Part shown: positions 1 through 64,000 of the stretch, in pieces
How positions within the stretch are numbered: position 1 is the first letter of the stretch
How the letters are laid out: each line of letters starts with the position of its first letter
Virus record (IMG/VR): IMGVR_UViG_3300042482_000702
Coordinates: 248,001-312,000 of that record
Length of the DNA: 64,000 nt
Reading direction: 5' to 3' (one strand)
Notes under the pieces: generated by a model
What the model saw: only the letters and a program-made list of their open reading frames with translations
Told to the model about the DNA's origin: nothing
The model's database searches: none
Made by a program: the position numbers and the translations under genes

Positions 1-308
1 GTTCCTGTATAATTTATGGTGGTAATACCACCACTATTATCAATCGTATAACTTTTACAAGTTTGACCATTTATTCCCGATGTTCCACTAGTTCCCGATG
101 TTCCACTAGTTCCTGATTCACCACTAGTTCCTGATTCACCACTTGTTCCCGATGAACCGCTAGCTCCCGAAAATTGTTGAGTTAAGGCTGAAAAATAAAT
201 TGAATTGGTTTCTCCTGACGGGATAACATCGTAGTTTACAATAACCATCAACGAGTCTGATTGACCGGATGATACTAATGGTAATTGTGATATAGGTAAA
301 TTAGGCAT
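1..308 (-). CDS. Partial virion/fibre protein with collagen-like G-X-S (GTS/GES) repeats; runs off the window
   Basis: Manual translation from ATG at 308: MPNLPISQLP...SGASGSSGTSGESGTSGESGTSGTSGTSGTSGING..., with no stop before base 1. Confidence 0.75.
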   Translation of the reverse strand, partial: MPNLPISQLPLVSSGQSDSLMVIVNYDVIPSGETNSIYFSALTQQFSGASGSSGTSGESGTSGESGTSGTSGTSGTSGINGQTCKSYTIDNSGGITTINYTG

Positions 309-310
309 AG

Positions 311-985
311 TTAATTGATTAGAATTTTATTATTATTTTCTTGGTCTAATGTAAAATAATTCTCTTGTAATAAATAGTTTGTATCTTCAATTTGTGTGGG
401 TGTGGGTGTGGGTGTTGGTGTTGGTGTTGGTGTTTCAGTATTTGTCGGAGTAGGAGTATTAGTTGGTGTTTGGGTGTTTGTCGGAGTAGGAGTATTAGTT
501 GGTGTTTGAGTGTTTGTTGGTGTTTGAGTAGGCGTATTAGTTGGTGTTGGCGTATTAGTAGGCGTTGGTGGTGGTGGTAAATAACTTAAAACACAAGTCT
601 TATTTAATTCAGTGATACATATAACATATTGACCATAATAATATTCTGTATAATATACATAGGGTAATACTACAGAACCTAAATCTATTGTACCTCCTGT
701 TAGAGGGTTATAGGTTATATTTCCGCAATATCCGCTGTAATTATTTGTCGATATTGTAAATTTAGGTGTAGGAATTAATTCAAAACTACCAGTAAAATCA
801 CAATCAATTATAAATGCCGGTGTTGGTGTTACCGGAATTTTACGGTAAGAATCATTATCTTGTTTACTACTTAATTTATTAAAACCTGGTGGGATAACCT
901 GAACATTAAAGATATTTTGTCCATCAACAACTAGTCGTGAACCCCCAATAATATTCCCTGATTTTTTTCTATTAACAAATCCCAT
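311..985 (-). CDS. Pro/Thr-repeat structural protein
   Basis: TPTNTP repeats; the segment NNYSG...TGGTIDLG...YYG is shared with the N-terminus of 30744..32855. Confidence 0.7.
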   Translation of the reverse strand: MGFVNRKKSGNIIGGSRLVVDGQNIFNVQVIPPGFNKLSSKQDNDSYRKIPVTPTPAFIIDCDFTGSFELIPTPKFTISTNNYSGYCGNITYNPLTGGTIDLGSVVLPYVYYTEYYYGQYVICITELNKTCVLSYLPPPPTPTNTPTPTNTPTQTPTNTQTPTNTPTPTNTQTPTNTPTPTNTETPTPTPTPTPTPTQIEDTNYLLQENYFTLDQENNNKILIN

Positions 986-1005
986 CTTCTTTTAATTAAT
1001 AAATA

Positions 1006-2775
1006 TTATCTTCCACCAAATAACCAACCATATTTCATATAATCGTCTTTAGAAACTTGACTGGAACTAAATTGGTTTATTCTTTCGGTTAAATTTGGCA
1101 TAACCGGATTAAAAGAAATGGATTGTCCTATGTTCTGATTATTACTAACCGACCAAGAATCAATCATCGCTTTGGTATGTTCTGTTACTTTGGTTAAATT
1201 ACTAAATGATGATTCAGCCACATATGTTGCCATAGCAATTGACATAATTAAATCATCGTGGTGTCCTTTCTGGTGGTCAGGTCTACCATTCATATAGATA
1301 AAAGTATTCATTTCCCCACATAAACGAGTACTATAAATTTTAAATCCGTGTCTTAATACTTCTTCAAAAGACGCAATAATTTGAACCCTTTTATTATTAA
1401 AATTTATTCCTGGTATTTTATCTAAAGCTTTTGGGTCGTATTTCCATTTATTTGATGAGTCAACCCCATCAATATATAAATTTCTATATCCCATCTCTTG
1501 CATTTTTCTCGCTGTTGATACGCCCATTCCTCCGGTAATATCAATAACAACAAAACACGAATACATTGTCGCCCATTTATAGGCGATTTCTGCCATAACA
1601 TCGGGTGGTATTTTCCCCACATATTCGGCAACTTGTTCATTAGTGTCAAAATCTACAATTTGGAATGAACTAAAATCTTCACTATCACCCCTAGATACAT
1701 CACAACCCATAATATATTTATGACCGATAACTGGTTCTTTCCAAATCCAAAGGGCGTTACCCATCATTTTACTAATAGGGTCTTTAACCATATTTTCATG
1801 GATTCCTTGCATCATTTTAGAATCAAATACATTATCACCTGACCCAAGGAAATTACATTCTAACTCCTGAGATACTTTACGTTTGTCGTATTTTAATTTT
1901 TTAACCATCGCTTCAAACCAAGAAGAACAAGGTTTGTATCCATCATCCATTAAAACTCTTAATTCTTTATAGTCTCTTTCATATGGTGATATGTTAGCCC
2001 AACTAATGGTTTCTTTTTCATCATAATCTTCTTTATTTAAAAGGTAATGAATAATATCCTCAGTTTTAACCATATATAAATCTTTAGTATAACGAGGGTC
2101 ACGATACCAATACATTTCGGTAATCTTGAAGTCGTTCATACCTCTTAAAGCTTGGTCATAAATTTCATAGTAAATTGGGTCATATCCATTGGGTGTAGAA
2201 ACCACAATTACTTTACCCCCCGTAGATAGGGATGCCATACAGGCAGACCAGAAGTCATTGTCGGCTTCAATAAACGCCGCCTCATCAAATATTAATATTG
2301 TAGGTGTAAATCCACGAAGTGCATCCTTTGATGTTGCAACGGCTTTTACTTCACTACCATTAAGTAATTTATAATGTTTTTGAGCGTTTTTATCAGGGGA
2401 AAATCCAATACCAACCCAGTCAGGCCATTGAGCAACAAATGCTCTAATCTTGTTCGCCATTTCAATAGATGTATCAAGTTTGTTGGCAATAATTAAGACT
2501 TTCTCGGGTTTTGTTTTTTTGGCAAACGATAATTTCATTGACGCCCAAGCTGCGGTAACGGTTGTTACACCCGCTTGTCTGTATTTTAACGCAATGTTTT
2601 CGTTGTTGTTTTCGTAATCCTCAAGTAAGGTTATTTGGTCGGGGAATAATTCTAATGGGACATATTTTGATACAGTATTGTCATAAGTTTGTAGATACGT
2701 CTTTAACGCGTAACTTACATCCTTATGACATTTTACATATTCTATTAATACTTGCTCTCTTGTTAAATTTGACAT
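1006..2775 (-). CDS. terL: Terminase large subunit (T4 gp17-like)
   Basis: Walker A-like KYRQAGVTT, Walker B IFDEAAF, coupling motif VSTPNG, nuclease GCDVSRG and HHDDLIMS. Confidence 0.95.
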   Translation of the reverse strand: MSNLTREQVLIEYVKCHKDVSYALKTYLQTYDNTVSKYVPLELFPDQITLLEDYENNNENIALKYRQAGVTTVTAAWASMKLSFAKKTKPEKVLIIANKLDTSIEMANKIRAFVAQWPDWVGIGFSPDKNAQKHYKLLNGSEVKAVATSKDALRGFTPTILIFDEAAFIEADNDFWSACMASLSTGGKVIVVSTPNGYDPIYYEIYDQALRGMNDFKITEMYWYRDPRYTKDLYMVKTEDIIHYLLNKEDYDEKETISWANISPYERDYKELRVLMDDGYKPCSSWFEAMVKKLKYDKRKVSQELECNFLGSGDNVFDSKMMQGIHENMVKDPISKMMGNALWIWKEPVIGHKYIMGCDVSRGDSEDFSSFQIVDFDTNEQVAEYVGKIPPDVMAEIAYKWATMYSCFVVIDITGGMGVSTARKMQEMGYRNLYIDGVDSSNKWKYDPKALDKIPGINFNNKRVQIIASFEEVLRHGFKIYSTRLCGEMNTFIYMNGRPDHQKGHHDDLIMSIAMATYVAESSFSNLTKVTEHTKAMIDSWSVSNNQNIGQSISFNPVMPNLTERINQFSSSQVSKDDYMKYGWLFGGR

Positions 2776-2794
2776 ACATTGTCGTTTTGTTTGT

Positions 2795-4153
2795 TTAGAA
2801 CCCTAGTTCTGACAAATCAAAATCATCAAAGTCGTCATCACCGTAGTCTTCGTTATCATCATCGGAACCCATTTTTTCATCGTATTCGTCTTTTTTCAAA
2901 TCTTCAGTAATTTCATTTACCATTCTTTGAATAAATTCACCGCCTTTTGGGTCACCTTCTAAAATTAATTTAGCTACTCTCATAAATTCTGCTGCCGATA
3001 ATTTTGAAAATCTAACAAATAAGTAATGTTGGATATGTTTCATATCATCTTCAAATAATTTGTCCGGATATGATTCTATAAATTTCTCCCAAAATATTGG
3101 ACCTAATCTAGAATCCCATACCTCAGCAGGTAAAGTATCTTCAGAACCTAAAACCATTTCAGCTTGTCTTGGGTCATCAGGTAAACCGTGAGTACCAAAA
3201 ACTTCATAAACACCTTTCACTAATTCGTGAATTAATAAAGGGAATGTCATTGCTTTTGCTTTAACTGTTGGTGGGTCGGTTTCTTCATCAACTTCACTTT
3301 GACCCATTTGACCACCACCTCCGGCTGCCATACCTTCCATATCAGGATATAACCAATATAAATGTTCCATTAAGGATTGTGTGACACCATAAAGGTTTAA
3401 TAAATTAGGGTCTAATCTATTAATTTCATCACTAAGTAAAACATACATATGTCCACCTTTAAATGCTGCTCCTTGTATAAGAGAATTAATCATTCTTCTT
3501 TTTGCCTTCTCTAAATTGAATTGTTCAAATTCGTCGGCAAAATCTTGTAATTCTTCACTATGTTCTTCAGCCTTTTTGAAGGCGTCTTTAACTTCTTCTT
3601 CACTAGGTTGTGTTGGTTCTGCTTGCATTCCTTGAGCGGCACCCATTGGTCGTTGGATAAGTTGAGCGTCAAATTGTAAAGACCCTTCAGGTATACCCAA
3701 TTCTTTTTTAACCAAATTAACAGCCAAATTCTCAAGATATTCTTTATTTTGAGATTCAACTCTCATAATTTGTTGTAGACTATTCATTACGGTTTGCATA
3801 ATGTTCATCATAGGGTTATTTCCTTGTATAGCGGAAGTATCACCCAAATAACGTCTTACCTTATCTACAGAGTCTTTAAAACGTTTTGAGGATATAACCT
3901 CAATATAATCAGTTTCACCATCGTTTGGTAATGCCGGATGTTCAGCGTAAGGAGTTTGTCTTGAAGTTATTTTTCTCTCGATTCCCGGTTCCATTCTTTC
4001 CGGACCTTCATAGCTAATAGGAGCCTCTTTTAAATTAGATTTAATTTCATTTAAAATTAACTGTTCTTTTTTTGTTAAACCTTCGTTAACTAATTTTTTT
4101 TCTAAATTCGCCTTTGATTTCAATATCTTTTCCATTTTTAAATTTACACTCAT
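2795..4153 (-). CDS. Hypothetical protein, probably virion-associated
   Basis: 452-aa ORF in the same-strand block upstream of terL; acidic tail. Confidence 0.7.
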   Translation of the reverse strand: MSVNLKMEKILKSKANLEKKLVNEGLTKKEQLILNEIKSNLKEAPISYEGPERMEPGIERKITSRQTPYAEHPALPNDGETDYIEVISSKRFKDSVDKVRRYLGDTSAIQGNNPMMNIMQTVMNSLQQIMRVESQNKEYLENLAVNLVKKELGIPEGSLQFDAQLIQRPMGAAQGMQAEPTQPSEEEVKDAFKKAEEHSEELQDFADEFEQFNLEKAKRRMINSLIQGAAFKGGHMYVLLSDEINRLDPNLLNLYGVTQSLMEHLYWLYPDMEGMAAGGGGQMGQSEVDEETDPPTVKAKAMTFPLLIHELVKGVYEVFGTHGLPDDPRQAEMVLGSEDTLPAEVWDSRLGPIFWEKFIESYPDKLFEDDMKHIQHYLFVRFSKLSAAEFMRVAKLILEGDPKGGEFIQRMVNEITEDLKKDEYDEKMGSDDDNEDYGDDDFDDFDLSELGF

Positions 4154-5100
4154 TACCCTTTAAGTTTAATACCTATTTCATTAAAAGACAACCAACTTGG
4201 TAAATTCTTTTTAATTGCTTTTGGAGCTGGTTTAGGTCCTGGTTTTGGACTATATGGTGACCCCGGTTTTTTAGGTTTTGTTCCCGGTTTAACCGTTGGT
4301 CTTGCCGGAGCAATTTCAGGAGATTGTTCACCAATTTCTTTTTTCGCCTTTGGAGCTGGTTTAACACCAGGTTTAGGTTTGTATGGAGAATCAGTTCCCG
4401 GTTTTGTTGTTGGTTTAACTTTTGGTTTTGCAGGGGCAGTTTCTGACCCTTCATCTAAAAGACTTAAAAAATCTTTTTTACTCATTTTTGGAGTAATGTG
4501 TTTCTCAACTAATTTTGTAATTCTATTTTCCAATTCACTTACAAATTTAGGGTTTGGTTGGACTTGTCCTACTTTATTTGACATAATTTTAGTGTGTGCG
4601 TTTTGTACCATATCTAAATAACCTTCTTTAGTTTCTGTTTTCTTTTCGGGTAGTTTAGCAAAGTTAGTATCTTTTGAGAATTCATCAGCCATTTTACACC
4701 ATTTTTTTTGTTCTTTGGTTTTTCCATCACCACATTTAGCGAAGAAATATTTTTGTTGTTTTTTAGATTCAAATTTTTCATCTACTTCACCTTCAACCGT
4801 TTCGTCTTTTTCAGACACAACTGTTAATTTTTTAGTTGCCGGGTCTATACTCATTGGAACACCTTTTTTAGCCATCAAATCTTGAGCTGCTTTTCTATCA
4901 GTATCTACCGCTGGGTCAAATGTAGTTGTTGTGGAGGTTTTTGTAACTGATTCTTTAGTATCTTTTTTAGATTCCGCTAATTTACCAAATAATAAATTAA
5001 CTTGAGATTCACTTAAATTTTCTAAAGTGGATGGTTTTAATCCGTGACCAATTAACTTTAATTTTTTTTGATTAGTGTTCATATATAATTGTTTTTTCAA
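4153..5100 (-). CDS. Hypothetical Lys/Pro-rich protein with duplicated SPYxPKPGxKPAPKA
   Basis: ORF track; internal repeat; the true start may be the second Met. Confidence 0.65.
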   Translation of the reverse strand: MKKQLYMNTNQKKLKLIGHGLKPSTLENLSESQVNLLFGKLAESKKDTKESVTKTSTTTTFDPAVDTDRKAAQDLMAKKGVPMSIDPATKKLTVVSEKDETVEGEVDEKFESKKQQKYFFAKCGDGKTKEQKKWCKMADEFSKDTNFAKLPEKKTETKEGYLDMVQNAHTKIMSNKVGQVQPNPKFVSELENRITKLVEKHITPKMSKKDFLSLLDEGSETAPAKPKVKPTTKPGTDSPYKPKPGVKPAPKAKKEIGEQSPEIAPARPTVKPGTKPKKPGSPYSPKPGPKPAPKAIKKNLPSWLSFNEIGIKLKG

Positions 5101-5482
5101 ATTCTAAAACGATATCTCGTTCATATAATTTATTTTTAACCGATTCTTCGGTTTCTCCAAATTTAAAAACCAACCTTTTTTGGTGGTTAAAATCAACATC
5201 ATCGTTTTCATTTTCCCAAGACAATGATATAATACCATCAATAGTATCAATCATCGAGAAATAGTCAGAGTTTTGAATTACTGACATTGTTATAACGTCA
5301 TTCTTCAAAACTCCTACTTTTTTTATATGTTCTAAATCAGGTGGTAACGGGTAACCATTAGATGGTTTTGAATCCCAGTTTTCCCCCCAAATATCTTCTG
5401 AACTATCCGAAAAAATAAATTCATATATGTTATCACCCTTATAATTTGGACCTAATTCATTAACATATATTAAATAATTCAT
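5072..5482 (-). CDS. Hypothetical protein
   Basis: ORF tightly coupled to its neighbours. Confidence 0.65.
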   Translation of the reverse strand: MNYLIYVNELGPNYKGDNIYEFIFSDSSEDIWGENWDSKPSNGYPLPPDLEHIKKVGVLKNDVITMSVIQNSDYFSMIDTIDGIISLSWENENDDVDFNHQKRLVFKFGETEESVKNKLYERDIVLEFEKTIIYEH

Positions 5483-7059
5483 TACAATATTTGACCTTTG
5501 GTGTTTACTCTTAATTGTTTATTGTTCATTTCAAACACTAAATTATTTTTGTTAGTTTTACCAATTAATTTTGCTTCAGGATATTTGTTAATCACTTTAG
5601 TTGATGCAACTTCTTGAGAAATACTTTCAGAAAGTTTTTTAATATTACTAATTTTTTCTTTTCTAACTTCCTTTAATGAAGTTGATTGTTGTATTTTAGA
5701 TTCTAAAATTTGTTTTTCTTTCTCATTGATTTTAAAATATTTTTCCAAAATACTATCAACTTTTGATTCGCTAAACAATCCTTCTATCATTTCTTCCATA
5801 CGACTAGAATGGTCGTCACTCATAGAATGATGTCTATTTTTACGCTTTGGATAGTTTGGTAATTCATCGTAGATATCATCCGGGTTTTCATCATTAACAT
5901 CATCATAACTAAATCCTTCACCCATCTCATCTTTTCTAGTTTTAACTTTAAATGGTTTACCTGTTGTTTTTTTATAGTAATTAAAAGCGTTTTCACCATC
6001 ATTTGGTCCAAACCAGTTTTGTTTATCACCATATTTGTCGTGTAATTGTTTAAAAGTTTCAAATTCTTCAGTATCAAAATCATCACCAGCTATTCCATAT
6101 AACTCAGAATCTTTAGGTGTTCTATCTTTTTCATCAAAATATTTATCACCTTTGAAATCTTTTCTATCTAAATTACCAAATGAACCATACATTCCTTCAC
6201 CCATTTCACCACTTGGTACTTCAGGTTGTAATTCTTCATCACCCATTTCGTCAGAACCCATTTCGTCTTGACCTTCATCATTTCCACCATCAAAAGGATT
6301 TTCATCTTCAATACCTTCTAATTTATTCATAATATCTTCTTTATCTTCTTCTTCTAAAGATTCTAAATCTAAAGCCGATAAAATAGAGTTGATAACATAT
6401 TTTACATCTTTTGATGAAAGATTTTCTTCTTCACTATCTTCAAGGATTCTTAATTTTTGAGCTAATTTCCCTGTTAATTTTTGAATAACTTTAAGGTTAA
6501 CAACCTCATCGTCCATTTCTTGGTCATCTCCTAAATCCATATCTTCTTCCGGTTCAGGTAAATCTAATTCTTCTTCAGGTGCAGGAGCGGGGGCAGGTGC
6601 CGGTGCAGGAGCGGGTGCTGGTGCAGGAGCCGGAGCAGCTGCCGGTGCTACTTGTTCTGTCGCATCTATTTTTAAAATATATTTCGTAGCGTCATTATCG
6701 CTTTCAAAAAATAAATTAACATTATTTTCTTGACCTTCATTAACATTAATTTCTTTTGCAATTAAGTTAAGTCTTTTAAAGGCTTGTGAATATGATGAAT
6801 AATATTTTCTATTTTTCATAGGGTCTAAATAATCACCTTCACCGGTAGATTCGGATATTGTTTTTTTAATTACATAACCATTTCTTTCTTTAACAATTTG
6901 ATAATTGTTTCCGTCAGCCAATACTTTATTATATTCAACTGATTTATTCTCATTAATTGAATTTGGAGTATTTTCTTTATATCTGGCAATTTCCATTATA
7001 CGAGTAATTTTTTCCATACCCTCTAATTTTTCACTACCAACTGGTTTTAATTTTCCCAT
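5482..7059 (-). CDS. Acidic, PA-repeat protein (possible head scaffold/core)
   Basis: Very acidic, APAPAP linker, many (I/L)xE motifs; TATTTAT motif upstream. Confidence 0.55.
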   Translation of the reverse strand: MGKLKPVGSEKLEGMEKITRIMEIARYKENTPNSINENKSVEYNKVLADGNNYQIVKERNGYVIKKTISESTGEGDYLDPMKNRKYYSSYSQAFKRLNLIAKEINVNEGQENNVNLFFESDNDATKYILKIDATEQVAPAAAPAPAPAPAPAPAPAPAPAPEEELDLPEPEEDMDLGDDQEMDDEVVNLKVIQKLTGKLAQKLRILEDSEEENLSSKDVKYVINSILSALDLESLEEEDKEDIMNKLEGIEDENPFDGGNDEGQDEMGSDEMGDEELQPEVPSGEMGEGMYGSFGNLDRKDFKGDKYFDEKDRTPKDSELYGIAGDDFDTEEFETFKQLHDKYGDKQNWFGPNDGENAFNYYKKTTGKPFKVKTRKDEMGEGFSYDDVNDENPDDIYDELPNYPKRKNRHHSMSDDHSSRMEEMIEGLFSESKVDSILEKYFKINEKEKQILESKIQQSTSLKEVRKEKISNIKKLSESISQEVASTKVINKYPEAKLIGKTNKNNLVFEMNNKQLRVNTKGQIL

Positions 7060-7135
7060 TTTTTTATTTTTGTTTTTTAAATTAATTTATATATAAATAT
7101 ATTCAGAATTAAAAATGTTGAGATTTTAATTCTTT

Positions 7136-7882
7136 TTATTGTATTTCATTTAAGGATAATGATTTATCAATGTACTCATTTTGAAAATCAAACAATTTTT
7201 CTAGGTATCCATTTCTTCTTAATACCTTGAAAACTAAATTTTCATTTGATAGTTCCCCACCTTTTTCTAACCCTGAAGTTCTATACTTTTTTAACTTATC
7301 TTTATACCTATCTATTAATTTTTTCGCATCGTCCAATGATTCATCTTTAGCGTTTTCAATAACATCATCAATGGTTTTCATCCATTCTTCTGATTTTATT
7401 TTAACTGATTGGGTATCAATTTCTACATTTTCTTTTTTTGGTTCGCTAACCCATTCATCAAATAAAACAGAATATTCACCACTACTAAAATGTTTTTCTA
7501 CATCATCCTGAACATACAATTCAACATCATATCCATATATGGTTATATTATGTTTGTCATTATATAAAGTTTTTTTTAATCTAAACAATTCTTCATACAA
7601 TGGTAATTCTTTTTCCGAAAATTGTTTAAAATCCACAATTATATGTAAATCAACATCAGAATATTTTGACCAATTAAAATTTGCCAACGAACCGGTCATA
7701 ACCACATCGGAGACAATTACATCAACACCCAAAAAATCAATGAACTCATAAGCAATTTCTAAAAGACGTTCCCTTACTTTGGGAGCCATCGTTTCTACTT
7801 CATCTTCTTGTGAGTTCCAAAATTTAGGATTTAGTTCGTCTTGTAATCTAAAACTGGATAATATACTTTTTAAATTGCTCAT
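7136..7882 (-). CDS. Pol-beta-family nucleotidyltransferase
   Basis: GS...SDVDLH signature (hG[GS]x9-13DhD) and downstream VELY. Confidence 0.8.
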   Translation of the reverse strand: MSNLKSILSSFRLQDELNPKFWNSQEDEVETMAPKVRERLLEIAYEFIDFLGVDVIVSDVVMTGSLANFNWSKYSDVDLHIIVDFKQFSEKELPLYEELFRLKKTLYNDKHNITIYGYDVELYVQDDVEKHFSSGEYSVLFDEWVSEPKKENVEIDTQSVKIKSEEWMKTIDDVIENAKDESLDDAKKLIDRYKDKLKKYRTSGLEKGGELSNENLVFKVLRRNGYLEKLFDFQNEYIDKSLSLNEIQ

Positions 7883-7912
7883 TAACTATAAATACTTAAA
7901 TATTTATAATTG

Positions 7913-8155
7913 TTACAATTTTTTGTATTTGAATACCTTTGAAATATCTGTGGTAAAAAACTTACCTTGTGATTCCGCCATTCTGAATTTTGTATATACA
8001 TTATGAGGAACTGCCTCATACTCGTATTTCATACCATTTTTAAACTCAGCGATTAATTTTTTAGTTTCGGTATCGTATTCAGTTTTTACGATATTTGTTG
8101 ACTCAATTTCATTAATAATTTTAGTCCCGTCTATTGTTTCTTTTTTTATTGCCAT
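7913..8155 (-). CDS. KTSC domain protein
   Basis: S.NI...YD......L..EFKNG..Y.Y..VP..VY..F..AES.GKFF pattern. Confidence 0.9.
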   Translation of the reverse strand: MAIKKETIDGTKIINEIESTNIVKTEYDTETKKLIAEFKNGMKYEYEAVPHNVYTKFRMAESQGKFFTTDISKVFKYKKL

Positions 8156-8453
8156 TTTTTAAAGGTGTTTCTAAATCAATTATTTGTAATTTATCCATAA
8201 GATAAGCGTTAAACTCATTATTATCAACATCACCAAAAAAACTTCTTAATTCTGAATAAACATTATTCTTTAATGTTGAGAATTTTTGAAAGTTTCTCAT
8301 AATATCATTTGGGTAATATGGGGGTTTTTTAATATCCTCGTCAGACCAACCTTCCCGTTGGAATGACAATCTAAGATTCCTATAAGTTTCTGTTAGTTCA
8401 TTATCAATACCTAAAGTATCGATATATTTCATCCAAGCATTTTTATAATCCAT
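8121..8453 (-). CDS. Hypothetical protein (start re-called at MDYKNAW)
   Basis: The longer ORF call overlaps clpC; a TATTTAT motif sits just upstream of ATG 8453. Confidence 0.6.
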   Translation of the reverse strand: MDYKNAWMKYIDTLGIDNELTETYRNLRLSFQREGWSDEDIKKPPYYPNDIMRNFQKFSTLKNNVYSELRSFFGDVDNNEFNAYLMDKLQIIDLETPLKNGNKKRNNRRD

Positions 8454-8565
8454 TTTTATAAATATATTAAAAAAATGTTTTGGTAATCTAAAAATATGTA
8501 TTACTTTTGTCCAATCATTTGAAATAATGAAATTAACCCCTATACTTAAATAAAACAAATTAATT

Positions 8566-10617
8566 ATGATAGAATCTATGGATGGTAACGAAGGAAGAGG
8601 TAAGAACACAAGTGTTTCCGAATCAGCAACACCAGTGTTAGACAATTTTAGTCGAGATTTAATAAAATTGGCTGAAGAAGGGAAATTAGACCCTGTTATT
8701 GGTAGAGAAAGTGAAATAACGAGAATTGCTCAAATTCTTTCTCGTAGAAAGAAAAATAACCCAATTATTATTGGAGAACCTGGTTGTGGTAAAACCGCCA
8801 TTGTTGAGGGTCTCGCAATTAAAATCTATAATGGGGATTGTCCAAGAAATTTAATGGATAAAAGAATCGTATCATTAGATATGACATCAATCGTTGCCGG
8901 AACAAAGTATCGTGGTCAATTTGAAGAACGAATGAAAGTAATTATAGAAGAATTACAAAACGCACCAAACATCATCGTATTCATTGATGAGATTCATACC
9001 ATTGTTGGAGCGGGAAATTCATCAGGTTCAATGGACGCATCAAACATCTTTAAACCAGCTCTTGCTCGTGGAGAAATCCAATGTGTTGGAGCAACAACAT
9101 TAGATGAATATAGAAAAAACTTTGAGAAAGATGGAGCGTTAGAAAGACGATTCCAAAAAGTTGTTGTTGATTCACCAACCAAAGGGGAAACATTACTTAT
9201 CTTGGAACAATCAAAGGAAAAATATGAATCTTACCACAAGGTAACTTATTCCAACGAGATTTTAAATCTATGTGTGGATTTAGCAGAAAGATATATCACC
9301 GATAGAGAATTTCCGGACAAGGCGTTTGACATCTTGGATGAGGTTGGGGCGAGAAGTCAGGTTGAAATTAAAATGCCGGATTCAATTGAAAAATTGAAAT
9401 TACAAGCGTCCGATATTAAACAACAAAAAATGGATGTTGTTAAACGACAAGATTACGAAGAAGCGGCAAATTTACGAGATAAAGAAAAGAGAGTTTTAAC
9501 CAAACTTGAAACTGAAAAGAAAAAGTTTGAAGAGGAACTCTTAACTAATAAAAAAGAGATTACTGTTGATTTGGTTTATGAGGTTGTATCCAATATTACC
9601 AAAATTCCAATCACCAAATTAAACTCTGATGAGACTAAATTATTATCCGAAATGGAAAATAATTTATCCGATAAGGTTATTGGACAATCTGATGCAGTTT
9701 CAAAAATTGCCAAGTCAATTAGAAGAAGTAGAATCGGGATTAAAGACCCAAACAAACCAATTGGTTCATTTATCTTTTTAGGTTCAACTGGTGTTGGTAA
9801 AACATATCTAGCAAAACAACTCGCCAAACAAATGTTCGGTAGTGAGGATAATATGATTCGTGTGGATATGTCGGAATACCAAGAAAAACATACCATATCA
9901 AGATTAATCGGAGCTCCTAGCGGATATGTTGGGTATGAAGATGGGGGACAACTAACCGAACAGGTTAAAAATAAACCATATTCTGTTATTCTATTTGATG
10001 AGGTTGAGAAAGCTCATAAAGATATTTTCTCCACACTTCTTCAAGTATTGGATGAAGGACACTTAACCGATAGTTTAGGTAAGAAAATCAATTTCAAAAA
10101 TTGTGTGATTATTATGACCTCAAATGTTGGTGCCAAAAAATTACAAGATTTTGGTTCAGGTGTTGGTTTTAAAACGGGGGGAAGTGCTTATGTTGAGGAG
10201 GAATATCGTAGAGATGTTTTGAAAAAGGAATTAAAGAAATTCTTTACTCCGGAATTCTTAAATCGTGTGGACGAAATTGTAATCTTTAATTCTTTAGTGA
10301 AAGAAGATGTTAAAAAAATTGTGAAATTAGAATTGGATATTCTAACTAAACGATTAACCGGAATGAAATATAACATCACTTTTGATGGTAGTGTTTTAGA
10401 TTTAATATCTGATGTTGGATTTGATGAGACATACGGAGCAAGACCGATTAAAAGAGCTATCCAAGATAAACTTGAGGATTTTGTATCTGAAGAGATTATA
10501 AAAGGAAATGTTGTAGAAAACACTCCATACACAATCACCTCTGTTGATAAGGAAATTAAATTTCAAGAGGTTGTTGAAGTTGTGAAAAAGACAAGAAAGA
10601 AAAAGGGGGATTTATAA
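8566..10617 (+). CDS. clpC: ClpC-type AAA+ unfoldase lacking the N-terminal Clp-repeat domain
   Basis: Two Walker A motifs ([16 protein letters not shown]), pore loops KYRG and GYVG, UVR-like [11 protein letters not shown], ClpP-docking-like GVGF. Confidence 0.9.
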
Positions 10618-10670
10618 TCCCCTCTTTAAATACCAAAAAAATAACCCCACCTTTCGGAGGGGTTTTTTAT
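10602..10670. terminator. Convergent intrinsic terminator hairpins
   Basis: GGGGGAT...ATCCCC and AACCCC..TTTCG..GGGGTT with A/T tracts, between convergent genes. Confidence 0.7.
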
Positions 10671-11174
10671 TTAATTTTTGTCATTTGAATTATTCTCACC
10701 ATATTTATCTATAATTTGTTCAACACGATGATAAGACTTTCTTCCCATATTAAATTTGATTGTTTTGTTACTCCCATCGTTAATTCTGTAAGATAAATCA
10801 ACATTACCATCACTGTCAATTGTTATATTAACAGGTAATTTAATATTATCACGATGTTTAAAAATGTGAGACCTATTTCCATCAATATGTAAATCAATAC
10901 TGTTATCAATTTTTTCATACGATAATTTATAATCATTGGGATTAGTTTCAAATTCTCTGAACATTTTTTTGAACACCGTTTTATCATCAAGTTTTAATCC
11001 AGACATTAATATGGATTCAAGTATTTGACGACCAAACAATTTCATAAATATATGTACACCTAATGTCATTAATAAAAATTCCCCAAAATTTTCATTTATG
11101 GTTTTTTTTCCTGTGTGCATCTCAAGGATTCTACTTTTTTCTTCTTGAGAAATATTATTAAATAAATTTTTCAT
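10671..11174 (-). CDS. Hypothetical protein with N-terminal EEKSRILEMH...INE motif
   Basis: ORF; motif family shared with 52790 and 57347. Confidence 0.65.
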   Translation of the reverse strand: MKNLFNNISQEEKSRILEMHTGKKTINENFGEFLLMTLGVHIFMKLFGRQILESILMSGLKLDDKTVFKKMFREFETNPNDYKLSYEKIDNSIDLHIDGNRSHIFKHRDNIKLPVNITIDSDGNVDLSYRINDGSNKTIKFNMGRKSYHRVEQIIDKYGENNSNDKN

Positions 11175-11223
11175 ATTAATTTTTATTATAAATATATTAC
11201 AAAAAAAAAGAGACCGAAGTCTC

Positions 11224-12045
11224 TTAAAATTTATAAAAATATTTTGAATCCGTTTTGTATAAATATTTTTTATACCCCAAATCCTGAATCATCTTTTTAC
11301 CGGTCTCTATTCCATTATAAACATCCTCAACAACCACATACTCATTTCTTGTGTGATAGTCGTAATAACCTATCGCAAAATTGATACAGGAGAAGTCAAA
11401 TAAGTTCTTCAGAGCATAAACATCAGTATATGGGTTTGAAAAGTATTCTTGTTCACCCTTAAAGTTTTCTGTTAAGACATTATCACATGTCTTAAAAAAA
11501 TCACTCTCTCGGTCAAACAATTGTGTTCCCATACAAAATTCTGTAACCATTCTGTTTCCCGGAGCATCAAATTGAATTCCGTATCCTACATTTATAAAAA
11601 AATTGGGGTCAGCCTTTTTGGACCCGTGACATCCGGTTTCTTCAGATACAAAGAAAGCCGCCTTTAGATTTGGCAATTCTTTTAATAATTCCAAACAAGC
11701 ATAAACACCACATTTATCATCACCACCAATACCGGTTGGATTTCCAAAATCGTTATAAGCCTTTAACGCTGGTTTGAGTTCATATTGATTGTTCTGTAAC
11801 ATTTCCTCACGAATATTTATCGTGTCTATGTTATGAACCGTATCTGTATGAGCAATTACACAGGGAAAATAATCGATAAATTCGTCTGTTTGTTTTATAG
11901 CGTAGATATTTTTATGTTCATCCACATTGAAGGGAATCCCATTTTCCTCTAACCAGTTGATTAGAAAATCTACCATTCTGTCCTCTTGATATGTTTTTGT
12001 CGGAACCGACAATACATCTTTTAATAATTGATAATTTCTTTCCAT
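11224..12045 (-). CDS. M20/M28-family zinc peptidase
   Basis: AHTDTV, GGDDKCG, SEETG, and YHT metal ligands. Confidence 0.85.
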   Translation of the reverse strand: MERNYQLLKDVLSVPTKTYQEDRMVDFLINWLEENGIPFNVDEHKNIYAIKQTDEFIDYFPCVIAHTDTVHNIDTINIREEMLQNNQYELKPALKAYNDFGNPTGIGGDDKCGVYACLELLKELPNLKAAFFVSEETGCHGSKKADPNFFINVGYGIQFDAPGNRMVTEFCMGTQLFDRESDFFKTCDNVLTENFKGEQEYFSNPYTDVYALKNLFDFSCINFAIGYYDYHTRNEYVVVEDVYNGIETGKKMIQDLGYKKYLYKTDSKYFYKF

Positions 12046-12086
12046 AGCACAAATATAAGGAAAATAATTAACATAAAAACATTATT

Positions 12087-13454
12087 TTAATTTATTCTAA
12101 CAAAACCCTCAAATAATTCAGGTGAAACTAAAAAGTTATTAAATTCTTCTTCGGTATAACTTCTACGAGCAACACCATTTTTAGTGAAAACATCCATATG
12201 TATTCTATTTGTTGCCGGGTCAATTTCTCTAATAAAAAATTCTCTACCATACGAAGTCTTACTTCTAGTGTTAGTCGGGTATTTAGATATAACTCTATCG
12301 TAGATATCTGAGTATTCTAAAATATCAACATACTTATCGGATTGTTCTAATTCCTCAAGTATTTCATCTAATTCTTCCCCTATAACAAGATTAAGTCGCT
12401 CATCATCAAAATCGTTACATTGTATTTCATATCTATATTCATCCCACCCACCAGTGTTAAATGTGTGTCCAATATCTGTTAAAACACCCTTAATGTCTTT
12501 AGTGGGGTCTTGACTAATCTTAAACATTGATAATAAAAGACCAACAGTGGTATAATAAGTTCTAAAACAATCTATATTGATTAACCCATAATTTTGAAAA
12601 ATTTCACAAATTTCATCGTTAATTTGTTTTTTAGCCTCATCGTGACGACAATTATTTTCAAGGTCTACATACTCTTCTAACATACTTTCAATTTTACCCG
12701 CAAACATATCCGACAATTTTTCAGCAGCCTTTTCTTTCTTTTCATCATCGTCTAAAGAAATTAAATCAGGTGAAATATATTTTAAAATTTGTTTTAATTT
12801 ACCCTTATTTTCATCTGAAAACCAACCGAAAAAATACCCCCCATTCCAATCATCAACCGCTGTTTCATAATCAATATAATCATATCCATTATCATAATAC
12901 GAAAATAAACTACTAACATAATAAACATCATCTTCTTCAACCTCAAATAATTTAACATAATCTTCTATATCATCAAAATGTAATTTGATTGTACTTTTAC
13001 CCGGATTTTTTTCGTTGTAATTAAATTTATAAATTAAATTGTCAGCACGTTCCATTTCATTAGATGATACCTGTTCACCATTCTTAATCTTAACTAACAA
13101 GTCATAAATTGGACTATAACCAATTATGGGTTCAAGTTCTGATTTAACATCATTAGGTAATTCGTGGAATAATTCATTTCTAGTTATGACTCTATTTCTC
13201 ATAACCTCACTACCAATATATTCTATCTTATGGTCGGTATCATTTCTAAAAATAGTGTATGTCTGAATCGGTTCTTTATCCTTATCAATAACAAAATAAA
13301 CATCACCATCCCTAAATTTATTAGTCCATTCTGGTTTAAGTTTTTCCGGTGCAAAATATTCAAACGCCAAACCTGTCATTGGCTCAACTATCATCCAATC
13401 TTCAGTGTTTAATATAGTTTGACTTTGCTCGTAAGCGTCGTTTTTAGTGGGCAT
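12087..13454 (-). CDS. Hypothetical acidic protein
   Basis: 455-aa ORF with TATTTAT motif upstream. Confidence 0.7.
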   Translation of the reverse strand: MPTKNDAYEQSQTILNTEDWMIVEPMTGLAFEYFAPEKLKPEWTNKFRDGDVYFVIDKDKEPIQTYTIFRNDTDHKIEYIGSEVMRNRVITRNELFHELPNDVKSELEPIIGYSPIYDLLVKIKNGEQVSSNEMERADNLIYKFNYNEKNPGKSTIKLHFDDIEDYVKLFEVEEDDVYYVSSLFSYYDNGYDYIDYETAVDDWNGGYFFGWFSDENKGKLKQILKYISPDLISLDDDEKKEKAAEKLSDMFAGKIESMLEEYVDLENNCRHDEAKKQINDEICEIFQNYGLINIDCFRTYYTTVGLLLSMFKISQDPTKDIKGVLTDIGHTFNTGGWDEYRYEIQCNDFDDERLNLVIGEELDEILEELEQSDKYVDILEYSDIYDRVISKYPTNTRSKTSYGREFFIREIDPATNRIHMDVFTKNGVARRSYTEEEFNNFLVSPELFEGFVRIN

Positions 13455-13485
13455 AGATATTTATTTTAATAATAAATATATTTTT

Positions 13486-13518
13486 ATTTGGAATTATCTA
13501 AAAATGTATTATCTTTGT
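13486..13518 (+). promoter_or_regulatory. Bacteroidota sigma-A promoter for tmRNA
   Basis: TTTG (-33) ... TATCTTTG (-7 TAnnTTTG) just upstream of the tmRNA 5' end. Confidence 0.75.
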
Positions 13519-13531
13519 AGAGTTAAAATAT

Positions 13532-13940
13532 GGGAGTGACACGGAATTGACTATTCGTAATAGTTATTCGGGGCACGTAGTGAGATGTTCTCTATCACTT
13601 AAATCTATGGGTACAACAATTTAGACGGAAACGTTTTAAACAAAATGGCTCTAGTAGGTCTTGTACGTCAAGATGAGCTTGTGAACGTAGCGTAAGCAAA
13701 CACACATTGGGGTCGACGGATATGTGTACCTAGCAACAGAAATATCTTAAGGTGTGATACCACCCGAAGAGTGTCAAGGTCTCGTTTGAGGGTCTACCTA
13801 TTAAAGTGAACCTCCCACAGTTGTAGGTAATGATGGAAAAATTAGAACCTTCTATTTGTCAGTTGAGAATTAACTGAATAAACGTGTAGTCCTTAATAGG
13901 TAATACAAATAACACTTGGGTTCGAGTCCCAACACTTCCA
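13532..13940 (+). ncRNA. ssrA: tmRNA
   Basis: Acceptor GGGAGTG/CACTTCC with G3-U70; 5' GGAATTGAC; T-arm TTGGG-TTCGAGT-CCCAA; internal tag ORF 13627..13695; smpB nearby. Confidence 0.92.
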
Positions 13941-14065
13941 CGTCCACTGGAGAGTCCCAACACCTCCACACAAAAAAGAGACCTAAATGGTCTCTTTTTT
14001 TATTGATAATCACCAATAAAAAAACCACCCGAAGGTGGCTTATTATCAGTTCAAATGTTTATTTT

Positions 14066-14431
14066 TTAATCTTTTAATACTTGTTTATCCCCAACCGGAG
14101 ATGTGAATTTGGATGTTAATTTATCTAATCTTGAATCAAAATTTCTATATACATCACTAAACATTTTATCTACGTCATCCATTCTTTTGTTGGTGTACAT
14201 ATTTGTTTCAGTATATAATCTATCAACCCTATCAATCTCCCCATCAATACGACGGTTTAGAGAATCTCCACCACTATTAATATCATTAAAGATATGTCCT
14301 TGAACTTGTTCTAATTGTTTGCATTTATTTTTTAATCTGTTAATCTGAATGCACATTATAACCATAACCACAACTCCCAGTACCCCGAGAACCAAACCTA
14401 TACCCATAATGAACGATGTTAAATCTACCAT
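14066..14431 (-). CDS. Membrane-anchored coiled-coil protein
   Basis: N-terminal hydrophobic helix followed by heptads. Confidence 0.6.
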   Translation of the reverse strand: MVDLTSFIMGIGLVLGVLGVVVMVIMCIQINRLKNKCKQLEQVQGHIFNDINSGGDSLNRRIDGEIDRVDRLYTETNMYTNKRMDDVDKMFSDVYRNFDSRLDKLTSKFTSPVGDKQVLKD

Positions 14432-14492
14432 AATTTCTGTTTTTTTATTTGTTTATTATTGAACTGATAATTAATTATAATAAAAAAAGGGA

Positions 14493-14930
14493 CTATTTCA
14501 AGTCCCTTTTCATATCTCTTTCGATGTCCCGAGATTTGATGGTATCTCGTTTATCGTATGTTTTCTTCCCTTTGGCAAGAGCAATTTCCATTTTAATTAA
14601 TCCGGTGTCGTTTATGAAGATACGATAAGGAACGATGGTTACACCATTGATTAACTCATTCTCCCACTTATTAAGTTCTTTTCGTTTGGCTAATAGTTTT
14701 CTATCCTTTACGGTCTCGTGGAAGGACCCAAACCCATAATCGGAGATATTCATCCCCTTTATAAATAACTCCCCCTCATTGAAATAACAATACCCTTCAG
14801 AGATGGATACCTTTCCCTGACGAATGGACTTTACCTCTGAACCAACTAGTTTGATTCCCACAATTAATGTCTGTAGGAATGAATACTCAAACTTGGCTTT
14901 CTTATTGACTATGTTAATTGAATTTTTCAT
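14493..14930 (-). CDS. smpB: SsrA-binding protein SmpB
   Basis: NKKAKFEY, GIKLVGSEVKSIR, RKLL, AKGKKTYDKR motifs. Confidence 0.97.
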   Translation of the reverse strand: MKNSINIVNKKAKFEYSFLQTLIVGIKLVGSEVKSIRQGKVSISEGYCYFNEGELFIKGMNISDYGFGSFHETVKDRKLLAKRKELNKWENELINGVTIVPYRIFINDTGLIKMEIALAKGKKTYDKRDTIKSRDIERDMKRDLK

Positions 14931-14962
14931 ACGACAAAGATAATATAAAAATTGATATAAAC

Positions 14963-14998
14963 AAAAAAAGGTGATACAAATTAATGTACCACCTTTTT
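14963..14998 (-). terminator. Intrinsic terminator ending the large ncRNA
   Basis: AAAAAGGTG..TAC / GTA..CACCTTTTT hairpin with U tract. Confidence 0.75.
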
Positions 14999-15883
14999 GG
15001 CTTAATACGATGAGAATACTCGTCTTATTGAGAATCTTCGGAAGGATTATTGTTTCCCTTCGTTTCCACCATCTTTTGAATGGTAACCCTCATTGCCGAT
15101 TGGTTAGACCAATCACTCCTTGAGATATCATCTACTCTCTCATTATTCAACTCTCTTTAACCTTGCGAGCTAACTCCGGATTCGACTCCGTAGAGGTTTT
15201 TGGCGAGAATACATTCAGACTTGCGGTCATCCTGTGCAACGAACGGCTCGTTACTATGTAGGCAACTTGTCGACGATACCTGGTAAACATTTTTGCTATT
15301 GTCTATTTAGTTTTTCACCATATGAAAATAGTTAATGTGTTGTGGATGTATTCAGGAAGTAGTTTACCGTAAGCTCCCTAACCTTTTGGGTTAAAGAATA
15401 CTAAACTTCCCGATGAGATATCCCTATCTCCAAATTTCAAGAATTCTTCAAATCAATATCTTGGTAGATATTTGATAGGGATAAAGTCAGCACCACCTGT
15501 TACTTAATCTTGCCTTTCGGCGTTAAGATTCCTTTTATTTTGGAACCCGCAATTATAAGGTCGGATAACCCTATTTCTTACTTGATTCCTATGGGTTCTT
15601 CTTATCTTGATTCCTCAATCAACCGGACAATCCACATTGCCAAGTTAGTATTCCATTTCCCTACGAAGTTATCCTCGGTACTACAGGACTACTAATATCC
15701 CACTTGCTTACTCGAGTTCGGTTTCCCAAACCACAAAATCACTAACACAAATGATTTCATTTTATCCCCGTTTCCGGGATTATTTAAAGATGATAAGCCA
15801 CCTATTATCTTTGATACAACACCGAAGTGTTATAATGGATAATCTAAAATTTCTAAGAACGTCTTTAAGGTTTCCCTTAATTG
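14963..15883 (-). ncRNA. Large (~920 nt) structured ncRNA, GOLLD-like candidate
   Basis: No credible ORF; own TAnnTTTG promoter (15889-15896) and terminator; many minus-strand GNRA/UUCG-capped hairpins. Confidence 0.7.
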
Positions 15884-15947
15884 TTTTACAAAGGTAAGTG
15901 ATTTTTTTCTAAAGTCAAATATTTTTGTAATTTTTTTTTAAAAAATA

Positions 15948-16041
15948 AAATGTGTTGTGTAAGCTCTACCACTGCAGCTAAACCTTGGTCACCAGGATTA
16001 CGGTTGTTGGAATCGAACCAACGACTCTACACGACACATTT
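15948..16041 (-). ncRNA. Circularly permuted tRNA mimic (YrlA/Y-RNA-like) #1
   Basis: Order is terminal helix, T-arm (GTTGG-TTCGATT-CCAAC), loop-closed acceptor-like stem, D-arm (TAGCTGCAGTGGTAGAGC), terminal helix. Confidence 0.75.
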
Positions 16042-16044
16042 ATA

Positions 16045-16136
16045 GTGGTATCAGATGGATTCGAACCACCGGCACAGGGTTTTTCAGAACCCTTGCTCTA
16101 CCAAGGAAGATAAATCTCCCACTGAGCTATAATACC
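16045..16136 (-). tRNA. Atypical tRNA-Phe-like (GAA) with a hairpin inserted in the D-loop and an irregular anticodon loop
   Basis: Acceptor GGTATTA/TGATACC, normal T-arm, D-loop insert GGGAGATTTATCTTCC, anticodon arm AGGGT-TCTGAAAA-ACCCT. Confidence 0.6.
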
Positions 16137-16147
16137 ATATAAAATAA

Positions 16148-16222
16148 TGTGGGTGTATGCTCTACCATCTGAGCTACGGATTTGAAACCGGAGGGATTTG
16201 AAACCTCGACACAACACCCACA
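16148..16222 (-). ncRNA. Circularly permuted tRNA mimic (YrlA/Y-RNA-like) #2
   Basis: GTGGGTGT/ACACCCAC terminal helix; T-arm-like GAGG-TTTCAAAT-CCCTC; CGG-loop-CCG; D-arm TAGCTCAGATGGTAGAGC. Confidence 0.7.
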
Positions 16223-16300
16223 CCATTAATTCAATGAACTTATTTTCTTCTACAAAGATAATACATTTATTTTAATCTGTCAAATCTTTTTTGATTTTTT

Positions 16301-16510
16301 TTAATTCATATTATCCAAGAACATTTCGGTAATCTCATCTTCCTCTTCATCTGTCCCTTCGGCTCCGTTATGCCACTCTATATTATCTACAGTATAATCG
16401 TCCCAAGTATCCCAAAACGCGTGAATTGTAAATTCTCTTCCATCCTCTGTTTGACCATCATAATCGTAATTTGCTGAAGTTAGAACTTCGCTTGAATAAT
16501 TTATTTCCAT
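16301..16510 (-). CDS. Small acidic hypothetical protein
   Basis: ORF track. Confidence 0.6.
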   Translation of the reverse strand: MEINYSSEVLTSANYDYDGQTEDGREFTIHAFWDTWDDYTVDNIEWHNGAEGTDEEEDEITEMFLDNMN

Positions 16511-16530
16511 TTTTTCTTTTTTTTAATTAG

Positions 16531-16607
16531 TAGTCAGAACAGGATTCGAACCTGTGTACCCTCGTATGAGTTCGTCATACCGTGCATCTCCAATGTGCTA
16601 CCTGACT
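16531..16607 (-). ncRNA. tRNA-like RNA with non-canonical anticodon arm
   Basis: Acceptor AGTCAGG/TCTGACT and perfect T-arm ACAGG-TTCGAAT-CCTGT; anticodon arm TATGA-CGAAC-TCATA lacks U33. Confidence 0.55.
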
Positions 16608-16755
16608 ATGTTTCGTTAATGTTAAAAACTGTTCAATCACTGTAAAAACACATCAACTTGGTACTTACTATCTCGGCTCCCCCATCCTAACTATATAGTT
16701 TACCTGAAACTTCAGCGGGTTGTTGATTGACCACTCCCACCTACTCAAGTAGTTT

Positions 16756-17010
16756 TTACACACTCATCATCCAACCCATTCGGTTTTGAGATTGATACTC
16801 ACTATAAGTACATCTTCTCATTGAGGAATAGTCGGGTCTCAACTTAACATGAGTCGGATATTTCTTCTCGTGTTCTTTACTCTCTCTCACCACCTTAGCG
16901 TAAGCTTCTCTTTTACTTGAAGCCCACACATCATTAAATCCACCACCTATCCAATTAAACAAATAAAGGTATTCACCGTTAACACTTCTATACAATTTCT
17001 CTTTAGCCAT
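16756..17010 (-). CDS. Hypothetical protein (start likely MAKEKLY)
   Basis: A TAnnTTTG promoter lies inside the longer ORF call. Confidence 0.6.
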   Translation of the reverse strand: MAKEKLYRSVNGEYLYLFNWIGGGFNDVWASSKREAYAKVVRESKEHEKKYPTHVKLRPDYSSMRRCTYSEYQSQNRMGWMMSV

Positions 17011-17187
17011 AATGATTAGTTTTAAATCCGATACAAAGATAAGCATTAAATCCACACTTCCAAACTTTATTTCATTTTTTTTTAAAAAATTTTTTTACGA
17101 TAACGATTCCGTGAATTTATTTACTATTTTTCTTGACATGACGATGATATTTATCTATAATTTTACAGAATTAAAAAACAAACTATT

Positions 17188-17364
17188 ATGAAAAAGTTAT
17201 TATTGGCGATTGTTATCGCAGGGTCTTTGTCTCTAACTTCTTGTTGGAAAGGTACAAAAAATGAAGAATCAACTACAGAAGTTGCAACTGATACCACACA
17301 AGTGGATTCAATACAGGTTGATTCAGTGGAAGTGGATACAGTAAAAGTAGATACTGTTAAGTAA
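17188..17364 (+). CDS. Small lipoprotein (58 aa, not in ORF track)
   Basis: MKKLLLAIVIAGSLSLTSC lipobox, then VDS/VDT repeats typical of Bacteroidota. Confidence 0.75.
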   Translation: MKKLLLAIVIAGSLSLTSCWKGTKNEESTTEVATDTTQVDSIQVDSVEVDTVKVDTVK

Positions 17365-17384
17365 TCAAGGTTAATGGGACTAGT

Positions 17385-17924
17385 ATGGTAACAATTAACA
17401 ATGACATATCATTTACTAAAGAATTTATAAATCAATTAGTCCCATTAATTCCAAAAGAAGTACATGAATTTTGGAAACCAAATTATTCTAATACTGGTTT
17501 AGTTAGATTCGTTAACAACAAATTTGATGCAGTATATATCGCATCTCCTAGCATATATGGACAACATAACTTAATTAAGTTCAATGTTGTTAAAGATAAG
17601 TATATATTTGATTCTGTATATTCTCATTATGATGTTATTACTAAAAAGGATATTCATCCATGGGAACATAGATACGATAAAGATTTAAATGTAATAGCAA
17701 CATATAAATTTGCTGAATCTGAATATGAGGGGTTTTTATCTATACAATACAAAGATGGTAAAAAGTTAAAAGAATATTTATATCAGACTGAATTATTTCA
17801 ACCAGAAGTATTCAAAGACTTATGGAACACAAATACAATAACCACCAAGGTTAAAAATATTTACAATATTAATTGTTTAAGAATTAATGGAAATAAAGAA
17901 ATTGGGTATTATTGGATTAGATAA
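17385..17924 (+). CDS. Hypothetical protein
   Basis: ORF track. Confidence 0.6.
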   Translation: MVTINNDISFTKEFINQLVPLIPKEVHEFWKPNYSNTGLVRFVNNKFDAVYIASPSIYGQHNLIKFNVVKDKYIFDSVYSHYDVITKKDIHPWEHRYDKDLNVIATYKFAESEYEGFLSIQYKDGKKLKEYLYQTELFQPEVFKDLWNTNTITTKVKNIYNINCLRINGNKEIGYYWIR

Positions 17925-17995
17925 ATTTATAAAAAAATTCAGTAAATGTAGACACTATTAAGTAATCAGAAACCCCTCTTAACGGAGGGGTTTTT

Positions 17996-18565
17996 TTATT
18001 TTAAAAGTTGTTTAATTCTAATTATATTTTCGTTAAGGTCATCGTCTTTTTTCTTTTTTTTCGGTTTGTCGGACAATGATTTATTAATAAACGATATTGG
18101 ACTTAAAAGTATATCGGAAAAAATATCAGACCCCCCAATTCTAGGTTCATTTGATTTTACAATAGGTTCTTTGGTTTTAGGTTCTTTGGTTTTAGAGTCT
18201 TTAACATTTTTGTTAAATTGATGACCACTTAAAAAATTATCAACATTTTGTTTTGATTTGTTTTTATTTAGTATTGAGAATGATATTTCTTTATCGGAAA
18301 AATATCCAATAGTGTGTCCTTGTTTTACTGTACTACCAATTCCAACAATAACTCTACCTATTTCACAAAAATCTGAATAAAATGTCTCCCCATTAACATT
18401 ATGCTCAATACTAAGATTTCCATCACAACGATTAAAGGATGGTACAACTATACCATCATAAGGACTAACTAATCTATCGTTATCGTATGATGAAAGACCG
18501 ACAGTTTTTGATAACATACCTTGGTTTAAGTTACCATTAGGTGAAGGTGAGATGAAATGATTCAT
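17996..18565 (-). CDS. Degenerate M23-peptidase-like protein
   Basis: SPYDGIV...IEH...VKQGHTIG fold pattern, but the HxH metal motif is absent. Confidence 0.5.
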   Translation of the reverse strand: MNHFISPSPNGNLNQGMLSKTVGLSSYDNDRLVSPYDGIVVPSFNRCDGNLSIEHNVNGETFYSDFCEIGRVIVGIGSTVKQGHTIGYFSDKEISFSILNKNKSKQNVDNFLSGHQFNKNVKDSKTKEPKTKEPIVKSNEPRIGGSDIFSDILLSPISFINKSLSDKPKKKKKDDDLNENIIRIKQLLK

Positions 18566-19191
18566 TATAATAAATTTTTTATACGATTAATACTCTCAAG
18601 TATTCTTTTATTTTTAAAAAAATTTTCATTATTTAGCGACATTATTTTTGATAATCCAGCAGATAATAAATCACCTCCAAGTTCCGGTTTTCCATCAACA
18701 TAGGTAGTAGTTGTTGTGTCATCATTATTGGTTAAACCACTTTCTGTTGAACTATTTTTTTTTGACCCTTCTGGTTGACCACTTCTATATGAAATATGAA
18801 AATGTCCTCCGGTGGCTTTGGCTGTTGGATTTGTATATTCATCAATATATGAAAATCCATTATATTTTGTTTTATATGAATCTAATAATGACTTAAAAGA
18901 TGAATGACATGAACTATCTAAAGTCACATCAACCGCTTCACCTTTGGTATGACGACTAGTATAACTAGTAATTTTTTTATGGAAAGCGTCATTACCGGAT
19001 GTGAAAGTTAAAGGACAATTACTCTTTAGTTTTTTCCAATCATCCATGAATTTAGATAATATATCTAAAAAATCAGATTGTAATTCACCCCCTGAAGTTA
19101 ATTCATTTCCTTTTTCAGCATTCCCAACACTTTTAAGTTTAGATTTAAATTCTGATGATGAAATTTCCAATAATGTTATTAATTTTTTCAT
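18565..19191 (-). CDS. M15/LAS-type zinc peptidoglycan peptidase
   Basis: SRH-x6-D (SRHTKGEAVD) and HFH motifs. Confidence 0.7.
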   Translation of the reverse strand: MKKLITLLEISSSEFKSKLKSVGNAEKGNELTSGGELQSDFLDILSKFMDDWKKLKSNCPLTFTSGNDAFHKKITSYTSRHTKGEAVDVTLDSSCHSSFKSLLDSYKTKYNGFSYIDEYTNPTAKATGGHFHISYRSGQPEGSKKNSSTESGLTNNDDTTTTTYVDGKPELGGDLLSAGLSKIMSLNNENFFKNKRILESINRIKNLL

Positions 19192-19192
19192 A

Positions 19193-19798
19193 TTATTGTT
19201 GTAGATGGTTCATTAAGACACCACCCAATGAGGCTGAATACATTTTTAAATGTTGAATATCGTCTTCATCAAGTTTAGTTTTTCTTTTTGTATAATCTAA
19301 ACCCAATGTTCCAATATACTTTCCGTCAATGGATTTGATTGGGAATAAGTATCCGGATTTACATCCGGTATCTTCGGCAACATATTTTAATCCAAAAGTT
19401 GCTATTGTCTCATCTTTGTAATCAGCGATTTCAATAGATTCGTTTTCTAATAAATAGTTGATAGATTTTGAAAATAAATTAACGGGGATATTTTGGAAGT
19501 TTGACTGAATGGATGAGACACCGGTTCTTACTGTTTCGTAAATAACGCTAAACTTAGCCATTGATTTACCTGTTGGGTAGAAATTACCTCCATTATGGAA
19601 TTGGGTTACCCAAACTCTATCAGGTTTTAATTCGTCTTTGATACGGTCCAATTTAGACATTACAAGTTCACTAACTTTTAAGGTTTCTATAACCATATCA
19701 GGTTTTTGACTCCTTTTATCTAATTTATTTTTAATAAATAATAATATAACAGGACCTAAAACCCCCGTGATAAACGCTACTATTACCGATGTATTCAT
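19193..19798 (-). CDS. N-terminal TM plus GAF-like domain protein (T4 holin T-like architecture)
   Basis: Single N-terminal TM; DRVWVTQFHNG...PIKSIDGKYIGTLGLDY GAF pattern; adjacent to a PG peptidase. Confidence 0.55.
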   Translation of the reverse strand: MNTSVIVAFITGVLGPVILLFIKNKLDKRSQKPDMVIETLKVSELVMSKLDRIKDELKPDRVWVTQFHNGGNFYPTGKSMAKFSVIYETVRTGVSSIQSNFQNIPVNLFSKSINYLLENESIEIADYKDETIATFGLKYVAEDTGCKSGYLFPIKSIDGKYIGTLGLDYTKRKTKLDEDDIQHLKMYSASLGGVLMNHLQQ

Positions 19799-19874
19799 AA
19801 TTTGTTAATATATCAAAATAAATAGTTTAAAAATAAAAAAAGTGAGGACAATTCCTCACTTTTTATCTTTTTTC

Positions 19875-20900
19875 TTACAACTTTTTAAATTCCGGTCTGA
19901 TTAAATTCCATATAATCTCGGAGTAATCCTTACGGTCAAACATTCTAAATAAAATACCTGATAAATGTTTAGGTTGTTCTGACACCCACTGAGCAAATTC
20001 TTTTCTATCTGTGATGGGTTCTTTATCGTTATACTTACCATACATTTTACCATCAAATCTTTTACCAGCATCTTCGGATATTGACATAAAAAAATATCGC
20101 AATTCTTTTACATAATTTTTAATTTTAGTGTAAAATTCATCCGGAACATCTTTTAATAATTCCATCACATCTTCACCATTTTTTAAATACTCCCAAATAC
20201 CTGTTGTAGATACATTAGTCATGATTTTGTGAAGACGCAAATATTCAATACCTTTAACCTTAACCCTATCCCCATTTGAGAACTTCACCACAAACCCCTC
20301 TTGGTCGTTTTTAACCATTTCTTTTAATTGTTTGTAGTCATTGATACCATCGTATTTTTTAACGACATCAAAACCCCATTCATCCCAATCTGTGATGTCA
20401 TAATCTTTACCCCAATTATCGAATGCTCCCAATAGGACCAGTTTCTCTTCACCTTTATAATCCAAAACAATTCTGTTTTCCGGGTAGATAATCTCAAAAC
20501 AAAATGTCATATGTCTGAACATTATGTCAGTGTTGTATTTCTGTAAGAGTTCGGTAGCCTTGATTGCTTGGTCTGATGTAAATGAACCACGAGTGGCAAC
20601 CACCCATTGACCCTGATACCAAAATACGATACCTAATGAACCATCCATTTTTTCATAAACCTCAAAGGTTTCAGTTGGAGTATATTTTCCTTCTTCTATG
20701 TTAAAGAATTTTTTGAATGGTGTTGCAACAATGTCTCCTTTGTCGTCAGTAACTAAACCTCTACACATAAGGGTCACCTCATCCCATAGGTTCTCGTACT
20801 GAACTTTTTCAGAGTAGTTCCATATGGTTAATGGAAGTGTTGGATGTACTTGTTTGTAAAGTAATCCGTCTTCGTAATATTTGTTTAGTTTTTCTAACAT
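19875..20900 (-). CDS. T4 Rnl1-like RNA ligase
   Basis: Motif I EKMDGS, KKFFN, FEII, EGFVV, VKVK. Confidence 0.9.
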   Translation of the reverse strand: MLEKLNKYYEDGLLYKQVHPTLPLTIWNYSEKVQYENLWDEVTLMCRGLVTDDKGDIVATPFKKFFNIEEGKYTPTETFEVYEKMDGSLGIVFWYQGQWVVATRGSFTSDQAIKATELLQKYNTDIMFRHMTFCFEIIYPENRIVLDYKGEEKLVLLGAFDNWGKDYDITDWDEWGFDVVKKYDGINDYKQLKEMVKNDQEGFVVKFSNGDRVKVKGIEYLRLHKIMTNVSTTGIWEYLKNGEDVMELLKDVPDEFYTKIKNYVKELRYFFMSISEDAGKRFDGKMYGKYNDKEPITDRKEFAQWVSEQPKHLSGILFRMFDRKDYSEIIWNLIRPEFKKL

Positions 20901-21038
20901 AATTTTATTTTTTCTTTTTCTTTTTTTTAATAGGTCTTTCAGGTCTTTCTAAATATCTTGGGGGTAAAGGGATTTGTCTTCCCCCTTTGAATACATTCCC
21001 ATTTCCCATCATGAGGAAGGACCAAATAAGCCACCCTA

Positions 21039-21422
21039 TCATAATTTTATTTCAAACCTATCTTTCATTTGTACTAATTTATCCTCCGGAACTCCATGTT
21101 CATTAACACCACCGTGTCTATTTTCTACAATGATGGAGAATACCTTATATCCGTATTCTTTTGCCAAGTCATAGTAAGGTTGCATCTCCCATTCCTGAGT
21201 AAATGTGTTTGATACTACCACTCTTTTGCTTTTGTTTCCCATAAAAACTCTCACAGCGTTTTGACACCAAGCATGAGCCTCTTTTAATTTAGAACCATCA
21301 AATTCGTACTTACCTTCGTAGGTAAAGTATTTATCTGCTTCCATATGCAACCCCCCTAATGATTCCGCCAATGTTGTTTTACCTGAGCCGGGACAACCAC
21401 GAACTAAAAATAATTCTTTCAT
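21039..21422 (-). CDS. P-loop kinase (polynucleotide-kinase-like, AAA_33)
   Basis: GCPGSGKTT, EAD, VVSNT, HGVP. Confidence 0.85.
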   Translation of the reverse strand: MKELFLVRGCPGSGKTTLAESLGGLHMEADKYFTYEGKYEFDGSKLKEAHAWCQNAVRVFMGNKSKRVVVSNTFTQEWEMQPYYDLAKEYGYKVFSIIVENRHGGVNEHGVPEDKLVQMKDRFEIKL

Positions 21423-21423
21423 A

Positions 21424-21705
21424 TTAATTTTTTAAATATTTTACAATCTTTTCAAATTTTTCGGTATCATCCGAATTAATAATAAACTCATCAAACGCTC
21501 CGTACCTACATTGATAACCAAAAATATATTTCAAACCATAACTAACTCTTTCCCAAAAAGGTCGTTTAGTTAAATGAGTATGGATATATACCATCGGATA
21601 TTTCACACCATCAATCTCGTCTTCATCATACATTACCACCATTTGATGTTCTGTGTTATGACAAGAACAGATGAATAAATCTTTTTGTGTTTGAGTAATT
21701 TTCAT
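21424..21705 (-). CDS. Hypothetical protein
   Basis: ORF in operon. Confidence 0.6.
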   Translation of the reverse strand: MKITQTQKDLFICSCHNTEHQMVVMYDEDEIDGVKYPMVYIHTHLTKRPFWERVSYGLKYIFGYQCRYGAFDEFIINSDDTEKFEKIVKYLKN

Positions 21706-21706
21706 A

Positions 21707-22369
21707 TTATTTTCTTTTTCGACCTTCGTCGGTTATCATATCATCTGTGTGATGGTCATCATCCATGTTTGATTTAATTTCTCTCAATTTTACAATCTTA
21801 ATAACATTGTCTAATGAGTATGGTGCAAAAAACAATGAACCATCAATACCAACATCCATTCTACGACCTTTACCAAAGATTTTACCCGTTGGGAGATGTA
21901 CATGTCCATGGAGGTGAATATGACCCTTATTTAACCCATCCCAAGAATCAATAGGGTAGTGCATTAAAACCAAAGTATCAAATTTATACATCAATTTTGT
22001 GTAGTGATTGACACTTGAAAACAATTCCTGACAATCCCCTCGGTTATTTTCAATGTGATGGTCATGATTACCCAATATAAGGTGAATCTCTTGACATACA
22101 ATTCTATCTCTAAAAATTTTCACATTTTCAAATCCGCCAAAACTCCAATCACCCAAATGAATCAAAACATCATCTTGACCAACAACACTATTAATACCGT
22201 TTACGATAGCGTCGTTCATCTCCCCAATATTACTAAAATCTCTTGTTTGAGCAATTGGAACACTCCCATCCGGAAGTCTCCATTCTGTTACACCACGACA
22301 TATATTCTTATGTCCAAAGTGAGTGTCGGATATAATCCAAACTTTTCTATCTTTATCTATCTTAATCAT
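21707..22369 (-). CDS. Calcineurin-like metallophosphoesterase
   Basis: SDTHFGH, HLGD, GNHD, HGHVH. Confidence 0.9.
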   Translation of the reverse strand: MIKIDKDRKVWIISDTHFGHKNICRGVTEWRLPDGSVPIAQTRDFSNIGEMNDAIVNGINSVVGQDDVLIHLGDWSFGGFENVKIFRDRIVCQEIHLILGNHDHHIENNRGDCQELFSSVNHYTKLMYKFDTLVLMHYPIDSWDGLNKGHIHLHGHVHLPTGKIFGKGRRMDVGIDGSLFFAPYSLDNVIKIVKLREIKSNMDDDHHTDDMITDEGRKRK

Positions 22370-22859
22370 ACTGCAAATCTAATTCTTTTTTTCCAAACCA
22401 AAAAGGTTTTTCTCTGTTTTTCCAAGACGCTAAATTAATTTTAGCACCCATATAATAATTTCTATAAGATTCCACAACAGAATCCACCTTAAACTCATCC
22501 GGCATTGCCATTGCTGGTTGAGTAAAACCAATATCCGGGATGTTAGGTCTATTTAAAATACACCATAAAACCACTTCAATTGATTTATGTTTTTTACCAT
22601 ACCTGTGGGTATATTCTTTACCTAATTCCAAACCCAATTCACACAAATACAAATAATTTGATAAACTCTGACGAGTCCATACCGCACAAGGGTGATTTTT
22701 ATGAGACAACTTGTACGGTACTTGGTCGTTAACTTGGTCGGTTACGTGATGAACCGAACATAATAATTGAGCGGTTTCCAAAATCATTTTAACTACGTGT
22801 TTATCTACGTGGTATTGAGCCGATAGTTTAGGATTCTCATCCAAGAAAAATATATTCAT
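22362..22859 (-). CDS. Pyrimidine-dimer DNA glycosylase family protein
   Basis: MNIFFLD...DKHVVKMILETAQLL...HKNHPC...EYTHRYGKKH. Confidence 0.8.
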   Translation of the reverse strand: MNIFFLDENPKLSAQYHVDKHVVKMILETAQLLCSVHHVTDQVNDQVPYKLSHKNHPCAVWTRQSLSNYLYLCELGLELGKEYTHRYGKKHKSIEVVLWCILNRPNIPDIGFTQPAMAMPDEFKVDSVVESYRNYYMGAKINLASWKNREKPFWFGKKELDLQYD

Positions 22860-23037
22860 TATTTATTTTTAAATATTACGGGACAAAGATACAACTATTT
22901 TTTTTTATTCCAAGGGATTGAACCTTTTTTTCTTCCTGTTTTTTCTATACAGATTTCATCAATTTTATCAAATTTATGATATCTCCAAATAAAACCTCCG
23001 GAACTTTTTGACTTACCTAACGAACAATAATGTTTGG

Positions 23038-23496
23038 TTATTTAATAGGTATTCGAACCCTAACACAGGTCTCAGGTTGTTTTTCATTTTTTAAGAAATT
23101 GTTAATCCAACCACAAATATTATGTGCTCCAACAGGATTTGCTGAATGAACATATATCGTTGGAAAAGTAAATTTACCGTCTTTTTTTTCATTTCTTGTC
23201 ATATTAATTCTTTCCGGAAATTCATAATAAAATTGATTAACCAAGAATTTAGCAGCATCATATCCAGTTTTCTCGTTAATATTGTTATAATCCAAAGTGT
23301 AATTTGGCGAGACATTATCAAAATACTCTTTCATAGCTGAATCACCCAAATCGTGGTCTAAGGAGATTGTGCTAATATTTTCTAACCCAATTTTATTAAT
23401 TTCATTAACAAAATCGTCGTAATCTCTTACAACAATCCAATCATCTCCGGTTGGAGTTCTTACATCATCGAGATAAATTCTACAGAGTGTTTTCAT
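23038..23496 (-). CDS. Cyclic-phosphate-processing receiver-domain protein
   Basis: YLDDVR, ISLDHDLG, TGYD, HSANPVG. Confidence 0.8.
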   Translation of the reverse strand: MKTLCRIYLDDVRTPTGDDWIVVRDYDDFVNEINKIGLENISTISLDHDLGDSAMKEYFDNVSPNYTLDYNNINEKTGYDAAKFLVNQFYYEFPERINMTRNEKKDGKFTFPTIYVHSANPVGAHNICGWINNFLKNEKQPETCVRVRIPIK

Positions 23497-23566
23497 ATTA
23501 TTTAATTTTAAGGCAAAGATAATGTTTTTTTTTGTTAAAAAAAAGTATTTATATAAAAATAATAAT

Positions 23567-26500
23567 ATGAAAGGTCAAAAATTAGAAATTAGAAATAACG
23601 GTAATTCAAACACAACAATAAAATATCAAAATTTTAATGATTCTATATGGAGAAATGGTGTGATATTAAGAGCTAACCAAATCATGAAAATATGGTGTGT
23701 TAAAGGAACTTTTTCTTCCGTATCAAAAAATGTTGTAATTTTATCATCCCTTGATTGGCCACTGGCTAAACCACCAGTAATTGGAACATCTAACTGTGTT
23801 TTACCAGATGGGTTAATCTCGATTAATGTTTTAACATCAATCGTACTTGAGAATCCAAGTGAAATTATAACATTTGATTTAACATTTGACCCAATTAATG
23901 ATTGGATGTATTTAAAATCAGACCCAAATTACATTAATAGAAATGAAATAAGAACGTACACCTCAATTTATAGTTACAACCCTCAACGAATGGTTTTATA
24001 TGATAGACGTACCGGATGTAAAGCAATTAATGGTTTTTATGTGTCTACTAACATTGTATACGTTACAAATGGTGTAATGGAAATAACTGACGATACTGGT
24101 ACGAGAAATCCAACACCAACACCAACGAAATCTTTACCACCAACACCAACACCAACAGAAACTCCAACACCAACACCAACGAAAACATTAACGCCTACGC
24201 CTACCCCAAGTTTAACCCCAAATTTCACACATAGTTTAAGATTAACATTTGACACTACTGAAAATATAAATTTATTAGTTGGCGACCCTACCAATGTTTT
24301 AAATTGGAATGTTTTTTTTGATTCATGGAATTATGGTAACTCATTTTCATCTGTAACTATTGACGATGTTAATGTTATATTATTTGGAGGTGGTAATCTC
24401 ACAATAAAAAATAATTTATTTGAAGGGAATAATTCTTTAATAGGGATTGTCGACGAATTTAATTGTGTAATTAGTTTAGGTGATTATGTTTTTTCTTCTT
24501 GTTTAAATTTAACAACAATAAATTTACCAAGTGTTACATATTGTGGCGAATATTGTTTTAATAACATCCCAAAAGTTGAGGTTATTAATTTACCGAATTT
24601 AATGGTGGCACTTTCAAATTCATTTAACGGAGAATCAGTTTTAACCGAATTATCTTTACCTAGTTTAATAAATGCTGGTTCATATTGTTTTAATTCTCGT
24701 AGTAATGTAACAAAATTTTATTTACCAAATTTAATATCAATAGAGAATTACGGATTTAATAATTGTACATCAATAACTGATTTATACATCCCTTCTATAT
24801 TGGCATTTGGGGAAACTTTTGATAGTTATGAAATTTTTGACGGTACAACGGGAAATACGATAAATTTAACTGTATCATCATATGTTATGACGGGTAATAC
24901 AGGTCTTCCGGATACCGATATTCAATATCTTATAGATAATAATAACATTACGTTAACAATTGTAGATGTACAGACATCAAGTTTTACACAACCATCTCTT
25001 ATGTTGGTTTTTGATGATATATCTAACGCAGAAACTTTAATGGGTTATTCCTTATCGGTCAGAGATTGGAACACATTCTTTGATTTACCAACTTATGGTT
25101 ATCCATTTACTAGCGTAGAAGTAAGTGGTAATACAGTTAGTTTATTTGGTGGTTCTCAGATTATTATTAAAGATGAATTATTCTTAAATAATATTCATTT
25201 AATTTCTGTAAGTGATACTTTAGGTTGTGTTATGTCAATCGGTAATTATAGTTTTCTAGGTTGTACATCCGCACTAACCTTTAATTTCCCATCAGTAGTG
25301 AGCGTAGGAATATACGGAGGTTGTTTTGAACAGTGTGTGTCATTAACAACAATTAATTTACCGTTAGTCACAATTATAAGTGATGATTGTTTTTACAATT
25401 GTACTAGTTTAATAAGTATTAATTTACCATGGGTTACAACTATAGGTATTTCTTCTTTTGCTTATTGTTCTTCATTAACAACAATGAATTTACCTTTATG
25501 TACTAATTTAGGAGAAACTGTTGTGAATAATAATGTGTTTGCTAATATAACGGGACAAACTATAACATTAACAATACCTTCTGAACTAATGACGTGTAAT
25601 GAAGGACTTCCCGATGGAGATGTACAATATCTTATAGATAATAATGAGGTGACAGTCGTAGAAATATCGACTTCAGCTGAGATATACTTATCTCTAAATT
25701 TAACATTTGATAATATCACTAACGCCGATTTACTTGTTGGGGATGTATCATTAATAACAAACTGGAATACTTTCTTTGACCTTCCCACTTATGGAAATCA
25801 ATTTATTAATGTAGAAGTAAGTGGTAATACGGTTAGTTTAATGGGTGGTTCTGAAATAACTATTAAACATAATTTATTTTATAATAACATTAATATAATA
25901 TCTATTTATGATACAGGTAGTGTTATAGCTTTAAACAATTCTAGTTTTGATTCTTGTACTAATTTAACAACAATAAATTTACCTTCTTGTATTAATTTAG
26001 GTGGTTCAGTTTTAAATGATGATGTTTTTAATTTTATTGTAGGACAAACAATAACATTAACTATTCCAAATATATTAATGACATGTAATGGGGGATTTCC
26101 TGATGGTGACATTCAGTATCTTATAGATAATAATGATGTGACAGTTATAGAAATAACAATCCCTATCCCAACACCAACCCCAACACCAACCCCTATCCCA
26201 ACACCAACACCATCAAATGATTTGACATACATGTTATTACCGGATAATGATTTATACTATGAATTGATTGAACCGACACCGACACCAACACCTACACCTA
26301 CACCAACAGCAATTTTTGTGGATTGTGTGAATGAAGGTTTACTATATAATTGGCAAGCCGCGACATATAGTGGTACAGGTAATACCACAATTGCACCAGC
26401 TGGATGGCACTTACCAACAATTGAAGAATTTAACACTTTAAGAACATTCTTGTCAAACAGTTCTTATGATTTAATTGATGGTACAAAATGGGTAGATTAT

Positions 26501-28426
26501 CAGGACACACAAGATTGTACAAACTCATTAAAGTTTAATGTTTGGAATAATAGAGAAAGAACTATATCGGGAGAATTTCAAATGAGTTATTCTGTTTATT
26601 TTTGGGCATCACAAGATGATAATAATAAAAGAGCTTTTGAAGTTTATGGATGTTGTGGTGATATGTACACTGCAAGTGAATCAATCAACCACGGACATTC
26701 TATCAGACTTATTAAAGATAATTCTGATAACACAGGAACAATGACTGACTATGATGGTAATGTTTACTCAACAGTAAAGATAGGAGACCAAGTATGGTTA
26801 GCACAAAATTTAATGGTTACACATTACAATGATGGTACACCTATACCTTATGCGGAAGACAATACCACATGGGCGGCTAGTTCTGATGCTTTTTGCGCAT
26901 ACGAAGGAAATTGGGCTAATGTGGGGTGTGACGCACCAACACCTACTCCAACCCCTACACCAACAAATGAACAATTACCAACACCAACAGTAACTACAAC
27001 CTCAACACCTACACCAACTCCGACAAAGACACCAACCCCTACACCATTACCACCTACAGAATTTATATCTATATGGAGAACAACATCTCTTGATGAATCT
27101 ATAACACTTCCTTATAACTTATCTGGAGCATACACAGGAACTATAGATTGGGGTGATGGTAATATATCTAGTAATTCTTATTCTAACAGAACTCATACTT
27201 ACCTTACACCTGGTGATTACACAGTAACTGTATTTGGAACAATAAATGGATGGTCTTTTGGAGTTAGTAGTACTCTAAATAACGCTGTTAAAATACGAAG
27301 TATTAGTCAATGGGGAAGTTCATTTAGATTAGGTAATCAAACTCAGTGTTTTAGTAATTGCTCTAACTTAAACTTAAGTGGAGTTACAGACATACTGAAT
27401 TTAGATGGAACTACTACTCTTTCTAATATTTTTAATGATTGCACATCATTAACCACAGTTGGTAGGATGAATGAGTGGGATGTTAGTCGGGTAACTAGTA
27501 TGTTATTTATGTTTGTAAATTCCACATTCAATCAAAACATAGGAAATTGGAATGTTAGTAATGTTACTACTATGAATGGTATGTTTTATAGGGCGACATC
27601 ATTTAATCAAGATATTAGTTCTTGGAATGTTGGTAATGTAACTAATATGGATAATATGTTTAATATTGCACCCTCATTTAATCAAGATTTAAGTAGTTGG
27701 TGCGTAACTCTTATTCCAACAACGCCCGCAGATTTTGACACACAAGCAACATCTTGGGTATTACCAAAACCAATATGGGGAACTTGTCCGGGACCAACAC
27801 CAACACCAACAATAACTCAAACACCAACAAGAACACCATTACCACCGACAGAAGTTTTTATAGGTACACAAATCTTTACTAATAGTAACCTTGATGTTAC
27901 AACGTATAGAGATGGTACTGAAATACCACAAGTAACTGGTCAAACAGCTTGGGATAATTTAACCACTGGAGCTTGGTGCTATTACGCAAACAATACAGCT
28001 AATGGAGTTGTTTACGGAAAGTTATATAATTGGTATGCTGTTGCAGGAATAGATGGTAGTGGAATACCAAGAAATTTAGCACCTTTAGGTTATCATATTC
28101 CAACAGATGCAGAATGGACTACATTAACAACATATTTAGGAGGAGAAAGTGTAGCAGGAGGTAAAATGAAATCAACAGGAACATCGCTTTGGACAAACCC
28201 TAATACAGGAGCAACTAATGAGAGTGGTTTTACAGGTCTTCCTGGAGGGGGTCGCTACAGCAATGTGTCGTTCAACGCCATTGGCATCTTCGGTTTTTGG
28301 TGGAGTTCGTCAGAGGACATTTCTACTAGAGCCTGGTACCGCAACCTGAGTACCAACAATAACGATGTTAGCAGAAGCACCTACAATAAGAAAGACGGTT
28401 TCTCAGTAAGATTAATAAAAGACTAA
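23567..28426 (+). CDS. Large mosaic virion/receptor-binding protein: BspA-type LRRs, two Fib_succ_major domains, PKD-like and DUF285 repeats, PT linkers
   Basis: CxxLTTINLP LRRs; GKLYNWYA/GYHIPT/WWSS/GFSVRLIKD; IDWGDG; FNQDISSWNV; start re-called at MKGQK after TATTTATA. Confidence 0.8.
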   Translation: MKGQKLEIRNNGNSNTTIKYQNFNDSIWRNGVILRANQIMKIWCVKGTFSSVSKNVVILSSLDWPLAKPPVIGTSNCVLPDGLISINVLTSIVLENPSEIITFDLTFDPINDWMYLKSDPNYINRNEIRTYTSIYSYNPQRMVLYDRRTGCKAINGFYVSTNIVYVTNGVMEITDDTGTRNPTPTPTKSLPPTPTPTETPTPTPTKTLTPTPTPSLTPNFTHSLRLTFDTTENINLLVGDPTNVLNWNVFFDSWNYGNSFSSVTIDDVNVILFGGGNLTIKNNLFEGNNSLIGIVDEFNCVISLGDYVFSSCLNLTTINLPSVTYCGEYCFNNIPKVEVINLPNLMVALSNSFNGESVLTELSLPSLINAGSYCFNSRSNVTKFYLPNLISIENYGFNNCTSITDLYIPSILAFGETFDSYEIFDGTTGNTINLTVSSYVMTGNTGLPDTDIQYLIDNNNITLTIVDVQTSSFTQPSLMLVFDDISNAETLMGYSLSVRDWNTFFDLPTYGYPFTSVEVSGNTVSLFGGSQIIIKDELFLNNIHLISVSDTLGCVMSIGNYSFLGCTSALTFNFPSVVSVGIYGGCFEQCVSLTTINLPLVTIISDDCFYNCTSLISINLPWVTTIGISSFAYCSSLTTMNLPLCTNLGETVVNNNVFANITGQTITLTIPSELMTCNEGLPDGDVQYLIDNNEVTVVEISTSAEIYLSLNLTFDNITNADLLVGDVSLITNWNTFFDLPTYGNQFINVEVSGNTVSLMGGSEITIKHNLFYNNINIISIYDTGSVIALNNSSFDSCTNLTTINLPSCINLGGSVLNDDVFNFIVGQTITLTIPNILMTCNGGFPDGDIQYLIDNNDVTVIEITIPIPTPTPTPTPIPTPTPSNDLTYMLLPDNDLYYELIEPTPTPTPTPTPTAIFVDCVNEGLLYNWQAATYSGTGNTTIAPAGWHLPTIEEFNTLRTFLSNSSYDLIDGTKWVDYQDTQDCTNSLKFNVWNNRERTISGEFQMSYSVYFWASQDDNNKRAFEVYGCCGDMYTASESINHGHSIRLIKDNSDNTGTMTDYDGNVYSTVKIGDQVWLAQNLMVTHYNDGTPIPYAEDNTTWAASSDAFCAYEGNWANVGCDAPTPTPTPTPTNEQLPTPTVTTTSTPTPTPTKTPTPTPLPPTEFISIWRTTSLDESITLPYNLSGAYTGTIDWGDGNISSNSYSNRTHTYLTPGDYTVTVFGTINGWSFGVSSTLNNAVKIRSISQWGSSFRLGNQTQCFSNCSNLNLSGVTDILNLDGTTTLSNIFNDCTSLTTVGRMNEWDVSRVTSMLFMFVNSTFNQNIGNWNVSNVTTMNGMFYRATSFNQDISSWNVGNVTNMDNMFNIAPSFNQDLSSWCVTLIPTTPADFDTQATSWVLPKPIWGTCPGPTPTPTITQTPTRTPLPPTEVFIGTQIFTNSNLDVTTYRDGTEIPQVTGQTAWDNLTTGAWCYYANNTANGVVYGKLYNWYAVAGIDGSGIPRNLAPLGYHIPTDAEWTTLTTYLGGESVAGGKMKSTGTSLWTNPNTGATNESGFTGLPGGGRYSNVSFNAIGIFGFWWSSSEDISTRAWYRNLSTNNNDVSRSTYNKKDGFSVRLIKD

Positions 28427-28500
28427 TCAACACCGACACCGACACCTACACCAACATCAACATAAAATCAATAAAATAACTATTTATAAATAAAAACATT

Positions 28501-30639
28501 ATGAAAGGACAAAGATTAATAATTAAAAATAACGGCACAACAAAAATTACATTAAAATATATAAATTTAAGTGATTTTTTGTTAAGAGACAACGTATCTT
28601 TAAATCCAAATCAAGTTAGGCACATATGGTGTGTTAAAGGAACTTTTAGTCACACATCAGGTGATTTATCAATTATTTCAGATATTGGTTGGCCACCTAA
28701 GAAAATAATTCAAAAACCAACACCTACACCAACGCCTACTAAAACATTTGTGCCAACTCAAACCCCAACTCAAACCCCAACAAATACCCCAACTAACACA
28801 GAAACACCAACTCAAACACCAACACCAACTCAAACACCTACACCAACAGATGTGTCGTTAATAACCCCTACCCCAACACAAACTCCAACACAAACAATGG
28901 AAGCAGGATATCACTATATTGCAAATTTATATGATTGTACATATGATTGTGCTCTTGCAGGTCCAAGTTTACCAGTTAAATCAACAACAACACCTTTAGA
29001 AATTGGTAAATTTTATAAAGACCCAGGTAGCCTTTCAGGTGGTACAGGATATTGTTGGGAAATTTTATCAGTAGGTAATGAAATGACAATAGTCGATTTA
29101 GATTTAATGACACCATATGACACTTGTTCAGATTGTTGCGCCTTTTTATCTCCAACTCCAACAGCTACTCCTACGGAAACACCGACACCTACTCCAACAG
29201 CTACTCCTACGGAAACACCGACACCTACTCCTACTCCTACGGAAACTTCAGCACCTGCACCCAATGTTACATTTATAAATAATTCCACAATTGCATCTAT
29301 AGATGATTTTATTGATAATTCAGGGTTTATATCATTAACTAACTTAACTGGTTCATTCCCTGTGACTTCAGGACAAACACTTTCAGGGTATCACTCTATT
29401 ATAACGGATGGACAACCTAGTACAACTATATCTGGTCAAGGAGTTATTAATTACTTAATAGAGATTAATGGTTTAGTGGTTTCTTCAGGTTCTACAGAAA
29501 TCCCTGTTGGATTGGGTCTTGGTACGGGATTACCTTTAGATATTACCGATATTTTAGTGATAACAATAATTAACGAACCTATACCCCTTACTATTTCATT
29601 AGAAGGATTTTACTTTTCAGGTTCGGTAGGTGCTGGATATCAAGCAATTGCTAACCAACCATTAATCGATGATGTAACTATTAATTTTACTAATATATTA
29701 GGAACTATTACAGGACCACCGCTAGTAATTAGTGGTTCTGTTGAAATCTTATCAGGACAAACAAGTGGTTTTACTCAAACATTTATTGATTACGACTATA
29801 ATAATTTAACAGAAGAAAGTTCATTCACTGGAATAACGTTTGAAGAGGTAGGGTTACCACAATATATTTTTTCAGGTGAAGTATCAGGTTCAACATTTAA
29901 TGTAACACCTACACCAACACCAACGAATGAACAATTACCAACACCTACACCAACGGCGGAAGCAATAACAGGTGTTACACCAACAGTAACCTCAACACCG
30001 ACACCTACACCAACAATAAGTCCCGTAATGGCATCGTTATTTATTGATATAGTTGAGGGTTATAACGGTATTTCATTTGATGGGGTTACATATACATCAG
30101 ACACAACAATCAATGTTATTAAAAATCAACAATATACTATTATTGCGTTTAATGGTAGTGGGTTGTTCCAAAATTGGGAGGGTACTAATGTTGATTTACC
30201 TGTACCTAATTCATCTAATACCATTGTAACTGTCACCGGTAATACCGCAACATTAAAAGCTGTGTTCCCTGAAGTAACACCAACTCCAACTCCAACAGAA
30301 ACACCAACACCTACTCCAACCCCAACAGTTGTCTCAAATGTGTTTAATGTAACTGCTGATGGTTCCTCTGCTTATATAATAAACGGACAATCAAACCCTA
30401 CATTAAGTATAACTGAAGGGGAAACTTATACATTTAACATATCAGCAATTGGACATCCGTTTTGGATTAAAACAGTAAATTCAACAGGCACAGAAAACTC
30501 ATATAATGATGGAGTAACTAATAATGGAACTGATGACGGGACAATAACGTTTACAGTCCAATATGGTACACCATTTATCCTTTATTATAATTGTCAATTC
30601 CATGCTAGTATGGCGGGTACTATAAATTTAACGCCTTAA
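28501..30639 (+). CDS. Pro/Thr-rich virion protein with C-terminal cupredoxin-like domain
   Basis: N-terminal domain paralogous to 23567 (IWCVKGTFS); C-terminal GHPFWI...YNCQFHASM. Confidence 0.7.
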
Positions 30640-30743
30640 TATAAAAATATAGATAAATTATTCTCTAATACCAAACAATGATTTGGATATAGAACTATTA
30701 TATTAAAAACAAATAACTTAACAATAAAAAAAAAACAAAAATT

Positions 30744-32855
30744 ATGGCAATAGGAGCAAGAATATTAAGTAACAATTTAAGTGGTGAAACCGTAGATGTT
30801 ACTTTTTTACCATTTACAGGTGGAACAATTGATTTGGGAGAACAAACAATCCCATTTAATAACTTAACACCATACCCTTACGGTACGTATGAAGTGTATG
30901 TACCATTATATGACCAGACATATGAGGTGGTAATAAATCAAGGAGCTAGTGGTCAAACATTTAGTTTTGTGTCTAAATTAACCGGAAGCAATAATCACGG
31001 AGCGGTAACATTAAACTTTACTGATTTAACTGCTCAAATTATTGATTTAAATGTTGATTACACCGGATGGTACATTAATGATATATACCCAATTACAGAT
31101 TATGGTTATGGATACTTTTTTCAAAATGATAGTACTTGTAATTTACAATGGGTTATTTTTGCAGATGTATTAGGTAATATAATGGAAAGTTTCCAAACAA
31201 ATTGTGATTGTGATTACGGTTATGACGATTTAGGTGGAAAATGGATATATTTTAATGACCATTTTAACGGTATATTAAAATATTTTAATGGTAAAGATGT
31301 CTATACATTAACTGCCGACACATCAAGTGAATATATTAATGTTAATGATTCTTGGGACGGTGTTATGTCAAATGATAACTTTAGTATAACTATTTATAAT
31401 ACAATTAGTGGTACCGCAGTTAGTTATATTGTTAACGGTTCAACTTTAATACCATTTAATGAATTTAATAGTTCAGGATATAACCAAAATATTATCACCT
31501 ATTTTAGTGGTAGTTGGATAGCTGAAACGATTTACTCCGCTGGTCCTCCTATTCCTGAATCGATTTACGCCGTTGGTTCTGATAATTATGAAACATTAAA
31601 GTTTTATGATGGAACCGACGGAACTTTATTACAAACATTAAACCTAACAGGGGATACTTACACAGATTACGATATAAGCCCTTACGGTGATAATAAAATA
31701 GGTGGTTTATTCTATAAGGATGGTGACCCATTAGTTGATTATCTTATCTTCCAATATGACGGTAACACCGATACATTAATCACAACAACACACGCATACG
31801 CAAATTATGATTATAGAAATATATCCTCAAGAGATAATTTTTTCCCAAATCCTGGAGGTTCAGAAGCTTTGGTAATAAAACTTCAAAATACGGCGAGTTA
31901 TAACAATATTGGAGAGGTTGTTAATTACTGTGATTTAATTTATATGTTAAGTGGTGATACTGATTTTACCACATATGTCTTCCAAGATAGTGGGACTGGA
32001 GATAAATCAATACGTAATTCGATGCGTGTAAGTGATATAGTTAATGGAATTTGTGATAATGGTGATGGATATGTTTCTTCATTAGTTATTAATTCAAGTG
32101 GTGTTACAATCACTTCAAGTGGGATTTTAACATCTGATAATGGTGGAAATGAAGTTTATGATGTTGGCAACGGAGTTGTTAATTTATTTTACACAGATAA
32201 TAATTCAACAGGTTGTACCCTTACATACATTAACGGAGAAGGTGTTGTGAGTGATACAATCTCAGGAATTACATTTGGAATAGGAGGAGCATTTGATGCT
32301 AATAATACCGGAGGATTATTTCAGTTTAGTAATTCTTTAGGTGATGATTATTATATTACCGAAATGTCTGACTTATTTCAAACAGGTAATACTTTAGTTA
32401 ATTCAGGGACAACCCAAGTTTATTACGTTCAAGGCAAATTCAGACCAGATTTTTTACTTCCTAGTTTACTATTGTCTGTTGATTATGTTACTAAAGAATA
32501 TAATATATTATCATCAACAGGTTATACACAACACTTTGATTTATATGAGATTGGTGAATATGGTAGTTCATTTAATATTGCTGTTGGAGATGATAAATTT
32601 ATGTATACATTTTTCGATTTAAGTGGTAATACAAATATTAGTCTATATGATTTTAATGGTAACCGATTAAATCGTCTTGTAACATCACATACAACTTTTA
32701 ATATTCCACGAGCTTGTGGAAATAGTTTTGTACAAAGAATTAATGAGAATGGTAATTACTACATATATTTGGTAAGTGAAACCGAAATATCACCATCAAT
32801 ACTTACAGATGATAATAATTATTATACATTTAACGACTATATTTGGTGGGACTAA
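30744..32855 (+). CDS. Beta-rich virion protein
   Basis: 703 aa, rich in Y/N/D/G/T; N-terminal domain shared with 311..985. Confidence 0.65.
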   Translation: MAIGARILSNNLSGETVDVTFLPFTGGTIDLGEQTIPFNNLTPYPYGTYEVYVPLYDQTYEVVINQGASGQTFSFVSKLTGSNNHGAVTLNFTDLTAQIIDLNVDYTGWYINDIYPITDYGYGYFFQNDSTCNLQWVIFADVLGNIMESFQTNCDCDYGYDDLGGKWIYFNDHFNGILKYFNGKDVYTLTADTSSEYINVNDSWDGVMSNDNFSITIYNTISGTAVSYIVNGSTLIPFNEFNSSGYNQNIITYFSGSWIAETIYSAGPPIPESIYAVGSDNYETLKFYDGTDGTLLQTLNLTGDTYTDYDISPYGDNKIGGLFYKDGDPLVDYLIFQYDGNTDTLITTTHAYANYDYRNISSRDNFFPNPGGSEALVIKLQNTASYNNIGEVVNYCDLIYMLSGDTDFTTYVFQDSGTGDKSIRNSMRVSDIVNGICDNGDGYVSSLVINSSGVTITSSGILTSDNGGNEVYDVGNGVVNLFYTDNNSTGCTLTYINGEGVVSDTISGITFGIGGAFDANNTGGLFQFSNSLGDDYYITEMSDLFQTGNTLVNSGTTQVYYVQGKFRPDFLLPSLLLSVDYVTKEYNILSSTGYTQHFDLYEIGEYGSSFNIAVGDDKFMYTFFDLSGNTNISLYDFNGNRLNRLVTSHTTFNIPRACGNSFVQRINENGNYYIYLVSETEISPSILTDDNNYYTFNDYIWWD

Positions 32856-32884
32856 TAAAAAAAATTAAATAAAAAATTATAAAT

Positions 32885-33130
32885 ATGAAAAAACCAGTAA
32901 GAATTACAATAGATAAAGAATCACCAAAAGGTGAACTTACATCATACTTAACTCAGTTTGATGTAACTGAAACTACAACAGTTTTAGAACTTAAAACAAC
33001 AATAAAAGACTCAATTAAATTTCCATATGAACTTGTTAAAGAAACATTATGGGGTAGTTCTACTGAGTTAAAAGATGTTGATTTAATCCCAAAAAACGGA
33101 AGACTTGAATACAACCTTTTAATTAAATAA
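32885..33130 (+). CDS. Small protein, possible ubiquitin-like beta-grasp fold
   Basis: FDVTETTTVLELKTTI and ELKDVDLI resemble ubiquitin-fold patterns. Confidence 0.45.
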   Translation: MKKPVRITIDKESPKGELTSYLTQFDVTETTTVLELKTTIKDSIKFPYELVKETLWGSSTELKDVDLIPKNGRLEYNLLIK

Positions 33131-33189
33131 TAAGAAACCCCTCTTAAACGGAGGGGTTTTTTTATGAAACCTTGTTATTTGTTTATTTT

Positions 33190-34026
33190 TTAAAATTTAG
33201 TTCCACAAGAAGAACAAAATTTATCAGAATCTTTTTTTCTTTTTTTACCACAATTACCACAATAAACTTTTAAATCTTTATTGTTGTATTGTTTTTGTGA
33301 TTCAGGTAATATCTTCCATATAGAAGTAGAACATGCGTAGTGATTAAACGATTTATTCACCGTTTGGAATGATTGGTCACTTTTACCACCTTTCTCAACT
33401 CTACCGGTCTCTAATGAATCCATAGTAACCTCTTTTTTACCACTAATATTGATATTTCCTGATGAGGTATTAAACATAGCTGAACTAATTCCCGCAGTTA
33501 ATGTACTGTATGATGCCGTTCCGGTTGTTGAACCCGCAAATCCATTAGTTGTAAATGTAATTCCTCCAGTATTTGTTGTGTGGGTAGGTGGTTGAAATGA
33601 CCCACCCGTGTTTGTAGAATAAGTTGGTCCACCAAATGAACCCCCATAACTAATATTGTTTGTCCACACCGGTTGTTTATACTCATCAAAGAAGTCAATA
33701 ACAACATCCCCATTTCCGGAGATGGCATCCAACACCTCATTTGATGTTCCGTCAACCTCATAAGTTTCAAACTTGAATTTACGAGCATCGTCAAGATATC
33801 TCTCAAGGAAAATTCGTTGTCCCGGTTTAAGAACAATTCCTCCTCCGGAGATATAATTTCCGTCAAGTTTAATTTTAGATAATACTGTGTTAGTGGAGGG
33901 GTTAAATAATTCTAGTTGGAATTCATCCCCATTTTTAAGATAGACATTTTGTCCAACTTGTTTAAGACGTTTTTTGTCTTTTGTGATATACGCACAAGGC
34001 GTACCTGTTTTTGTTTGGTAATACAT
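33190..34026 (-). CDS. Hypothetical protein with C-terminal zinc ribbon
   Basis: YCGNCG...FCSSCG. Confidence 0.75.
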   Translation of the reverse strand: MYYQTKTGTPCAYITKDKKRLKQVGQNVYLKNGDEFQLELFNPSTNTVLSKIKLDGNYISGGGIVLKPGQRIFLERYLDDARKFKFETYEVDGTSNEVLDAISGNGDVVIDFFDEYKQPVWTNNISYGGSFGGPTYSTNTGGSFQPPTHTTNTGGITFTTNGFAGSTTGTASYSTLTAGISSAMFNTSSGNINISGKKEVTMDSLETGRVEKGGKSDQSFQTVNKSFNHYACSTSIWKILPESQKQYNNKDLKVYCGNCGKKRKKDSDKFCSSCGTKF

Positions 34027-34308
34027 AATTTCCTTATTTTATTTTTTATGTTTATTGAACTTCTCTTCGTTGGTATCAATTCCAACTCAAATGCCACTTT
34101 GGACACGAGAACCTCAGCAACAAGGTTTCATTTATAAATATAAGGATGTTTTGTTTTATTGTAAATAAAAAACCCCCAAGTTTCCTCGGAGGTTCTATGT
34201 AGGAGTTCTCGGGTATCTACACTGATTAACGACAATCAGACCATCGTTCGCGACCTGTAAGAGTCCAACGACTGATATTATACTATACTTACACTCAAAT
34301 ATCTATTG

Positions 34309-34381
34309 TGGTCCCGGAGAATTACGATATCCCGACTTCTACATTATGAGTGTAGCACTCTAACCTCTGAGTTACGAGACC
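34309..34381 (-). tRNA. tRNA CAT (Ile2 or Met)
   Basis: Cloverleaf; loop CTCATAA; T-loop ATCGTAA. Confidence 0.8.
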
Positions 34382-34421
34382 AATTATGGGTTTTTAATGA
34401 ACCCATAAAACATATGTCAAT

Positions 34422-34655
34422 TTATTGGTGGTGCTTAATGTACCTCCCAAATTTATCAACCCTCACAGAGAGTTTCTCCAATCTAAAGTTCCAATTATCG
34501 AACTTTCCTAAGCCAGATTTTACTCTCGCCTGTTTAACCGCAGATACTTCTGCCTTCTCACGTCCTTCTTCCGTAGTTTCTACGAAAAAAGTGGGAGCCT
34601 GAACACCAGTCTTACTGGTAGGGACTACTCTCCAAATTCTCAATTTCTGAGTCAT
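34422..34655 (-). CDS. Small hypothetical protein in tRNA array
   Basis: ORF track. Confidence 0.55.
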   Translation of the reverse strand: MTQKLRIWRVVPTSKTGVQAPTFFVETTEEGREKAEVSAVKQARVKSGLGKFDNWNFRLEKLSVRVDKFGRYIKHHQ

Positions 34656-34830
34656 AAATTTTAGCTAATAGCTAAAACTATGTGGAGTTGGGTTGGTTGT
34701 TTTTCATATTAATTAGTTTAATTTTTTAAATAAAATGATGTTTAAATCTCCAAGTAAAAAAAAATACTGTTATTAGTAGTATTATCTTTATTACCTTAAT
34801 AATCTTTTTTCCCATATTGATAATATTTTG

Positions 34831-34915
34831 TATCCGGAGAGGGACTTGAACCCTCAATCTCCTTTCGGAAAACTAGATTTTAAGTCTAGCGTGTATACCA
34901 TTTCACCACCCAGAT
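34831..34915 (-). tRNA. tRNA-Leu(TAA)
   Basis: Loop CTTAAAA; long variable arm with GAAA. Confidence 0.9.
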
Positions 34916-35135
34916 GTGTTCCCCCAATGAGATTAGTTTGGGGTAGAATTTTTTCGGTTTTTCTATTCAAAAGTCGAGACGGTCTTACCCGCACATAAAA
35001 GTCAACTATTACTTGGAGGTGAGTTAGTATGCTCCCTTTTTTCCAAAGACCTCATCTATCAAACCGTTTGAGGCGTCAGCTACATCTTTGTTTAAGAAAC
35101 GATGCCAAATCTCTTGAGTATCTCTATCTCAATTG

Positions 35136-35216
35136 AGCTTCCGGTTGGATTCGAACCAACGTGCCATTCGGTCCTACTTACAAAATAGGTGCAATCAACC
35201 ACTATGCGACGGAAGC
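35136..35216 (-). tRNA. tRNA-Thr(TGT) with enlarged variable region
   Basis: Loop TTTGTAA; 12-nt variable region. Confidence 0.85.
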
Positions 35217-35426
35217 CTGTTGCAGAGTATTTTTTTTAAGTAGAAGTCAACTCTGTCTCTTAAACTACTAAAAGAAACTGTCCAAGGTCTATCCTGCTTT
35301 CGCTGTCCAGATTTTTCTCTGTTTCTTAAAACATCATCACTTCGGCCACATTGGGAGAACCGCAGTTCCCACGTTGTTTAAGGAGGTAGTTGGCGGTGTA
35401 TCACACCGAGTTATGATAATGTATTG

Positions 35427-35500
35427 TACCCCCAGTGAGAGTCGAACTCACAAAACTCTTCATCCTAAGTGAAGCGACTTTCCCGTTTGTCCACAGGGGT
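35427..35500 (-). tRNA. tRNA-Leu(TAG) with short variable loop
   Basis: Loop CTTAGGA; variable region AGTTTT. Confidence 0.85.
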
Positions 35501-35562
35501 AAATTGATGGGACTTTAACCCATCTGTTGACTATAACAAAAACATAAAGAAAGAAAAATTAG

Positions 35563-35684
35563 TAGTGTAGATAGGAATCGAACCTACCTCGATGAATTAC
35601 TTGTAATATGCACCAACTCTTCTCTCCAATCCTAGTATTAAGGAGTGTTACCTACAAATTACCATCACTCAACCCTTTTACACC
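35563..35684 (-). ncRNA. tRNA-like RNA: acceptor and T-arm, no D-stem, long irregular helix in place of the anticodon arm
   Basis: GGTGTA/TACACT; GTAGG-TTCGATT-CCTAT; GATG GTAATTTGTA ... TACAAGTAATT CATC. Confidence 0.6.
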
Positions 35685-35689
35685 ATTTG

Positions 35690-35761
35690 TGACTCCACAG
35701 GGATTCGAACCCCGATAATTTCCTTAGAAGAGAAATGTCCTATCCGTTGAACGATGGAGCC
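35690..35761 (-). tRNA. tRNA-Arg(TCT)
   Basis: Loop CTTCTAA. Confidence 0.9.
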
Positions 35762-35766
35762 AATTT

Positions 35767-35984
35767 ATTCTGTTACCGACATAGATTGGTAATTAAGTGT
35801 GAAAGCCCAAACCCTTTCACTCCCGTATTATCATCCTGCCACATTCTTGACGAATGCCGACGTTTTCACTTAACCTTCCGTTAGACATGCGAATCTATGT
35901 TTTCTGTATGTGGTGAGTAACTTCCTTCCCCACTTGTGTTTCCGAGATATCGAGGGCACCATACTGTCTAACGTCAAACAGAAT
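35767..35984 (-). ncRNA. Candidate ~220-nt pseudoknotted ncRNA
   Basis: Terminal 8-bp stem plus two crossing 9-bp helices. Confidence 0.55.
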
Positions 35985-36194
35985 ATAATTTTTAAAATAG
36001 TTTGACCAAATTTTTCACCATTGCGGTCTTAAGGAGCTATGACTTCATCTCCATGTCCGTTATGGGTAATTACTCCCAGATGGATGACCGGTGCGCCGTT
36101 GTCTTTCATCATACTTTTCACCAACCTATGTGTTAAAGGGTTCCGGCAGTGTCCCCGAAGGTTACTTCATATAATTACTTTTTCACTATTTTTG

Positions 36195-36266
36195 AGCGAA
36201 TGGAGGGAATCGAACCCTCATCCCTTGATTGGAAGTCAAGAGTAATGACCATTATACGACATTCGC
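36195..36266 (-). tRNA. tRNA-Gly(TCC)
   Basis: Loop CTTCCAA; U73. Confidence 0.92.
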
Positions 36267-36399
36267 AGTTTAGATGAACTTCGGACTTGTGTACCGAAAT
36301 GAGACCCAATAATTAAATCACTAACCCCGGGTGTGGTCTATTCATCTATTTTTTTAAGCTTATACCTTTAAAATAAATTTTAATTTTAAGCTTATAAGC

Positions 36400-36573
36400 T
36401 TAAACTTTCGTTTTAAGGTTGTTAATCTCCTTCTCGATTCTTTTCTTATCAGAATCAGTTAAAGGAATCTTGGTATTCATAGTACCCTTTTCGGTTTTTA
36501 CACCATTTTTTAATTGTTTCTCCAACACTTCAAGAACTCTTTGTTGTCTTGACCTTTTCGCTGCTGTTGCCAT
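36400..36573 (-). CDS. Small basic protein (57 aa, not in ORF track)
   Basis: MATAAKRSRQQRVLEVLEKQLK...INNLKTKV. Confidence 0.55.
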   Translation of the reverse strand: MATAAKRSRQQRVLEVLEKQLKNGVKTEKGTMNTKIPLTDSDKKRIEKEINNLKTKV

Positions 36574-36595
36574 ACGGATTTAGTTATTAAATTAG

Positions 36596-36668
36596 TAGCG
36601 TAGGGCAGGTAACGCTCCTGCTTTGGTCGGCTTATGAGACCGATGAGATACTATACCTCCCCCTCGCG
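36596..36668 (-). tRNA. tRNA-Met(CAT), initiator-like
   Basis: C1 mismatched with position 72; loop CTCATAA; T-loop AGCGTTA. Confidence 0.7.
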
Positions 36669-36683
36669 ATGTATTATTTTTTG

Positions 36684-36755
36684 CGGTCTATGAGAGAATC
36701 GAACTCTCATCTCTACCGTGACAGGGTAGCATCCTAGCCGTTGAACGAATAGACC
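36684..36755 (-). tRNA. tRNA-Asp(GTC)
   Basis: Loop CTGTCAC; G73. Confidence 0.92.
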
Positions 36756-36896
36756 AAAATTTTCAATCCAAAGGTGACAAACCTATAACAATTGAAAGAG
36801 AAAGAACCGTGTTTCCCGGGTAGTGACTTCCCGTATTCTGTCTTCCTGTTTTGTTTTACAAAGATAGTTATTAAATCTTTAATAACCAATTTTTTT

Positions 36897-37502
36897 TTAC
36901 ACCATTTTATTAAGTGTTGGTAAATACCATTTAAATCTCACCGCCATTACTCTAACTGATATAATCACTAATGAAGTGGTTAAATATAACACATCTGAGT
37001 TTAGGTTAAATTTCCTAAGTATGAAGAACACAATCCCCCCTAATATACAAATGGTAGCATATATTTCTTTTTTAAAGATAACCGGTATTTCAGCACATAG
37101 AATATCTCTAATCACACCACCAAAACAAGCGGTCATTGTACCTAATGCGATACATATAATGGGATGTAGACCAATGTTTATTCCTTTTTCTAACCCAATC
37201 AATGTGAATACCCCTAAACCGATTGTATCAAATATAAAAAGATATATTTTAAATTTCTCTATTAGTTGTTTGAATAATAATGTTACTATAAACCCTGTTA
37301 TTATTACATAGATATAATCTATGTTGAGCATCCATCCCACCGGTGTTCTTCCAATCATTACATCTCTCAGTGTTCCTCCACCTAATGCGGTTACGAATGT
37401 AATTATAAACACACCAAATAAATCCATTTTTTTATCTATGGATACTAAAGCTCCGGATATGGCAAATGCCAGTGTTCCTATTAGGTCTAATAAATTAAAC
37501 AT
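36897..37502 (-). CDS. TRIC/UPF0126 (YadS-like) membrane protein
   Basis: Duplicated GTLAFAISGA...GGGTLRD and GLGVF...FGGVIRD repeats. Confidence 0.9.
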   Translation of the reverse strand: MFNLLDLIGTLAFAISGALVSIDKKMDLFGVFIITFVTALGGGTLRDVMIGRTPVGWMLNIDYIYVIITGFIVTLLFKQLIEKFKIYLFIFDTIGLGVFTLIGLEKGINIGLHPIICIALGTMTACFGGVIRDILCAEIPVIFKKEIYATICILGGIVFFILRKFNLNSDVLYLTTSLVIISVRVMAVRFKWYLPTLNKMV

Positions 37503-37549
37503 TAATCATTTATTTTAAATTAATTGGTCTTAACAATAGACCTTTTTTG

Positions 37550-37621
37550 TGGAGCTACACGGTAACGCTCCGTGTTCTATGATTTGCAAAACCATTGTAA
37601 TTGCTTTTATACGACAGCCCC
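37550..37621 (-). tRNA. tRNA-Ala(TGC)
   Basis: G3-U70; loop TTTGCAA; T-loop AGCGTTA. Confidence 0.85.
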
Positions 37622-37682
37622 AATTTTGGATAGATGAGGTTCTATCCGGACCAGTACCTTCTCCCTTGGGAGATGTCAGTTG

Positions 37683-37754
37683 TAGCCCCACCGGGAGTCG
37701 AACCCGACTTTTATGGATGAAAACCATATGTCCTAACCGATAGACGATAGGGCC
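37683..37754 (-). tRNA. tRNA-Glu(TTC)
   Basis: Loop TTTTCAT. Confidence 0.9.
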
Positions 37755-38108
37755 GTTTTGTATTACCAATATGTCAATTAACTTGTTTGTTTTTGATGGT
37801 ACAAAGATAATGCTTTATTTCATTCCACCAAACTTATTCTTCAATAATATTATTCAGAACCAAATCTAATGCGTGGTCTTCATCCCACTCTGATTCATCA
37901 ACAACATTTTTTAATCCGTAGGTTACTCCCAATATCGGTGAGTAATCCATAACCAATTCTTCTCTAATCATACCTGTTATTATTTTTTAGTTATTTTATC
38001 CACATATTTTTTACCTACGGCTACTAATAAAATAAAACATATCAATAATCCACTAATAATAACCACCAATTGTTCTCCTGTATATTCTTCCATATCTTTA
38101 ATTTGTTT

Positions 38109-38339
38109 TTACCAAGTATTGGTGTTATAAATACAAAACTCTGAACCCACTTGGGCGTTTCTCCAATCATTCGGATATAGATAAAATAATTTATCATCAC
38201 CGGTACATTCATTTCTAATTACAACAGAATAATCTCGTACTCTATTACTAACCACTAAACCACAATTACAACTCACATACTCATTAATAGAACAAGATAA
38301 GAATAGTGGGATAACTATAATTAAAATTAATTTTTTCAT
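38109..38339 (-). CDS. Small lipoprotein-like protein (start MKKLIL)
   Basis: Signal peptide ending FLSC; promoter at about 38357. Confidence 0.6.
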   Translation of the reverse strand: MKKLILIIVIPLFLSCSINEYVSCNCGLVVSNRVRDYSVVIRNECTGDDKLFYLYPNDWRNAQVGSEFCIYNTNTW

Positions 38340-38395
38340 AACCCTTTTATTTTTGACAAAGATACAACTTAATTTCATTCTACCAAATATAAATC

Positions 38396-38532
38396 AAAAA
38401 AAAAATCCACCTTTTTTTGAAGATGGATTTTTAAATATTTTTTTACTTAAATATATATCATACCATCGTCTTCCAAGTTGTATCTCTACCCTCAGTTCCC
38501 GCTATCGTAAGTAATATGTTTAAAGTTTGCAT
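38396..38532 (-). promoter_or_regulatory. Leader peptide (38458..38532) plus terminator: putative attenuator
   Basis: 24-aa ORF MQTLNILLTIAGTEGRDTTWKTMV; GAAGA/GATGG in the ORF can pair with the terminator arm CCATCTTC. Confidence 0.5.
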
Positions 38533-38662
38533 TTTTTGTGTTATTGTAATTTCTAATAAATATACGACATTTTGTGAAAGTGTCAAGTGGTTTTAAAATT
38601 ATTTTTTAAACTTAATCATAATTTAAGATATTTATAGTAAATAAACTTTTAAAAATTCAATT

Positions 38663-38833
38663 ATGAATAAAGAACAAATTTTTGGTGTTATTCGCCACGT
38701 ATTCACTGCCATTGGTGGTATTGTCATTGCACAAGGTTACATATCTGATAGTATGTACACTGAATTATCCGGAGCGATATTAACATTAACTGGTGTAATT
38801 TGGTCAATTGTTGCTAAAAAATCTACAGTATAA
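38663..38833 (+). CDS. Small two-TM putative holin (56 aa, not in ORF track)
   Basis: MNKEQIFGVIRHVFTAIGG...GVIWSIVAKK; TATTTATA upstream. Confidence 0.65.
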   Translation: MNKEQIFGVIRHVFTAIGGIVIAQGYISDSMYTELSGAILTLTGVIWSIVAKKSTV

Positions 38834-39597
38834 TAAACAGAAAAAGGTTAGAGAAATCTAACCTTTTTTTATGCCTTTAAGTTAAATAAAAAAAAGCTTA
38901 ACAACCCCGCCCTCGGGTCGTAGCGGGCAACTTGAGAATTACTTCTCGTGGGAATTCCGGAATTGGTTGTGTTCCTCACCGGCGTACCAGTCCTTATCTA
39001 TCCTTTAACCGTATTTCTACGGTGCTACTGTTGGGAGGTCACCCCTATCAACACACCTAGTCCATTAGTTTTTTAGAGTATGGACACCCCGGTTGTTAAA
39101 CTTTTTAATTTAATATTCTCTTACATAACGGCGATTATCGCCGGTATTAACCTAATTGGTAAATAAAAAAACAGACAATGGGGATTCTCCGATATTTCAG
39201 TCTTAGGGGACTAGACGGGCATCATACCCGTGTTTACCCTCGGCGGTCTCTTGGTTTGGTTGATTACTCCAAACCTCACCCCTACACTACCACTGACGTA
39301 AGTTATAGGTCTGTTTTTAATTCTTTGTAAAACAACAGACGGCTTTGAAGTACATCCACACCAACAATTATGACCGACTTCACCTTATGTGGAAGTTTAG
39401 TTTTACAATATCTATCAAGATTTACCCCAGTCTTTAGGTCGCTATTAATACCTTTAACCCATACTCTCGGAACACTATGGAGATGGAATCAAACCATCTA
39501 ATAACCCGTCGGTTATAGCGTCAGCCTTATATTTCCTATCTTTTGGAGATAACTTTCGTCTGTCACCTTATTCAACCTTATATGAATAAATCTTTTG

Positions 39598-39704
39598 CCC
39601 TTCCAGTGGGAATCGAACCCACATACTCTTAATACATTCTTGGAATGGTTACCGGAGGGAGATGTATTCGTCTCTGTGTTTTGCTCTTTTTAAACTACAG
39701 AAGG
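39598..39704 (-). ncRNA. tRNA-like RNA with an expanded anticodon arm
   Basis: Acceptor CCTTCTG/TGGAAGG; D- and T-arms present; about 55-nt central region with AATACAT/ATGTATT helix. Confidence 0.55.
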
Positions 39705-39710
39705 ATTTTG

Positions 39711-39781
39711 CACGTTTGATAGGTCTCGAACCCATACAAATTCTTTTGGAGAGAATTATGCTACCATTACATCACAAACGT
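39711..39781 (-). tRNA. tRNA-Trp(CCA)
   Basis: Loop CTCCAAA. Confidence 0.9.
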
Positions 39782-39782
39782 A

Positions 39783-40430
39783 TTATTTTAACCATTTTCT
39801 AACAGCGTTATCACTAACACCATATTTACGACCTGTTCCTCTATACCCAAGATTAATAATATCTTGTTTTATTTGTTCTATGGACGGTCTTTCAACTTTT
39901 CTATTTTGTTTATTTGAACATTTAATACATTTATCACTTTTTTTATCTTTTGTACTACCACATTCACAATGATATTTAATTTTATTGGATTTCCCGGAAT
40001 ATGTACTAGTTTGGGAGTGACAATTAGGACATAAAAATCTTAAATTTTCTATTCTATTATCATTATTAACTCCATTTATATGGTCTAAATGTAGACTAAT
40101 ATTTTTACCATTCCACACCCCATTATTACCACATTCAATACATTTATATTCAAGTAAATTTTTCTTTAATATTCTATTTTTAATTTTTTGTCTTGGAAAT
40201 GTTGAATTTTCAACAAAAACATCCTCATCTAATCTAACCTCTTTAGGTCCAGTCCCATAATAATTATATTTAGGAATCTCTAATCCCAATTTAATTATTC
40301 TATCTTTAATGTTCCTATAACCACCCGAACCATTTGGTGATAAATTAAATAATAAAATAACCTCTCTCATAGATTTTGAATTATTCAAAATTTCAAATAA
40401 CTCTTCTTTTGTAATAGTTTTTAAGTTCAT
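39783..40430 (-). CDS. HNH homing endonuclease inside the tRNA array
   Basis: CIECG...LHLDHINGVNNDNRIENLRFLCPNCHSQT; C-terminal HTH. Confidence 0.9.
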   Translation of the reverse strand: MNLKTITKEELFEILNNSKSMREVILLFNLSPNGSGGYRNIKDRIIKLGLEIPKYNYYGTGPKEVRLDEDVFVENSTFPRQKIKNRILKKNLLEYKCIECGNNGVWNGKNISLHLDHINGVNNDNRIENLRFLCPNCHSQTSTYSGKSNKIKYHCECGSTKDKKSDKCIKCSNKQNRKVERPSIEQIKQDIINLGYRGTGRKYGVSDNAVRKWLK

Positions 40431-40661
40431 ATTATGTCTTTTATTATAAATATCTTAAAAAATACCAAAGTTCACCATAACCTATGTTTTACCAAAAATA
40501 ATAACATAATCATTCGTAGTCCCCTGCCGGGCAACCCTCCTACTTTTTCACACAATCCGGATGCCTCCAAATCTAATTTTCTTTTTTACCCCTATTAAGA
40601 AACGCGTTTTCCGTTCGGTAGTTCAAGCCCATTTTCGTGAGTTAAATAATTATGTTATTTG

Positions 40662-40744
40662 AGTTCAGGGTCGGATTCGAACCGACGAGGACTTTCGTCA
40701 TTGGTTTTGCAGACCAATCTAATCAACCACTCTAGCACCTGAAC
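40662..40744 (-). tRNA. tRNA-Cys(GCA) with long variable arm
   Basis: Loop CTGCAAA; U73; GAC-GAAA-GTC variable hairpin. Confidence 0.88.
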
Positions 40745-40805
40745 ATTTAAAGTAAAATATAATTTACAAATACACCCATTTTTGTAAATTATATTTAATG
40801 TTAAT

Positions 40806-41186
40806 TTAATAACCTATTTCATCTTTAACCTCCCATTGTTTATCAATGGGGATTCTTTCAATCTTTTCCACCGGAACAAATCCGTCAAATCCTTTGTCTT
40901 TAACATCTTCAAAATGTTCTATGGTGTCCAAGTAAAATCCAAATTGATATCTAACGTATTGGAACTTCTCTCCGTCCCAATAAGCGACGTGGTTGTTTCT
41001 ACAGAAACCATTATACCACCCCTCAACCATTTCATTTTTTGGTATCATCATTTCTATTTTTATATTAGCACCCTTGTCTATATAGCCTGAATCTCTCAAG
41101 CGCCATGCCTTATTAGGGTCTCTATATAAACTTAGGGTCACGTAGTTACTGGATGAACCCAAATAACTTACTTGCTGAGAACTCAT
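40806..41186 (-). CDS. Hypothetical protein (true start probably downstream, near MIPKNEM)
   Basis: ORF; the annotated 5' end overlaps an RNA motif. Confidence 0.55.
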   Translation of the reverse strand: MSSQQVSYLGSSSNYVTLSLYRDPNKAWRLRDSGYIDKGANIKIEMMIPKNEMVEGWYNGFCRNNHVAYWDGEKFQYVRYQFGFYLDTIEHFEDVKDKGFDGFVPVEKIERIPIDKQWEVKDEIGY

Positions 41187-41250
41187 TTGTGTTGATAGAG
41201 GCGTTCTCTATACGTTTAATTTACCTATTCCTTTCTCAAGGGAACAACAC
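41171..41250 (-). ncRNA. Pseudoknotted scaffold RNA, copy A
   Basis: GTGTTGTTCCCTTGAGAAAGGAA-[insert]-AACACAAATGAGTTCTCAG. Confidence 0.65.
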
Positions 41251-41547
41251 ATCTACCATTTCTGATAGTATCTTTATGTAAATAACCAAGACAATTGTAC
41301 AAATGCTACCACGTATTTCTTTGGTTCACTTATTATTTACAAAGGTTTCAATGTTTAACCTATTTTTACAACGATACAATTACATTTCTACTTTTGAGAA
41401 TCTTTCTCAAAAAAACTAATCTTTTTCTATGATTAACATACTCATCAGCATCATTGGCTTTATGACCTCTAAATATTGATTCGGTTATCTCACAATCCAA
41501 TTTAATAATTTCGGTTATTATCTCCTCCGTGGTTAAATTACTTTTTT

Positions 41548-41871
41548 TCATATCTTCTCAAATTCGTCTTCAAATCCGTACCACTCATCACCATTTTCAT
41601 CTTCGTACCAACATTTGTATTCTCGCTCGTACCGATTCCAATCAATTCTTGTTAATTCAACTTCATTTCCCCCATCTTTGTTTATAACCACTTCACCCAC
41701 TTGGAATGTTTGTGGTGCGTAATTGTCGATTGTTTTACTTTGAATAATTAAATCTCCAACACTTTTAACCTCATCGGTTTGGATATTGGTGTAATTTCCT
41801 CCGGATGATAATTTCCACCCTTTACTATACAACCAAATCGTAAAATCTAAAATTTCTTTTTCTAATAACAT
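41548..41871 (-). CDS. Hypothetical protein
   Basis: ORF downstream of a TAnnTTTG promoter at about 41893. Confidence 0.55.
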   Translation of the reverse strand: MLLEKEILDFTIWLYSKGWKLSSGGNYTNIQTDEVKSVGDLIIQSKTIDNYAPQTFQVGEVVINKDGGNEVELTRIDWNRYEREYKCWYEDENGDEWYGFEDEFEKI

Positions 41872-41903
41872 AATACATCTGTTTTGTGAGTACAAAGATA
41901 ATA

Positions 41904-42236
41904 CTATTTTTTACCCAATCCTACAATCGTAACACTTTTAATCTTTTTTTTACCTTTTTTAACTTTTTTCTCAACTTTTGGTTGGGAAACTCTACTTTGT
42001 TTCGCCAATACCTTCCTTGTTCTTTTACACATTTTTTCTAAAATCTCCAATGATTCAAGATTCTTAAAGAAAACAGTTAGAAGTTCTTCCGATTCGTCTG
42101 AAGAATAAATATTATCACCAATCATTCTTGGTTTTAATAATTTATTAAAACTAATAAATGGTGTTTGAGTAATATTCTCAATTCCCGCACCCATAGACAA
42201 TTCTCCCAATCCCGCAACAACAATACTTTTTTTCAT
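41904..42236 (-). CDS. Hypothetical protein
   Basis: ORF track. Confidence 0.55.
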   Translation of the reverse strand: MKKSIVVAGLGELSMGAGIENITQTPFISFNKLLKPRMIGDNIYSSDESEELLTVFFKNLESLEILEKMCKRTRKVLAKQSRVSQPKVEKKVKKGKKKIKSVTIVGLGKK

Positions 42237-42297
42237 AATTTTTATATATTTAATTTCGACAAAGATAATACAATTTTTTAAACTACCAAACTTTATT

Positions 42298-42807
42298 TTA
42301 AAAAAATAAATAAGGTTCCCATTCTTTTGGGATATCGTGATGAACTTGTTTCATTAACATCAGATAATGTGGTCGTCTTGGTTGAGGTATGTCTTTACCA
42401 TATTCCTCTAACGTCAAATTGGACTTCTCACCGTTACATCTCCTACAAGCGGTAACCAAGTTGTCCCAACTATCTTTACCCCCCTTAGATTGGGGTACTA
42501 CATGGTCTAATGTTAATGTCTTTCTGTTATTACACCCACAATATACACATTCAAAGTTATCTCTACGATAAACATTCTCTCTATTTAAAGGAACTTTTTG
42601 TATGATTTGATTAACATACTTATATACCCGAATGATTGATGGTTTTTTGATGTCCAATTCAGGATTTACTAATTTGAATGATTCCGGATGTTCGTTTATA
42701 ACATCGGCATTACCTTTATAAGAAATGACGAAAGCCCTCTCTGTGGAAATAATACTCCTCGCCATGAAACTTGAATCTAAAACCAAAGTTTTTTGGTAAC
42801 TACTCAC
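42298..42807 (-). CDS. HNH endonuclease (McrA-like)
   Basis: RDNFECVYCG...TLDHVVPQSKGGKDSWDNLVTACRRCN. Confidence 0.9.
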   Translation of the reverse strand: MSSYQKTLVLDSSFMARSIISTERAFVISYKGNADVINEHPESFKLVNPELDIKKPSIIRVYKYVNQIIQKVPLNRENVYRRDNFECVYCGCNNRKTLTLDHVVPQSKGGKDSWDNLVTACRRCNGEKSNLTLEEYGKDIPQPRRPHYLMLMKQVHHDIPKEWEPYLFF

Positions 42808-42837
42808 GATTTCTAATTTTTAATTAAACATTTTTTT

Positions 42838-43437
42838 TTACTCTAAACTATCAGGATAGTATAAAAGTGTTGGATTTTTCTTTTGGATGTCTATCTCCGG
42901 AAATTTTTCTTGGAATTTTCTAACATCAAATTTTCTGGTAATTAAATGAACACCATTTTTTGTTGGGATGACAGCCTCAACTTTATCACCAACCGGTTGT
43001 AAAACAATTAGAAATTTTGACACTTCAAAAAGAGTATCAAAATCTTTAGTATCAATATCTACAATCCATCTTTTTTCCTGTGTCTTAATTTGACCCACAA
43101 CCGAATCAAATAAACCTTTTTGGTTTTGAACCCCATTTTTGATTCTCTCAGCAAGAAGTGCTAACATATCCAAAGATACATCACGATGATTTTGTTTTTG
43201 GATGTGGATGTAAGCTCTCGCTTTAAACATCTCACATAATTGGATAATCTCATCATACCTTTTCTCCAAATGCTCAATACTATCAATACAGTAAGTTTTA
43301 ATTGTTCTTACTGATTGGTGATTGTCCCTCTCATCGATGGGTTGGTCTTTTTTACGCTTAAAAACATATAACATATAAAAATCACCCTTTTCGGAGAAAT
43401 TTAACAATGGTTTCAGTTGTTCGATGTTGTTTATCAT
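42838..43437 (-). CDS. Conserved phage protein with AEP/PrimPol-like DxD and TxxGxH motifs
   Basis: WIVDIDTKD and PTKNGVHLI. Confidence 0.5.
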   Translation of the reverse strand: MINNIEQLKPLLNFSEKGDFYMLYVFKRKKDQPIDERDNHQSVRTIKTYCIDSIEHLEKRYDEIIQLCEMFKARAYIHIQKQNHRDVSLDMLALLAERIKNGVQNQKGLFDSVVGQIKTQEKRWIVDIDTKDFDTLFEVSKFLIVLQPVGDKVEAVIPTKNGVHLITRKFDVRKFQEKFPEIDIQKKNPTLLYYPDSLE

Positions 43438-43453
43438 TATTTCTATTTTTTTG

Positions 43454-43524
43454 TTCCCCCAGGTGGTATCGAACCAACTTCCCGATATTAAAAGTATCGT
43501 GCTTCACCTTAAAGCTTTGGGGGA
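43454..43524 (-). tRNA. tRNA-Lys(TTT)
   Basis: Loop CTTTTAA. Confidence 0.88.
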
Positions 43525-43606
43525 GTTTGAGCTCATTTCACTTTGTTATTTGGCTCAAAACATAACTAATTTGAGCTTAATAATCAAAGTTTGTGAGCCA
43601 CATTTG

Positions 43607-43678
43607 TTGTTCCGGTAGGATTTGAACCTACGACCGCTGAAGTATCAGTTCAGAACTCTACCGCTGAGTTACGGAACA
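43607..43678 (-). tRNA. tRNA-Ile(GAT)
   Basis: Loop CTGATAC. Confidence 0.9.
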
Positions 43679-43684
43679 ATATTG

Positions 43685-43756
43685 TCGGGATAGCAGGGGT
43701 CGAACCTGCCGCCTCTTGGTCCCAAACCAAGCGTCTCACCCCAAGACTATATCCCG
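43685..43756 (-). tRNA. tRNA-Pro(TGG)
   Basis: C1-G72; loop TTTGGGA. Confidence 0.9.
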
Positions 43757-43827
43757 AATAATAAACTACCACCTGACTCTTTTCGAACTTTGCAGGCTCG
43801 TATCATTCCCTAATGGTAGTTATTTTG

Positions 43828-43901
43828 TCTAAATGACTGGACTCGAACCAGCGGTCTCTACATTCCAAGTGTAGCGGATTAACCAACTTTCCCACATCTA
43901 G
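43828..43901 (-). tRNA. tRNA-Pro(TGG), second copy
   Basis: Loop CTTGGAA (A37 instead of G37). Confidence 0.85.
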
Positions 43902-43920
43902 ATTTTAATTTTATTTTCTG

Positions 43921-44006
43921 CGGAGAGCAGAATACTTGAAATCCATCCCTTTTACAGAACCACTCGCTTAGCAGGCGGTGACAATACCCTGATTGTTTTA
44001 CTCTCC
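43921..44006 (-). tRNA. tRNA-Ser(GCT)
   Basis: Loop CTGCTAA; long variable arm; G73. Confidence 0.8.
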
Positions 44007-44012
44007 ATTTTG

Positions 44013-44084
44013 TGTCCCCAAGAGGATTCGAACCCCTATCTCTGATGCCGTAAATCAAAATTCTATCCGTTGAACTATGGTGAC
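44013..44084 (-). tRNA. tRNA-Arg(ACG)
   Basis: Loop TTACGGC. Confidence 0.8.
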
Positions 44085-44088
44085 AATT

Positions 44089-44208
44089 TGAGGTTGAGAA
44101 CTCCTCTGTGTTGTGTGTTTAAGACTAACTTTTTATACACTAAATAGGACTTACGCAAGTAGGTTGGCCTAATTTTAATACTTAATTCCCCTCTCACAGG
44201 AACAACAC
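44089..44208 (-). ncRNA. Pseudoknotted scaffold RNA, copy B
   Basis: GTGTTGTTCCTGTGAGAGGGGAA-[~73 nt]-AACACAGAGGAGTTCTCAACCTCA. Confidence 0.65.
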
Positions 44209-44213
44209 GGCTG

Positions 44214-44303
44214 TGAGGTTGAGAACTCCTCTGTGTTAGTCTTTACTAGTTAATTGCAATAACCGTGTAGCCACTCTATTTTCCCCTCTCACAGGAACAA
44301 CAC
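44214..44303 (-). ncRNA. Pseudoknotted scaffold RNA, copy C
   Basis: Same 23-nt and 24-nt flanks as copy B, with a different ~43-nt insert. Confidence 0.65.
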
Positions 44304-44306
44304 ATT

Positions 44307-44495
44307 TTACTTCCATTGAGTTTTTCGGTTATACTTCCAAGTTTTATGTTCTCTGTATTTGTGAGAGAACTGACCTCTTCTATAATGAACACCCTCATCC
44401 CAATAAGGTGGATATTCAAACTTTAACCAAATTACTCTGTAATCTTTGGAACAAGTTGCCTTGTTCAGTTTCATTCTGTTTGTGTTTACACTCAT
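44307..44495 (-). CDS. Small basic hypothetical protein
   Basis: C-terminal TWKYNRKTQWK. Confidence 0.6.
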   Translation of the reverse strand: MSVNTNRMKLNKATCSKDYRVIWLKFEYPPYWDEGVHYRRGQFSHKYREHKTWKYNRKTQWK

Positions 44496-44545
44496 AATCT
44501 TGAGTCTGTTGTTTAGCAGACCTCAAAGATTATCCAATACCTTTT

Positions 44546-44803
44546 TCATAACCGTAATTTATAAATTCTTTTATAATCATCCATCGCCGACTTCAGATTT
44601 ACAATACATTCTCGGTAATTAACATTATCACCAAGATTAAATCTTTCATTTTCTTGTTCCCTCTTGAATAACACTTTCAATGAATTATCAATGTTAGATA
44701 GAATGTCCAAGTAAATCATTTCCTTATCTTTGGATTTTTTTAAATCAAATTTCAAATCAACAATTAGACCTTCTAATTCTTCAATTTTTTTATCTTCATC
44801 CAT
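44546..44803 (-). CDS. Small coiled-coil protein
   Basis: ORF track. Confidence 0.55.
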   Translation of the reverse strand: MDEDKKIEELEGLIVDLKFDLKKSKDKEMIYLDILSNIDNSLKVLFKREQENERFNLGDNVNYRECIVNLKSAMDDYKRIYKLRL

Positions 44804-44817
44804 AACAAATAATTTTG

Positions 44818-44890
44818 GGAGTTAGTTCGGTATCGAACCGAATTCTTTGGTACCACAAACCAACGCTTCACCGTTAAAGCTTCAAACTCC
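44818..44890 (-). tRNA. tRNA-His(GTG)
   Basis: Encoded G-1 pairing with C73; loop TTGTGGT. Confidence 0.9.
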
Positions 44891-44954
44891 ATATTACCCC
44901 ACTTCCCCGGCTTAACGGACCGAGTGCCATATAGGAGGTGTGGGGGTAACCTCG

Positions 44955-45026
44955 CTCCTCCGGGTGGGATTGAACCACCATGATTTGATTAACAGTCAAA
45001 CATAATTACCATTATATGACAGAGGA
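44955..45026 (-). tRNA. tRNA-Asn(GTT)
   Basis: Loop CTGTTAA; G73. Confidence 0.9.
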
Positions 45027-45176
45027 AGATATGACCACTATGTTATTTTGCGAACGTATGAAGCTCGTATCATTGTTAAGTCATAGTAGTCCAAGGCGTT
45101 ACGCACCCATCTGGTAACTTTACTTCTCTTGAGTCCGGGTAAGCGCTTACCAACTCGGGGGTTGTTTCCTTGTTTG

Positions 45177-45249
45177 TGGGGACTACCGGTTACGCTCCGG
45201 TCTCCTTGATTCTTCAGACCAATGCTTTCACTAGATTAGCTTAATCCCC
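45177..45249 (-). tRNA. tRNA-Phe(GAA)
   Basis: Loop CTGAAGA; T-loop AGCGTAA. Confidence 0.85.
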
Positions 45250-45392
45250 AATTAAAATGATGGTGAGATACCCGTTTCGTCTCACTCTTGACTGCTTAAT
45301 AGTAGTTTTACTGTGCACAGGCAGAGGGTTATAATTTCGTTTATTGTAATCAGAATTGTCGACATTCTTTCATACAGAAATTCATCATTTTG

Positions 45393-45473
45393 TGGGACAC
45401 TATGGAATCGAACCATACCCTACTACAGAACGGTGTTACAGACCGCTTATCACACCAGTGACTGAAGCATCCC
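45393..45473 (-). tRNA. tRNA-Tyr(GTA)
   Basis: Loop CTGTAAC; variable arm. Confidence 0.85.
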
Positions 45474-45479
45474 TTTTTG

Positions 45480-45550
45480 TACCTCGTGATGGTTATGCTC
45501 CACCGCCATTTGTATGTAAAACAAATACGCTCCTATTACGCCAACGAGGT
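45480..45550 (-). tRNA. tRNA-Val(TAC)
   Basis: Loop TTTACAT; T-loop AGCATAA. Confidence 0.8.
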
Positions 45551-45643
45551 AAATAAAATTAACAATTGCTATCAGGATTTAAACGTCGCTCAGAATACTT
45601 ACTGACGCCCACCGATTGGGTACGATGACTAGTTAATTTTTTG

Positions 45644-45715
45644 TACCGATGGGTGGGATTGAACCACCGACACCTTCCGTATGAAAGAAGTGCTCTACCA
45701 CTGAGCTACATCAGT
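45644..45715 (-). tRNA. tRNA with CAT anticodon (Met/Ile2)
   Basis: Canonical cloverleaf; loop TTCATAC. Confidence 0.8.
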
Positions 45716-45769
45716 ATTTTGGTGGATATAGGCTCATCACCTATTCGTGGGTTTCCACCGAACCCCTCG

Positions 45770-45841
45770 TTACCCCTAATGGAATCGAACCACTCCCGCA
45801 TGGACCAAAACCATGTGTACTAACCGATATACGAAGGGGCA
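45770..45841 (-). tRNA. tRNA-Gln(TTG)
   Basis: U1-A72; loop TTTTGGT. Confidence 0.88.
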
Positions 45842-45847
45842 AAATTG

Positions 45848-45929
45848 CGGAAGAGACAGGATTCGAACCTGCAAAGCTGTTACACCCGATAGTTTTCAAG
45901 ACTACTTAACGACCACTGTCCACTCTTCC
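45848..45929 (-). tRNA. tRNA-Ser(TGA)
   Basis: Loop CTTGAAA; long variable arm; G73. Confidence 0.88.
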
Positions 45930-46019
45930 ATTTTATTCTTACCAATATGTCAAATAACTAATTCCTTTATTTTGATGGGACAAAGGTAATCCTTTTTTTT
46001 TAACTTCCAAACTTTTTTA

Positions 46020-46201
46020 TAAAAAAAAATCCCGAACTTTTTGAGTTCAGGATTTTGGTTATATTTTATGTTTAACTTTTATATTGTCGTTAAATCATTT
46101 AATAAACTATCTGAACTTGTATGCGAAATACGCGGATACGAACAATTACTAAATTGTTGGTTCCAAATCACGACATTCATATGTTTATTAGTATTTTTCA
46201 T
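46020..46201 (-). promoter_or_regulatory. Leader peptide (46079..46201) plus terminator/antiterminator: putative attenuator
   Basis: 40-aa ORF; AGTTCAG in the ORF is complementary to the terminator arm CTGAACT; upstream TTTG...TAAGTTTG promoter. Confidence 0.55.
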
Positions 46202-46428
46202 TTTTCTTTTTTTTGTGGTATCTCTACCTGTGTTTCTTATAATTATATCAAACTTACGAAAAGTTTAAATAGTTGTCAAATTTTTTTCAATAATTTTATT
46301 TAACTCCTCTATGTGGTACTCCTCCATCCATTCAGCAATTTTACTGTTGGTATCAGCAAAAACACCAAATTCCTTGAAATGTTCCTCTTGTTTTTTATCT
46401 AAAAAAATTTTAGCATTAATGTCGTCCA

Positions 46429-46689
46429 TTACGGTAATTTTTTTGAAATAGTGAAAATGATGTCTTCATCTTCTTTTGTCAATACCATTTTTGAATGATA
46501 TAATTTATTTAAAGCCTCATACCACTCATCATCTATTCCATCTTTACTCGATAATTTAACCTTCCCGTTGAATGAATTTAAATGTCCTTCTTCAATAAGA
46601 ATCTCAATTAATTCTATAATCTCACTACGAGAACACTCTGATACATATTCTGAAGGGTCAACATCAATATAAGTACTAAAATCCGCCAT
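46429..46689 (-). CDS. Hypothetical protein
   Basis: ORF track. Confidence 0.55.
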   Translation of the reverse strand: MADFSTYIDVDPSEYVSECSRSEIIELIEILIEEGHLNSFNGKVKLSSKDGIDDEWYEALNKLYHSKMVLTKEDEDIIFTISKKLP

Positions 46690-46692
46690 AAT

Positions 46693-46953
46693 TTATAAAT
46701 TTTCTAATCTGTTAATAATTTTTGTTACTTCTTCTTTTGTGTTCCACCCTGATTGATTATCACCATCTTCAAATGGAACAAATTTATTGAGAGTTTTGTA
46801 GAACGCGGCAACTTCAAAAGTTGTTATACCATCTCCATATAATCCCTCTCCACCAACCACAGAAACTAATATATCGTTTCCTAAATCCAATTTTGCTTGG
46901 ACACCTTTTCGTATTGGATATGGTTTAAACTCTAAATCGTCAAATGTTTTCAT
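46693..46953 (-). CDS. Conserved small phage protein (MKTFDDLEF type)
   Basis: VSVV...GLYGDG...FEVA pattern. Confidence 0.65.
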   Translation of the reverse strand: MKTFDDLEFKPYPIRKGVQAKLDLGNDILVSVVGGEGLYGDGITTFEVAAFYKTLNKFVPFEDGDNQSGWNTKEEVTKIINRLENL

Positions 46954-47111
46954 AGGACAAAAGTAATATAAATTATTTAATAAACAAAACTTATTTTAAA
47001 AAAGTTTTAGGCAACAAAAAGATGTCCGAAGACATCTTTTTGCTAGATGTGGTATTTTCCCCTTTCTTTTTAAATGGTTAATACCATCCGGTTTCTACAC
47101 CGGAGGTAAGT

Positions 47112-48719
47112 TTACTTACTTAACACTTTTTCTTTCATTTTATCAGTAGCTGTCTCTATTTTAGTTTTAACACCACCTAATAGGGGACATATAAGAGTAG
47201 ATAAATTTCTCTCAACAGATTGTCCGAAATCGGAATGTTCTACCATTTCAGCCAATGAGTTTCTTAATATATCATAAAACGGACCTGTCATACCAACAGA
47301 TTTTTTAATTTTATCCGCAGCTTCTTCAACAATTGATTTAGTTAGAACAGGCACTAGAAAATTACAATTAGTTAATTTACCGATATCTGTAAGACCAACG
47401 TTACCTACCGCTTTAACAACTATACCACCAATCCATCCATCAGTATCTAACGGTGTTAATTTAGTAATAAGTTGTTTTGCCAAATATTCTTTAAAGTATT
47501 GGAATGTTCCTTCAGCACCAGTTCCGAATAAGCCTTTTAATGCGTCCCAGAATTGCTCGTTAATTAATTGTTCTCTGAATCCTTGAGAATTTAAATAATT
47601 CGATTCAATAAGTATTTCATTGAAGAATTTATCTCTTTGAGATTCTGTTTCAAGTATTCTATTCTCAATTAAAAATTTGGTTCTATTTCCAATAATATTA
47701 GATTCTGTGATTAAATTTTGTTTTTTAAGTTTAGAACTTTGATATAGACTTTCTTTAATCATTGTTTTTAATTCGTTTTGAACTGACTCATTTTGTATTC
47801 CTCCGATGTAAAACAAATAAGGACTTGGTGATGGTAAATATTTGGGTTTATCACCTCTTAATAATTTTACAATGAATTCAAATCTTAATTTATTTCTAAA
47901 TAATTTGAAAGGGTTTTTATCATTAGGAACACCTGGATAATCAGCTTTATCTATTCCGGAGAAACTATTGTACTTACCACTACCATAACAACTATTAATT
48001 TGACCTTGCATTTTTAAAACATCCGGTCTTGCATCTAAATTATTGTATGAGTATTGGAATGCGGAATCTAAATAAGTTTTTAATATGGTATTACAAGTAG
48101 TCTCGTCTAATTTCATATCCACAGTAGTTGGTGTTTCCATTGCTGCTTGTGGTAAATAAATTGAGATGTTCTTCCATCCATAATCAGAATTTAATTGTTC
48201 TGACATATTTGGTTGATACTTGATTTGTAAATCAGAAGTTTTAGCCGGTAATGAGTTTTCAGGTTTTATTTTTAATACTTCTGTACTTTTAAACACATTA
48301 GTTAAAACATCATTCCATTTTTGGAATATGTCCGACACGGCATTTTGGTCAATTAATCCTCGTAATGTTGTTGTAATTTGTTTTGCCTTTTCAGTATCAG
48401 TTTTGGTTATACCAAAATTTGCTAAAATATCATTGTATTTTCCTCCAACGGTATCACAAGACCATCCTCTTTTTTCTTTTGTTGAAATATTTTCAGCAAC
48501 CATTCTTCCACTACCATCAGGAATTAAATCTAAATAAAAAACAATATCTTGATTTTTACTATTTTTACCTGACCAAACTCTCTTATTTTTGTAGTCTGAG
48601 ACAGTACCGCCAACTAACCATTTCGGAAAACATCCCGCACGATTAAATTCAATCAATTTAGCTCTATCGGCAATTTTTGGGTCCGACACTTGTTCTTTTA
48701 TAATCTCTCTCTTTTTCAT
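47112..48719 (-). CDS. Putative head-packaged/ejection protein
   Basis: IIKEQ, LITES, LINEQ motifs; hydrophobic C-terminal helices; start likely MKKREII. Confidence 0.55.
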   Translation of the reverse strand: MKKREIIKEQVSDPKIADRAKLIEFNRAGCFPKWLVGGTVSDYKNKRVWSGKNSKNQDIVFYLDLIPDGSGRMVAENISTKEKRGWSCDTVGGKYNDILANFGITKTDTEKAKQITTTLRGLIDQNAVSDIFQKWNDVLTNVFKSTEVLKIKPENSLPAKTSDLQIKYQPNMSEQLNSDYGWKNISIYLPQAAMETPTTVDMKLDETTCNTILKTYLDSAFQYSYNNLDARPDVLKMQGQINSCYGSGKYNSFSGIDKADYPGVPNDKNPFKLFRNKLRFEFIVKLLRGDKPKYLPSPSPYLFYIGGIQNESVQNELKTMIKESLYQSSKLKKQNLITESNIIGNRTKFLIENRILETESQRDKFFNEILIESNYLNSQGFREQLINEQFWDALKGLFGTGAEGTFQYFKEYLAKQLITKLTPLDTDGWIGGIVVKAVGNVGLTDIGKLTNCNFLVPVLTKSIVEEAADKIKKSVGMTGPFYDILRNSLAEMVEHSDFGQSVERNLSTLICPLLGGVKTKIETATDKMKEKVLSK

Positions 48720-48720
48720 A

Positions 48721-49752
48721 TTAAAATTCATTATTATCAACATTATTTACATAAGCCTCAGCATCAGGTATTGGTCTTTCTTCTGGTGCTGGTGCTGGTC
48801 TTTCTTCTGGTGCCGGAGCTGGTGTTGTTCCACCACATATTTTACTAACATCAGCATCGGTAAATCCATTTGGAAAACCTTTAGCAACTAACGCCGCTTG
48901 TGTTTTAATCCAAAATTTACCGTCTTGGATTAACCCTAAACATGCCTGAACTTGTCCAATAACACCTGTTGGTGATGTTTTACACCCTTTTTTATAAGTA
49001 CCTCTACCTGTACAATCAATATATCTATTTGTACCAGGGGGTGTTACAGGTGGTGTTACAGGTGGTGTTACAGGTAAATCGTCCGGAACTGTGCTCATAG
49101 TTGATAAAATCCACCAAGCAATCAATCCCGCGGCCAAAAGACCGACACCCCATTTAGCAGCGGAAGATTTAACTATTTCTTTAAATGATAACCCTTTCTT
49201 TACCATTACTTCAACTTCTTCAGACCCACCTTCTCTAACAACTTTTTCTAACCCTTCTTTACTAGCCTTAGCAAAGTCGTCGGCACCGGCCTTTATTGTT
49301 TTACTAGCACCTCCTCTAGTTCGTTTGGTAATACCATTAACTATTTGTCTAGAGTTGTTTCTAAGTTGATTTGTAATATTGATAACAATACCCCTATCCG
49401 CCAATTCTTTACTACCCTGTTTTGCCGCTGCTTCAGCCTCTTCTTGAGCTAATCTAATTAATTCCGCTTTAATACCGCTTTTTTGGGTGTCGGTTAATGA
49501 TTGTAAACCCGCTTTTTTCATAACAGATTTTTGAGCTGCGCGTTCTACTGATGAGTAAACTTTTCCTTGTTTTGAAATCACCCCGACACCCTTCATGGCG
49601 GCTTGAACTTCAGCCCTTAAAATAGATAATATTTCTGTTTCGGCCACGTTTTTAAATAAACTACCTAACGCACTTTCGTTTAAAGTGAATTTATTTTCAA
49701 TACCGATAAGTTCCGATATTCTATGTATTTCTGTAATTAAATTTTTTTCCAT
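48721..49752 (-). CDS. TM protein with C-terminal peptidoglycan-binding-like domain
   Basis: TM WGVGLLAAGLIAWWIL; VTPP repeats; QVQACLGLIQDGKFWIKTQAAL. Confidence 0.6.
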   Translation of the reverse strand: MEKNLITEIHRISELIGIENKFTLNESALGSLFKNVAETEILSILRAEVQAAMKGVGVISKQGKVYSSVERAAQKSVMKKAGLQSLTDTQKSGIKAELIRLAQEEAEAAAKQGSKELADRGIVINITNQLRNNSRQIVNGITKRTRGGASKTIKAGADDFAKASKEGLEKVVREGGSEEVEVMVKKGLSFKEIVKSSAAKWGVGLLAAGLIAWWILSTMSTVPDDLPVTPPVTPPVTPPGTNRYIDCTGRGTYKKGCKTSPTGVIGQVQACLGLIQDGKFWIKTQAALVAKGFPNGFTDADVSKICGGTTPAPAPEERPAPAPEERPIPDAEAYVNNVDNNEF

Positions 49753-49773
49753 TTTTATAATATAATAATATTT

Positions 49774-51201
49774 TTATGTTGTTGGTTGTTTTGCAACCTT
49801 TGATAAACTTTTTTTAAGAAAATCAGTACCTTGTTTAGCCATTTTACCCATAGTTTCTTTGGCTTTAGGTGGGATATATTTTGAAATTCCTCTCTCATCC
49901 ATTGTTAGACCCATGGCCATTAAACCACCATTATCTAATTTTCCATCAGTTCTTAATTTTTCGTATTTACCTGTTTCAGGGTCATTATTGAAACAAGTTG
50001 CAAATTTTTTAACACCGTCCTCAGTTTCTTTGGTAAATGTATTTCCGTTAGGTATTTTTGTAATATCAACTTTACACGCAGGAAACATTATATTATGAAT
50101 GTCTCTAAAATACTTATTCACGTTTGAAACATCATCTCCGGTGTCGTTAATTCCTAACACAATTGGTCTAACTAATAATCCAACACCGACACCCGTAACA
50201 ACTGCTGTAACACCTTGTTTAGAAAATAGTTGAGATATAAATGTATCAACACCCTTAATAATAGAATTAAAACCTGAGATTACTTTAGTAACGATTGTTT
50301 TTGCTCCCGGAATATGTTTAATAATTAAATTACCAAATGATGATAGTGATGATGAAATGCCCGGTAAAGATTTTGATAATTTTGTTAGGGTATTTTTCAA
50401 AAATCCACTAGCCGGTTTACCCGCTTTGACCGCTCTTAAAGCAGTCTTAGTTGTAAGACCTGCGGCAGCGGCAAATACAAATGAAATTAAATCAATTAAT
50501 AACCCTGAATACGGGTCTTGTTGTCTTTCGGGGTCAGCTGGGTCAAAATTACCTGAAATAATCTCAAATACATCTAAAATAACTATCATTGCCCAAACTA
50601 ATTTATTTGCTCCCGTTGTAACAGGTATCATTGCCGTTACAACATCTATAACAGTCCCCGCTACGGTATAAACATTTTTTCTTATCCATCTTAATGCCGG
50701 TAAAAACCCATTCATTAAGGCTTTCTTGGCTAACTCAGCCGCACCACTCGCAATGGTACTACCAACTTTTTTGGTTGCATTCCAAGCCGACTTAGCGGTA
50801 TTTTTTATCCAATCTGATTGTTCATTAATTAATTCATCATCATTAATTAAAGATAACGACTCTAAAAATAAATCTTTAGTCCATCTAATAGAATTTAAAA
50901 CACTTTCTTCAATAATATTAGCACTATTTTTATAATTTTCTTTAATTATTTCATTAATAACCCAAGTATTTTCCCATATATTACCAATAAAACCTAATTC
51001 TTTAGAAATTAAATTATCCGCCCAAATTAAATATTTTTCATCTTCAGTAATGACAAAATCAAAAACATAACCTTCCTCAATCATTGGTAAAAATTCTTGA
51101 TTTTCAGTTAAAGTTTTTCTACTATCATAGTTCATCATAAGAAGAGCGCGATTAAGGACTTCATTCCTTTCATTTAAATTATATTTGTTATTATAAGCCA
51201 T
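49774..51201 (-). CDS. Multi-helical hydrophobic protein with PG-binding-like C-terminus
   Basis: N-terminus paralogous to 51191 (LNE...RxLLMMxYDxxKTLxEN); GDDV...FTKETEDGVKKF...DG. Confidence 0.55.
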   Translation of the reverse strand: MAYNNKYNLNERNEVLNRALLMMNYDSRKTLTENQEFLPMIEEGYVFDFVITEDEKYLIWADNLISKELGFIGNIWENTWVINEIIKENYKNSANIIEESVLNSIRWTKDLFLESLSLINDDELINEQSDWIKNTAKSAWNATKKVGSTIASGAAELAKKALMNGFLPALRWIRKNVYTVAGTVIDVVTAMIPVTTGANKLVWAMIVILDVFEIISGNFDPADPERQQDPYSGLLIDLISFVFAAAAGLTTKTALRAVKAGKPASGFLKNTLTKLSKSLPGISSSLSSFGNLIIKHIPGAKTIVTKVISGFNSIIKGVDTFISQLFSKQGVTAVVTGVGVGLLVRPIVLGINDTGDDVSNVNKYFRDIHNIMFPACKVDITKIPNGNTFTKETEDGVKKFATCFNNDPETGKYEKLRTDGKLDNGGLMAMGLTMDERGISKYIPPKAKETMGKMAKQGTDFLKKSLSKVAKQPTT

Positions 51202-51727
51202 ACCTAGATTTAACAACACAAAGGTTGTTTTTTTTATTTTTAGGGTCTTGACACCAAGTTTGTATTTGAGTTTTAACAGGATTAATAACTGAATCTTTTA
51301 AATCATCTGCAAACCATTCACCTTCAATTGCTTCCCAAAATGTTTCACCTCCTACAGCAGGATACGATTTAATCATTGCAACACTATTCGGTAATATGTT
51401 AAATGTTTTTGAAATAATGGAGGGTAATCCTTGGTCAGGGTCCATATCTCTCGTAATACTACCAATACCTCTCTTTCTATCATTACTAATAGCCATAAAA
51501 AACGCTTTAGCATTTACCTCAGGCTTTATTGTTGGGTTTCCAAAAATATTAGGAATTTGCTCAGGATGAGCCATAAAACTTTTGGTTAAATTTGTGAAAT
51601 ATTCATCTTCAGTTTGTTCAAATATTAAAGAAGTATTTTCAACTAAAGTTTTTTTATTATCATATTTCATCATAAGAAGAACTCGTTTAAGAGCATCGTT
51701 CCCCTCATTTAAATTAAATTTTTCCAT
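51191..51727 (-). CDS. Hypothetical protein, LNE-motif family
   Basis: ORF; shared N-terminal motif. Confidence 0.6.
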   Translation of the reverse strand: MEKFNLNEGNDALKRVLLMMKYDNKKTLVENTSLIFEQTEDEYFTNLTKSFMAHPEQIPNIFGNPTIKPEVNAKAFFMAISNDRKRGIGSITRDMDPDQGLPSIISKTFNILPNSVAMIKSYPAVGGETFWEAIEGEWFADDLKDSVINPVKTQIQTWCQDPKNKKNNLCVVKSRYGL

Positions 51728-51787
51728 ATTATTGTTTTGTTATAAATATCATTAATAATATAAATATTATTTTATTTTAATAAACCA

Positions 51788-52030
51788 TTACGTTAATGGG
51801 TTTGCCTTTCCCCTCGTTAACCCTGATTCCCATTTTTCACCTTTTAATCCTAACATATTTGCTGGACCTCTAGTTAAACCTGTTGTCCATTTTGTTACGG
51901 TATTAGTTGAACCACCCTCGGAACTAGCACCATCGACAGGAGCTTCTTCTTGTTCCCCAAGTTCTTCATTTGAATTTGTTGTTGTGTATTCTTTCATTAA
52001 AGAAATAATACGGTCAATATCTGTAATCAT
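51788..52030 (-). CDS. Small protein with duplicated KWxxGLTRGxAN
   Basis: Internal repeat. Confidence 0.6.
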   Translation of the reverse strand: MITDIDRIISLMKEYTTTNSNEELGEQEEAPVDGASSEGGSTNTVTKWTTGLTRGPANMLGLKGEKWESGLTRGKANPLT

Positions 52031-52035
52031 ATTTG

Positions 52036-52344
52036 TTAAAATAGTTGGGTATTGGGTAATCTTTTAGGGTAAATTAGGTAATATTCATTTAAAAATGATA
52101 TTATTTCTTCTTCTTCAAAATCTTCATCAAAAAACTCATCAAAATAATCTTCCTCTTCCTCTTCCTCTTCATAAAAATTATCGGACTTATTTTGGGTTAA
52201 TATATATCCAAATGTTTTAGATTCTTCTAAATCTATTTGGTCTGTTCTAATTTCATCCTCATTATCGGAATGAATTCTAAATGTAACTTCTAAAGTTTGA
52301 GATGTTTCATTTATATAAAATGATTCTAATTCTTTAATTTCCAT
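52036..52344 (-). CDS. Acidic hypothetical protein
   Basis: ORF track. Confidence 0.6.
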   Translation of the reverse strand: MEIKELESFYINETSQTLEVTFRIHSDNEDEIRTDQIDLEESKTFGYILTQNKSDNFYEEEEEEEDYFDEFFDEDFEEEEIISFLNEYYLIYPKRLPNTQLF

Positions 52345-52410
52345 TATATTCTATTTTTCATTGTAAAATGCGTCGTGGAATTCACCTCTTCGCTTATATA
52401 GATTTTTTTT

Positions 52411-52788
52411 TTAATTGATTGGTAAATTTGGGGATGTTAAAACATCAATCATTTCTGATAATCTTTCCGATTCTATTTCACTTTGAAATCCTTTTGTATA
52501 CCAATTACAATCACCTTTAATACACGATTGTTTTAATTTAAATTGCACGATAATTTTATTACTAGGTTTTAAAACTTTTAAGACAGCACCATCTTTCTTA
52601 AATTCAAAAAAGAAATTTCCCGCTCCTTGTATTTTTTTAACTAATACTTTTCTACCTCCGGTGTTATTGGCATCGGTGTATCCCCTACTTCTTAATTTTG
52701 TTTCCAAATTTGAATTGGATTGTTCATTAATAAGTCGTTTTATAATACTAATTAAATCACTTTCTTTTAATCTAATAATTTTTTTCAT
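52411..52788 (-). CDS. Hypothetical protein, INEQ-motif family
   Basis: MKKIIRLKESDL...LINEQ. Confidence 0.6.
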   Translation of the reverse strand: MKKIIRLKESDLISIIKRLINEQSNSNLETKLRSRGYTDANNTGGRKVLVKKIQGAGNFFFEFKKDGAVLKVLKPSNKIIVQFKLKQSCIKGDCNWYTKGFQSEIESERLSEMIDVLTSPNLPIN

Positions 52789-52789
52789 A

Positions 52790-53422
52790 TTAATTATATT
52801 TCATAAATCTTTTGAACATATCTAAAGATTCGGTAATGTTTGAAATGATGTCATCTTGTTCACCTTGTTCAAACTCATCAACCTCATCTTCAAGACCAAA
52901 TAAATCCATAATATTTAAATCAAAATCGTCATCACTATCATCAGGATTGGTTAACGCCATTATATCGTCATCATCGTCAAATAATTCATCGTCTAATTCC
53001 TCAAAATCATCATCTTCAAATGTTCCGTGGTCTAAATCATCATCACCATCACCAATCATATCTAATTGTTCCCCTAATGAAACATAATGTCCTTCGTCTT
53101 CTTCACTTTCAAAGGATTCTTCCGGTTCATATTGAGAACCTGGTGATATATGTCCTTGTTCCTTTGGTTCTTCATCAGAAAATAATCCAGTACTTTTTCC
53201 GTCGGCATGCATTTCGTTAATTTTCATAGTTTTATATGATGAAACTTCGCCTTTATTGTTAACGGTAACACCTTCTTTATCGTTTGCGTAATCTTGCGTA
53301 TATAAAGGTTGGTTTTTCTCTGGTTGAGCGTAACTAGTTACGTATCCATCATAAATCTCTTTATGTTGGTCAAGGATATTATTTCTTTCCTCGTTGGTCA
53401 TTTTGAAAAAATATGCATTCAT
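52790..53422 (-). CDS. Acidic hypothetical protein
   Basis: EERNNILDQH N-terminus; NITES C-terminus. Confidence 0.6.
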   Translation of the reverse strand: MNAYFFKMTNEERNNILDQHKEIYDGYVTSYAQPEKNQPLYTQDYANDKEGVTVNNKGEVSSYKTMKINEMHADGKSTGLFSDEEPKEQGHISPGSQYEPEESFESEEDEGHYVSLGEQLDMIGDGDDDLDHGTFEDDDFEELDDELFDDDDDIMALTNPDDSDDDFDLNIMDLFGLEDEVDEFEQGEQDDIISNITESLDMFKRFMKYN

Positions 53423-53453
53423 AATTTTTGGTTTTTATATATAAATATATTGT

Positions 53454-54059
53454 TTAATGTAAGTGTATGTAATTTTCAAGAACTTTTGATGAATAAACTC
53501 TAAGATACTTATTAAGATTTTCTAAAGTATCTTCTATACCTTTAGATTCTAAAACATTAATAACCCCATTTATCATTTCTGCTTGGGCTTGGTTAGCTAA
53601 ATCTAAAACTTGGTTAAATGCTTCTTCATTGTGAATATCCTTATATTTAAATTCGTGTTCAATTCGTTCTTTACCCATATAAAGATATGGTGCTGCCCCA
53701 AACATATTAACAATTGCCGACTTTTTAATTAATATAAGGTATTTGTATAAAAATTTCATATTAAATGATTTAAATACATCCCCATTTTTACCTAATAAAA
53801 TATCAAAACTTTTGTTAGATGTTTGTTCTTTTATCTTCTTTTTTTCCCCTTGTTTTTTTAATGGTTCAAAACCCCACATATCCTCACCACCTATTAACAT
53901 TAACGTACTACCATTATCCCAATTAACACTATAATGGTCTTCACCAAATATGTGTTGGGCTTTGGTGACCGTTCCATAAGTATTTACCGGTATTGAATAT
54001 TCGTTGGGCATATAGTAGAGACACACTCTATCACCGACTTTTAATCTAGGGTTTAACAT
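53454..54059 (-). CDS. Protein with N-terminal DUF4314-like SH3 domain
   Basis: LKVGDRV.L..M......P..T.GTV....VNWDNGSTL.LI.GED. Confidence 0.6.
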   Translation of the reverse strand: MLNPRLKVGDRVCLYYMPNEYSIPVNTYGTVTKAQHIFGEDHYSVNWDNGSTLMLIGGEDMWGFEPLKKQGEKKKIKEQTSNKSFDILLGKNGDVFKSFNMKFLYKYLILIKKSAIVNMFGAAPYLYMGKERIEHEFKYKDIHNEEAFNQVLDLANQAQAEMINGVINVLESKGIEDTLENLNKYLRVYSSKVLENYIHLH

Positions 54060-54111
54060 ATTTTTATTGATTCTATTTAACAATAAATATAATTAAAGTA
54101 TTTATTATCAT

Positions 54112-54741
54112 ATGAAAAGGTTATTAATAATTAACGAGCAACAAAAAAAATTGATTTTAACTGAATCAATTATCAATGAATTTACAAAATCAATAGAAGA
54201 AGGGTATGACTATACCTCTAAAGTATTGAAAGAAGTGAATGAAAATTATAAATTAAATTTTGAGTTTCTTATAACCTGGGGAGCTAGTATTGGAGGTTTT
54301 ATCTCTCCAATAAGTGAATTTTTGCAAGGTAGATTCCCTGAAATTTCTGATTTAGATTTGAGTTTAATTTTAACGGGTATTATTGCGGTTAATTATATTG
54401 ATAATAGAAAAAGTGTAGAAAAAGTACTTAAACTAATTAGAGAGGAGGGATTATCCGATATTTTTAAAGTTGGGTTAGATAAATCAATTGAGTTGAAAGA
54501 GGTTATGTTTAAATTTTTAGAGAGTTTGAATATAACATTATTTAAAATCACAAAAATGATGTCTTATGCTTTTATCATACCTATTTTAGTTATGTTATAT
54601 ACAATGGTGATAAATAAACAAATTAATGAGTCTGATGCTAAAGAAATAACTTTAAGAATTTTAGGTAGTGGATTAGTTAATGTTGGTGGAATTATGATAA
54701 AAGATTTAATTAGTAAATTAATTGCTCGTTTTAAAGGTTAA
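54112..54741 (+). CDS. Membrane protein, INE-motif family
   Basis: Several hydrophobic helices; TATTTAT upstream. Confidence 0.6.
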   Translation: MKRLLIINEQQKKLILTESIINEFTKSIEEGYDYTSKVLKEVNENYKLNFEFLITWGASIGGFISPISEFLQGRFPEISDLDLSLILTGIIAVNYIDNRKSVEKVLKLIREEGLSDIFKVGLDKSIELKEVMFKFLESLNITLFKITKMMSYAFIIPILVMLYTMVINKQINESDAKEITLRILGSGLVNVGGIMIKDLISKLIARFKG

Positions 54742-55505
54742 AATTCTCCATTAATAAAATCACACATTTTACCACTAAAAGTGCTCTGACTAACGTAATT
54801 ATAACTATCAATCGGAATATCATTTATAGTTCCCATGTTAACATATGTGTGAGTCCAAATTTCACAATCCATTAATTTCATATATTCATTTGTTTCATCC
54901 CAAATAGCTTCATCCAGACTTTGTTTAATAGTATCCATTTCCACAATATATCCGGTTATCATCCCAAGTATTTCTTCGTTTGTTATATTAATTAACACAC
55001 CATCCAACGCAATTCCGATGCAATCCAGTGTGATATTACTAACAATACCATCATCAATGTACATATCGGAACCATAATATCTTAAATATAATTTTAATAT
55101 TCTTTTTTGATTTCCACAATAAAAATATGTTTCAACAGATTTTACAGTGTTAGCTTTAAACAATTCGTGAGCTTTATCTTCAAACCATTTCGGAATATAA
55201 CCCCCATATCTTTCAATTTTTTTAACACCCAAATATGTATCATTATGATTTCCTTTAACTTTCCCAAAATCAATACCGATAAATTCACAAGCACTTTCTA
55301 TTATATGGTTTGATTTACAATGAAAATAATCCCATAACCACGGAATGTCTTTTTGCTCATAATTTATATATAAATCATAATCAAATATTAATTTATCATC
55401 ATTAATTCTTGATTCTTTAATATCAAAATTAAATTTGAAACTATCTACCTTGTTGGTACTTCTAGTTAGATACATTTTTAATGCGGTTGCGTCTGATTGG
55501 GTCAT
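54738..55505 (-). CDS. Hypothetical protein
   Basis: ORF track. Confidence 0.6.
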   Translation of the reverse strand: MTQSDATALKMYLTRSTNKVDSFKFNFDIKESRINDDKLIFDYDLYINYEQKDIPWLWDYFHCKSNHIIESACEFIGIDFGKVKGNHNDTYLGVKKIERYGGYIPKWFEDKAHELFKANTVKSVETYFYCGNQKRILKLYLRYYGSDMYIDDGIVSNITLDCIGIALDGVLINITNEEILGMITGYIVEMDTIKQSLDEAIWDETNEYMKLMDCEIWTHTYVNMGTINDIPIDSYNYVSQSTFSGKMCDFINGEF

Positions 55506-56458
55506 TACTTATTTAATAATGTGTTTATTACGATTTTCACTTCTTCATCGTTTAAATTGTGAATTTCTTTATGAGTGTCGAACCAATCTTGAATAACCTG
55601 TTTATATGGTAATTTTCTTAATTTAGCGACTCTTCTAAATCCGACTCTTTGAGATTTAATTTCTTGGGGTTGTAGATAATATTCGATACCTTTTGGTGGT
55701 TCATTATAAACATGCTCACCTTTAAAATATTGGTGTAAATGTTCTAATTCGTGAGCAATAATATCATTTAATTCTCCAATAATATTGTAGAAATTTTTCT
55801 TTAATGTTTTAGGATTAAACCTAATTAATAATTCTATAACATCATTTTCAGCATGGTTAGCATTTGTCTCATAACCCTCCAATTCATTATCTATTTTAAG
55901 TGTTAAATCCACCGTATAACTAAAAGGTAAATTTGTAAACATATATTCGTCATCATTATTTGGTAAACGAAATTCACCAGATTTACCATCCTTTAATTTA
56001 TACACCACATCCTTAACCGTTGTTCTAACTGCCACCCGACTCATTCTTGATTCAGTAATATTTTCAGATTTAGGTAAATCAAAACTAAGATTATTAATTG
56101 TTATTCTAACATAATCATTATCAAAAAATCTTAAATAACTTGCAATTGCCTGATTTAACCCATTATAAAAAGGGTATAGTTGAGTTTTAAACATTTTTTC
56201 AAAATCAAAATGCTTGTTATTTTCATCAAACCCAAACACTAATCTAGATAATGGGTCATTAAGACCGGTAATTGTCACATCAATTAATAAATAATCATAA
56301 TATTCACCAACGCTTATCATTTGTTTAACACCGGTTATTTTAAATCTATATTCTATATTTATAATAGTTGTTGCCCCAGGAATTAATTCACCACTGTATT
56401 TAAAGGTTTTATCCCCTACCAACTCATTAATTTTTTCTATTAAATTTTGACTTATCAT
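55505..56458 (-). CDS. Protein with C-terminal HExxH zincin-like motif
   Basis: IIAHELEHLHQ...YYLQPQE. Confidence 0.6.
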   Translation of the reverse strand: MISQNLIEKINELVGDKTFKYSGELIPGATTIINIEYRFKITGVKQMISVGEYYDYLLIDVTITGLNDPLSRLVFGFDENNKHFDFEKMFKTQLYPFYNGLNQAIASYLRFFDNDYVRITINNLSFDLPKSENITESRMSRVAVRTTVKDVVYKLKDGKSGEFRLPNNDDEYMFTNLPFSYTVDLTLKIDNELEGYETNANHAENDVIELLIRFNPKTLKKNFYNIIGELNDIIAHELEHLHQYFKGEHVYNEPPKGIEYYLQPQEIKSQRVGFRRVAKLRKLPYKQVIQDWFDTHKEIHNLNDEEVKIVINTLLNK

Positions 56459-56718
56459 ACCTATAAATACTTTTATTATTAATTAATTTAGTTATATTGA
56501 TAATAAAATAGATTATTATGTCACATTATAAAGAATTACTTAATTGGATTGAGTCAGAGCAGGAGAAATTTCCGGATGAAGATATTCAAAATGCTGAAAT
56601 GGTTGCGTACGCAACTTTAGAATTAGTTAAAAGAAAAATAATGGAATTGGAAGAAAACAATGAAAATCATAAATAATTACATTTATGACGATATTTATAA
56701 TATAAAATTAATTCAGTT

Positions 56719-57231
56719 ATGAAAAAAATAGTTATAAACGAAAAAGAACTTCGTAAATCAATTAGACAACACCTATTGGAGCAATCACAGGTAGACGCTA
56801 AAGACAATAGAGAAGAAAAACAAAGATGTGTTGCCGGTAATGTTATTCCGTTAGACACAATGATTGGCCCATCCAAAAATTTTAACAATTATACTTCTAC
56901 CGTTCTTAAAAGAGATGGTGGTATTCACGGAATGGTTGATACTTTAGATATGTTAAAAACATTAAGATTACACCAAGGAATCGAAGATTCTGGAGAACAT
57001 TTATCGTACAATCTAATGAACCATTTAAATACTTTTAGAAATAAAAATTATTTTGACGAAACAAACAGTGAATGTCAAAAAGCTATGGATAAAGTTATTG
57101 AATTGTATAAAGAAAATGACCACGGTGAAGACCTTGTTAAAGACATTGAAAAGGTGTTAAGACATCCTGACCCTTCACCTAGAGCTAAAGAATACCTTAA
57201 AAGATGTTTAATCTTAGTTAAGGAAAAATAA
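56719..57231 (+). CDS. Hypothetical protein, INE/LLEQ-motif family
   Basis: ORF with TATTTATA upstream. Confidence 0.6.
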   Translation: MKKIVINEKELRKSIRQHLLEQSQVDAKDNREEKQRCVAGNVIPLDTMIGPSKNFNNYTSTVLKRDGGIHGMVDTLDMLKTLRLHQGIEDSGEHLSYNLMNHLNTFRNKNYFDETNSECQKAMDKVIELYKENDHGEDLVKDIEKVLRHPDPSPRAKEYLKRCLILVKEK

Positions 57232-57346
57232 ACCTCATTTAATTGGGGACATTTAGGACCGTTATCAGTGATGGTAACAAAATAAAGGGGAAGTTCGCTA
57301 CTATCCCCTTTTTTATTTTTTGTGATATTTATGAATAAAAAGTATC

Positions 57347-57982
57347 ATGAAAAAACACATAATCACCGAACAAGAAAAAAATAGAATACTTAAATTACAT
57401 TTAAGTGAAAAAAATATTAACGAGGATTTAACATCTTATTACGGTGGAGATGAATTTAAAAAAATGTTAGATAAAATGAGTGAACCGAGTCCAATGTTTG
57501 ACTACACCTCTGAAACTTCTTTATCTCCAAAAAAGTTTAATGAATTTTATGATAAAATAGAGGGAAAATTATTTGCATCATTTGGGGGTTTAGGTAAATA
57601 TGTTGAATTTATTAGGGATTATCCCGCGTCACCTGAAATGAATTTAATTTTAAAAAAACATCCCGTGATTGATACGTTTTCATCTTATGATGACTATAAA
57701 AATTCGCCATATTATGAAATGTCAGAAATTTTTTTTAAACCTAATAGGTATCATACTGAAAACGATAAACGCAGGTCTTTTGACCATTTTATAGATAAAT
57801 TTGGAGACCTTATAATTAAAAAAGGGGGCGACTTTAATAAAGAAAATGTTAAAACATATAGAGATAAAACAGAAAAAATGTCACCTGAAGATAAAACCCG
57901 AGAATACACAGTAGGTATTAACAAAGTTCATCAAAATTTTGATGATGAAGGAAATGTTATCAGTAGAAAAAACATTAATTAA
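57347..57982 (+). CDS. Hypothetical protein, ITEQ/INE-motif family
   Basis: MKKHIITEQEKNRILKLH. Confidence 0.6.
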   Translation: MKKHIITEQEKNRILKLHLSEKNINEDLTSYYGGDEFKKMLDKMSEPSPMFDYTSETSLSPKKFNEFYDKIEGKLFASFGGLGKYVEFIRDYPASPEMNLILKKHPVIDTFSSYDDYKNSPYYEMSEIFFKPNRYHTENDKRRSFDHFIDKFGDLIIKKGGDFNKENVKTYRDKTEKMSPEDKTREYTVGINKVHQNFDDEGNVISRKNIN

Positions 57983-57990
57983 GTAGTATT

Positions 57991-58278
57991 ATGAAAAATA
58001 AAAAGTATTTTTTTGGGTGGGGAAACATTAGATGGTTCATTACTGAAATTGGAAAACAATACAGTAATTCAAAATCTTATTTTTCTAAAAAACGGGTTGA
58101 GTCCGGAATCGCATTTGGCGTGGGACAATTAGGTATGATATTTTTTTTAATTAAAAAATATGAAACATTAACAATGTCAGATGTCCTTATGTGGGCGGCG
58201 GTAGAATTCGCAATTGCCGGGTATATCGTAAATCAAATTCAAAAAGAAAAAAAGGAAGAAGAAGAAATTGTAGAATAA
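57991..58278 (+). CDS. Small two-TM membrane protein (holin-like)
   Basis: Two hydrophobic segments and a charged C-terminus. Confidence 0.5.
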   Translation: MKNKKYFFGWGNIRWFITEIGKQYSNSKSYFSKKRVESGIAFGVGQLGMIFFLIKKYETLTMSDVLMWAAVEFAIAGYIVNQIQKEKKEEEEIVE

Positions 58279-58305
58279 CAAATAACCCCCAATTAAGGGG
58301 GTTTT

Positions 58306-58959
58306 TTATTTATTGTTTTTAATCCTATTTTTCAACTCTCGTAATGCCGATATGGCTAATTCAGTATTATCAATATTACCATCTGGAGTCACTCTTATTG
58401 AGTCAACATCAGTAATACTAATGGGTGTTCCATCCGAAACCGGAACATCTTTAAATTTAGACACTCGTATTAAACTTTTTTTCTTATCTCGAATTTTAAG
58501 ATTATCTAACATTACTTCAGGACAACCGTTGTTTTCAACTGAACCTTTTACCGTTGGGCATTTATCGTCTTTATCTAAAACTCTGTCTCCATCAGTGTCG
58601 GGCCATGATATTGAGTAAGGTTTGGAATTTCTTATTATCTTTTCTAACTCATCAATTTGAGCAATTATTTCTTTTTCTCTCTCTATTCTTTTATTCGTAC
58701 ACTGTGATTGTCCATTAATCACTTCTTGGGTTAAATTACCGATTTTAAAGGACAAAGTATCCAATTGAGTATTCAGAGTTATTATTTCTTTTTTTTGTCT
58801 CTTAACGACTAAAATCAGTTGTGATGGGTCTGGTTTTAAAACCTCAATTATATCCGAACCAAATGTTATAAAAAAGGTTGATACACATAGAATAGTCAAA
58901 ACCCAAAGTCGTTGAGTGATTGAGAATAGCGAGATAATATCTTTAAAATACTGCATCAT
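58306..58959 (-). CDS. TM plus coiled-coil protein with a thrombospondin type-3 repeat
   Basis: [27 protein letters not shown], as in Bacteroidota OmpA-family proteins. Confidence 0.65.
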
Positions 58960-58970
58960 ATTAATAAATA

Positions 58971-59564
58971 TCAGTCATTCAGATATTCTAATAGTTTTTC
59001 TTTAACTCCGGATTGTTTGATTCCCTCATTTTCTCTTGGCGTATGAACAAAATTGGATAAACCCCATTTTCTATCAAACCCGTAAGAATCTTTTTCACCT
59101 AACTCTAAATCGTCGATACAAGCCCAATGTGTGATATCGGGATGGTCGGTTAGATATTGTCTAACTTCTATACATCTTTGTTGTTCATACATTGTACTTC
59201 GTTTCCATTCAAATTCATCTGGTTTATCACAACCGATGTATCGTTTGGTAAATGCGATTGGGGCTTTTAAGATTCCTTTTGATAGGTAGTATTCTCCGAT
59301 TTCTTCTAATGTTGCGTGTAATCTCCAATCAGATGAAACAACAAGTTCTGCTCCGGTTTCTTCTAATACTTGATTTAACACCTTAACCGCCTTCTTATCA
59401 AAATCATCAAATCGTACCTCAACTGGAGCCATTGTGTCGCTGGTAGCTTCAGGATTAAGTTTTTTATACTTCCTCCATTTTTTCATGCGACCACCCCAAT
59501 TATTGGAGAGACAGATAACACCATCGTTATCTAAAAATAGTACCGCTTTTTTATTTGTTTCCAT
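58971..59564 (-). CDS. HAD phosphatase (Swiss-Army-knife RNA-repair type)
   Basis: FLDNDGV, VVSSDWR, CIDD. Confidence 0.8.
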
Positions 59565-59937
59565 TTATATCTCTTTCCCAAATGTATTTTTTATACTCAC
59601 CTATTATTCTAATTTCATAAGGAACTCTTAAAACTGCTATTCCTACATTTGAAAAATGATTAACAAAATCCTCCATTCCTTCAGGAGACAAAGATAGTGA
59701 ACTTCTTCTACGTATCATCAACCATTCTAATTTATATTCTTCAATATATAGATATTTTCGTCTTTCTATTAAATCCCACAATAACTCGGGTGTTAAAAGA
59801 CCTATTTTCTCTAATGTTATAATCGCATTATGAATTGACCTATTCAAGGATTTTATATTTATAATTTTTCCTTTTGCTCGTTTATAACTCAATTTCTTTA
59901 TTGAGTCAAAACTTCTTACTTTAACAATTCCTTTCAT
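59551..59937 (-). CDS. Hypothetical protein
   Basis: ORF track. Confidence 0.5.
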   Translation of the reverse strand: MKGIVKVRSFDSIKKLSYKRAKGKIINIKSLNRSIHNAIITLEKIGLLTPELLWDLIERRKYLYIEEYKLEWLMIRRRSSLSLSPEGMEDFVNHFSNVGIAVLRVPYEIRIIGEYKKYIWERDINGNK

Positions 59938-60221
59938 TCTTCATTAAATTTACTTATTTCGTCCCAAATTTCTTGTGATGTTGAAACTTCACCCATTTCC
60001 ATAGTAAAACTCTTTAAACCTCTTCTATAATCATTACTAAACCATTTACCCTCACCATTTAATCTGACATAGGTTCTGAAACTATTTAAGTTCCAATGTG
60101 GTTTAATTTCACTATTTGGGTTATGAGCGCAATCACCATACCAAACATCAATACATCCCTCAACACAAGGAACTCTAGTGAATTTAACCCACCCTTCTTC
60201 TATTCTTTCCGGTGTTATCAT
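59934..60221 (-). CDS. Hypothetical protein
   Basis: ORF track. Confidence 0.55.
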   Translation of the reverse strand: MITPERIEEGWVKFTRVPCVEGCIDVWYGDCAHNPNSEIKPHWNLNSFRTYVRLNGEGKWFSNDYRRGLKSFTMEMGEVSTSQEIWDEISKFNEE

Positions 60222-60643
60222 AATTGAATAGGTTTAGCTAATTTCCAATAATCAATTGACCTAAATTCCTCATCAGTATCTACACAGGTTTTTATACTAT
60301 TTGATGTTACAAAAGTCCCTTTTGATATTGCAATTACATTTCTTCTTTTCCAATTTATACCATCCATACTAACCATCATTGGTATATTAACTAATTCAGG
60401 TAGTGTTTCTTTTTTTGATATAGGCATCGGCACTTCAAGTATACCCAATTCTTGAATGGGTTCTCTCTCCATAAAATACATAAATTCAAGACATTTATAA
60501 ACACTAACATTTTTTTCATAACAATCAAAAATATGATAGATGTAGTTTTTAAAATCCTCATCAGTGTATTTGGAATTGAGTTCAGTTCGTCTATCTTTTA
60601 ATCTCTGTAAGTATTCTTCAAATGTTTCTTTTTCCATTTCCAT
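60218..60643 (-). CDS. Hypothetical protein sharing a domain with 62387..62968
   Basis: ETFEEYLQRLKDRRTE...SVYKCLEFMYF. Confidence 0.6.
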   Translation of the reverse strand: MEMEKETFEEYLQRLKDRRTELNSKYTDEDFKNYIYHIFDCYEKNVSVYKCLEFMYFMEREPIQELGILEVPMPISKKETLPELVNIPMMVSMDGINWKRRNVIAISKGTFVTSNSIKTCVDTDEEFRSIDYWKLAKPIQL

Positions 60644-60853
60644 ATTATTAATTATCCTCCTCCCATTCGTCTTCTTCTTCCTCTTTAAGTTCGTTCGCCT
60701 TAATTATTTTTTCCTCCTTTAAATTATAAAGGACATCACCCAAACTATCCTGTGATAGGATATAGTTTTTAATTTCATCTATTGTAAATGTTCTGCTCAT
60801 AATGTATGTTATTTAAATCATTATATCGGTTTAGTGTCCGGAATAACGGACAT

Positions 60854-61111
60854 TTATATGTATGTATTAACTTTATACGCCTCATAATTATAGAGGTTTG
60901 ATGAATAATGGGGATACTTGGGGTCGACCAAATAATTAATAATATTACCCGTCTTCAGATTCTTACTTTCCCAAATGTATTGACCGGTTTCATTTAATTT
61001 TGGTAAAGTCATTACCTCACATTTAATTCCAACACCCAATTCATATTCATAATGAATATCACCAATTTTAATCTCCTCAACAATTACGTCTCCTTTTGTG
61101 TATGTCTTCAT
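60854..61111 (-). CDS. Hypothetical protein
   Basis: ORF track. Confidence 0.55.
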   Translation of the reverse strand: MKTYTKGDVIVEEIKIGDIHYEYELGVGIKCEVMTLPKLNETGQYIWESKNLKTGNIINYLVDPKYPHYSSNLYNYEAYKVNTYI

Positions 61112-61114
61112 ATA

Positions 61115-61606
61115 TTACGAGTTTAATATTCTTATTGCTTTATTTGTACATTCGTTTGTTAATCCATATCCGATATCTATTGAGTCGGGATGATTGATAT
61201 TATTTGCTGTCCTAACAAAATTTCCTCGTTGATGAGTTAAAAAATCGTTATCATCATCCAATATAACATAATTGGTAACATTTGGGTTCTCATCCAACCA
61301 TTGTTCTACTTCGTGACCTCTTTCAACATTGTCGTAAAATTCTGCTCTACCCTCATCAACAATCTGAACACAATCAACTGTTACATCAATTAATTCACCA
61401 GGAAGATTTCGGTCAATCCACATTTGTTTCATTCTTTCAAGTCCTGCAAATCTCCAAGTTGAGCTCATCACGATTTTGGCTCCCGTTTCATCAACGATTC
61501 TTTTAAGATTATCTACGAACTCGGGATGAAATAAACGACCATAATCATCGTGTCCGGGATACCCGACATTTAAAACACCATCTATATCTAAAAATATTAC
61601 TTTCAT
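61115..61606 (-). CDS. HAD phosphatase (Swiss-Army-knife RNA-repair type)
   Basis: IFLDIDGVL, IVMSSTWR, RGHEV, VILDD. Confidence 0.85.
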   Translation of the reverse strand: MKVIFLDIDGVLNVGYPGHDDYGRLFHPEFVDNLKRIVDETGAKIVMSSTWRFAGLERMKQMWIDRNLPGELIDVTVDCVQIVDEGRAEFYDNVERGHEVEQWLDENPNVTNYVILDDDNDFLTHQRGNFVRTANNINHPDSIDIGYGLTNECTNKAIRILNS

Positions 61607-61838
61607 TGTTTAACTCTTTTAAAATAACATTTTCTTAAAGCTACCGCATCATTTGTCTCAACAGCAACTAATTCCCACCCATCATCACCGAGTTTATTTA
61701 ATTTATCTGTACTAATAATACCCCATTCAATTTTATACTCCCACTTTACCATAACTTATTTCTTTTTAAATGGTTCAATAATAACAAATCTTATAAATAA
61801 CCCTGCAATTATTCCTAATAGACCAAACATAACTTCTC

Positions 61839-62099
61839 TCATATCTTATTTCTTTTTTCAAATAATTCTTTAGTGGTGAATGATGTAGCTTCGTCAAAAT
61901 CAGGTCTATCAAACCACACACCTTTTTGAGAACTTGGATAAAAATTATCCTCACACCAATCAACAAAATTAATACACTCTTTTTTTGAATACTCGAGAGC
62001 AATTGATTCAAGATGGTCAATTGTTTCTTTCGCCGATAATCCTGAATGGGCAAAAAACCCTAATTGCATTCCTAATCTATTTCTTAATTTTGAATCCAT
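61839..62099 (-). CDS. Hypothetical protein
   Basis: ORF track. Confidence 0.5.
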   Translation of the reverse strand: MDSKLRNRLGMQLGFFAHSGLSAKETIDHLESIALEYSKKECINFVDWCEDNFYPSSQKGVWFDRPDFDEATSFTTKELFEKRNKI

Positions 62100-62102
62100 A
62101 TC

Positions 62103-62390
62103 TTATTTATTTTTAAATTTTAAATATTGTTCATTATGTTCTTCTTCTAATTTTTCAGGGGCAAACTCTTCCCAATGCTCCACAATTCTTTGAGCACATA
62201 CCTTGTGTAATTCTTCCAAAAACGCAACACAAACATTACCTTCTAAAGCGTCAATATATCGATTGGCTTGTTCTTCGTAATCTGTATATGAACCGGTTTC
62301 ATTTGATATAATAGCTTCTTCTAATGATTCTTGTATCTGATGAAGAAATATATGAACATATATACGACTTCCTAATTTAATTGATTTCAT
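62103..62390 (-). CDS. Hypothetical protein
   Basis: ORF track. Confidence 0.5.
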   Translation of the reverse strand: MKSIKLGSRIYVHIFLHQIQESLEEAIISNETGSYTDYEEQANRYIDALEGNVCVAFLEELHKVCAQRIVEHWEEFAPEKLEEEHNEQYLKFKNK

Positions 62391-62926
62391 ATCTTATTTC
62401 TTTTTAAGTAGCCGATTTCCTCTCTTAATAATTGGATATCCTTTGCACCCTGCTCTTGTTGCCATTTAGCACCCATTAAAAATATATCATATTCTTCCAT
62501 TTTATAAGGGAACATTCTTTCAGCAGCTTCTTCAAGTGTTTCTTTTTTATGGTCTTGTATCAATTGCTTTATACCTTTCTTTTTTTCTTCGTTCCAAACT
62601 TGTTCTGGTTGAATCTCTTTTTCAGCAAAATACATAAACTCAAGACATTTATACACACTCATTCCACATCTCCAACTATCCATAATGTATTCATCGTACT
62701 TTTCAAAATCCTCGTCGGTATATTTGTAATTGTCCTCTGTTCGTCTATCTTTTAATCTTATCAAATATTCGTCAAATGTTTCATTATACAAACCTAAATC
62801 CTCGTCATCGTTCATCATATCAATTAGATGTTGTTTTTGTTCATCTTTAAGTGGAGAATGTTCCCAAGTATTTTGAAGACCATTTCCTAAATCATCGTAT
62901 TCCGGATTGTCATAACATTTACTCAT
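62387..62926 (-). CDS. Mosaic hypothetical protein (start likely MSKCYD)
   Basis: Domain shared with 60218, plus a KETLEEAAE...GAKWQ module. Confidence 0.55.
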   Translation of the reverse strand: MSKCYDNPEYDDLGNGLQNTWEHSPLKDEQKQHLIDMMNDDEDLGLYNETFDEYLIRLKDRRTEDNYKYTDEDFEKYDEYIMDSWRCGMSVYKCLEFMYFAEKEIQPEQVWNEEKKKGIKQLIQDHKKETLEEAAERMFPYKMEEYDIFLMGAKWQQEQGAKDIQLLREEIGYLKRNKI

Positions 62927-63008
62927 AATTATTTCTTTTATGGGACAAAGATAAACAAAAAACCCCAATAAAAAAATTATTGGGGTTAAAAATCATCATT
63001 ATAATTTA

Positions 63009-64000
63009 TTATTCAGATTTTATCTCTTCAAATTCAACATCAGACACATCAATATCGGATTCTGAACCATCACCTTCATTAACACTTGAGTATAAATCTT
63101 GAGATATTTGTTGGAACTTTTGAGACAATTCTTCCGACAATACCTTAACATTTTCAATATCTCTACTTGAATGAGCTTCTTTCAATTTATCCATTGATTC
63201 AGTTATTGTTGTTTTTTGTTCTTCAGAAATTTTATCTTCCAAATCCGTCAAAGATTTACCTGTTTGGAAAATCAGGTTGTCAGCAGAATTTAATGTATCC
63301 ACATCCTCTTTAAGTTTTTTGTCCGATTCAGCATTTTCTTCAGCCTCCAATTTCATTTTTTCAATTTCCTCTTGAGATAATCCTGAAGATGCCTCAATTC
63401 TGATTGATTGTGTTTTGTTTGTTGCTTTATCCACAGCGGAAACATTAATAATACCATTCGCATCAATATCAAAAATCACTTCAATTTGAGGTGTTCCTCT
63501 CATTGCCGGTGGTAACCCATCTAAATGGAATCTACCGATTGTTCTATTGTCTTTTGCCATTGGTCTCTCACCTTGTAATACATGGATTTCAACAGATGGT
63601 TGGTTATCAACAGCCGTTGAGAACACTTGAGATTTTTTAGTTGGAATTGTGGTGTTAGATTCAATAAGACGAGTTAAAACTCCCCCCATTGTTTCAATAC
63701 CTAATGATAGAGGAGTAACATCTAACAATAATACATCTTTCACATCACCAGCCAACACACCACCCTGAATAGCCGCTCCTAAAGCAACAACCTCATCCGG
63801 ATTAACACCTTTTGATGGTTCTTTACCGAAGAACTTTTTAACAGCTTCCTGTATTGCAGGGATTCTAGTAGAACCACCAACAAGGATAACCTCGTCAATA
63901 TCAGTAATCTTTAATTTAGCATTTTTCAATGCCGATTTACACGGAGCAATAGTTCGTTTAATCAAATCACTCGCAAGTTGCTCAAATTTAGCCCTTGTTA
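63009..64000 (-). CDS. dnaK: DnaK/Hsp70, C-terminal part (N-terminus outside window)
   Basis: [35 protein letters not shown]. Confidence 0.97.

What the first reader, a model, noticed from the sequence alone, without database searches (positions are those of the whole stretch)
5482..57982. Large family of unrelated proteins sharing (I/L)xE-centred terminal motifs: a candidate head-packaging/maturation tag
At least 12 ORFs carry motifs such as INEQ, LNES, ITEQ, EEKxRILxxH or NENIxRIKxLL at an N- or C-terminus (5482, 10671, 17996, 18565, 47112, 48721, 49774, 51191, 52411, 52790, 54112, 56719, 57347). Many of them, or their operons, lie behind TATTTAT promoters. T4 prohead protease cleaves after (I/L)xE. 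Inference: a portable capsid-targeting peptide that loads diverse cargo (PG hydrolase, TM proteins) into heads.
Basis: partly seen in the sequence, partly recalled or inferred. Interest (0 to 1): 0.6.

Follow-up and report, generated by a model that had tools for sequence, protein, structure and literature searches.

The report
Scaffold-like leader tags on phage proteins
About one protein in ten of this 322-kb lake phage starts (or, rarely, ends) with a short shared tag that resembles the tail of the phage's own scaffold protein and has prohead-protease cut sites beside it, so the tag most likely loads many unrelated proteins into the capsid.

Summary
All 13 listed ORFs carry the motifs. Genome-wide, at least 43 of 400 ORFs start with a leader. 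It has a hydrophobic-x-Glu box in the first ~10 residues, an amphipathic helix (x-R-I/M-x-x-L/M-L/M/H), and usually a second hydrophobic-x-Glu box before the cargo. Conservation is at the protein level and the cargoes are unrelated.

The phage is an uncultured T4-like jumbo phage of freshwater Bacteroidota (the clade that encodes ribosomal protein bS21). It has a T4-type S77 prohead protease. Its capsid protein carries a conserved LINE|A box where T4 gp23 is cut.

All 40 leader genes that I could assign to a promoter unit sit in TATTTAT units, the same units that hold the head genes. One leader type matches 713 protein clusters in public data, almost always from residue 1.

The strongest evidence comes from a sister lineage. 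There the motif RMQxLAGII lies at the extreme C-terminus of scaffold proteins in 77 contexts and at the N-terminus of diverse small proteins in 36, and is internal in only 2.

Best reading (about 0.65): the leaders imitate the scaffold tail, enter the prohead with it and are cut off by the protease. This is a large-scale variant of the T4 capsid-targeting sequence. Packaging and cleavage have not been tested.

The parts
57347..57424 (+). N-terminal leader, type B, residues 1-26 of ORF 57347-57982: IITE box, EKNRILKLH helix, INE|D box
   Evidence: profile A1 matches 713 clusters
56719..56781 (+). N-terminal leader, residues 1-21 of ORF 56719-57231: VINE box, helix, LLE|Q box
54112..54180 (+). 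N-terminal leader, residues 1-23 of ORF 54112-54741: IINE, ILTE and IINE boxes. Relatives of this cargo carry the type A leader.
53357..53422 (-). N-terminal leader, type B variant, residues 1-22 of ORF 52790-53422 (EERNNILDQH helix). There is no clean second hydrophobic-x-Glu box. The C-terminus also has NITE|S followed by a helix.
52723..52788 (-). N-terminal leader, residues 1-22 of ORF 52411-52788: RLKE box, IIKRL helix, LINE|Q box
51989..52030 (-). N-terminal leader, residues 1-14 of ORF 51788-52030 (DRIISLMKE|Y).
   Evidence: rank 7 with the type C model
51638..51727 (-). N-terminal leader, residues 1-30 of ORF 51191-51727: NLNE box, KRVLLMM helix, LVE|N box
51103..51201 (-). N-terminal leader, residues 1-33 of ORF 49774-51201 (ATG start): NLNE box, NRALLMM helix, LTE|N box. 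The cargo has a weak tape-measure-like PHROG match.
49675..49752 (-). N-terminal leader, residues 1-26 of ORF 48721-49752: LITE box, HRISELIGIE helix (close to type C and to the scaffold tail), LNE|S box
48693..48719 (-). Short N-terminal leader M-K-K-R-E-I-I-K-E|Q of ORF 47112-48719 (start revised from 48743)
18568..18603 (-). C-terminal module of ORF 18565-19191 (weak endolysin-like match): ILE|S box, then INRIKNLL helix, then stop
   Evidence: rank 8
17999..18037 (-). C-terminal module of ORF 17996-18565 (weak M23-peptidase match): LNE|N box, then IIRIKQLLK helix, then stop. Nearly the same peptide is N-terminal in genome ORF 30974.
   Evidence: rank 6
11091..11174 (-). N-terminal leader, type B, residues 1-28 of ORF 10671-11174: EEKSRILEMH helix, TINE|N box. 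The cargo begins with a hydrophobic segment.
6949..7059 (-). N-terminal leader, residues 1-37 of ORF 5482-7059: KITRIMEIA helix, SINE|N box. The cargo is acidic and predicted disordered, and lies in the TerL-side head region.
57326..57332 (+). TATTTAT box 14 nt before the ATG of ORF 57347
56692..56698 (+). TATTTAT box 20 nt before the ATG of ORF 56719
54099..54105 (+). TATTTAT box 6 nt before the ATG of ORF 54112 (the mRNA may be leaderless)
53441..53447 (-). TATTTAT box before ORF 52790-53422; this unit also holds 52411
51742..51748 (-). TATTTAT box before ORF 51191-51727; this unit also holds 49774, 48721 and 47112
19818..19824 (-). TATTTAT box before ORF 19193-19798 (has an N-terminal membrane segment); this unit also holds 18565 and 17996
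11188..11194 (-). TATTTAT box before ORF 10671-11174
7093..7099 (-). TATTTAT box before ORF 5482-7059

Best explanation
The tags are removable prohead-targeting leaders.

Anatomy. Each leader has three parts:
- a hydrophobic-hydrophobic-(T/N/K)-Glu box within about the first 10 residues;
- an amphipathic helix of the form x-x-R-(I/M)-x-x-(L/M)-(L/M/A/H)-(G);
- usually a second hydrophobic-x-Glu box, after which conservation stops and the unrelated cargo begins.
In the few C-terminal copies the order is mirrored (cargo, Glu box, helix, stop), so the Glu box again lies between cargo and helix.

Proposed mechanism. The helix resembles the extreme C-terminal tail of the gp22-like scaffold protein. 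A protein that carries it would bind whatever prohead component the scaffold tail binds. By analogy with P22 this is the inner face of the capsid protein. The protein would then be built into the prohead core. The T4-type S77 prohead protease cuts after the Glu of the boxes, as it does in the capsid protein at L-I-N-E|A. This frees the cargo inside the head, from where it can leave with the DNA.

Shown here: the motif, its restriction to termini, selection at the protein level, unrelated cargoes, co-occurrence with the S77 protease, placement in the same promoter class as the head genes, and identity with scaffold tails in a sister lineage.

Inferred: binding, cleavage, presence in virions and ejection.
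For: (1) Protease and its expected site. Peptidase_S77 is at G000:C1:242155-242646 (E 7.9e-25), next to a Gp23 capsid gene, with a scaffold-like and a portal-sized ORF as neighbours, named from their position and sequence character. gp21 cuts after L/I-x-E, T4 internal proteins have 10-19-residue N-terminal targeting propeptides, and Alt and gp21 also have C-terminal propeptides (PMC9026906). The capsid protein has YENQAS-x-LINE|A, invariant in 6 clade members and followed by a variable stretch. This box lies just upstream of the first residues that align with mature T4 gp23.

(2) The tag is real. 30 of 400 ORFs carry the box against about 2 expected. Codon choice within the tag follows genome usage, with serine read from both codon families.

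(3) It is portable. 24 of 33 type A proteins have no relative in the genome once the first 25 residues are removed. Cargoes carrying a leader in relatives include Phage_lysozyme, Peptidase_M23 with PG_binding_1, and an ECF sigma factor. In G000 itself: an Acb1-like protein carries a clear type C leader, an Fe/Mn superoxide dismutase has only a looser N-terminal extension with two Glu boxes, and one type A protein matches an HNH-endonuclease PHROG family. Orthologues gain or lose the tag.

(4) Scale. The type A pattern is found in at least 119 IMG/VR contigs. The type B profile matches 713 clusters at E<=1e-3, and 148 of the best 150 match from residue 1. Leader length is 29 +/- 1, it ends in ISE, LNE or INE, the next residue is Q in 91 of 125, and the cargoes fall into 67 BLASTP groups.

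(5) Co-regulation. 40 of 43 leader genes lie in TATTTAT units and none in TAT[CA]TTTG units, against 177 and 72 for the other genes (Fisher p 5.7e-6). TATTTAT also precedes the scaffold, protease, portal and giant structural ORFs.

(6) Scaffold-tail identity. In IMG/VR, RMQxLAGII has 115 distinct contexts. 77 are at the extreme C-terminus of 220-500-residue acidic proteins, 36 at the N-terminus of diverse small proteins, and 2 internal. One such acidic protein lies between the S77 protease and the Gp23 capsid gene. In Flavobacterium phage immuto, a model built from scaffold tails finds two N-terminal leaders as its best hits outside the scaffolds (E 3e-4 and 0.04). The N-terminal form continues as ...AGIITESQYKxxLNE, so the type A leader MKIIITESQYKxLxE looks like its shortened version. 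The residue before the Gly differs between lineages in scaffold and leaders alike: LAG in the immuto-like lineage, L/M-M-G in the G000 clade.

(7) The same helix occurs at either terminus, N-terminal in genome ORF 30974 and C-terminal in window ORF 17996, always with the Glu box on the cargo side.
Against: - There are no proteomic or structural data. Nothing shows that any of these proteins is in a virion or is cut.
- In G000 itself the scaffold tail (...FLRMKDLMGKLK, then stop) matches the leader model only weakly: rank 16 of 400 at 0.9 bits. The statistically solid scaffold-to-leader identity comes from a sister lineage.
- The most common leader in G000 (type A) lacks the R-M-x-x-L-x-G core.
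- Some cargoes are not what one expects inside a head: an ECF sigma factor, a weak DHH phosphoesterase match, a match to an HNH-endonuclease family, and two wall hydrolases that sit next to a membrane protein like a lysis cassette.
- More than 10% of ORFs is far beyond the handful of targeted proteins in T4.
- Leader cargoes are not basic like the T4 internal proteins (median pI 5.5 against 5.6 for other ORFs).
- TATTTAT is assigned as a late promoter only from the genes it precedes.
Confidence: 0.65

Rival explanations
1. The helix is a docking tag for another hub and not for the prohead. Candidates are the phage's own Hsp70 or ClpB-like chaperones, or a regulated-proteolysis adaptor. On this reading the Glu boxes are incidental.
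For: The window encodes a ClpB-like AAA+ protein (8566-10617) and an Hsp70 (63009 onward). Hydrophobic cores with basic residues beside them, such as IIRIKQLL, resemble typical Hsp70-binding peptides (my own knowledge, not tested). Some cargoes, such as the sigma factor and the nuclease-like protein, fit a cytoplasmic role better.
Against: This does not explain why the same peptide ends scaffold proteins in 77 contexts. It does not explain why conservation stops exactly at a hydrophobic-x-Glu-Gln junction. It does not explain why the Glu box is always on the cargo side at both termini.
Confidence: 0.12
2. The shared termini are only a trace of common descent and recombination among fast-evolving late ORFans. 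The conserved 5' ends would serve as crossover points and the peptide would have no targeting function.
For: Many carriers are small ORFs in tandem arrays. 32 of 43 lie in one genome arm, from 280 kb round to 40 kb. Two small paralogue families exist.
Against: Synonymous sites vary freely, with serine read as AGT and TCN and codon use like the rest of the genome, so selection acts on the peptide and not on the DNA. The cargoes include clearly different folds. The module also occurs at C-termini and on scaffold proteins.
Confidence: 0.08
3. The leader is a translation feature of late mRNAs. These are often almost leaderless and may be read by ribosomes carrying the phage's bS21. The leader would act through the first codons or the nascent peptide.
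For: About 26 genes have TATTTAT only 4-6 nt before the ATG. The phage encodes bS21 in its head module, and PMC9723584 proposes that bS21 favours late phage transcripts.
Against: Conservation is at the amino-acid level, not the codon level. Many leader genes have ordinary 13-33-nt spacings and many closely spaced genes lack the leader. The idea cannot explain the C-terminal copies or the scaffold tails.
Confidence: 0.06
4. Chance similarity in an AT-rich genome that is rich in Ile, Leu, Asn, Lys and Glu.
For: Bare [IL]-x-E is common, with 99 of 400 ORFs having one in the first 10 residues. The TATTTAT count equals chance.
Against: 30 observed against about 2 expected for the box. 713 database clusters match from residue 1. 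The motif lies at a terminus in 113 of 115 contexts.
Confidence: 0.01

Closest known systems
[quoted passage not shown]
   Same: A short (10-19 residue) N-terminal propeptide shared by otherwise unrelated proteins. It ends in a hydrophobic-x-Glu site for an S77 protease. C-terminal propeptides also occur (Alt, gp21). The cargo is delivered into the host and includes an anti-restriction protein (PMC9026906).
   Different: T4 has a handful of carriers. This genome has at least 43 and public data hold hundreds of cargo families. I see no sequence similarity to the T4 CTS, but that is from recollection and not a tool test. Here the leader can be traced to the scaffold's C-terminal tail, which to my knowledge has not been described for T4. 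The cargoes are not basic.
Propeptide-bearing head and ejection proteins of giant phages phiKZ, 201phi2-1 and SPN3US
   Same: Large capsids that hold dozens of different proteins. Many are cut after Glu by a gp21-related protease, and their propeptides carry several redundant cleavage sites (PMC9026906; PMC5694885 and PMC10052503, listed).
   Different: Those phages use a different cleavage logo. No common portable leader is described for them in the passages I read.
P22 scaffolding protein C-terminal helix-turn-helix, and engineered scaffold-fusion cargo loading
   Same: The scaffold's C-terminal end is the element that binds the coat protein. Fusing it to foreign proteins is enough to encapsidate them (PMC9962691). 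This is the logic proposed here, occurring naturally.
   Different: The P22 fusions are man-made. P22 has no maturation protease. No sequence relation between the two tails was tested here.
Encapsulin cargo-loading peptides
   Same: Short terminal peptides, at the C- or N-terminus, dock diverse enzymes to the interior of an HK97-fold shell (PMC8346489, listed; only its abstract was read).
   Different: Encapsulins hold no DNA and do not remove the peptide by proteolysis. The peptides are not copies of a scaffold protein.

Membership tests
T4-type capsid-targeting / prohead-protease propeptide system | The phage encodes a gp21-type (Peptidase_S77) prohead protease together with a gp23-type capsid protein | tested here: met
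   PF03420 at E 7.9e-25 and PF07068 at E 1.1e-64 in the same genome. 4 of 4 near-complete relatives that carry the leader also have S77.
T4-type capsid-targeting / prohead-protease propeptide system | A short terminal propeptide shared by proteins that are otherwise unrelated | tested here: met
T4-type capsid-targeting / prohead-protease propeptide system | The propeptide ends in the protease's L/I-x-E motif, and this matches the capsid protein's own maturation site | tested here: met
   Junctions are ISE, LNE and INE. The capsid protein has LINE|A, conserved across the clade. This is sequence-level evidence only.
T4-type capsid-targeting / prohead-protease propeptide system | The carriers are physically present in heads and are cut during maturation | not testable with these tools
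   The phage is uncultured and no virion proteome exists. Every database homologue that carries a name is called only 'hypothetical protein', and all are metagenomic.
T4-type capsid-targeting / prohead-protease propeptide system | Expressed together with the head morphogenesis genes | tested here: inconclusive
   40 of 43 leader genes share the TATTTAT promoter class with the scaffold, protease and portal genes.
T4-type capsid-targeting / prohead-protease propeptide system | Sequence homology to the T4 CTS itself | not tested
   T4 sequences were not fetched. From memory there is no resemblance.
Cargo loading by scaffold-tail mimicry (works like P22 scaffold fusions or encapsulin loading peptides) | The targeting peptide matches the scaffold protein's own terminal docking peptide | tested here: met
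   Sister lineage: 77 scaffold C-termini and 36 cargo N-termini share RMQxLAGII. Synteny is protease, scaffold, capsid. Immuto scaffold-tail model finds leaders at E 3e-4.
Cargo loading by scaffold-tail mimicry (works like P22 scaffold fusions or encapsulin loading peptides) | The same relation holds within the genome of this window | tested here: inconclusive
   The G000 scaffold ends ...RMKDLMGKLK and its leaders have RI(K/Q)xMMG. The leader model scores the scaffold tail at only 0.9 bits, rank 16 of 400. The shift from LAG to L/M-M-G occurs in scaffold and leaders alike.
Cargo loading by scaffold-tail mimicry (works like P22 scaffold fusions or encapsulin loading peptides) | The peptide binds the interior of the capsid shell | not testable with these tools

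The most novel reading that the evidence does not exclude
T4-like phages of Bacteroidota have a natural, modular cargo-loading code. Any gene that acquires a 15-30-residue copy of the scaffold protein's C-terminal tail, with a protease site beside it, gets its product built into the prohead, trimmed, and delivered with the DNA. This jumbo phage uses the code on more than 40 proteins, and environmental relatives use it on hundreds of families. The cargoes include an Acb1-like anti-CBASS enzyme, wall hydrolases and a sigma factor, and probably a superoxide dismutase whose N-terminal extension is a looser match. On this reading the capsid doubles as a large, fast-evolving injected arsenal.
Probability: 0.45. 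Interest if true: 0.85.

Novelty: new variant of a known kind. Interest (0 to 1): 0.75.

Why it matters
If the leaders work as proposed, three things follow.
- A large share of the unannotated small ORFs in these abundant lake and marine phages would gain a predicted location (inside the head) and a predicted time of action (the first seconds of infection). Sequence alone would pick out candidate injected anti-defence proteins.
- The origin of capsid-targeting sequences would be explained as copies of the scaffold's docking tail.
- It would provide a short natural peptide tag, with a built-in release site, for loading foreign proteins into T4-type capsids.

The claim can be tested directly by mass spectrometry of virions of a cultured carrier such as Flavobacterium phage immuto.

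Tried and rejected
- Complex prediction on protease plus residues 1-40 of ORF 57347 gave no verdict (score 0.00). This is not evidence either way.
The family became clear only with sequences from relatives.
- [IL]-x-E is not enriched at C-termini genome-wide, so I dropped the idea of a large C-terminal class.
- Full-text searches for the peptides (ITESQ-type and RMQKLAG-type strings) found no paper. The bS21-phage paper does not mention a motif. A search for capsid targeting sequences in Bacteroidetes phages found nothing relevant.
- Pfam and PHROGs leave most window cargoes unannotated. The ESM Atlas look-ups of ORFs 47112 and 5482 were uninformative.
- blastn of the cluster against cultured phages found no match.
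No expression or transcription-start data could be obtained, and read laying was not used.
- The strict type A pattern is absent from Flavobacterium phage immuto and from a 484-kb uncultured phage. Type A is therefore specific to this clade. Immuto has its own leaders.
- Cargo pI and length do not differ from other ORFs, so the cargoes are not T4-like basic internal proteins.
- Selection on the DNA sequence was rejected from codon usage.

Full report
WHAT THE WINDOW IS. The window is G000:C1:248001-312000 of a single 322,477-bp IMG/VR virus record that CheckV rates as complete. GC content is about 32% and the window holds 21 tRNA genes. The genome has a T4-type large terminase (window 1006-2775). 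Just upstream of the window lies a T4-type head module on the minus strand: a portal-sized ORF, Peptidase_S77 prohead protease (E 7.9e-25), a 484-residue acidic scaffold-like protein, and a Gp23 capsid protein (E 1.1e-64). The protease and capsid protein are Pfam matches; the portal and scaffold are named from their position and sequence character. A ribosomal protein bS21 gene sits in this module on the opposite strand. That arrangement is the hallmark of the freshwater Bacteroidetes jumbo phages described in PMC9723584. Many genes are preceded by TAnnTTTG boxes, mostly TATCTTTG, which from my own knowledge resemble the Bacteroidota -7 promoter element. The nearest cultured relatives are distant, with terminase identity of 28% or less.

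CHECK OF THE OBSERVATION. All 13 ORFs exist and carry the quoted peptides at a terminus. The pattern is not confined to the window. Genome-wide, [IL][NT]E occurs in the first ten residues of 41 of 400 ORFs, a 4.6-fold enrichment over the rest of the proteome, and 7-fold when N, Q, S or D follows. A stricter hydrophobic-[IL]-[TN]-E box in residues 2-14 occurs in 30 ORFs. Internal windows predict 1.5 and shuffled N-termini give 2.2 +/- 1.5. A census with simple patterns gives at least 43 leader-bearing ORFs, and it still misses ORF 57347. Bare [IL]-x-E and the raw count of TATTTAT are close to chance. What is special is the extended peptide and the position of the promoter box.

ANATOMY OF THE LEADERS. 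Three related leader types can be told apart.
- Type A starts M-K-(I/L)-(I/L)-I-T-E-(S/N)-(Q/K)-Y and often continues x-x-L-x-E.
It reads M-K-x-F-I-I-T-E-E-E-K-x-R-I-L-x-M-H or M-K-N-L-F-N-N-I-S-Q-E-E-K-N-R-I-L-E-M-H. Six to twelve residues follow, and it closes with a hydrophobic-x-Glu box.
- Type C reads M-N-L-Q-E-(Q/N)-I-x-R-I-(Q/K)-x-M-M-G-(V/L)-I-x-E.

All three share an early hydrophobic-x-Glu box, an amphipathic helix around R-(I/M)-x-x-(L/M)-(L/M), and usually a closing hydrophobic-x-Glu box. Two adjacent wall-hydrolase-like ORFs (17996, 18565) carry the mirror arrangement at the C-terminus: Glu box, helix, stop. The peptide of 17996 is almost the same as the N-terminal peptide of genome ORF 30974.

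PROTEIN-LEVEL AND PORTABLE. Within the leader, serine is read from both codon families and codon usage follows the genome average. Selection therefore acts on the peptide and not on the DNA or RNA. Once the first 25 residues are removed, 24 of 33 type A proteins have no BLASTP relative in the genome.

Cargoes that carry a leader in relatives include Phage_lysozyme, Peptidase_M23 with PG_binding_1, an ECF-type sigma factor and a weak DHH match. In G000 itself, an Acb1-like 2H phosphoesterase carries a clear type C leader: 30.5 bits against a cut-off of 27 for the domain, leader. A type A protein matches an HNH-endonuclease PHROG family. A 512-residue protein with an Fe/Mn superoxide dismutase domain has a looser N-terminal extension with two Glu boxes; it is not in the strict class of 33.

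Orthologues differ in the leader. The DHH protein of G000 starts M-K-K-L-I-I-E|S-G, whereas relatives have the full type A leader before the same S-G-I-R.

SPREAD. A degenerate DNA pattern for the type A leader hits at least 119 IMG/VR contigs, against about one or fewer expected by my rough estimate. From their CheckV completeness relative to their length, the 38 records checked look like fragments of genomes of roughly 300 kb. 18 of the 38 contain an S77 protease, including all 4 that are at least 90% complete.

A 32-position profile of the type B leader finds 713 clusters at E<=1e-3 among 1.84 billion representatives. 148 of the best 150 match from residue 1, on proteins of 38 to 485 residues. 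In 125 of those 150 the leader closes, usually at residue 29 +/- 1, with ISE, LNE, INE or a similar box. The next residue is Gln in 91 of the 125. Beyond that point the sequences fall into 67 unrelated groups. Those homologues that carry a name are called only 'hypothetical protein', and all are metagenomic.

LINK TO THE PROTEASE. gp21-type proteases cut after L/I-x-E. T4 internal proteins carry 10-19-residue N-terminal capsid-targeting propeptides. Alt and gp21 also lose C-terminal propeptides. In phiKZ-like phages, propeptides carry redundant cleavage sites (PMC9026906).

The capsid protein of this clade has Y-E-N-Q-A-S-x-L-I-N-E|A. This stretch is invariant in six members and is followed by a variable stretch. 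It lies four residues before the first position that HMMER aligns with mature T4 gp23, whose solved mature chain is 65 residues shorter than the precursor. The expected maturation site of the capsid protein therefore has the same form as the boxes in the leaders (I-T-E, I-N-E, L-N-E).

LINK TO HEAD-GENE EXPRESSION. Two upstream motifs stand out: TATTTAT and TATCTTTG. TATTTAT sits 8-30 nt before the start codons of the scaffold, protease, portal and giant structural ORFs. I read it as the late promoter, by analogy with the T4 late promoter TATAAATA (from memory). Forty of 43 leader genes lie in TATTTAT units and none in TAT[CA]TTTG units. The other genes split 177 to 72 (Fisher p 5.7e-6).

LINK TO THE SCAFFOLD (the strongest new evidence). 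The scaffold-like protein of G000 ends with a Glu box (N-L-I-E|S) followed by ...F-L-R-M-K-D-L-M-G-K-L-K and the stop codon. A relative has the same ending. In Flavobacterium phage immuto the scaffold-like protein ends ...S-R-W-Q-K-L-A-G-I-I-K. Two unrelated small immuto ORFs begin M-K-K-Q-I-L-S-E-Q-F-(K/R)-R-M-Q-x-L-A-G-I-I-T-E-S. A model built from four scaffold tails retrieves these two as its best hits outside the scaffolds (E 3e-4 and 0.04).

An IMG/VR scan for R-M-Q-x-L-A-G-I-I gave 115 distinct contexts. 77 are at the extreme C-terminus of acidic proteins of 220-500 residues, 36 at the N-terminus of diverse proteins of 50-357 residues, and only 2 internal. On contig L159 the acidic protein lies between the S77 protease and the Gp23 capsid gene, which is the scaffold position.

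In scaffolds a V-I-S-E or I-V-E box precedes the tail. In cargoes an I-I-T-E box follows it. The N-terminal form often continues ...A-G-I-I-T-E-S-Q-Y-K-x-x-L-N-E, which makes the type A leader look like a shortened form of it.

Within the G000 clade the leaders have M-M-G or L-M-G and the scaffold has L-M-G. In the immuto-like lineage both have L-A-G. The direct statistical match between the G000 scaffold tail and the G000 leaders is nevertheless weak, at rank 16 and 0.9 bits.

MECHANISM. By analogy with P22, I propose that the helix docks the cargo to the prohead component that the scaffold tail binds. In P22 the scaffold's C-terminal helix-turn-helix binds coat protein, and fusing it to foreign proteins loads them into capsids (PMC9962691). 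The S77 protease would then cut at the Glu boxes. Binding, cleavage, packaging and ejection are inferences.

Points against this reading:
- some cargoes look unsuited to a head (a sigma factor, a nuclease-like protein, and a possible lysis cassette at 17996-19798);
- the number of carriers is very large;
- the type A leader lacks the tail core;
- there are no proteomic data at all.

The rivals are docking to another hub such as the phage's Hsp70 or ClpB, mere descent and recombination, a translation signal of nearly leaderless late mRNAs, and chance. Each fails to explain the scaffold-tail identity, the terminal mirror symmetry, or the protein-level conservation.

COMPARISON AND NOVELTY. The closest known system is the T4 CTS with gp21. 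The defining features that sequence can test are met; physical packaging cannot be tested here. The new elements are:
- the scale, with more than 10% of ORFs here and hundreds of cargo families in public data;
- the three leader types and the C-terminal variant;
- the derivation of the leader from the scaffold's C-terminal tail;
- the kinds of cargo, among them an Acb1-like enzyme.

No paper found in the library describes this. I rate it a new variant of a known kind, with interest 0.75.

LIMITS. 

Noticed in passing
window 15007-15413 (-): A full-length GOLLD RNA (Rfam RF02032, 288 bits, E 1.8e-82). It lies beside an unusually long tRNA-Pro call at 16045-16136 and a further tRNA-like match at 16531-16607.
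   Followed up: partly
window 13532-13943 (+) and 14493-14930 (-): The phage carries its own trans-translation pair: a tmRNA (RF00023, 62.3 bits), which ARAGORN did not report, and an SmpB protein (PF01668, E 8.9e-47).
   Followed up: partly
L016:7337-7495 (+) = G000:C1:243337-243495, about 4.5 kb upstream of the window: A ribosomal protein bS21 gene on the opposite strand inside the head module, between the protease and the portal. This places the genome in the bS21 phage clade of PMC9723584.
   Followed up: partly
genome-wide; in the window e.g. 54099-54105 (+), 56463-56469 (-), 58964-58970 (-): About 26 genes have the TATTTAT box only 4-6 nt before the ATG. If the box works like a -10 element, these late mRNAs would be leaderless or nearly so. 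That is notable for a phage that encodes bS21.
   Followed up: partly
genome-wide; in the window e.g. upstream of 11224-12045, 14493-14930, 22362-22859 and 23038-23496: A second promoter class, TAnnTTTG (mostly TATCTTTG, often with TTTG about 20 nt upstream). It resembles the Bacteroidota host consensus and precedes enzyme genes. None of the leader genes lies in such a unit.
   Followed up: partly
L005:9610-10173 (-) = G000:C1:29610-30173: An Acb1-like protein (anti-CBASS 2H phosphoesterase, PF23474, 30.5 bits) that carries a type C leader. It would be a candidate injected anti-defence enzyme.
   Followed up: partly
L012:5304-6842 (+) = G000:C1:165304-166842: A 512-residue protein with an Fe/Mn superoxide dismutase domain (E 2.6e-39). 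It has a 30-residue N-terminal extension with two hydrophobic-x-Glu boxes, and sits behind a TATTTAT box.
   Followed up: no
window 8566-10617 (+) and 63009-64000 (-, runs off the window): Phage-encoded ClpB-like double AAA+ protein and Hsp70 (DnaK-like) chaperone.
   Followed up: no
window 19875-20900 (-), 58971-59564 (-), 61115-61606 (-): A T4 Rnl1-type RNA ligase and two HAD domains of the RNA-repair 'Swiss Army Knife' type (PF18143). This suggests a tRNA or RNA repair set alongside the 21 tRNA genes.
   Followed up: no
window 23522-28426 (+) and 28501-30639 (+): A 1634-residue protein with BspA-type LRR, DUF285 and Fib_succ_major domains, followed by a 712-residue protein with a match to a PHROG family annotated as baseplate wedge tail fiber connector. 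These are likely host-recognition proteins.
   Followed up: no
L008:14628-15689 (-) = G000:C1:94628-95689: A 353-residue protein with N-terminal membrane segments and a long run of EEPIEE / EELIDE-type acidic repeats. It has 30 [IL]-x-E triplets, the densest in the proteome.
   Followed up: no
G004 record (loci L148 and L153/L154): One near-complete relative holds two different head modules, with two S77 proteases and two capsid genes at 45% identity. One scaffold tail is of the G000 type and the other of the immuto type. Either the assembly is chimeric or the phage has two head gene sets.
   Followed up: no
L102, minus-strand ORF listed at coordinate 11793 (289 aa): One protein carries the type C leader twice, at residue 9 and again at residue 123. 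This may be a fusion of two leader-bearing genes.
   Followed up: no
window 39783-40430 (-) and L017:6676-7767 (-): Two endonuclease-like genes. The first, inside the tRNA cluster, has an HNH domain (Pfam). The second, outside the window, matches an HNH-endonuclease PHROG family and carries a type A leader behind a TATTTAT box.
   Followed up: no

What the first reader, a model, noticed from the sequence alone, without database searches (positions are those of the whole stretch)
13627..13695. Phage tmRNA with an unusually long, non-ALAA tag
After TTAGAC the frame reads GNVLNKMALVGLVRQDELVNVA* (22 codons). Bacteroidota tags are typically about 10 aa and end in YALAA. An internal MALVG looks like an older tag end that was extended. 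Rescued proteins may escape host ClpXP or be rerouted. The resume codon is inferred.
Basis: partly seen in the sequence, partly recalled or inferred. Interest (0 to 1): 0.65.

Follow-up and report, generated by a model that had tools for sequence, protein, structure and literature searches.

The report
Jumbo-phage tmRNA with long tag
A 322-kb lake-water phage of Bacteroidota carries its own expressed ribosome-rescue RNA (tmRNA) and partner protein SmpB, and the RNA encodes a conserved 22-residue tail ending in -VA instead of the host phylum's 9-10-residue -LAA/-MAA tail, so rescued proteins are probably marked for a different reader than the host's tagged proteins.

Summary
Window 13532..13940 (+) is a real tmRNA gene: Rfam gives 62 bits over the full model, the helices covary, and G3:U70 is invariant. 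The gene lies in a 322-kb jumbo phage from lake water. In three metatranscriptomes it appears as a discrete RNA while the flanking genes are silent. GGA at 13627 is the resume codon, with the frame-setting A four bases upstream, and it opens GNVLNKMALVGLVRQDELVNVA followed by TAA. Thirty-eight related phage loci encode nine variants of this tag, all 21-22 aa, with G1, K6, G11, L12, R14 and the last A invariant. All 52 sampled cellular tags of the host phylum are 8-15 aa and end in LAA or MAA. The phage also encodes a full-length SmpB 550 nt away, a ClpC-type unfoldase without its N-domain 3 kb away (this linkage is kept in four near-complete relatives), and a ClpP homologue. The idea that "MALVG" is an old tag end is not supported. 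"Escape from ClpXP" is untested, and a -LVA end is an efficient degron in E. coli. Phage tmRNA with SmpB is already known; this conserved long tag family is not described in the searched literature. I rate it a new variant of a known kind, of moderate interest.

The parts
13487..13517 (+). Bacteroidota-type promoter-like elements: TTTG (13487..13490) and TAtcTTTG (13510..13517), the latter ending 14 nt before the mature 5' end
   Evidence: A TAnnTTTG box lies upstream of 25 of 25 homologous genes, at exactly 14 nt in 18 of them. That this is the Bacteroidota consensus rests on my own knowledge of the sigma-A promoter (-33 TTTG, -7 TAnnTTTG).
13532..13940 (+). tmRNA gene, from the 5' G of the acceptor stem to the discriminator A. 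The 3' CCA is not encoded (CGU follows).
   Evidence: Rfam RF00023, 62.3 bits, model positions 1-374. Relaxed ARAGORN gives the same boundaries. Metatranscriptome contigs cover 13541..13938 and 13553..13941.
13532..13538 (+). 5' strand of the acceptor stem (GGGAGUG). It pairs with 13933..13939 (CACUUCC) and includes the G3:U70 alanine identity pair.
   Evidence: 98% of cells are paired, 4 of 7 pairs show compensatory double changes, and G:U is kept in 25 of 25 sequences.
13580..13615 (+). Pseudoknot 1. Stem 1 is 13580..13583 with 13595..13598; stem 2 is 13586..13592 with 13609..13615.
   Evidence: Stem 1 is 99% paired. Stem 2 is 69% paired, with 3 pairs changed on both sides. Stem 2 corresponds to the hairpin in the Rfam model.
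13622..13626 (+). Frame-setting pentamer UAGAC. The A at 13623 is 4 nt before the resume codon.
   Evidence: The A at -4 is invariant in 25 of 25 sequences. In E. coli the equivalent A86 in UAGUC is the main frame determinant and acts as a ruler 4 nt from the resume codon (PMC2481249).
13627..13695 (+). Tag reading frame: resume codon GGA, 22 codons (GNVLNKMALVGLVRQDELVNVA), stop TAA at 13693..13695
   Evidence: The exact 51-nt 3' part occurs in 32 viral and 35 metagenome contigs.
13916..13932 (+). T-arm (UUGGG / UUCGAGU / CCCAA)
   Evidence: All 5 stem pairs show compensatory changes across relatives.
13952..13969 (+). Relic copy of a tmRNA 3' end (T-loop 3' half plus acceptor 3' strand CACCUCC), 17 of 18 identical to 13924..13941. 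It is not part of the mature RNA.
   Evidence: Direct repeat D1. The same kind of relic occurs in L008/L012/L016 and L023/L024, and none was found in 135 bacterial loci. RNA contigs stop at 13938 and 13941.
13972..14000 (.). Perfect 12-bp hairpin flanked by A and T runs; probably a two-way terminator between the tmRNA gene and the convergent gene
   Evidence: Inverted repeat I3, 100% complementary.
14493..14930 (-). smpB: phage-encoded SmpB of 145 aa, full length including the basic C-terminal tail
   Evidence: Pfam PF01668, E = 9e-47, profile positions 2-142 of 143. It aligns to solved SmpB chains through the tail. It is convergent with the tmRNA gene in 38 related loci.
8566..10617 (+). ClpC-type double-ring AAA+ unfoldase of 683 aa. 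It lacks the N-terminal adaptor-binding domain and keeps a GVGF loop at the ClpP-docking position.
   Evidence: E = 3e-224 to S. aureus ClpC, aligned to ClpC residues 142-812. Pfam finds AAA, AAA_lid_9, AAA_2 and ClpB_D2-small. It lies 2-6 kb from the tmRNA gene in four near-complete relatives.

Best explanation
This is a working, phage-encoded trans-translation module. Shown: a dedicated Bacteroidota-type promoter precedes a 409-nt tmRNA gene, and the RNA accumulates as a discrete species. Inferred: the 3' CCA is added after transcription, since it is not encoded and the phage has a nucleotidyltransferase of the CCA-adding family. Host AlaRS charges the RNA through the invariant G3:U70 pair, since the phage has no AlaRS. 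The phage's own SmpB then delivers it to ribosomes stalled on broken or stop-less mRNAs during infection. Translation resumes at GGA (13627), positioned by the A four bases upstream, and adds Ala plus GNVLNKMALVGLVRQDELVNVA before the TAA stop releases the ribosome. I think the primary benefit is keeping ribosomes free in a cell whose mRNAs and tRNAs are being damaged; the same genome region carries about 25 tRNA genes. The tag itself is under selection as a peptide. It most likely acts as a degradation signal for AAA+ proteases: its aliphatic -V-A carboxy-terminus serves as the engagement site, and the conserved middle (K6, G11-L12, R14, then an acidic pair) serves as a second recognition element that cellular 9-10-aa tags do not have.
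For: RNA identity: full-length Rfam match. Covariation on 25 unique relatives shows 23 pairs changed on both sides, against 15.4 +/- 1.8 in shuffles (0 of 500 reach it) and 6-12 in slid controls. G3:U70 is kept in 25 of 25, and all five T-stem pairs covary.

Frame: the Rfam resume position, the invariant A at -4 (rule from PMC2481249), ARAGORN calls in three relatives, and stops in the other two frames.

Peptide selection: there are nine tag variants, all 21-22 aa, with six invariant residues and mostly V/I/L, D/E or S/A swaps. Third codon positions vary most. pN/pS is 0.47.

Departure from the host phylum: 52 of 52 cellular tags end in LAA or MAA and are 8-15 aa long. No relative of the RNA was found in 401 genomes searched.

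Expression: in runs X16, X17 and X18 (three studies), contigs cover the tmRNA and the GOLLD region only, with zero depth on the flanking ORFs. One 389-nt contig matches 13553..13941 with no mismatch.

Partners: full-length SmpB next door. A ClpC-type ATPase with a VGF-type loop stays linked to the tmRNA gene even in G148, where smpB lies far away. The ClpP homologue has an intact Ser-His-Asp triad. There is a CCA-adding-family ORF but no AlaRS.

Degron plausibility: -LVA is an efficient degron in E. coli (PMC3511798). A long 27-aa tag is read by Lon in M. pneumoniae (PMC8403727).
Against: There is no direct evidence of tagging or degradation. Assembled contigs cannot show the strand or the exact ends of the RNA. 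The Rfam score is modest, and the alignment through pseudoknots 2-4 has low posterior probability. pN/pS of 0.47 is only moderate constraint. Within the commonest tag type there is almost no synonymous change even between RNAs that differ by about 45% in the pseudoknot region. This could reflect nucleotide-level constraint or recent recombination rather than selection on the peptide. The link to clpC is synteny only. The ClpC-D2/ClpP docking test gave only weak support: ipSAE 0.38, best control 0.00, at least 85% of contacts agreed between runs, and partner pLDDT was at least 81; passes at 0.60 or below were reached by only 5 of the 78 solved complexes and by all 4 mismatched pairs that passed. 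The ClpP homologue also matches phage head-maturation protease families. The tag is unchanged between genomes whose ClpC is only 68% identical, so there is no sign of tag-ClpC co-variation.
Confidence: 0.7

Rival explanations
1. Rescue only. The module exists to free ribosomes, and the tag is not a degradation signal. Tagged products are stable or irrelevant, which is the reader's 'escape ClpXP' reading. The conservation reflects the needs of the mRNA-like domain, such as staying unstructured, being decoded efficiently and terminating well.
For: The tag lacks the [LM]AA end that all 52 sampled cellular tags of the phylum share. The tag-coding nucleotides are conserved well beyond what the peptide requires: an exact 51-mer occurs in 32 viral and 35 metagenome contigs, and tag identity is 94-100% where the rest of the RNA has diverged. 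[quoted passage not shown]
Against: Across the more distant variants the codons change but the residue classes and six positions are kept, which RNA-level constraint does not predict. An aliphatic-Ala C-terminus is the kind of end that Clp proteases accept (-LVA). The module sits beside protease genes.
Confidence: 0.2
2. Private degron. The tag is read mainly or only by the phage's own N-domain-less ClpC with ClpP. The phage would then clear its failed translation products without competing for host ClpXP, and host-tagged proteins would be handled separately.
For: clpC lies 2-6 kb from the tmRNA gene in the window and in four near-complete relatives, including G148, where smpB has moved away. 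The ATPase keeps the VGF-type ClpP-docking loop but lacks the adaptor-binding N-domain. The ClpP homologue has an intact triad and is closer to cellular ClpP (E = 2.5e-46) than to phage head proteases (E = 5.5e-31). The docking test gave weak support: ipSAE 0.38 against a best control of 0.00, with at least 85% of contacts agreed between runs and partner pLDDT at least 81; a pass at this level is more often wrong than right unless the pairing was already likely.
Against: This rests on synteny alone, within a family of otherwise collinear genomes. The tag is identical where ClpC has diverged to 68% identity. clpP lies far from clpC in the genome and may be a head protease. The complex support is weak by the tool's own calibration.
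Confidence: 0.2
3. Interference. The phage tmRNA-SmpB pair mainly competes with the host system on stalled ribosomes. The aim would be to blunt host responses that depend on trans-translation or on stalled ribosomes, and the tag content would be secondary.
For: A phage TLD-only tmRNA (mycobacteriophage DS6A type) has been reported to inhibit the endogenous tmRNA (PMC4131195; PMC11915505). The pair here is complete and abundant in RNA libraries.
Against: An inhibitor would not need an intact, conserved 22-codon frame with the correct frame-setting A and a stop codon in every relative.
Confidence: 0.08
4. Not a phage gene: host DNA flanking a prophage, an assembly chimera, or a decaying pseudogene.
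For: ARAGORN does not call it at default thresholds. A relic 3' end lies beside it, the kind of repeat seen where elements integrate at ssrA.
Against: It lies 13 kb into a window of a 322-kb virus record that CheckV rates complete. It is conserved in 38 viral loci and four near-complete 282-318-kb genomes. No relative was found in 401 cellular genomes searched. It shows covariation and expression. The repeat copies are only 10 nt apart, so no element lies between them.
Confidence: 0.02

Closest known systems
Cellular one-piece tmRNA (Rfam RF00023) with SmpB, as in Bacteroidota
   Same: It has a tRNA-like domain with G3:U70, a long helix 2 and pseudoknot 1. An A lies 4 nt before a Gly resume codon, and Gly also starts 15 of the 52 sampled Bacteroidota tags. 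A single short frame ends in a stop, and SmpB is the partner.
   Different: The tag is 21-22 aa instead of 8-15. It ends in [VT]A instead of [LM]AA and has a conserved K..GL.R core. The Rfam score is 62 bits against 88-198 bits for the cellular RNAs. No BLAST-level relative was found in the 401 genomes searched. It is encoded by a virus, next to its own smpB.
tmRNA and SmpB genes of huge phages (Al-Shayeb et al. 2020, PMC7162821), Lak megaphages and LR7565xx genomes
   Same: These are phage-encoded tmRNA plus SmpB in phages above 200 kb predicted to infect Bacteroidota. Their SmpB is about 48% identical to the one here.
   Different: That paper lists the genes and does not discuss the tags. 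Lak phages have ordinary 10-aa tags, DDEI[DE]FRMAA. LR756504 has an unrelated 24-aa tag ending in VAA. LR756501 and G150 seem to share a 33-37-aa tag. The tag family described here is specific to this lake-water clade of about 280-320 kb.
Mycoplasma long ssrA tag read by Lon (Gur and Sauer 2008, cited in PMC8403727)
   Same: It is an unusually long tag (27 aa), rich in hydrophobic residues, without the canonical LAA end, and it still works as a degron through a different protease.
   Different: In Mycoplasma the switch goes with the loss of ClpXP from the cell. Here the host presumably keeps its own system, and the phage adds a second one. The phage genome has no Lon but has ClpC and ClpP homologues.
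Mycobacteriophage and Bacillus phage G tmRNAs (PMC4131195)
   Same: They are phage-borne ssrA genes, including one that is only a tRNA-like domain.
   Different: That paper does not report smpB in those phages. Their hosts belong to other phyla. I could not compare their tags with the tools at hand. My recollection that the Bxz1 tag is also long is from memory only.
ClpC of Firmicutes (S. aureus, B. subtilis)
   Same: The neighbouring ATPase aligns end to end with ClpC residues 142-812, including both AAA+ rings, the short middle region and the ClpP-docking loop.
   Different: It lacks the N-terminal domain that binds MecA-type adaptors and phospho-arginine, so it must select its substrates in some other way.

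Membership tests
tmRNA (RF00023) | Sequence and structure match above the curated threshold over the whole model | tested here: met
   62.3 bits against a gathering score of 47, model positions 1-374, E = 6e-22.
tmRNA (RF00023) | tRNA-like domain: 7-bp acceptor stem and T-arm supported by covariation | tested here: met
   The acceptor stem is 98% paired with 4 covarying pairs, and the T-stem covaries at 5 of 5 pairs.
tmRNA (RF00023) | G3:U70 pair (alanine identity element) | tested here: met
   G:U is present in 25 of 25 unique sequences.
tmRNA (RF00023) | Helix 2 and pseudoknot 1 between the tRNA-like domain and the tag | tested here: met
   Helix 2 has 10 of 20 pairs with double changes. PK1 stem 1 is 99% paired and stem 2 is 69% paired.
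tmRNA (RF00023) | Pseudoknots 2-4 downstream of the tag | tested here: inconclusive
   The Rfam alignment has low posterior probability here. RNAalifold on sub-blocks gave only fragments. The region is highly variable with large indels.
tmRNA (RF00023) | Short open frame with a resume codon set by a conserved A 4 nt upstream, ending in a stop codon | tested here: met
   the rule is from PMC2481249.
tmRNA (RF00023) | Tag ends in a hydrophobic Ala-Ala type degron | tested here: not met
   The tag ends in N-V-A here and in V-V-A, A-V-A, V-T-A or T-V-A in relatives, against LAA or MAA in 52 of 52 cellular tags. This feature is typical of the family but does not define it.
tmRNA (RF00023) | A cognate SmpB is present | tested here: met
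   PF01668, E = 9e-47, full length with the C-terminal tail, 550 nt away.
tmRNA (RF00023) | Accumulates as a stable RNA | tested here: met
   In three metatranscriptome studies the contigs are confined to the gene and the flanks are silent. Strand and exact ends are not shown.
tmRNA (RF00023) | Alanylation and tagging of nascent chains | not testable with these tools
   This needs biochemistry or proteomics.
ClpC-type Hsp100 unfoldase (the neighbouring gene) | Two AAA+ modules with a ClpP-docking loop | tested here: met
   Pfam finds AAA plus AAA_2. GVGF aligns with the loop of S. aureus ClpC.
ClpC-type Hsp100 unfoldase (the neighbouring gene) | N-terminal Clp repeat domain that binds adaptors | tested here: not met
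   The alignment starts at ClpC residue 142, and there is no Clp_N hit in Pfam.
ClpC-type Hsp100 unfoldase (the neighbouring gene) | Binds ClpP | tested here: inconclusive
   Weak support only: ipSAE 0.38, best control 0.00, at least 85% of contacts agreed between runs, partner pLDDT at least 81. Passes at 0.60 or below were reached by only 5 of 78 solved complexes and by all 4 mismatches that passed.

The most novel reading that the evidence does not exclude
The phage runs a self-contained, orthogonal protein-disposal circuit: its own tmRNA and SmpB write a 22-residue mark that only its own N-domain-less ClpC, with ClpP, reads. Failed phage translation products would then be cleared and recycled (an M20/M28-like peptidase gene lies in the same cluster) without drawing on host ClpXP and without being confused with host-tagged proteins. 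Distinct long tags in other huge phages (24, 33 and 37 aa) would then be parallel private codes.
Probability: 0.15. Interest if true: 0.8.

Novelty: new variant of a known kind. Interest (0 to 1): 0.55.

Why it matters
Trans-translation is usually seen as a host housekeeping system that phages merely depend on. Here a widespread lake phage lineage carries the RNA, its protein partner and a likely protease next to one another, and it has kept a tag unlike any in its host phylum. If the tag has its own reader, this would be a natural second degradation code inside one cell. That is of interest for phage takeover biology, and it could also provide an orthogonal degron-protease pair for Bacteroidota and other bacteria, as mf-Lon did. 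There is a practical point too: ARAGORN at default settings misses this gene, so surveys that rely on it under-count phage tmRNAs of this kind.

Tried and rejected
(1) A blastn search of the tmRNA region against deposited phage genomes found no match.

(2) An exact 24-mer of the 3' end found only one further viral contig. Going through SmpB was far more productive.

(3) I considered that the SmpB loci without a nearby tmRNA (L027, L030, L033 and others) might be phages lacking the RNA. I rejected this for G148, where the tmRNA is present elsewhere, next to clpC. The others were not followed up.

(4) Unconstrained RNAalifold mis-paired the T-arm and gave little for pseudoknots 2-4. I used the canonical helices placed by Rfam instead.

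(5) I considered that the relic 3' end might be an att site for integration into host ssrA. I rejected this because the copies are 10 nt apart with nothing between them, the relic recurs in other phage lineages, and it matches none of 135 bacterial loci.

(6) Atlas feature searches of the unannotated ORFs at 12087..13454 and 14066..14431 gave only viral hypothetical proteins. Pfam and PHROGs gave nothing useful for them.

(7) The phage genome has no Lon, SspB or AlaRS.

(8) The ClpC-D2/ClpP complex prediction gave weak support only, so I do not count it as evidence that they bind.

(9) The tag peptides occur nowhere in the searched literature.

(10) I did not use the large protein searches, because family scans settled the proteins. 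No genetic code other than table 11 was used. The single read-laying run used 2,601 letters.

Full report
**What is there.** The window is bases 248001-312000 of a 322,477-bp virus record that CheckV rates complete, so the source is a jumbo phage. Public runs that hold the stretch are almost all lake-water or freshwater metagenomes. At 13532..13943 (+) Rfam finds a full-length tmRNA: 62.3 bits against a gathering score of 47, E = 6e-22. The 5' end GGGAGUG pairs with CACUUCC at 13933..13939 and includes a G3:U70 pair. Next come a discriminator A (13940) and CGU, so the CCA end is not encoded. ARAGORN calls nothing here at default settings. At 90% thresholds it reports the same boundaries with 'Tag not identified'. 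The miss therefore comes from the unusual tag context and not from the tRNA-like domain.

**The reading frame.**
- The Rfam alignment lays the model's resume codon on GGA at 13627.
- The pentamer before it is UAGAC, with an A four bases upstream. That A is invariant in all 25 unique relatives aligned. In E. coli the corresponding A86 of UAGUC is the main frame determinant and acts as a ruler four nucleotides from the resume codon (PMC2481249).
- ARAGORN calls three relatives (L034, L035, L043) at default settings, with the same frame and 21-aa tags of the same type.
- In 29 unique homologous RNAs from 38 loci the frame is always open for 21-22 codons and always ends in TAA. The +1 frame has 2-5 stops in every RNA, and the +2 frame has at least one in most.

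There are nine distinct tags. All start with G, and G1, K6, G11, L12, R14 and the final A never change. The other positions mostly swap within V/I/L, D/E or S/A. Third codon positions vary most: 33 extra states, against 20 and 10 at positions 1 and 2. Pooled pN/pS is 0.47, with pS of 0.5-0.7 between groups, which is near saturation.

**Is it a functional RNA?** I wrote the canonical helices, as placed by Rfam, onto an alignment of 25 unique sequences. With this structure, 83% of cells pair, against 42-47% when the partners are slid by 1-3 columns. Twenty-three pairs change on both sides, against 15.4 +/- 1.8 in shuffles (0 of 500 reach it) and 6-12 in the slid controls. The acceptor stem is 98% paired, all five T-stem pairs covary, and G3:U70 is present in 25 of 25. 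Pseudoknots 2-4 could not be verified; the region is highly variable, with large insertions and deletions.

Every one of the 25 genes has a TAnnTTTG box upstream, and in 18 it lies exactly 14 nt from the mature 5' end. From my own knowledge this is the Bacteroidota sigma-A promoter type. It fits a dedicated promoter read by the host polymerase.

In three freshwater metatranscriptome runs from three different studies, contigs laid on a 2.6-kb stretch cover only the tmRNA (13541..13938 in one run; 13553..13941 without a mismatch in another) and the GOLLD region. Depth is zero over the flanking protein genes. Contigs cannot show strand or exact ends. Even so, the pattern is that of a discrete, abundant RNA, and it stops before the relic repeat at 13952.

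**Surroundings.** The tmRNA is not alone.
- A full-length SmpB gene lies convergent to it at 14493..14930. It matches PF01668 at E = 9e-47 and includes the basic C-terminal tail.
- A GOLLD RNA follows at 15007..15413 (288 bits), then tRNA genes. About 25 tRNA genes lie in the window.
- Upstream, at 8566..10617, is a 683-aa double-ring AAA+ protein that aligns with S. aureus ClpC from residue 142 to 812 (E = 3e-224). It therefore lacks the adaptor-binding N-domain but keeps GVGF at the ClpP-docking loop.
- Between it and the tmRNA lie an M20/M28-like peptidase gene and two ORFs without recognisable function.
- Elsewhere the genome has a ClpP homologue with an intact Ser-His-Asp triad. It is closer to cellular ClpP (E = 2.5e-46) than to phage head-protease families (E = 5.5e-31).
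- There is a nucleotidyltransferase of the CCA-adding family, but no Lon, SspB or AlaRS.
- In four near-complete relatives (282-318 kb) the tmRNA lies 2-6 kb from clpC. In G148 smpB lies about 190 kb away, yet the tmRNA stays beside clpC and encodes the same tag, with I for V at position 3.
- A docking test of the ClpC D2 ring against the ClpP homologue gave weak support only: ipSAE 0.38, best control 0.00, at least 85% of contacts agreed between runs, partner pLDDT at least 81. By the tool's calibration a pass at this level is more often wrong than right unless the pairing was already likely.

**Host and baseline.** The closest cellular SmpB proteins are all from Bacteroidota (Ekhidna, Flavobacteriaceae, Aureispira, Saprospiraceae, Dyadobacter) at 48-56% identity. 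This agrees with the promoter type. I took tmRNAs from 55 genomes of that GTDB phylum, both high-scoring and low-scoring ones, and ARAGORN gave 52 tags. Their lengths are 8-15 aa (50 of 52 are 9 or 10), and all 52 end in LAA or MAA. Fifteen start with Gly. No BLAST-level relative of the phage RNA was found in 401 genomes of the phylum. The phage tag is thus a clear and conserved departure from the host phylum's tags. It is also common: the exact 51-nt 3' part of the tag frame, with one wobble allowed, occurs in 32 viral contigs and 35 metagenome contigs.

**Wider context.** Phage-encoded tmRNA and SmpB have been reported in huge phages, but without comment on the tags and with ARAGORN as the detector (PMC7162821). 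They have also been reported in mycobacteriophages and Bacillus phage G (PMC4131195). The deposited phages with the most similar SmpB (about 48% identity) are the Prevotella Lak megaphages and the 636-735-kb genomes LR756501-4.

Their tmRNAs give the following tags when read with the A(-4) rule and relaxed ARAGORN:
- Lak phages: ordinary 10-aa tags, DDEI[DE]FRMAA.
- LR756504: an unrelated 24-aa tag ending in MAVAA.
- LR756501: a 33-aa tag. The RNA match is below threshold, so this is tentative.
- G150, an IMG/VR fragment: a 37-aa tag that appears homologous to the LR756501 tag.

Long tags therefore recur among environmental huge phages, each lineage with its own sequence, but they are not universal in phages of Bacteroidota.

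**How it most likely works.** Shown: a complete, expressed tmRNA-SmpB pair with an intact, conserved tag frame. Inferred from established knowledge of trans-translation: host AlaRS charges the RNA through G3:U70. SmpB brings it to ribosomes stalled at the ends of broken mRNAs. Translation switches to GGA at 13627. Ala plus 22 residues are added, and TAA releases the ribosome.

Keeping ribosomes free during infection, alongside a large tRNA set, is the likely primary benefit. For the tag, I commit to a degradation signal read by AAA+ proteases. Its aliphatic -V-A end is of the type that Clp proteases accept: LacI-LVA has a half-life of about 13 min in E. coli, against about 8 min for -LAA (PMC3511798). 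Its conserved middle is a plausible second contact that short cellular tags lack. The 27-aa Mycoplasma tag, which is read by Lon, shows that long non-canonical tags can be efficient degrons with a changed reader (PMC8403727).

'MALVG' is not a fossil tag end. The homologous stretch is MSAIG, MAAIG, LSAVG or METLG in relatives, it is never followed by a stop, and it overlaps the invariant G11-L12. 'Escape from ClpXP' is not implied by a -VA end.

**Unexplained.** Within the commonest tag type the coding nucleotides are 94-100% identical between RNAs whose pseudoknot region is only 53-58% identical and whose acceptor stems differ. Selection on the peptide alone does not predict so little synonymous change. 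Either the mRNA-like domain is constrained as RNA, or a tag cassette has spread recently by recombination. The backbones do look mosaic, and relic 3' ends beside the gene in three lineages fit an exchange of segments.

**Verdict.** The feature is a new variant of a known kind: a phage-specific tmRNA family with a conserved long tag, embedded in a rescue-and-proteolysis gene cluster. Interest is moderate (0.55). It is not a new principle, but it offers a concrete and testable case for a second, virus-owned degradation code.

Noticed in passing
window 15007..15413 (-): A GOLLD RNA (288 bits) lies directly beside smpB and the tmRNA gene, followed by tRNA genes. It is also next to smpB in L027, L030 and L033, and it is very deep in two metatranscriptomes. 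The function of GOLLD is unknown, and its fixed place in a translation-rescue cluster may be a clue.
   Followed up: partly
window 13952..13969 (+): A relic copy of a tmRNA 3' end lies 10 nt after the functional one. It would pair with a GGGGGUG 5' end and not with this gene's GGGAGUG. The same kind of relic occurs in L008/L012/L016 and L023/L024. It is probably a scar from exchange of the 3' half between tmRNA variants.
   Followed up: partly
alignment A1, columns 403-419 (L007, L048, L028, L015, L020, L042, L039, L224): A subset of the related tmRNAs has a 6-nt T-loop (UUCGAA) instead of the usual 7 nt.
   Followed up: no
window 13532..13941: ARAGORN misses this tmRNA at default thresholds and cannot identify its tag when relaxed. 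Surveys of phage genomes that rely on ARAGORN will under-count this family.
   Followed up: yes
L233 (LR756504), L240 (LR756501), L222 (G150), L234/L235 (Lak phages): Other huge phages with a related SmpB have tags of 24, about 33 and about 37 aa. The last two look homologous to each other. The Lak megaphages have ordinary 10-aa tags ending in MAA. The 33-aa reading rests on a sub-threshold RNA match.
   Followed up: partly
window 8566..10617 (+): This is a ClpC-type unfoldase without the N-terminal adaptor domain, conserved at 68-87% identity in related jumbo phages. In G150 the homologue matches in several pieces inside 819-826-aa frames, which may mean insertions such as inteins.
   Followed up: partly
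window 11224..12045 (-): An M20/M28-like metallopeptidase gene (PHROG 'peptidase', E = 2e-37) lies between clpC and the tmRNA gene.
   Followed up: no
window 34300..45930 (-), 16045..16607 (-): About 25 tRNA genes, mostly in one array on the minus strand, including three tRNA-Pro(UGG). Rfam finds five that ARAGORN does not.
   Followed up: no
G000:C1:12657-13178 (L085:1369-2103) and G000:C1:54616-55035: Outside the window the phage genome has a ClpP homologue with an intact catalytic triad and a roughly 30-aa N-terminal extension, and a nucleotidyltransferase of the CCA-adding family.
   Followed up: partly
window 13642..13695 and homologues: The tag-coding nucleotides are almost free of synonymous change among otherwise diverged RNAs. 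The exact 51-mer is found in 32 viral and 35 metagenome contigs, including one TARA contig and one contig from a marine assembly.
   Followed up: partly

Follow-up and report, generated by a model that had tools for sequence, protein, structure and literature searches.

A GOLLD-family RNA with its own promoter and terminator among the translation-related genes of a 322-kb phage

The locus and its transcript

The window, by which the whole stretch of 64,000 nt analysed here is meant, is part of a 322,477-bp virus record and carries on its minus strand, at 14963-15885, a genuine, expressed phage RNA of the GOLLD family, both domains of which are of the type known from the GOLLD RNA env-38. Between its promoter and its terminator the RNA measures about 920 nt, and in it a 5' domain precedes the conserved 3' domain. 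Downstream of it and on the same strand lies smpB (14493-14930; Pfam SmpB PF01668, 159 bits), and farther out, on the plus strand, a phage tmRNA gene (13532-13943; RF00023, 62.3 bits), which has its own promoter at 13487-13517, was found by Rfam and missed by ARAGORN, and is covered in the metatranscriptomes discussed below. On the upstream side three tRNA-like modules, recognized by Rfam alignment and in relatives, occupy 15935-16233 of the minus strand, with their own promoter at 16284-16253. About 24 tRNAs were counted in the window, with tRNA-like genes directly upstream of GOLLD, and some 22 tRNA genes stand in arrays at 34300-46000 on the minus strand. The GC content of the RNA gene is 37.6%, compared with about 30% in the protein-coding flanks and 32.3% in the window as a whole, and the preliminary description, made from the letters alone, was right to call the region richer in GC than its flanks and roughly right to call it free of ORFs, the longest internal table-11 ORF having 61 aa.

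The promoter, at 15919-15889 on the minus strand, was recognized by pattern search and by its conservation, and is of the Bacteroidota type (TTTG-19 nt-TAccTTTG). The pattern TTTG-N19-TAnnTTTG has 15 matches in the window, compared with 3.3 expected, a count reached in none of 100 shuffles; other matches precede the tmRNA gene, smpB, the tRNA-mimic cluster and tRNA arrays, several of the latter having it at 37832, 38387, 42290 and 46011. The motif is kept in the related loci L006, L021, L059, L037, L066 and L019, and many other members of the family have similar -7 boxes. An own promoter of this type in many GOLLD genes may be a new observation. Transcription would start at about 15883 ± 3, and the promoter type suggests a host among the Bacteroidota for the 322-kb phage. 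The other end of the gene is marked by an intrinsic terminator (14998-14965, minus strand), where a hairpin of 14 pairs, conserved in L037, L021, L006 and L059, leads into a T run; this run shares bases with the -33 TTTG of the promoter of smpB (14965-14935). The ornate non-coding RNA of about 920 nt with its own promoter and terminator, as originally proposed, is thus borne out, and the two signals together make for a well-defined transcript.

The first part of the transcript is a 5' leader (15885-15832, minus strand), delimited in an alignment of 30 homologues. Its hairpin TAAGG-GAAA-CCTTA (15879-15866), closed by a GAAA loop, is lineage-variable, and it is followed by a near-invariant motif, GUUCUUAGAAA at 15860-15850 on the minus strand, with the family consensus GUUCUUUGAAA, which is found at the same place in 30 homologues. 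No pairing partner was found for this leader motif. Just downstream stands the hairpin AACAC-TTCG-GTGTT (15831-15818), AACAC-UUCG-GUGUU in the RNA, which is retained family-wide with differing stem sequences, the per-column pairing count being blurred in its case by misalignment. Altogether about 80 nt of 5' leader, comprising the GUUCUUUGAAA motif and the conserved hairpin, are common to the family and lie upstream of the published env-38 construct; this shared leader ahead of the first base of that construct may likewise be new.

Evidence for expression comes from contigs of four public metatranscriptomes that were compared with the window between 13000 and 17000. In three of them (X16, X17 and X18) coverage is limited to the tmRNA (13536-13937) and to the GOLLD RNA (15010-15830), with zero depth on smpB, on a 121-aa ORF, on the flanking ORFs and on nearly all of the upstream cluster, and the silence of the flanks argues against a carry-over of DNA. 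A 596-nt contig of X17 is identical to the window at 15232-15827, and a 416-nt contig of X16 is identical at 15233-15648, with a second stretch at 15674-15825; X18 contributed a 636-nt contig from a close relative at a depth of 511. Samples containing the exact sequence come from lake and estuary. The exact-match contigs end at 15825 (X16) and 15827 (X17), inside the UUCG hairpin and just downstream of the leader motif. The 5' leader may accordingly be trimmed by processing, or it may merely be poorly captured or assembled, metatranscriptome contigs being strandless and a poor measure of transcript ends.

Family membership and domain architecture

The family is identified by a scan of the whole window with Rfam 15, in which RF02032 (GOLLD) matches the minus strand from 15413 to 15007 with a score of 288 bits (E 3e-81), almost twice the gathering cut-off of 150 bits, and the match is complete, running over model positions 1-416 of 416. 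The preliminary description had guessed at a GOLLD-class RNA on the grounds of size and tRNA-adjacent phage context, and had allowed that a strong hit would confirm the RNA and remove its novelty; the full-length cmscan match does both. Against 4227 Rfam families at gathering threshold, the whole window returned GOLLD, tRNA and tmRNA and nothing beyond these; ROOL, OLE, group I and II introns, RNase P and riboswitch leaders were thereby discarded as candidates. The virus record as a whole carries a single GOLLD match. In a blastn search with the 921-base stretch, its positions 82-840, covering parts of both halves of the RNA, aligned at about 65% identity with two uncultured phages (634 and 642 kb), whose GOLLDs score 275-287 bits with RF02032, and in relatives the model scores 244-317 bits in all 12 that were scanned. 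The occurrence of GOLLD members in jumbo and mega phages may also be new.

The GOLLD family was reportedly described by Weinberg and co-workers in 2009, with members in a Lactobacillus brevis prophage and in Mycobacterium tRNA arrays. With a match at nearly twice the threshold, and with a family described in 2009 whose structure was solved in 2025, the RNA of the window is already known; it is an ordinary member of this family and not a new kind of RNA. That the region might be decayed coding sequence, or chance structure in AT-rich DNA, deserves practically no credence: five short ORFs of 41-61 aa do overlap it, but substitutions among the homologues preserve base pairs and not reading frames, the minimum free energy of the single sequence has a z-score of -4.99 against shuffles, and the Rfam match is present.

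The RF02032 model spans only the conserved 3' domain (407 nt here), and the 5' half was for this reason put to a separate test. Three pattern scans of IMG/VR, followed by an nhmmer filter, provided 30 distinct full or partial homologues from uncultured phages; the first of these scans, with a 14-mer on viral contigs, had returned 57 loci, of which 13 proved real after the nhmmer filter, the rest being mostly chance. The 5' half aligns with 29 other loci that are Rfam-positive or env-38-like, and from about 15803 on it runs collinear to the env-38 5' domain, as judged against the sequence printed in the supplement to PMC12286853. These are also the observations that speak against a new family of large ornate RNAs, resembling GOLLD merely in size and context, which would have had in its favour that the earlier reader was unable to confirm the family and that the Rfam model leaves the 5' half untouched; with the 3' half fitting the full RF02032 at nearly twice its gathering score, and with the 5' half alignable to Rfam-positive or env-38-like loci and collinear with the structurally solved GOLLD, it is exceedingly improbable.

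The RNA, then, is a GOLLD with two domains, a 5' domain at 15803-15414 (the cap in the cryo-EM structure of env-38) and a Rfam-covered 3' domain at 15413-15007 (the ring), both on the minus strand. In the RNAalifold consensus of the 30-sequence alignment, compensatory changes are seen in 68 of the 94 pairs of the 5' domain, with 97.6% of cells paired, and in 72 of the 94 pairs of the 3' domain, with 96.0% paired; in controls in which the 3' partners were slid by 1-3 columns, the corresponding values were 15-36 compensatory pairs and 37-47% paired. An independent RNAalifold run on 13 sequences found 78 of 114 pairs to be compensatory.

All nine of the motifs that had been quoted in the preliminary description were found on the minus strand, and most of the helices drawn from them stand. 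Besides the two leader hairpins given above, the motif search located the hairpins CCCG-GAAA-CGGG (15778-15767), GCC-GAAA-GGC (15521-15512) and GACC-GCAA-GTC (15228-15218), and the helix strands GGAAGT (15410-15405) and ACTTCC (15360-15355). The helices CCCG/CGGG, GCC/GGC, GAC/GTC and GGAAGT/ACTTCC are paired in 27-30 of 28-30 homologues, with many compensatory changes, and in the Rfam model GGAAGT/ACTTCC, which covaries, forms the first stem. The longer-range helix between TCCCTATC (15481-15474, minus strand) and GATAGGGA (15428-15421, minus strand) holds in part: its UCCY:GGGA portion is conserved, but the remainder competes with a local hairpin, GAGAUA/UAUCUC at 15430-15415, which itself covaries, and the helix at its full length was dropped on account of this clash.

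Stacked covarying pairs outside the nested consensus add three helices, all on the minus strand. A 7-bp helix closes the linker (GGUAAAC at 15368-15362 with GUUUACC at 15288-15282; 6 of 7 pairs compensatory), the linker itself being a variable stretch inside the 3' domain (15351-15289, minus strand) that is marked by low sequence conservation and holds no tRNA here. GUUGCC at 15266-15261 pairs at long range with GGCAAU at 15097-15092 (6 pairs, 3 of them compensatory), in a pseudoknot or a tertiary pairing that the nested consensus leaves out. The loop GUGG (15635-15632) of the 5' domain pairs with CCAC (15345-15342) at the start of the linker, with compensatory changes in 4 of 4 pairs. In this context one should recall that some pairings of GOLLD predicted from covariation proved to be intermolecular bridges (PMC12286853); each of the three additional helices may form either within one molecule or between copies.

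The two domains differ in how they relate to the closest loci. Identity to the window in the 5' domain is 86-89% in L006, L021, L059 and L037, whereas in the 3' domain it is 73-76% in the first three and 88% in L037, and such discordance among close relatives suggests recombination between domains.

Likeness to the env-38 cage

The GOLLD env-38 comes from a marine metagenome and was shown by cryo-EM to form a homo-14-meric nanocage, with caps made of the 5' domains and rings made of the 3' domains (Kretsch et al., Nature 2025; PMC12286853). The same work describes GOLLD as being of phage origin and located near tRNA islands, with an expression that rises at lysis and a recovery in ribosome pull-down, and notes a disordered linker in env-38 and variable 5' halves in the family (PMC12286853). 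The comparison of env-38 with the window rests on four short fragments and on an inspection by eye of the printed sequence, and the fragments match the same alignment positions in family loci with 90-97% identity. Identity between the window RNA and env-38-like members is about 57-63%. Env-38 and the window RNA have both domains in the same order, an internal linker that varies and a place in phage DNA next to tRNA genes; they also share the motifs GGATAAA, GAGTA(A/G)GCAAGTG and GGTGGTGC, a conserved 3' core and the CAAAA loop. The window RNA differs from env-38 in having a promoter and terminator of its own and in lacking an upstream tRNA-Met, and about 80 nt of its 5' leader are missing from the published env-38 construct. 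Within RF02032 as a whole, members share with the window RNA the phage setting beside tRNA genes, and the 3' domain fits their model end to end; it is set apart from other members by a host that is probably a member of the Bacteroidota, as its promoter type suggests, and by a jumbo phage genome of 322 kb, its 5' half being of the env-38 or lake-marine type.

Two loops of the 3' domain bear on assembly. The hairpin at 15390-15382 (minus strand) has a CAAAA loop that is invariant in 30 of 30 homologues, and it is probably the A-rich loop of env-38 that makes an inter-subunit A-minor contact (L14 / bridge B6, mapped from the text of the paper). The hairpin at 15193-15174 (minus strand) has the loop GUCGAA with a self-complementary CG; among 28 sequences the loop is of the UCGAA type in 7, of the CGCAA/CGCGA type in 20 and an outlier in 1, so that the window has the CG variant and most relatives GC, both being self-complementary. 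Self-complementary CG or GC has been reported for the symmetric kissing loop L21a of GOLLD (PMC12286853), to which, going by that text, the loop of the window would correspond, with CG in place of the GC of env-38.

On the strength of these likenesses it is most likely, by analogy with env-38, that the window RNA forms a 14-mer cage. In the mechanism proposed here, transcription of the minus strand from the RNA's own promoter, at about 15883, to the intrinsic terminator at about 14963 would yield an RNA whose two domains (15803-15414, and 15413-15007 with the variable linker), homologous to those of env-38, would fold independently; copies of it would assemble by themselves and in the absence of protein into a 14-mer cage of D7 symmetry, with the 5' domains as caps and the 3' domains as rings, and the RNA would accumulate as a stable and abundant species. 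A comparable RNA-only cage is known from ROOL, the rumen-originating ornate large RNA (RF03087-type), which is likewise large, phage-encoded and found near tRNA islands (PMC12286853). ROOL is nevertheless unrelated to GOLLD in sequence and fold and forms an 8-mer, and no match to it at gathering threshold was found in the window.

smpB, tmRNA and tRNA mimics around GOLLD

The position of the RNA next to smpB had been taken in the preliminary description as a sign of a role in translation rescue. As stated, this is unsupported: smpB adjoins GOLLD only in the clade of the window, that is, in its close relatives L006, L021, L037 and L059, and in L066, and it was found in none of the other loci, so that such a role is only weakly hinted at. 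A more direct tie to trans-translation would be given if the RNA were a structured 5' leader or cis-regulator of smpB, which begins 33 nt downstream on the same strand, in an order kept in five related loci (L006, L021, L037, L059 and L066). A strong terminator hairpin with its T run stands between the two, however, smpB has a separate promoter match at 14965-14935, the metatranscriptomes X16-X18 cover the RNA with zero depth on smpB, and most homologues have no smpB in the flanks examined, tRNAs following instead. The terminator, the promoter of smpB itself and its silence in the metatranscriptomes led to the rejection of this reading, which is very improbable, and in the mechanism favoured here GOLLD would not regulate its neighbour.

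By Rfam and nhmmer, with flanks of a few kb, a tmRNA gene was found near GOLLD in 8 of 12 loci examined closely. In relatives GOLLD consistently sits within tRNA arrays of its own strand, all tRNAs found in these loci being on that strand, and most lineages have a tRNA-Met on the 5' side of GOLLD, an arrangement also reported for env-38. Phage islands of genes for translation-related RNAs are thus a regular place for GOLLD, and the tmRNA link is a modest addition to the published link with tRNAs, a neighbourhood that does not in itself demonstrate a function; its recurrence may be no more than a consequence of phages grouping their RNA genes in tRNA islands.

Directly upstream of GOLLD, the three tRNA-like modules are of two kinds. 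The outer two have circularly permuted tRNA shapes and align end to end with YrlA (RF02553), with scores of 41 and 26 bits, below the gathering score of 69 bits. Their arms follow one another in the order T arm, capped acceptor-like stem, D arm, and the whole is closed by a stem; this topology is the same as that of YrlA (PMC4201824). The middle module is a pseudo-tRNA, which scores as a tRNA and has a 20-nt hairpin insertion in its D loop and a 6-nt NYGAAA loop replacing the anticodon loop. The cluster is conserved in relatives, the closing stem of the first module showing two compensatory pairs in L037. ARAGORN called one of the mimics a tRNA-Pro(tgg), and in relatives tRNA-??? with 2- or 4-base anticodons, but a reading as decoding tRNAs is rejected on the grounds of the D-loop insertion and NYGAAA loop in the central module and of the permuted arm order in the outer ones. 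In Salmonella, the RNA ligase RtcB is encoded together with Ro60 and YrlA. A search of the 322-kb phage genome found neither a Ro60/TROVE gene nor an RtcB gene. YrlA genes normally lie beside Ro60 (PMC4201824), and the phage of the window differs in this respect. The mimics may be Y-RNA-like decoys for host Ro60 or for tRNA-binding enzymes.

These neighbours raise the question of whether GOLLD works together with tmRNA-SmpB and the tRNA mimics, for instance by caging tRNA-shaped RNAs or serving as their scaffold. In favour of such a partnership one may cite the tmRNA in the flanks of 8 of the 12 related loci, the adjoining smpB in two lineages, the YrlA-like mimics immediately upstream in the clade of the window, the coverage of tmRNA and GOLLD alone within the 4-kb stretch in three metatranscriptomes, and, from the literature, the tRNAs in some GOLLD linkers and the ribosome pull-down (PMC12286853). 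On the other hand, the co-location may just mirror the habit of large phages of clustering their stable-RNA genes, 4 of the 12 loci have no tmRNA nearby, and GOLLD is found in Lactobacillales prophages and in Mycobacterium tRNA arrays as well, for which no such link is reported (PMC12286853). The partnership is unlikely, although some room should be left for it.

The best explanation as a whole, in which high confidence can be placed, remains a GOLLD gene of a 322-kb phage with a probable Bacteroidota host. The RNA is encoded within a phage island of translation-related RNA genes (tRNAs, tmRNA, smpB and tRNA mimics), and its cage would act on the translation apparatus in lytic infection, for instance by retaining or sequestering RNAs of tRNA shape or factors associated with ribosomes; such an action in lytic growth is speculation, drawn from the gene neighbourhood and the published pull-downs. 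Going further, it is conceivable, if quite unlikely, that in the present group of aquatic large phages, probably infecting Bacteroidota, the cage, tmRNA, SmpB and the mimics constitute a module of translation takeover, which would perhaps enclose or present tRNA-shaped RNAs, with the leader motif GUUCUUUGAAA perhaps serving as a processing or docking signal. Among bacterial and phage RNAs in search of a function GOLLD is one of the largest, in spite of its solved cage structure, and the RNA of the window offers a clean example for follow-up, with a defined transcript, expression in the environment and a compact gene island that it shares with tmRNA, smpB and tRNA mimics. Small leads toward the function of GOLLD are the recurrence of tmRNA nearby and the conserved 5' leader, which lies outside the existing models.

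Two further observations concern tRNA-shaped RNAs in these islands. At 16531-16607 on the minus strand of the window a weak tRNA match (33 bits) has a 21-nt insertion in the region of the anticodon arm and could be an intron-bearing tRNA or another tRNA-like RNA. Furthermore, in three other lineages, L003 (3837-3910), L024 (8120-8190) and L065 (10087-10157), the 3' end of GOLLD is adjoined or overlapped by tRNA-like genes to which ARAGORN assigns 2-base 'anticodons', and with these cases odd tRNA-shaped RNAs beside GOLLD extend beyond the clade of the window.

What the first reader, a model, noticed from the sequence alone, without database searches (positions are those of the whole stretch)
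15948..16222. Operon of two circularly permuted tRNA mimics
In both RNAs the T-arm precedes the D-arm, the acceptor stem is closed by a loop, and the 5' and 3' ends pair where the anticodon stem would be, so they have no anticodon and no chargeable end. This is the topology of bacterial YrlA Y RNAs, which partner Ro60, but no Ro60/TROVE gene is in this window. They may be elbow-presenting decoys for host tRNA-targeting defences. A promoter at 16253-16260 would transcribe both together with the odd tRNA between them.
Basis: partly seen in the sequence, partly recalled or inferred. Interest (0 to 1): 0.85.

Follow-up and report, generated by a model that had tools for sequence, protein, structure and literature searches.

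The report
Capped tRNA mimics beside GOLLD RNA
A huge freshwater phage makes, from one promoter, two small RNAs shaped like a tRNA with its ends swapped and its tip capped, flanking an odd tRNA; they copy the tRNA-like half of bacterial Y RNAs but lack the part that binds the Ro60 protein, and they always sit just upstream of the giant GOLLD RNA.

Summary
On the minus strand a Bacteroidetes-type promoter (16284-16253) drives RNA1 (16227-16143), a non-canonical 91-nt tRNA (16136-16046) and RNA2 (16041-15948). Both RNAs run closing helix, T arm, capped acceptor hairpin, D arm. The Rfam YrlA model matches both end to end, below its cut-off (41 and 26 bits against 69). Phage YrlA-like RNAs that lie next to Ro60/TROVE genes score in the same range (33-45 bits).

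RNA1 occurs in 27 viral contigs and 47 metagenome copies. Compensatory changes fall in the closing helix and the capped hairpin, whose loop varies freely, while the T/D core stays almost invariant.

Two features of YrlA are missing. The Ro60-binding motif is absent, and no TROVE gene lies in the window or in about 660 kb of related loci. Related huge phages do encode TROVE elsewhere, with their own Y RNAs that lack the tRNA module.

The operon lies directly upstream of GOLLD RNA wherever enough sequence is held (28 of 29 metagenome loci). It sits in a conserved island with tmRNA, SmpB and an Rnl1, kinase, phosphoesterase and cREC RNA-repair cassette.

Best reading: stand-alone YrlA-type tRNA-core mimics that act in trans on a tRNA-recognising factor. 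The partner is unknown, so this is a new variant of a known kind.

The parts
16253..16284 (-). Bacteroidetes-type promoter of the RNA operon: TTTG (-33), 20 nt, TAtcTTTG (-7)
   Evidence: The motif TTTG-N17-21-TAnnTTTG occurs 16 times in the window against 4.3 expected, 0 of 100 shuffles reaching 16. It is conserved in relatives.
16228..16246 (-). 5' leader with an invariant UUGAA and a possible small UUC...GAA hairpin. The start point is inferred, not mapped.
   Evidence: T2 T3 G4 A5 A6 are invariant in the 12-sequence alignment A2.
16143..16227 (-). RNA1: permuted, capped tRNA-like module. Closing helix 16227-16214 with 16156-16143, T arm 16207-16191, capped hairpin 16190-16177, D arm 16174-16159.
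   Evidence: YrlA 41 bits, E 2.6e-7; MFE z -3.4; two compensatory pairs in the closing helix; 44 unique variants.
16046..16136 (-). Non-canonical 91-nt tRNA. It has a 7-bp acceptor stem, a 16-nt hairpin inserted in the D loop, and an anticodon arm with an 8-nt (or 6-bp + 6-nt) loop holding an invariant YGAAA. CCA is not encoded.
   Evidence: Rfam tRNA 49.6 bits. ARAGORN's 'Pro-TGG' call lies inside the D-loop insert. Variants; fold.
15948..16041 (-). RNA2: second permuted, capped tRNA-like module. Closing helix 16041-16028 with 15961-15948 carries a conserved unpaired base at 16033. T arm 16022-16006, capped hairpin 16005-15981, D arm 15978-15963.
   Evidence: YrlA 26 bits, E 0.0057; the RNA1 model finds it at 32 bits, E 7e-5; 8 variants; G10-C25 becomes A-U in L005.
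15940..15950 (-). U-rich run (UUUUAUUUUUU) directly after the RNA2 closing helix. It may end the operon, but it is not conserved in relatives that lack RNA2.
   Evidence: The terminator scan found nothing here.
15889..15919 (-). Separate promoter of GOLLD RNA: TTTG, 19 nt, TAccTTTG
   Evidence: conserved in all relatives.
15007..15865 (-). GOLLD RNA. The 3' domain 15007-15413 is matched by Rfam; the 5' domain is aligned with relatives. Terminator hairpin at 14998-14965.
   Evidence: RF02032 at 288 bits against a gathering score of 150; alignment A1; terminator.

Best explanation
What it is (shown). One Bacteroidetes-type promoter on the minus strand drives a non-coding operon of three tRNA-shaped RNAs. 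RNA1 and RNA2 are circularly permuted tRNA-like modules flanking a non-canonical tRNA. RNA1 and RNA2 are stand-alone versions of the tRNA-like domain of YrlA-type Y RNAs. They keep the D arm, the T arm and the nucleotides that build the tRNA elbow. They replace the acceptor end with a 3-5 bp capped hairpin and the anticodon arm with a 9-14 bp terminal helix. They lack the Ro60-binding module.

How they are made (inferred). RNase P and RNase Z cut out the central tRNA. That releases RNA1 and RNA2 as discrete RNAs of about 95-105 nt whose two ends are buried in a helix. They can be neither charged, nor cut in an anticodon loop, nor easily attacked by exonucleases.

What they do (inferred, my commitment). 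They act in trans as inert mimics of the tRNA core, occupying or recruiting a protein that recognises the tRNA elbow. This would be independent of a cis-encoded Ro60. It would be part of the phage's island for keeping translation running under attack (tmRNA, SmpB, GOLLD, many tRNAs, Rnl1, polynucleotide kinase, phosphoesterase, cREC). The most plausible partner is a host tRNA-directed defence nuclease or tRNA-damage sensor, or else the phage's own tRNA-repair enzymes. The partner is not identified.
For: Topology and YrlA likeness:
-;
- TROVE-adjacent phage YrlA-like RNAs score no better with the Rfam model (33-45 bits; none reaches the gathering score).

Shared four-helix architecture across RNA1, RNA2 and TROVE-linked copies: 96.6% of cells paired, 17 of 20 pairs with changes on both sides, 0 of 500 shuffles as good (the alignment was fitted to the model).

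Pattern of variation within RNA1:
- 44 unique variants from 27 viral contigs and 47 metagenome copies;
- the T/D core is almost invariant;
- two compensatory pairs in the closing helix;
- the capped hairpin stem covaries (A-U, U-A, U.G) while its loop is free in sequence and length, with steps of 2 nt, so it is not coding.

Absence of the Ro60 module: GNCGAA-like motif in 0 of 10 RNA1/RNA2 copies against 8 of 14 TROVE-linked copies.

Absence of TROVE/DUF2828: none in the window plus 385 kb of related viral loci plus 274 kb of metagenome loci. By contrast 14 + 3 other phage YrlA-like RNAs sit directly 5' of TROVE or DUF2828 genes.

Promoter.

Conserved neighbourhood with tmRNA, SmpB, GOLLD and Rnl1, PNK, phosphoesterase, cREC.
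Against: - There are no expression, processing or binding data. The mechanism rests on anatomy and context.
- All RNA1-bearing genomes are close relatives (about 75-95% nucleotide identity around the locus). Conservation and synteny are therefore shallow, and RNA1 is not more conserved than its flanks.
- RNA2 is dispensable: it is absent from most relatives (8 of 29 metagenome loci have it; clean deletions in L004 and L008).
- RNA1 lacks the G53-C61 pair, which is close to universal in tRNAs, so its elbow may be imperfect.
- A mimic without an anticodon loop would not bait anticodon nucleases.
- A sponge for RNase P, RNase Z or the CCA enzyme would harm a phage that must mature more than 25 tRNAs of its own.
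Confidence: 0.4

Rival explanations
1. They are genuine Y RNAs. They bind a Ro60/TROVE protein encoded elsewhere in the phage genome, or the host's Rsr, and tether it to a partner such as an exoribonuclease or repair enzyme, as YrlA does.
For: - YrlA-model scores equal those of TROVE-adjacent phage copies.
- The related huge phage LR745206.1 encodes TROVE about 180 kb from its GOLLD. Many huge-phage contigs of the clade do so too.
- In those phages the RNAs encoded next to TROVE carry Y-RNA motifs but no T/D arms, so a tRNA module encoded elsewhere would complement them.
- L078/L177 has the same layout directly upstream of TROVE: Y-like RNA, tRNA, Y-like RNA.
- TROVE contigs L170 and L171 come from the same samples as RNA1 contigs L016 and L022.
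Against: - RNA1 and RNA2 have no GNCGAAN0-1G-like motif, no UUACUUCG junction and no YUGUUCC 3' motif.
- The RNA1-bearing and TROVE-bearing contig sets are disjoint. The first includes four contigs of 308-322 kb, the second contigs of 385-483 kb.
- TROVE-bearing relatives whose GOLLD locus is held lack RNA1: L001, L006 and L013.
Confidence: 0.2
2. They are partners or cargo of the GOLLD RNA nanocage. Together with the non-decoding tRNA, these tRNA-shaped RNAs dock to GOLLD, are enclosed by it, or stay covalently attached to it through read-through transcription.
For: - Every RNA1 locus with enough downstream sequence has GOLLD within about 0.35-1.4 kb: all viral loci with room and 28 of 29 metagenome loci.
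- There is no strong terminator between the operon and GOLLD in relatives.
- The published GOLLD structure paper notes tRNAs in the GOLLD linker region and proposes encapsulation of tRNAs (PMC12286853).
- The odd tRNA carries an invariant GAAA-containing loop, of the kind that often docks into RNA receptors. That last point is my inference.
Against: - GOLLD has its own conserved promoter.
- Related GOLLD loci lack RNA1 altogether.
- The genomes are close relatives, so synteny may be mere descent.
- The GOLLD 3' domain is swapped (74% identity) between genomes whose RNA1 and RNA2 are identical, with no matching change in RNA1/RNA2.
Confidence: 0.13
3. They work only in cis, as structural punctuation of a polycistronic non-coding transcript. 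On this view they are nuclease-resistant end caps, and in the case of RNA2 a terminator-like helix, that stabilise or delimit the odd tRNA and neighbouring cassette RNAs. The tRNA-like shape would be a relic of origin from tRNA genes.
For: - RNA1 is always the first element after the promoter. RNA2, when present, is the last before a U/A-rich tract.
- The island is built of interchangeable cassettes: elements A, B and C, and RNA2 present or absent.
- A normal tRNA with the same T arm exists in a related metagenome (L208), which points to a tRNA origin.
Against: - An end cap needs only a helix. Yet the whole T/D core, with G18G19 and UUCRA, is almost invariant across 44 variants, while the cap loop drifts.
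- The same architecture is kept in unrelated TROVE-linked RNAs.
Confidence: 0.12
4. They are circularly permuted genes for functional tRNAs, or for a two-piece tmRNA, that mature by end-joining (for instance by the nearby Rnl1 ligase) and removal of the cap.
For: The gene order, 3' half before 5' half, resembles permuted tRNA genes and permuted ssrA. An Rnl1-type ligase lies 3.6 kb away.
Against: - The capped stem has only 3-5 pairs, so no 7-bp acceptor stem could be produced.
- No anticodon-loop sequence lies at the ends; the terminal helix is 9-14 bp of plain duplex.
- There is no tag reading frame and no pseudoknots. ARAGORN, which detects permuted tmRNAs, finds nothing.
- A complete tmRNA is already present at 13532-13943.
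Confidence: 0.02

Closest known systems
YrlA (Y RNA-like A; Rfam RF02553), the tRNA-like Y RNAs of bacteria and phages (Chen et al. 2014, PMC4201824)
   Same: - Same order of elements: terminal helix, variable loop, T arm, capped acceptor-like hairpin, D arm, back to the helix.
- Same conserved tRNA tertiary nucleotides.
- Often two RNAs in tandem, as with YrlA and YrlB.
- Associated with RNA-repair genes: rtcB/rtcA in Salmonella, and Rnl1, PNK, phosphoesterase and cREC here.
   Different: - No Ro60-binding module (GNCGAAN0-1G).
- No long variable-arm hairpin or YUAY junction.
- Not encoded next to rsr/TROVE.
- Flank a tRNA and lie upstream of GOLLD.
- Acceptor-like stem of only 3-5 bp.
Phage YrlA-like RNAs directly 5' of TROVE or DUF2828-vWA genes in IMG/VR contigs (found here; e.g. 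L177, L050, L118, L124)
   Same: - Same four-helix core, with strong covariation across the joint alignment.
- Similar Rfam YrlA scores.
- L177 even has the layout Y-like RNA, tRNA-Glu, Y-like RNA.
   Different: - They carry GG[CU]G[UA]AG and (G)UUACUUCG on the 5' side, often YUGUUCC on the 3' side, and an anticodon-like variable hairpin.
- They are within about 100-600 nt of the TROVE start.
- RNA1 and RNA2 have none of this.
tRNAs linked to GOLLD RNA (Weinberg et al. 2009; Kretsch et al. 2025, PMC12286853)
   Same: tRNA-shaped genes lie immediately beside GOLLD, or inside it, in phages. GOLLD is often near tRNA islands.
   Different: What has been described are ordinary tRNAs. Here the neighbours are capped, permuted mimics and a tRNA with a non-canonical anticodon arm.
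Circularly permuted tRNA genes (Cyanidioschyzon merolae type) and two-piece tmRNA genes
   Same: The T-arm half is encoded before the D-arm half, and the acceptor strands are joined by an intervening loop.
   Different: Those mature into normal tRNA or tmRNA, with a 7-bp acceptor stem and an anticodon arm or tag frame. RNA1 and RNA2 cannot.

Membership tests
YrlA / bacterial Y RNA (RF02553) | tRNA-like domain in permuted order (T arm, capped acceptor-like hairpin, D arm) closed by a terminal helix | tested here: met
   Direct reading; full-length YrlA model alignments; MFE fold of RNA1; covariation on A7.
YrlA / bacterial Y RNA (RF02553) | Nucleotides for tRNA tertiary contacts: U8, A14, G15:C48, G18G19, U54U55C56, A58 | tested here: met
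   All are present in both RNAs. Exception: RNA1 has U.C or A.C at position 53-61. In RNA2 variants with A15 the partner stays C48.
YrlA / bacterial Y RNA (RF02553) | Ro60-binding module on the terminal helix: GNCGAAN0-1G on the 5' strand (Chen et al. 2014) | tested here: not met
   0 of 10 RNA1/RNA2 variants have it or its phage variants. 8 of 14 TROVE-adjacent phage RNAs have it at -30 to -45 nt from the T loop. The phage variants of the motif were defined after the fact from the comparison set.
YrlA / bacterial Y RNA (RF02553) | Encoded next to a Ro60 (rsr/TROVE) gene | tested here: not met
   No TROVE or DUF2828 in the window, in 385 kb of related viral loci or in 274 kb of metagenome loci. 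The rest of the 322-kb contig could not be read.
YrlA / bacterial Y RNA (RF02553) | Score at or above the Rfam gathering threshold (69 bits) | tested here: inconclusive
   41 and 26 bits. But none of 17 TROVE- or DUF2828-adjacent phage loci reaches it either (33-45 bits). The threshold therefore does not separate phage members.
YrlA / bacterial Y RNA (RF02553) | Physical binding to Ro60; modification by TruB and DusA | not testable with these tools
   Needs biochemistry.
Canonical tRNA (RF00005) | Free 5' and 3' ends forming a 7-bp acceptor stem, plus an anticodon arm | tested here: not met
   The acceptor is a capped 3-5 bp hairpin and there is no anticodon arm. Neither ARAGORN nor Rfam tRNA calls RNA1 or RNA2.
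Circularly permuted tRNA gene / two-piece tmRNA | Halves that can be re-joined into a complete tRNA (or tmRNA with a tag frame) after removal of the intervening loop | tested here: not met
   The capped stem is too short, there is no anticodon-loop sequence at the ends and no tag frame.
GOLLD RNA (RF02032) | Lies within the GOLLD transcript, whose 5' domain is conserved with relatives | tested here: not met
   Alignment with L001 and L002 starts at about 15865, downstream of a separate promoter at 15919-15889. Read-through from the operon is not excluded.

The most novel reading that the evidence does not exclude
RNA1, RNA2 and the non-decoding tRNA between them are dedicated ligands or cargo of the GOLLD nanocage. 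The GOLLD island would then be an RNA-only device that handles tRNA-shaped RNAs during infection, and these mimics would give the first handle on what GOLLD does.
Probability: 0.12. Interest if true: 0.9.

Novelty: new variant of a known kind. Interest (0 to 1): 0.6.

Why it matters
The function of the tRNA-like half of bacterial Y RNAs has been open since 2014, because it always comes fused to the Ro60-binding half.

Here nature provides the tRNA-like half on its own, in an abundant clade of freshwater huge phages. Related phages appear to carry the other half on its own, next to Ro60. That makes the question testable: find what binds RNA1.

The strict placement beside GOLLD, tmRNA/SmpB and a T4-like tRNA-repair cassette links three poorly understood phage RNA systems in one island. 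It also suggests simple binding experiments for GOLLD, whose function is unknown.

Tried and rejected
- Rfam at gathering threshold: no YrlA call. I rejected this as evidence, because TROVE-adjacent phage copies also fail.
- The covariance model R1, built from RNA1, finds RNA2 but also junctions of tandem tRNAs. It cannot by itself define family limits.
- The generic scan for a T loop followed 11-20 nt later by a D arm returned mostly tandem tRNAs. It was useful only after sorting by hand.
- An alignment of eight TROVE proteins was too diverse for the search for related loci.
- No k-mer or degenerate pattern common to all GOLLD copies could be found, so no catalogue of GOLLD contigs was made.
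- Two attempts to decide whether RNA1-bearing genomes hold TROVE failed. The nrdA gene next to TROVE, used as an anchor, returned no RNA1 contig. The question stays open.
- Permuted functional tRNA or tmRNA: rejected on anatomy.
- Small ORFs across the region (42 aa): rejected, because loop length varies in steps of 2 nt.
- Long-range pairing between the RNA1 5' strand and the RNA2 3' strand (9 bp in the window): not conserved in relatives, so dropped.
- The three Rfam-only tRNAs at 34309, 45177 and 45480 were checked as possible suppressors. Their anticodons are CAU, GAA and UAC, so they are not.

Full report
**Where we are.** The window is part of a huge phage.
- It holds a large terminase, ClpB, a DnaK fragment, about 25 tRNAs, a tmRNA (13532-13943, +), SmpB (14493-14930, -) and a GOLLD RNA (Rfam RF02032, 288 bits, 15007-15413, -).
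- Locus L012, from IMG/VR contig 3300042482_000702 (322 kb), is identical over the region.
- The nearest named genomes are LR745206.1 (634 kb) and LR756502.1 (642 kb). These are the lengths of the largest complete genomes in Al-Shayeb et al. 2020, which place all genomes above 634 kb in the Mahaphage clade with predicted Bacteroidetes hosts (PMC7162821).
- In keeping with that host, the Bacteroidetes promoter motif TTTG-N17-21-TAnnTTTG occurs 16 times against 4.3 expected. It sits in front of tmRNA, SmpB, GOLLD, the tRNA arrays and the locus in question.

The minus strand reads as follows.
- Promoter: 16284-16253.
- RNA1: closing helix 16227-16214 with 16156-16143, variable loop UGUGUC, T arm, capped hairpin CGG-UUUCAAAU-CCG, U8 A9, then the D arm GCUC-AGAUGGUA-GAGC.
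- A 91-nt tRNA: 16136-16046.
- RNA2: closing helix 16041-16028 with 15961-15948, T arm GUUGG-UUCGAUU-CCAAC, a 25-nt capped acceptor-like hairpin, then the D arm.
- A U-rich run, followed 80 nt further on by the GOLLD promoter.

The minimum-energy fold of RNA1 is exactly this structure (z = -3.4). RNA2 folds with the same closing helix (z = -2.6). In a permissive Rfam search the only family that fits is YrlA, matched from model position 1 to 114 in both. Scores are 41.0 bits (E = 2.6e-7) and 26.0 bits (E = 0.0057), against a gathering score of 69. Neither ARAGORN nor the Rfam tRNA model calls them.

**Is it more than chance?** An exact 23-mer from the RNA1 D arm finds 27 IMG/VR contigs, with 13 distinct sequence contexts. 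A T-arm/junction pattern finds 47 more copies in metagenome contigs, giving 44 distinct variants in all.

The variation is that of a structured RNA.
- The T/D core is almost invariant.
- The closing helix exists in two forms, GUGGGUGU/ACACCCAC and GUGGACGU/ACGUCCAC. That is two compensatory pairs, with every cell paired.
- The fourth pair of the capped hairpin is A-U, U-A or U.G.
- The cap loop drifts freely in sequence and length (6, 8 or 10 nt), which also rules out coding.

RNA2 has eight variants.
- One shows a G10-C25 to A-U exchange in the D stem.
- All keep an unpaired base of changing identity at the same place in the closing helix.

I then aligned RNA1, RNA2 and unrelated phage YrlA-like RNAs to a covariance model built from RNA1.
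- The four helices are 96.6% paired.
- 17 of 20 pairs have changes on both sides.
- No shuffle or register slide comes close.
- The alignment is fitted to the model, so it leans that way, but the margin is large.

Caveat: the RNA1-bearing genomes are close relatives, and RNA1 is no better conserved than its flanks. Within-family conservation is therefore shallow.

**What ordinary phage YrlA RNAs look like.** I ran a generic scan for a T loop followed within 11-20 nt by a D arm.
- Most hits were tandem tRNAs.
- About 30 were RNAs with a capped acceptor hairpin.
- Their neighbouring ORFs cluster into one family of 14 that Pfam calls TROVE/vWA_Ro60, and one of 3 that it calls DUF2828/DUF7788-vWA. 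The RNA lies directly 5' of the gene.

None of these RNAs reaches the Rfam gathering score. Three that I scored permissively give 44.8, 33.2 and 33.0 bits. By the Rfam yardstick, RNA1 is therefore as good a YrlA as RNAs whose Ro60 linkage is plain.

These RNAs do carry extra modules.
- A GG[CU]G[UA]AG or AGCGAUA motif, a variant of the GNCGAAN0-1G motif that Chen et al. 2014 (PMC4201824) list among the conserved YrlA nucleotides and that I treat as the Ro60-binding module, lies 30-45 nt before the T loop in 8 of 14.
- A (G)UUACUUCG junction is present in 11 of 14.
- An anticodon-like variable hairpin is present, and often YUGUUCC on the 3' side.
- RNA1 and RNA2 have none of these (0 of 10).

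**Ro60.**
- HMMs built from the 10 TROVE and 3 DUF2828 proteins find nothing in the window or in 385 kb of related viral loci. They recover all positive controls.
- They also find nothing in 274 kb of metagenome loci.
- A tblastn of one TROVE protein against GenBank phages gives LR745206.1 as its best hit (59.5% identity, at 241 kb). That is about 180 kb from that phage's GOLLD.
- Forty-six TROVE loci turn up in IMG/VR. They include huge-phage contigs of 312-483 kb, two of which also hold GOLLD loci I had fetched.

In that huge-phage class, no tRNA-like Y RNA lies near TROVE. Instead, a conserved 450-nt non-coding region between nrdA and TROVE carries the UUACUUCG and AGCGAUAG motifs without T or D arms. 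In a smaller-phage class with 59-60% identical TROVE, one or two tRNA-like Y RNAs lie upstream. One of them (L177, the same contig as L078) has the layout Y-like RNA, tRNA-Glu, Y-like RNA, TROVE.

The RNA1-bearing and TROVE-bearing contig sets do not overlap, although two samples contain one of each. My two attempts to settle whether RNA1 genomes hold TROVE failed. A distant Ro60 partner is therefore neither shown nor excluded.

**Context.**
- Wherever at least 900 nt of downstream sequence is held, RNA1 is followed by GOLLD: all viral loci with room and 28 of 29 metagenome loci.
- GOLLD has its own conserved promoter. Its 5' domain, aligned with relatives, begins at about 15865.
- Upstream, the same gene order is kept in six relatives: cREC, phosphoesterase, P-loop polynucleotide kinase, T4 Rnl1-type ligase, two or three small genes, the RNA operon, GOLLD, SmpB.
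- This is the T4-style kit for healing and sealing broken tRNAs. In bacteria, YrlA lies in the rsr-yrlBA-rtcBA repair operon (PMC7790460, PMC7824862).
- Between RNA1 and GOLLD the relatives carry interchangeable cassettes. RNA2 is present in a minority, and three other structured-looking elements come and go.

**The central tRNA.** It has normal acceptor, D and T stems, but two oddities.
- A covarying 16-nt hairpin is inserted in the D loop.
- The anticodon arm has a loop of 8 nt. It can be read as 6 nt if the outer bases pair, as they can in most variants. The loop holds an invariant YGAAA.

A regular tRNA-Phe(GAA) exists elsewhere in the window. The odd tRNA is probably not a decoder. A further tRNA-like gene at 16531-16607 has a 6-bp stem and a 5-nt loop in place of the anticodon arm.

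**Interpretation.**
- What is shown: a promoter-driven operon of tRNA-shaped RNAs in which RNA1 and RNA2 have the YrlA tRNA-like architecture without the Ro60 module.
- What is inferred: release by RNase P and RNase Z acting on the central tRNA, stability because both ends are buried in a helix, and action in trans through the invariant elbow.
- I commit to a Ro60-independent tRNA-core mimic that engages a tRNA-recognising factor in the conflict over the translation apparatus (0.4).
- Rivals: a distant Ro60 partner (0.2), a GOLLD partner (0.13), a purely cis role (0.12), a permuted functional tRNA (0.02).
It remains untested and fits anticodon nucleases poorly.

**Novelty.**
- Already described: YrlA RNAs, including phage ones next to Ro60, and GOLLD's habit of sitting near tRNAs.
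- Not found in the literature I could search: a module-only form, its pairing around a non-decoding tRNA, its strict position upstream of GOLLD, and the apparent separation of the two halves of a Y RNA in huge phages.
- I file it as a new variant of a known kind.

Noticed in passing
window 15007-15865 (-): Full-length GOLLD RNA with its own promoter and terminator. Its 3' domain is only 74% identical between the window and L019, although RNA1, RNA2 (100%) and SmpB (96%) are nearly the same. GOLLD seems to be exchanged as a cassette between near-identical genomes.
   Followed up: partly
window 16046-16136 (-): The 'tRNA-Pro' of ARAGORN is a non-canonical tRNA. It has a covarying 16-nt hairpin inserted in the D loop and an 8-nt (or 6-bp + 6-nt) anticodon loop with an invariant YGAAA. 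It is conserved upstream of GOLLD in many relatives and is probably not a decoder.
   Followed up: partly
window 16531-16607 (-): A further tRNA-like gene (Rfam tRNA 33 bits, not called by ARAGORN). Its anticodon arm is replaced by a 6-bp stem with a 5-nt loop, CGAAC.
   Followed up: no
window 19875-23496 (-): RNA-repair cassette conserved in relatives: T4 Rnl1-type ligase (19875-20900), P-loop polynucleotide-kinase-like protein (21039-21422), calcineurin-type phosphoesterase (21707-22369), cREC domain protein (23038-23496).
   Followed up: partly
window 13532-13943 (+) and 14493-14930 (-): Phage-encoded tmRNA and SmpB, each behind a Bacteroidetes-type promoter, directly flanking the GOLLD island.
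   Followed up: no
L025, L023, L022, L026 (relatives), between RNA1 and GOLLD: Three further cassette-like non-coding elements come and go between relatives. One of about 190 nt lies between RNA1 and the tRNA, one of about 170 nt lies after the tRNA, and one of 130-300 nt is closed by CUGUGAUAAGA...UCUUAUCACAG. None matches Rfam in the loci scanned.
   Followed up: no
L157-L176 (huge-phage TROVE loci), about 450 nt upstream of TROVE: A conserved non-coding region between nrdA and TROVE holds two or three Y-RNA-like elements (motifs UUACUUCG/GAUACUUCG and AGCGAUAG) but no T or D arms, and ends in a strong terminator. These look like Y RNAs without a tRNA module.
   Followed up: partly
window 34309-34381, 45177-45249, 45480-45550 (-): Three tRNAs found by Rfam but not by ARAGORN (anticodons CAU, GAA, UAC) have T loops that lack the usual UUCRA sequence.
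   Followed up: partly
L001 4060-4410 and L002 3900-4020 (-): In the 634-kb and 642-kb relatives, the place upstream of GOLLD is taken by over-long tRNA-like genes with large insertions, each behind its own Bacteroidetes-type promoter.
   Followed up: no
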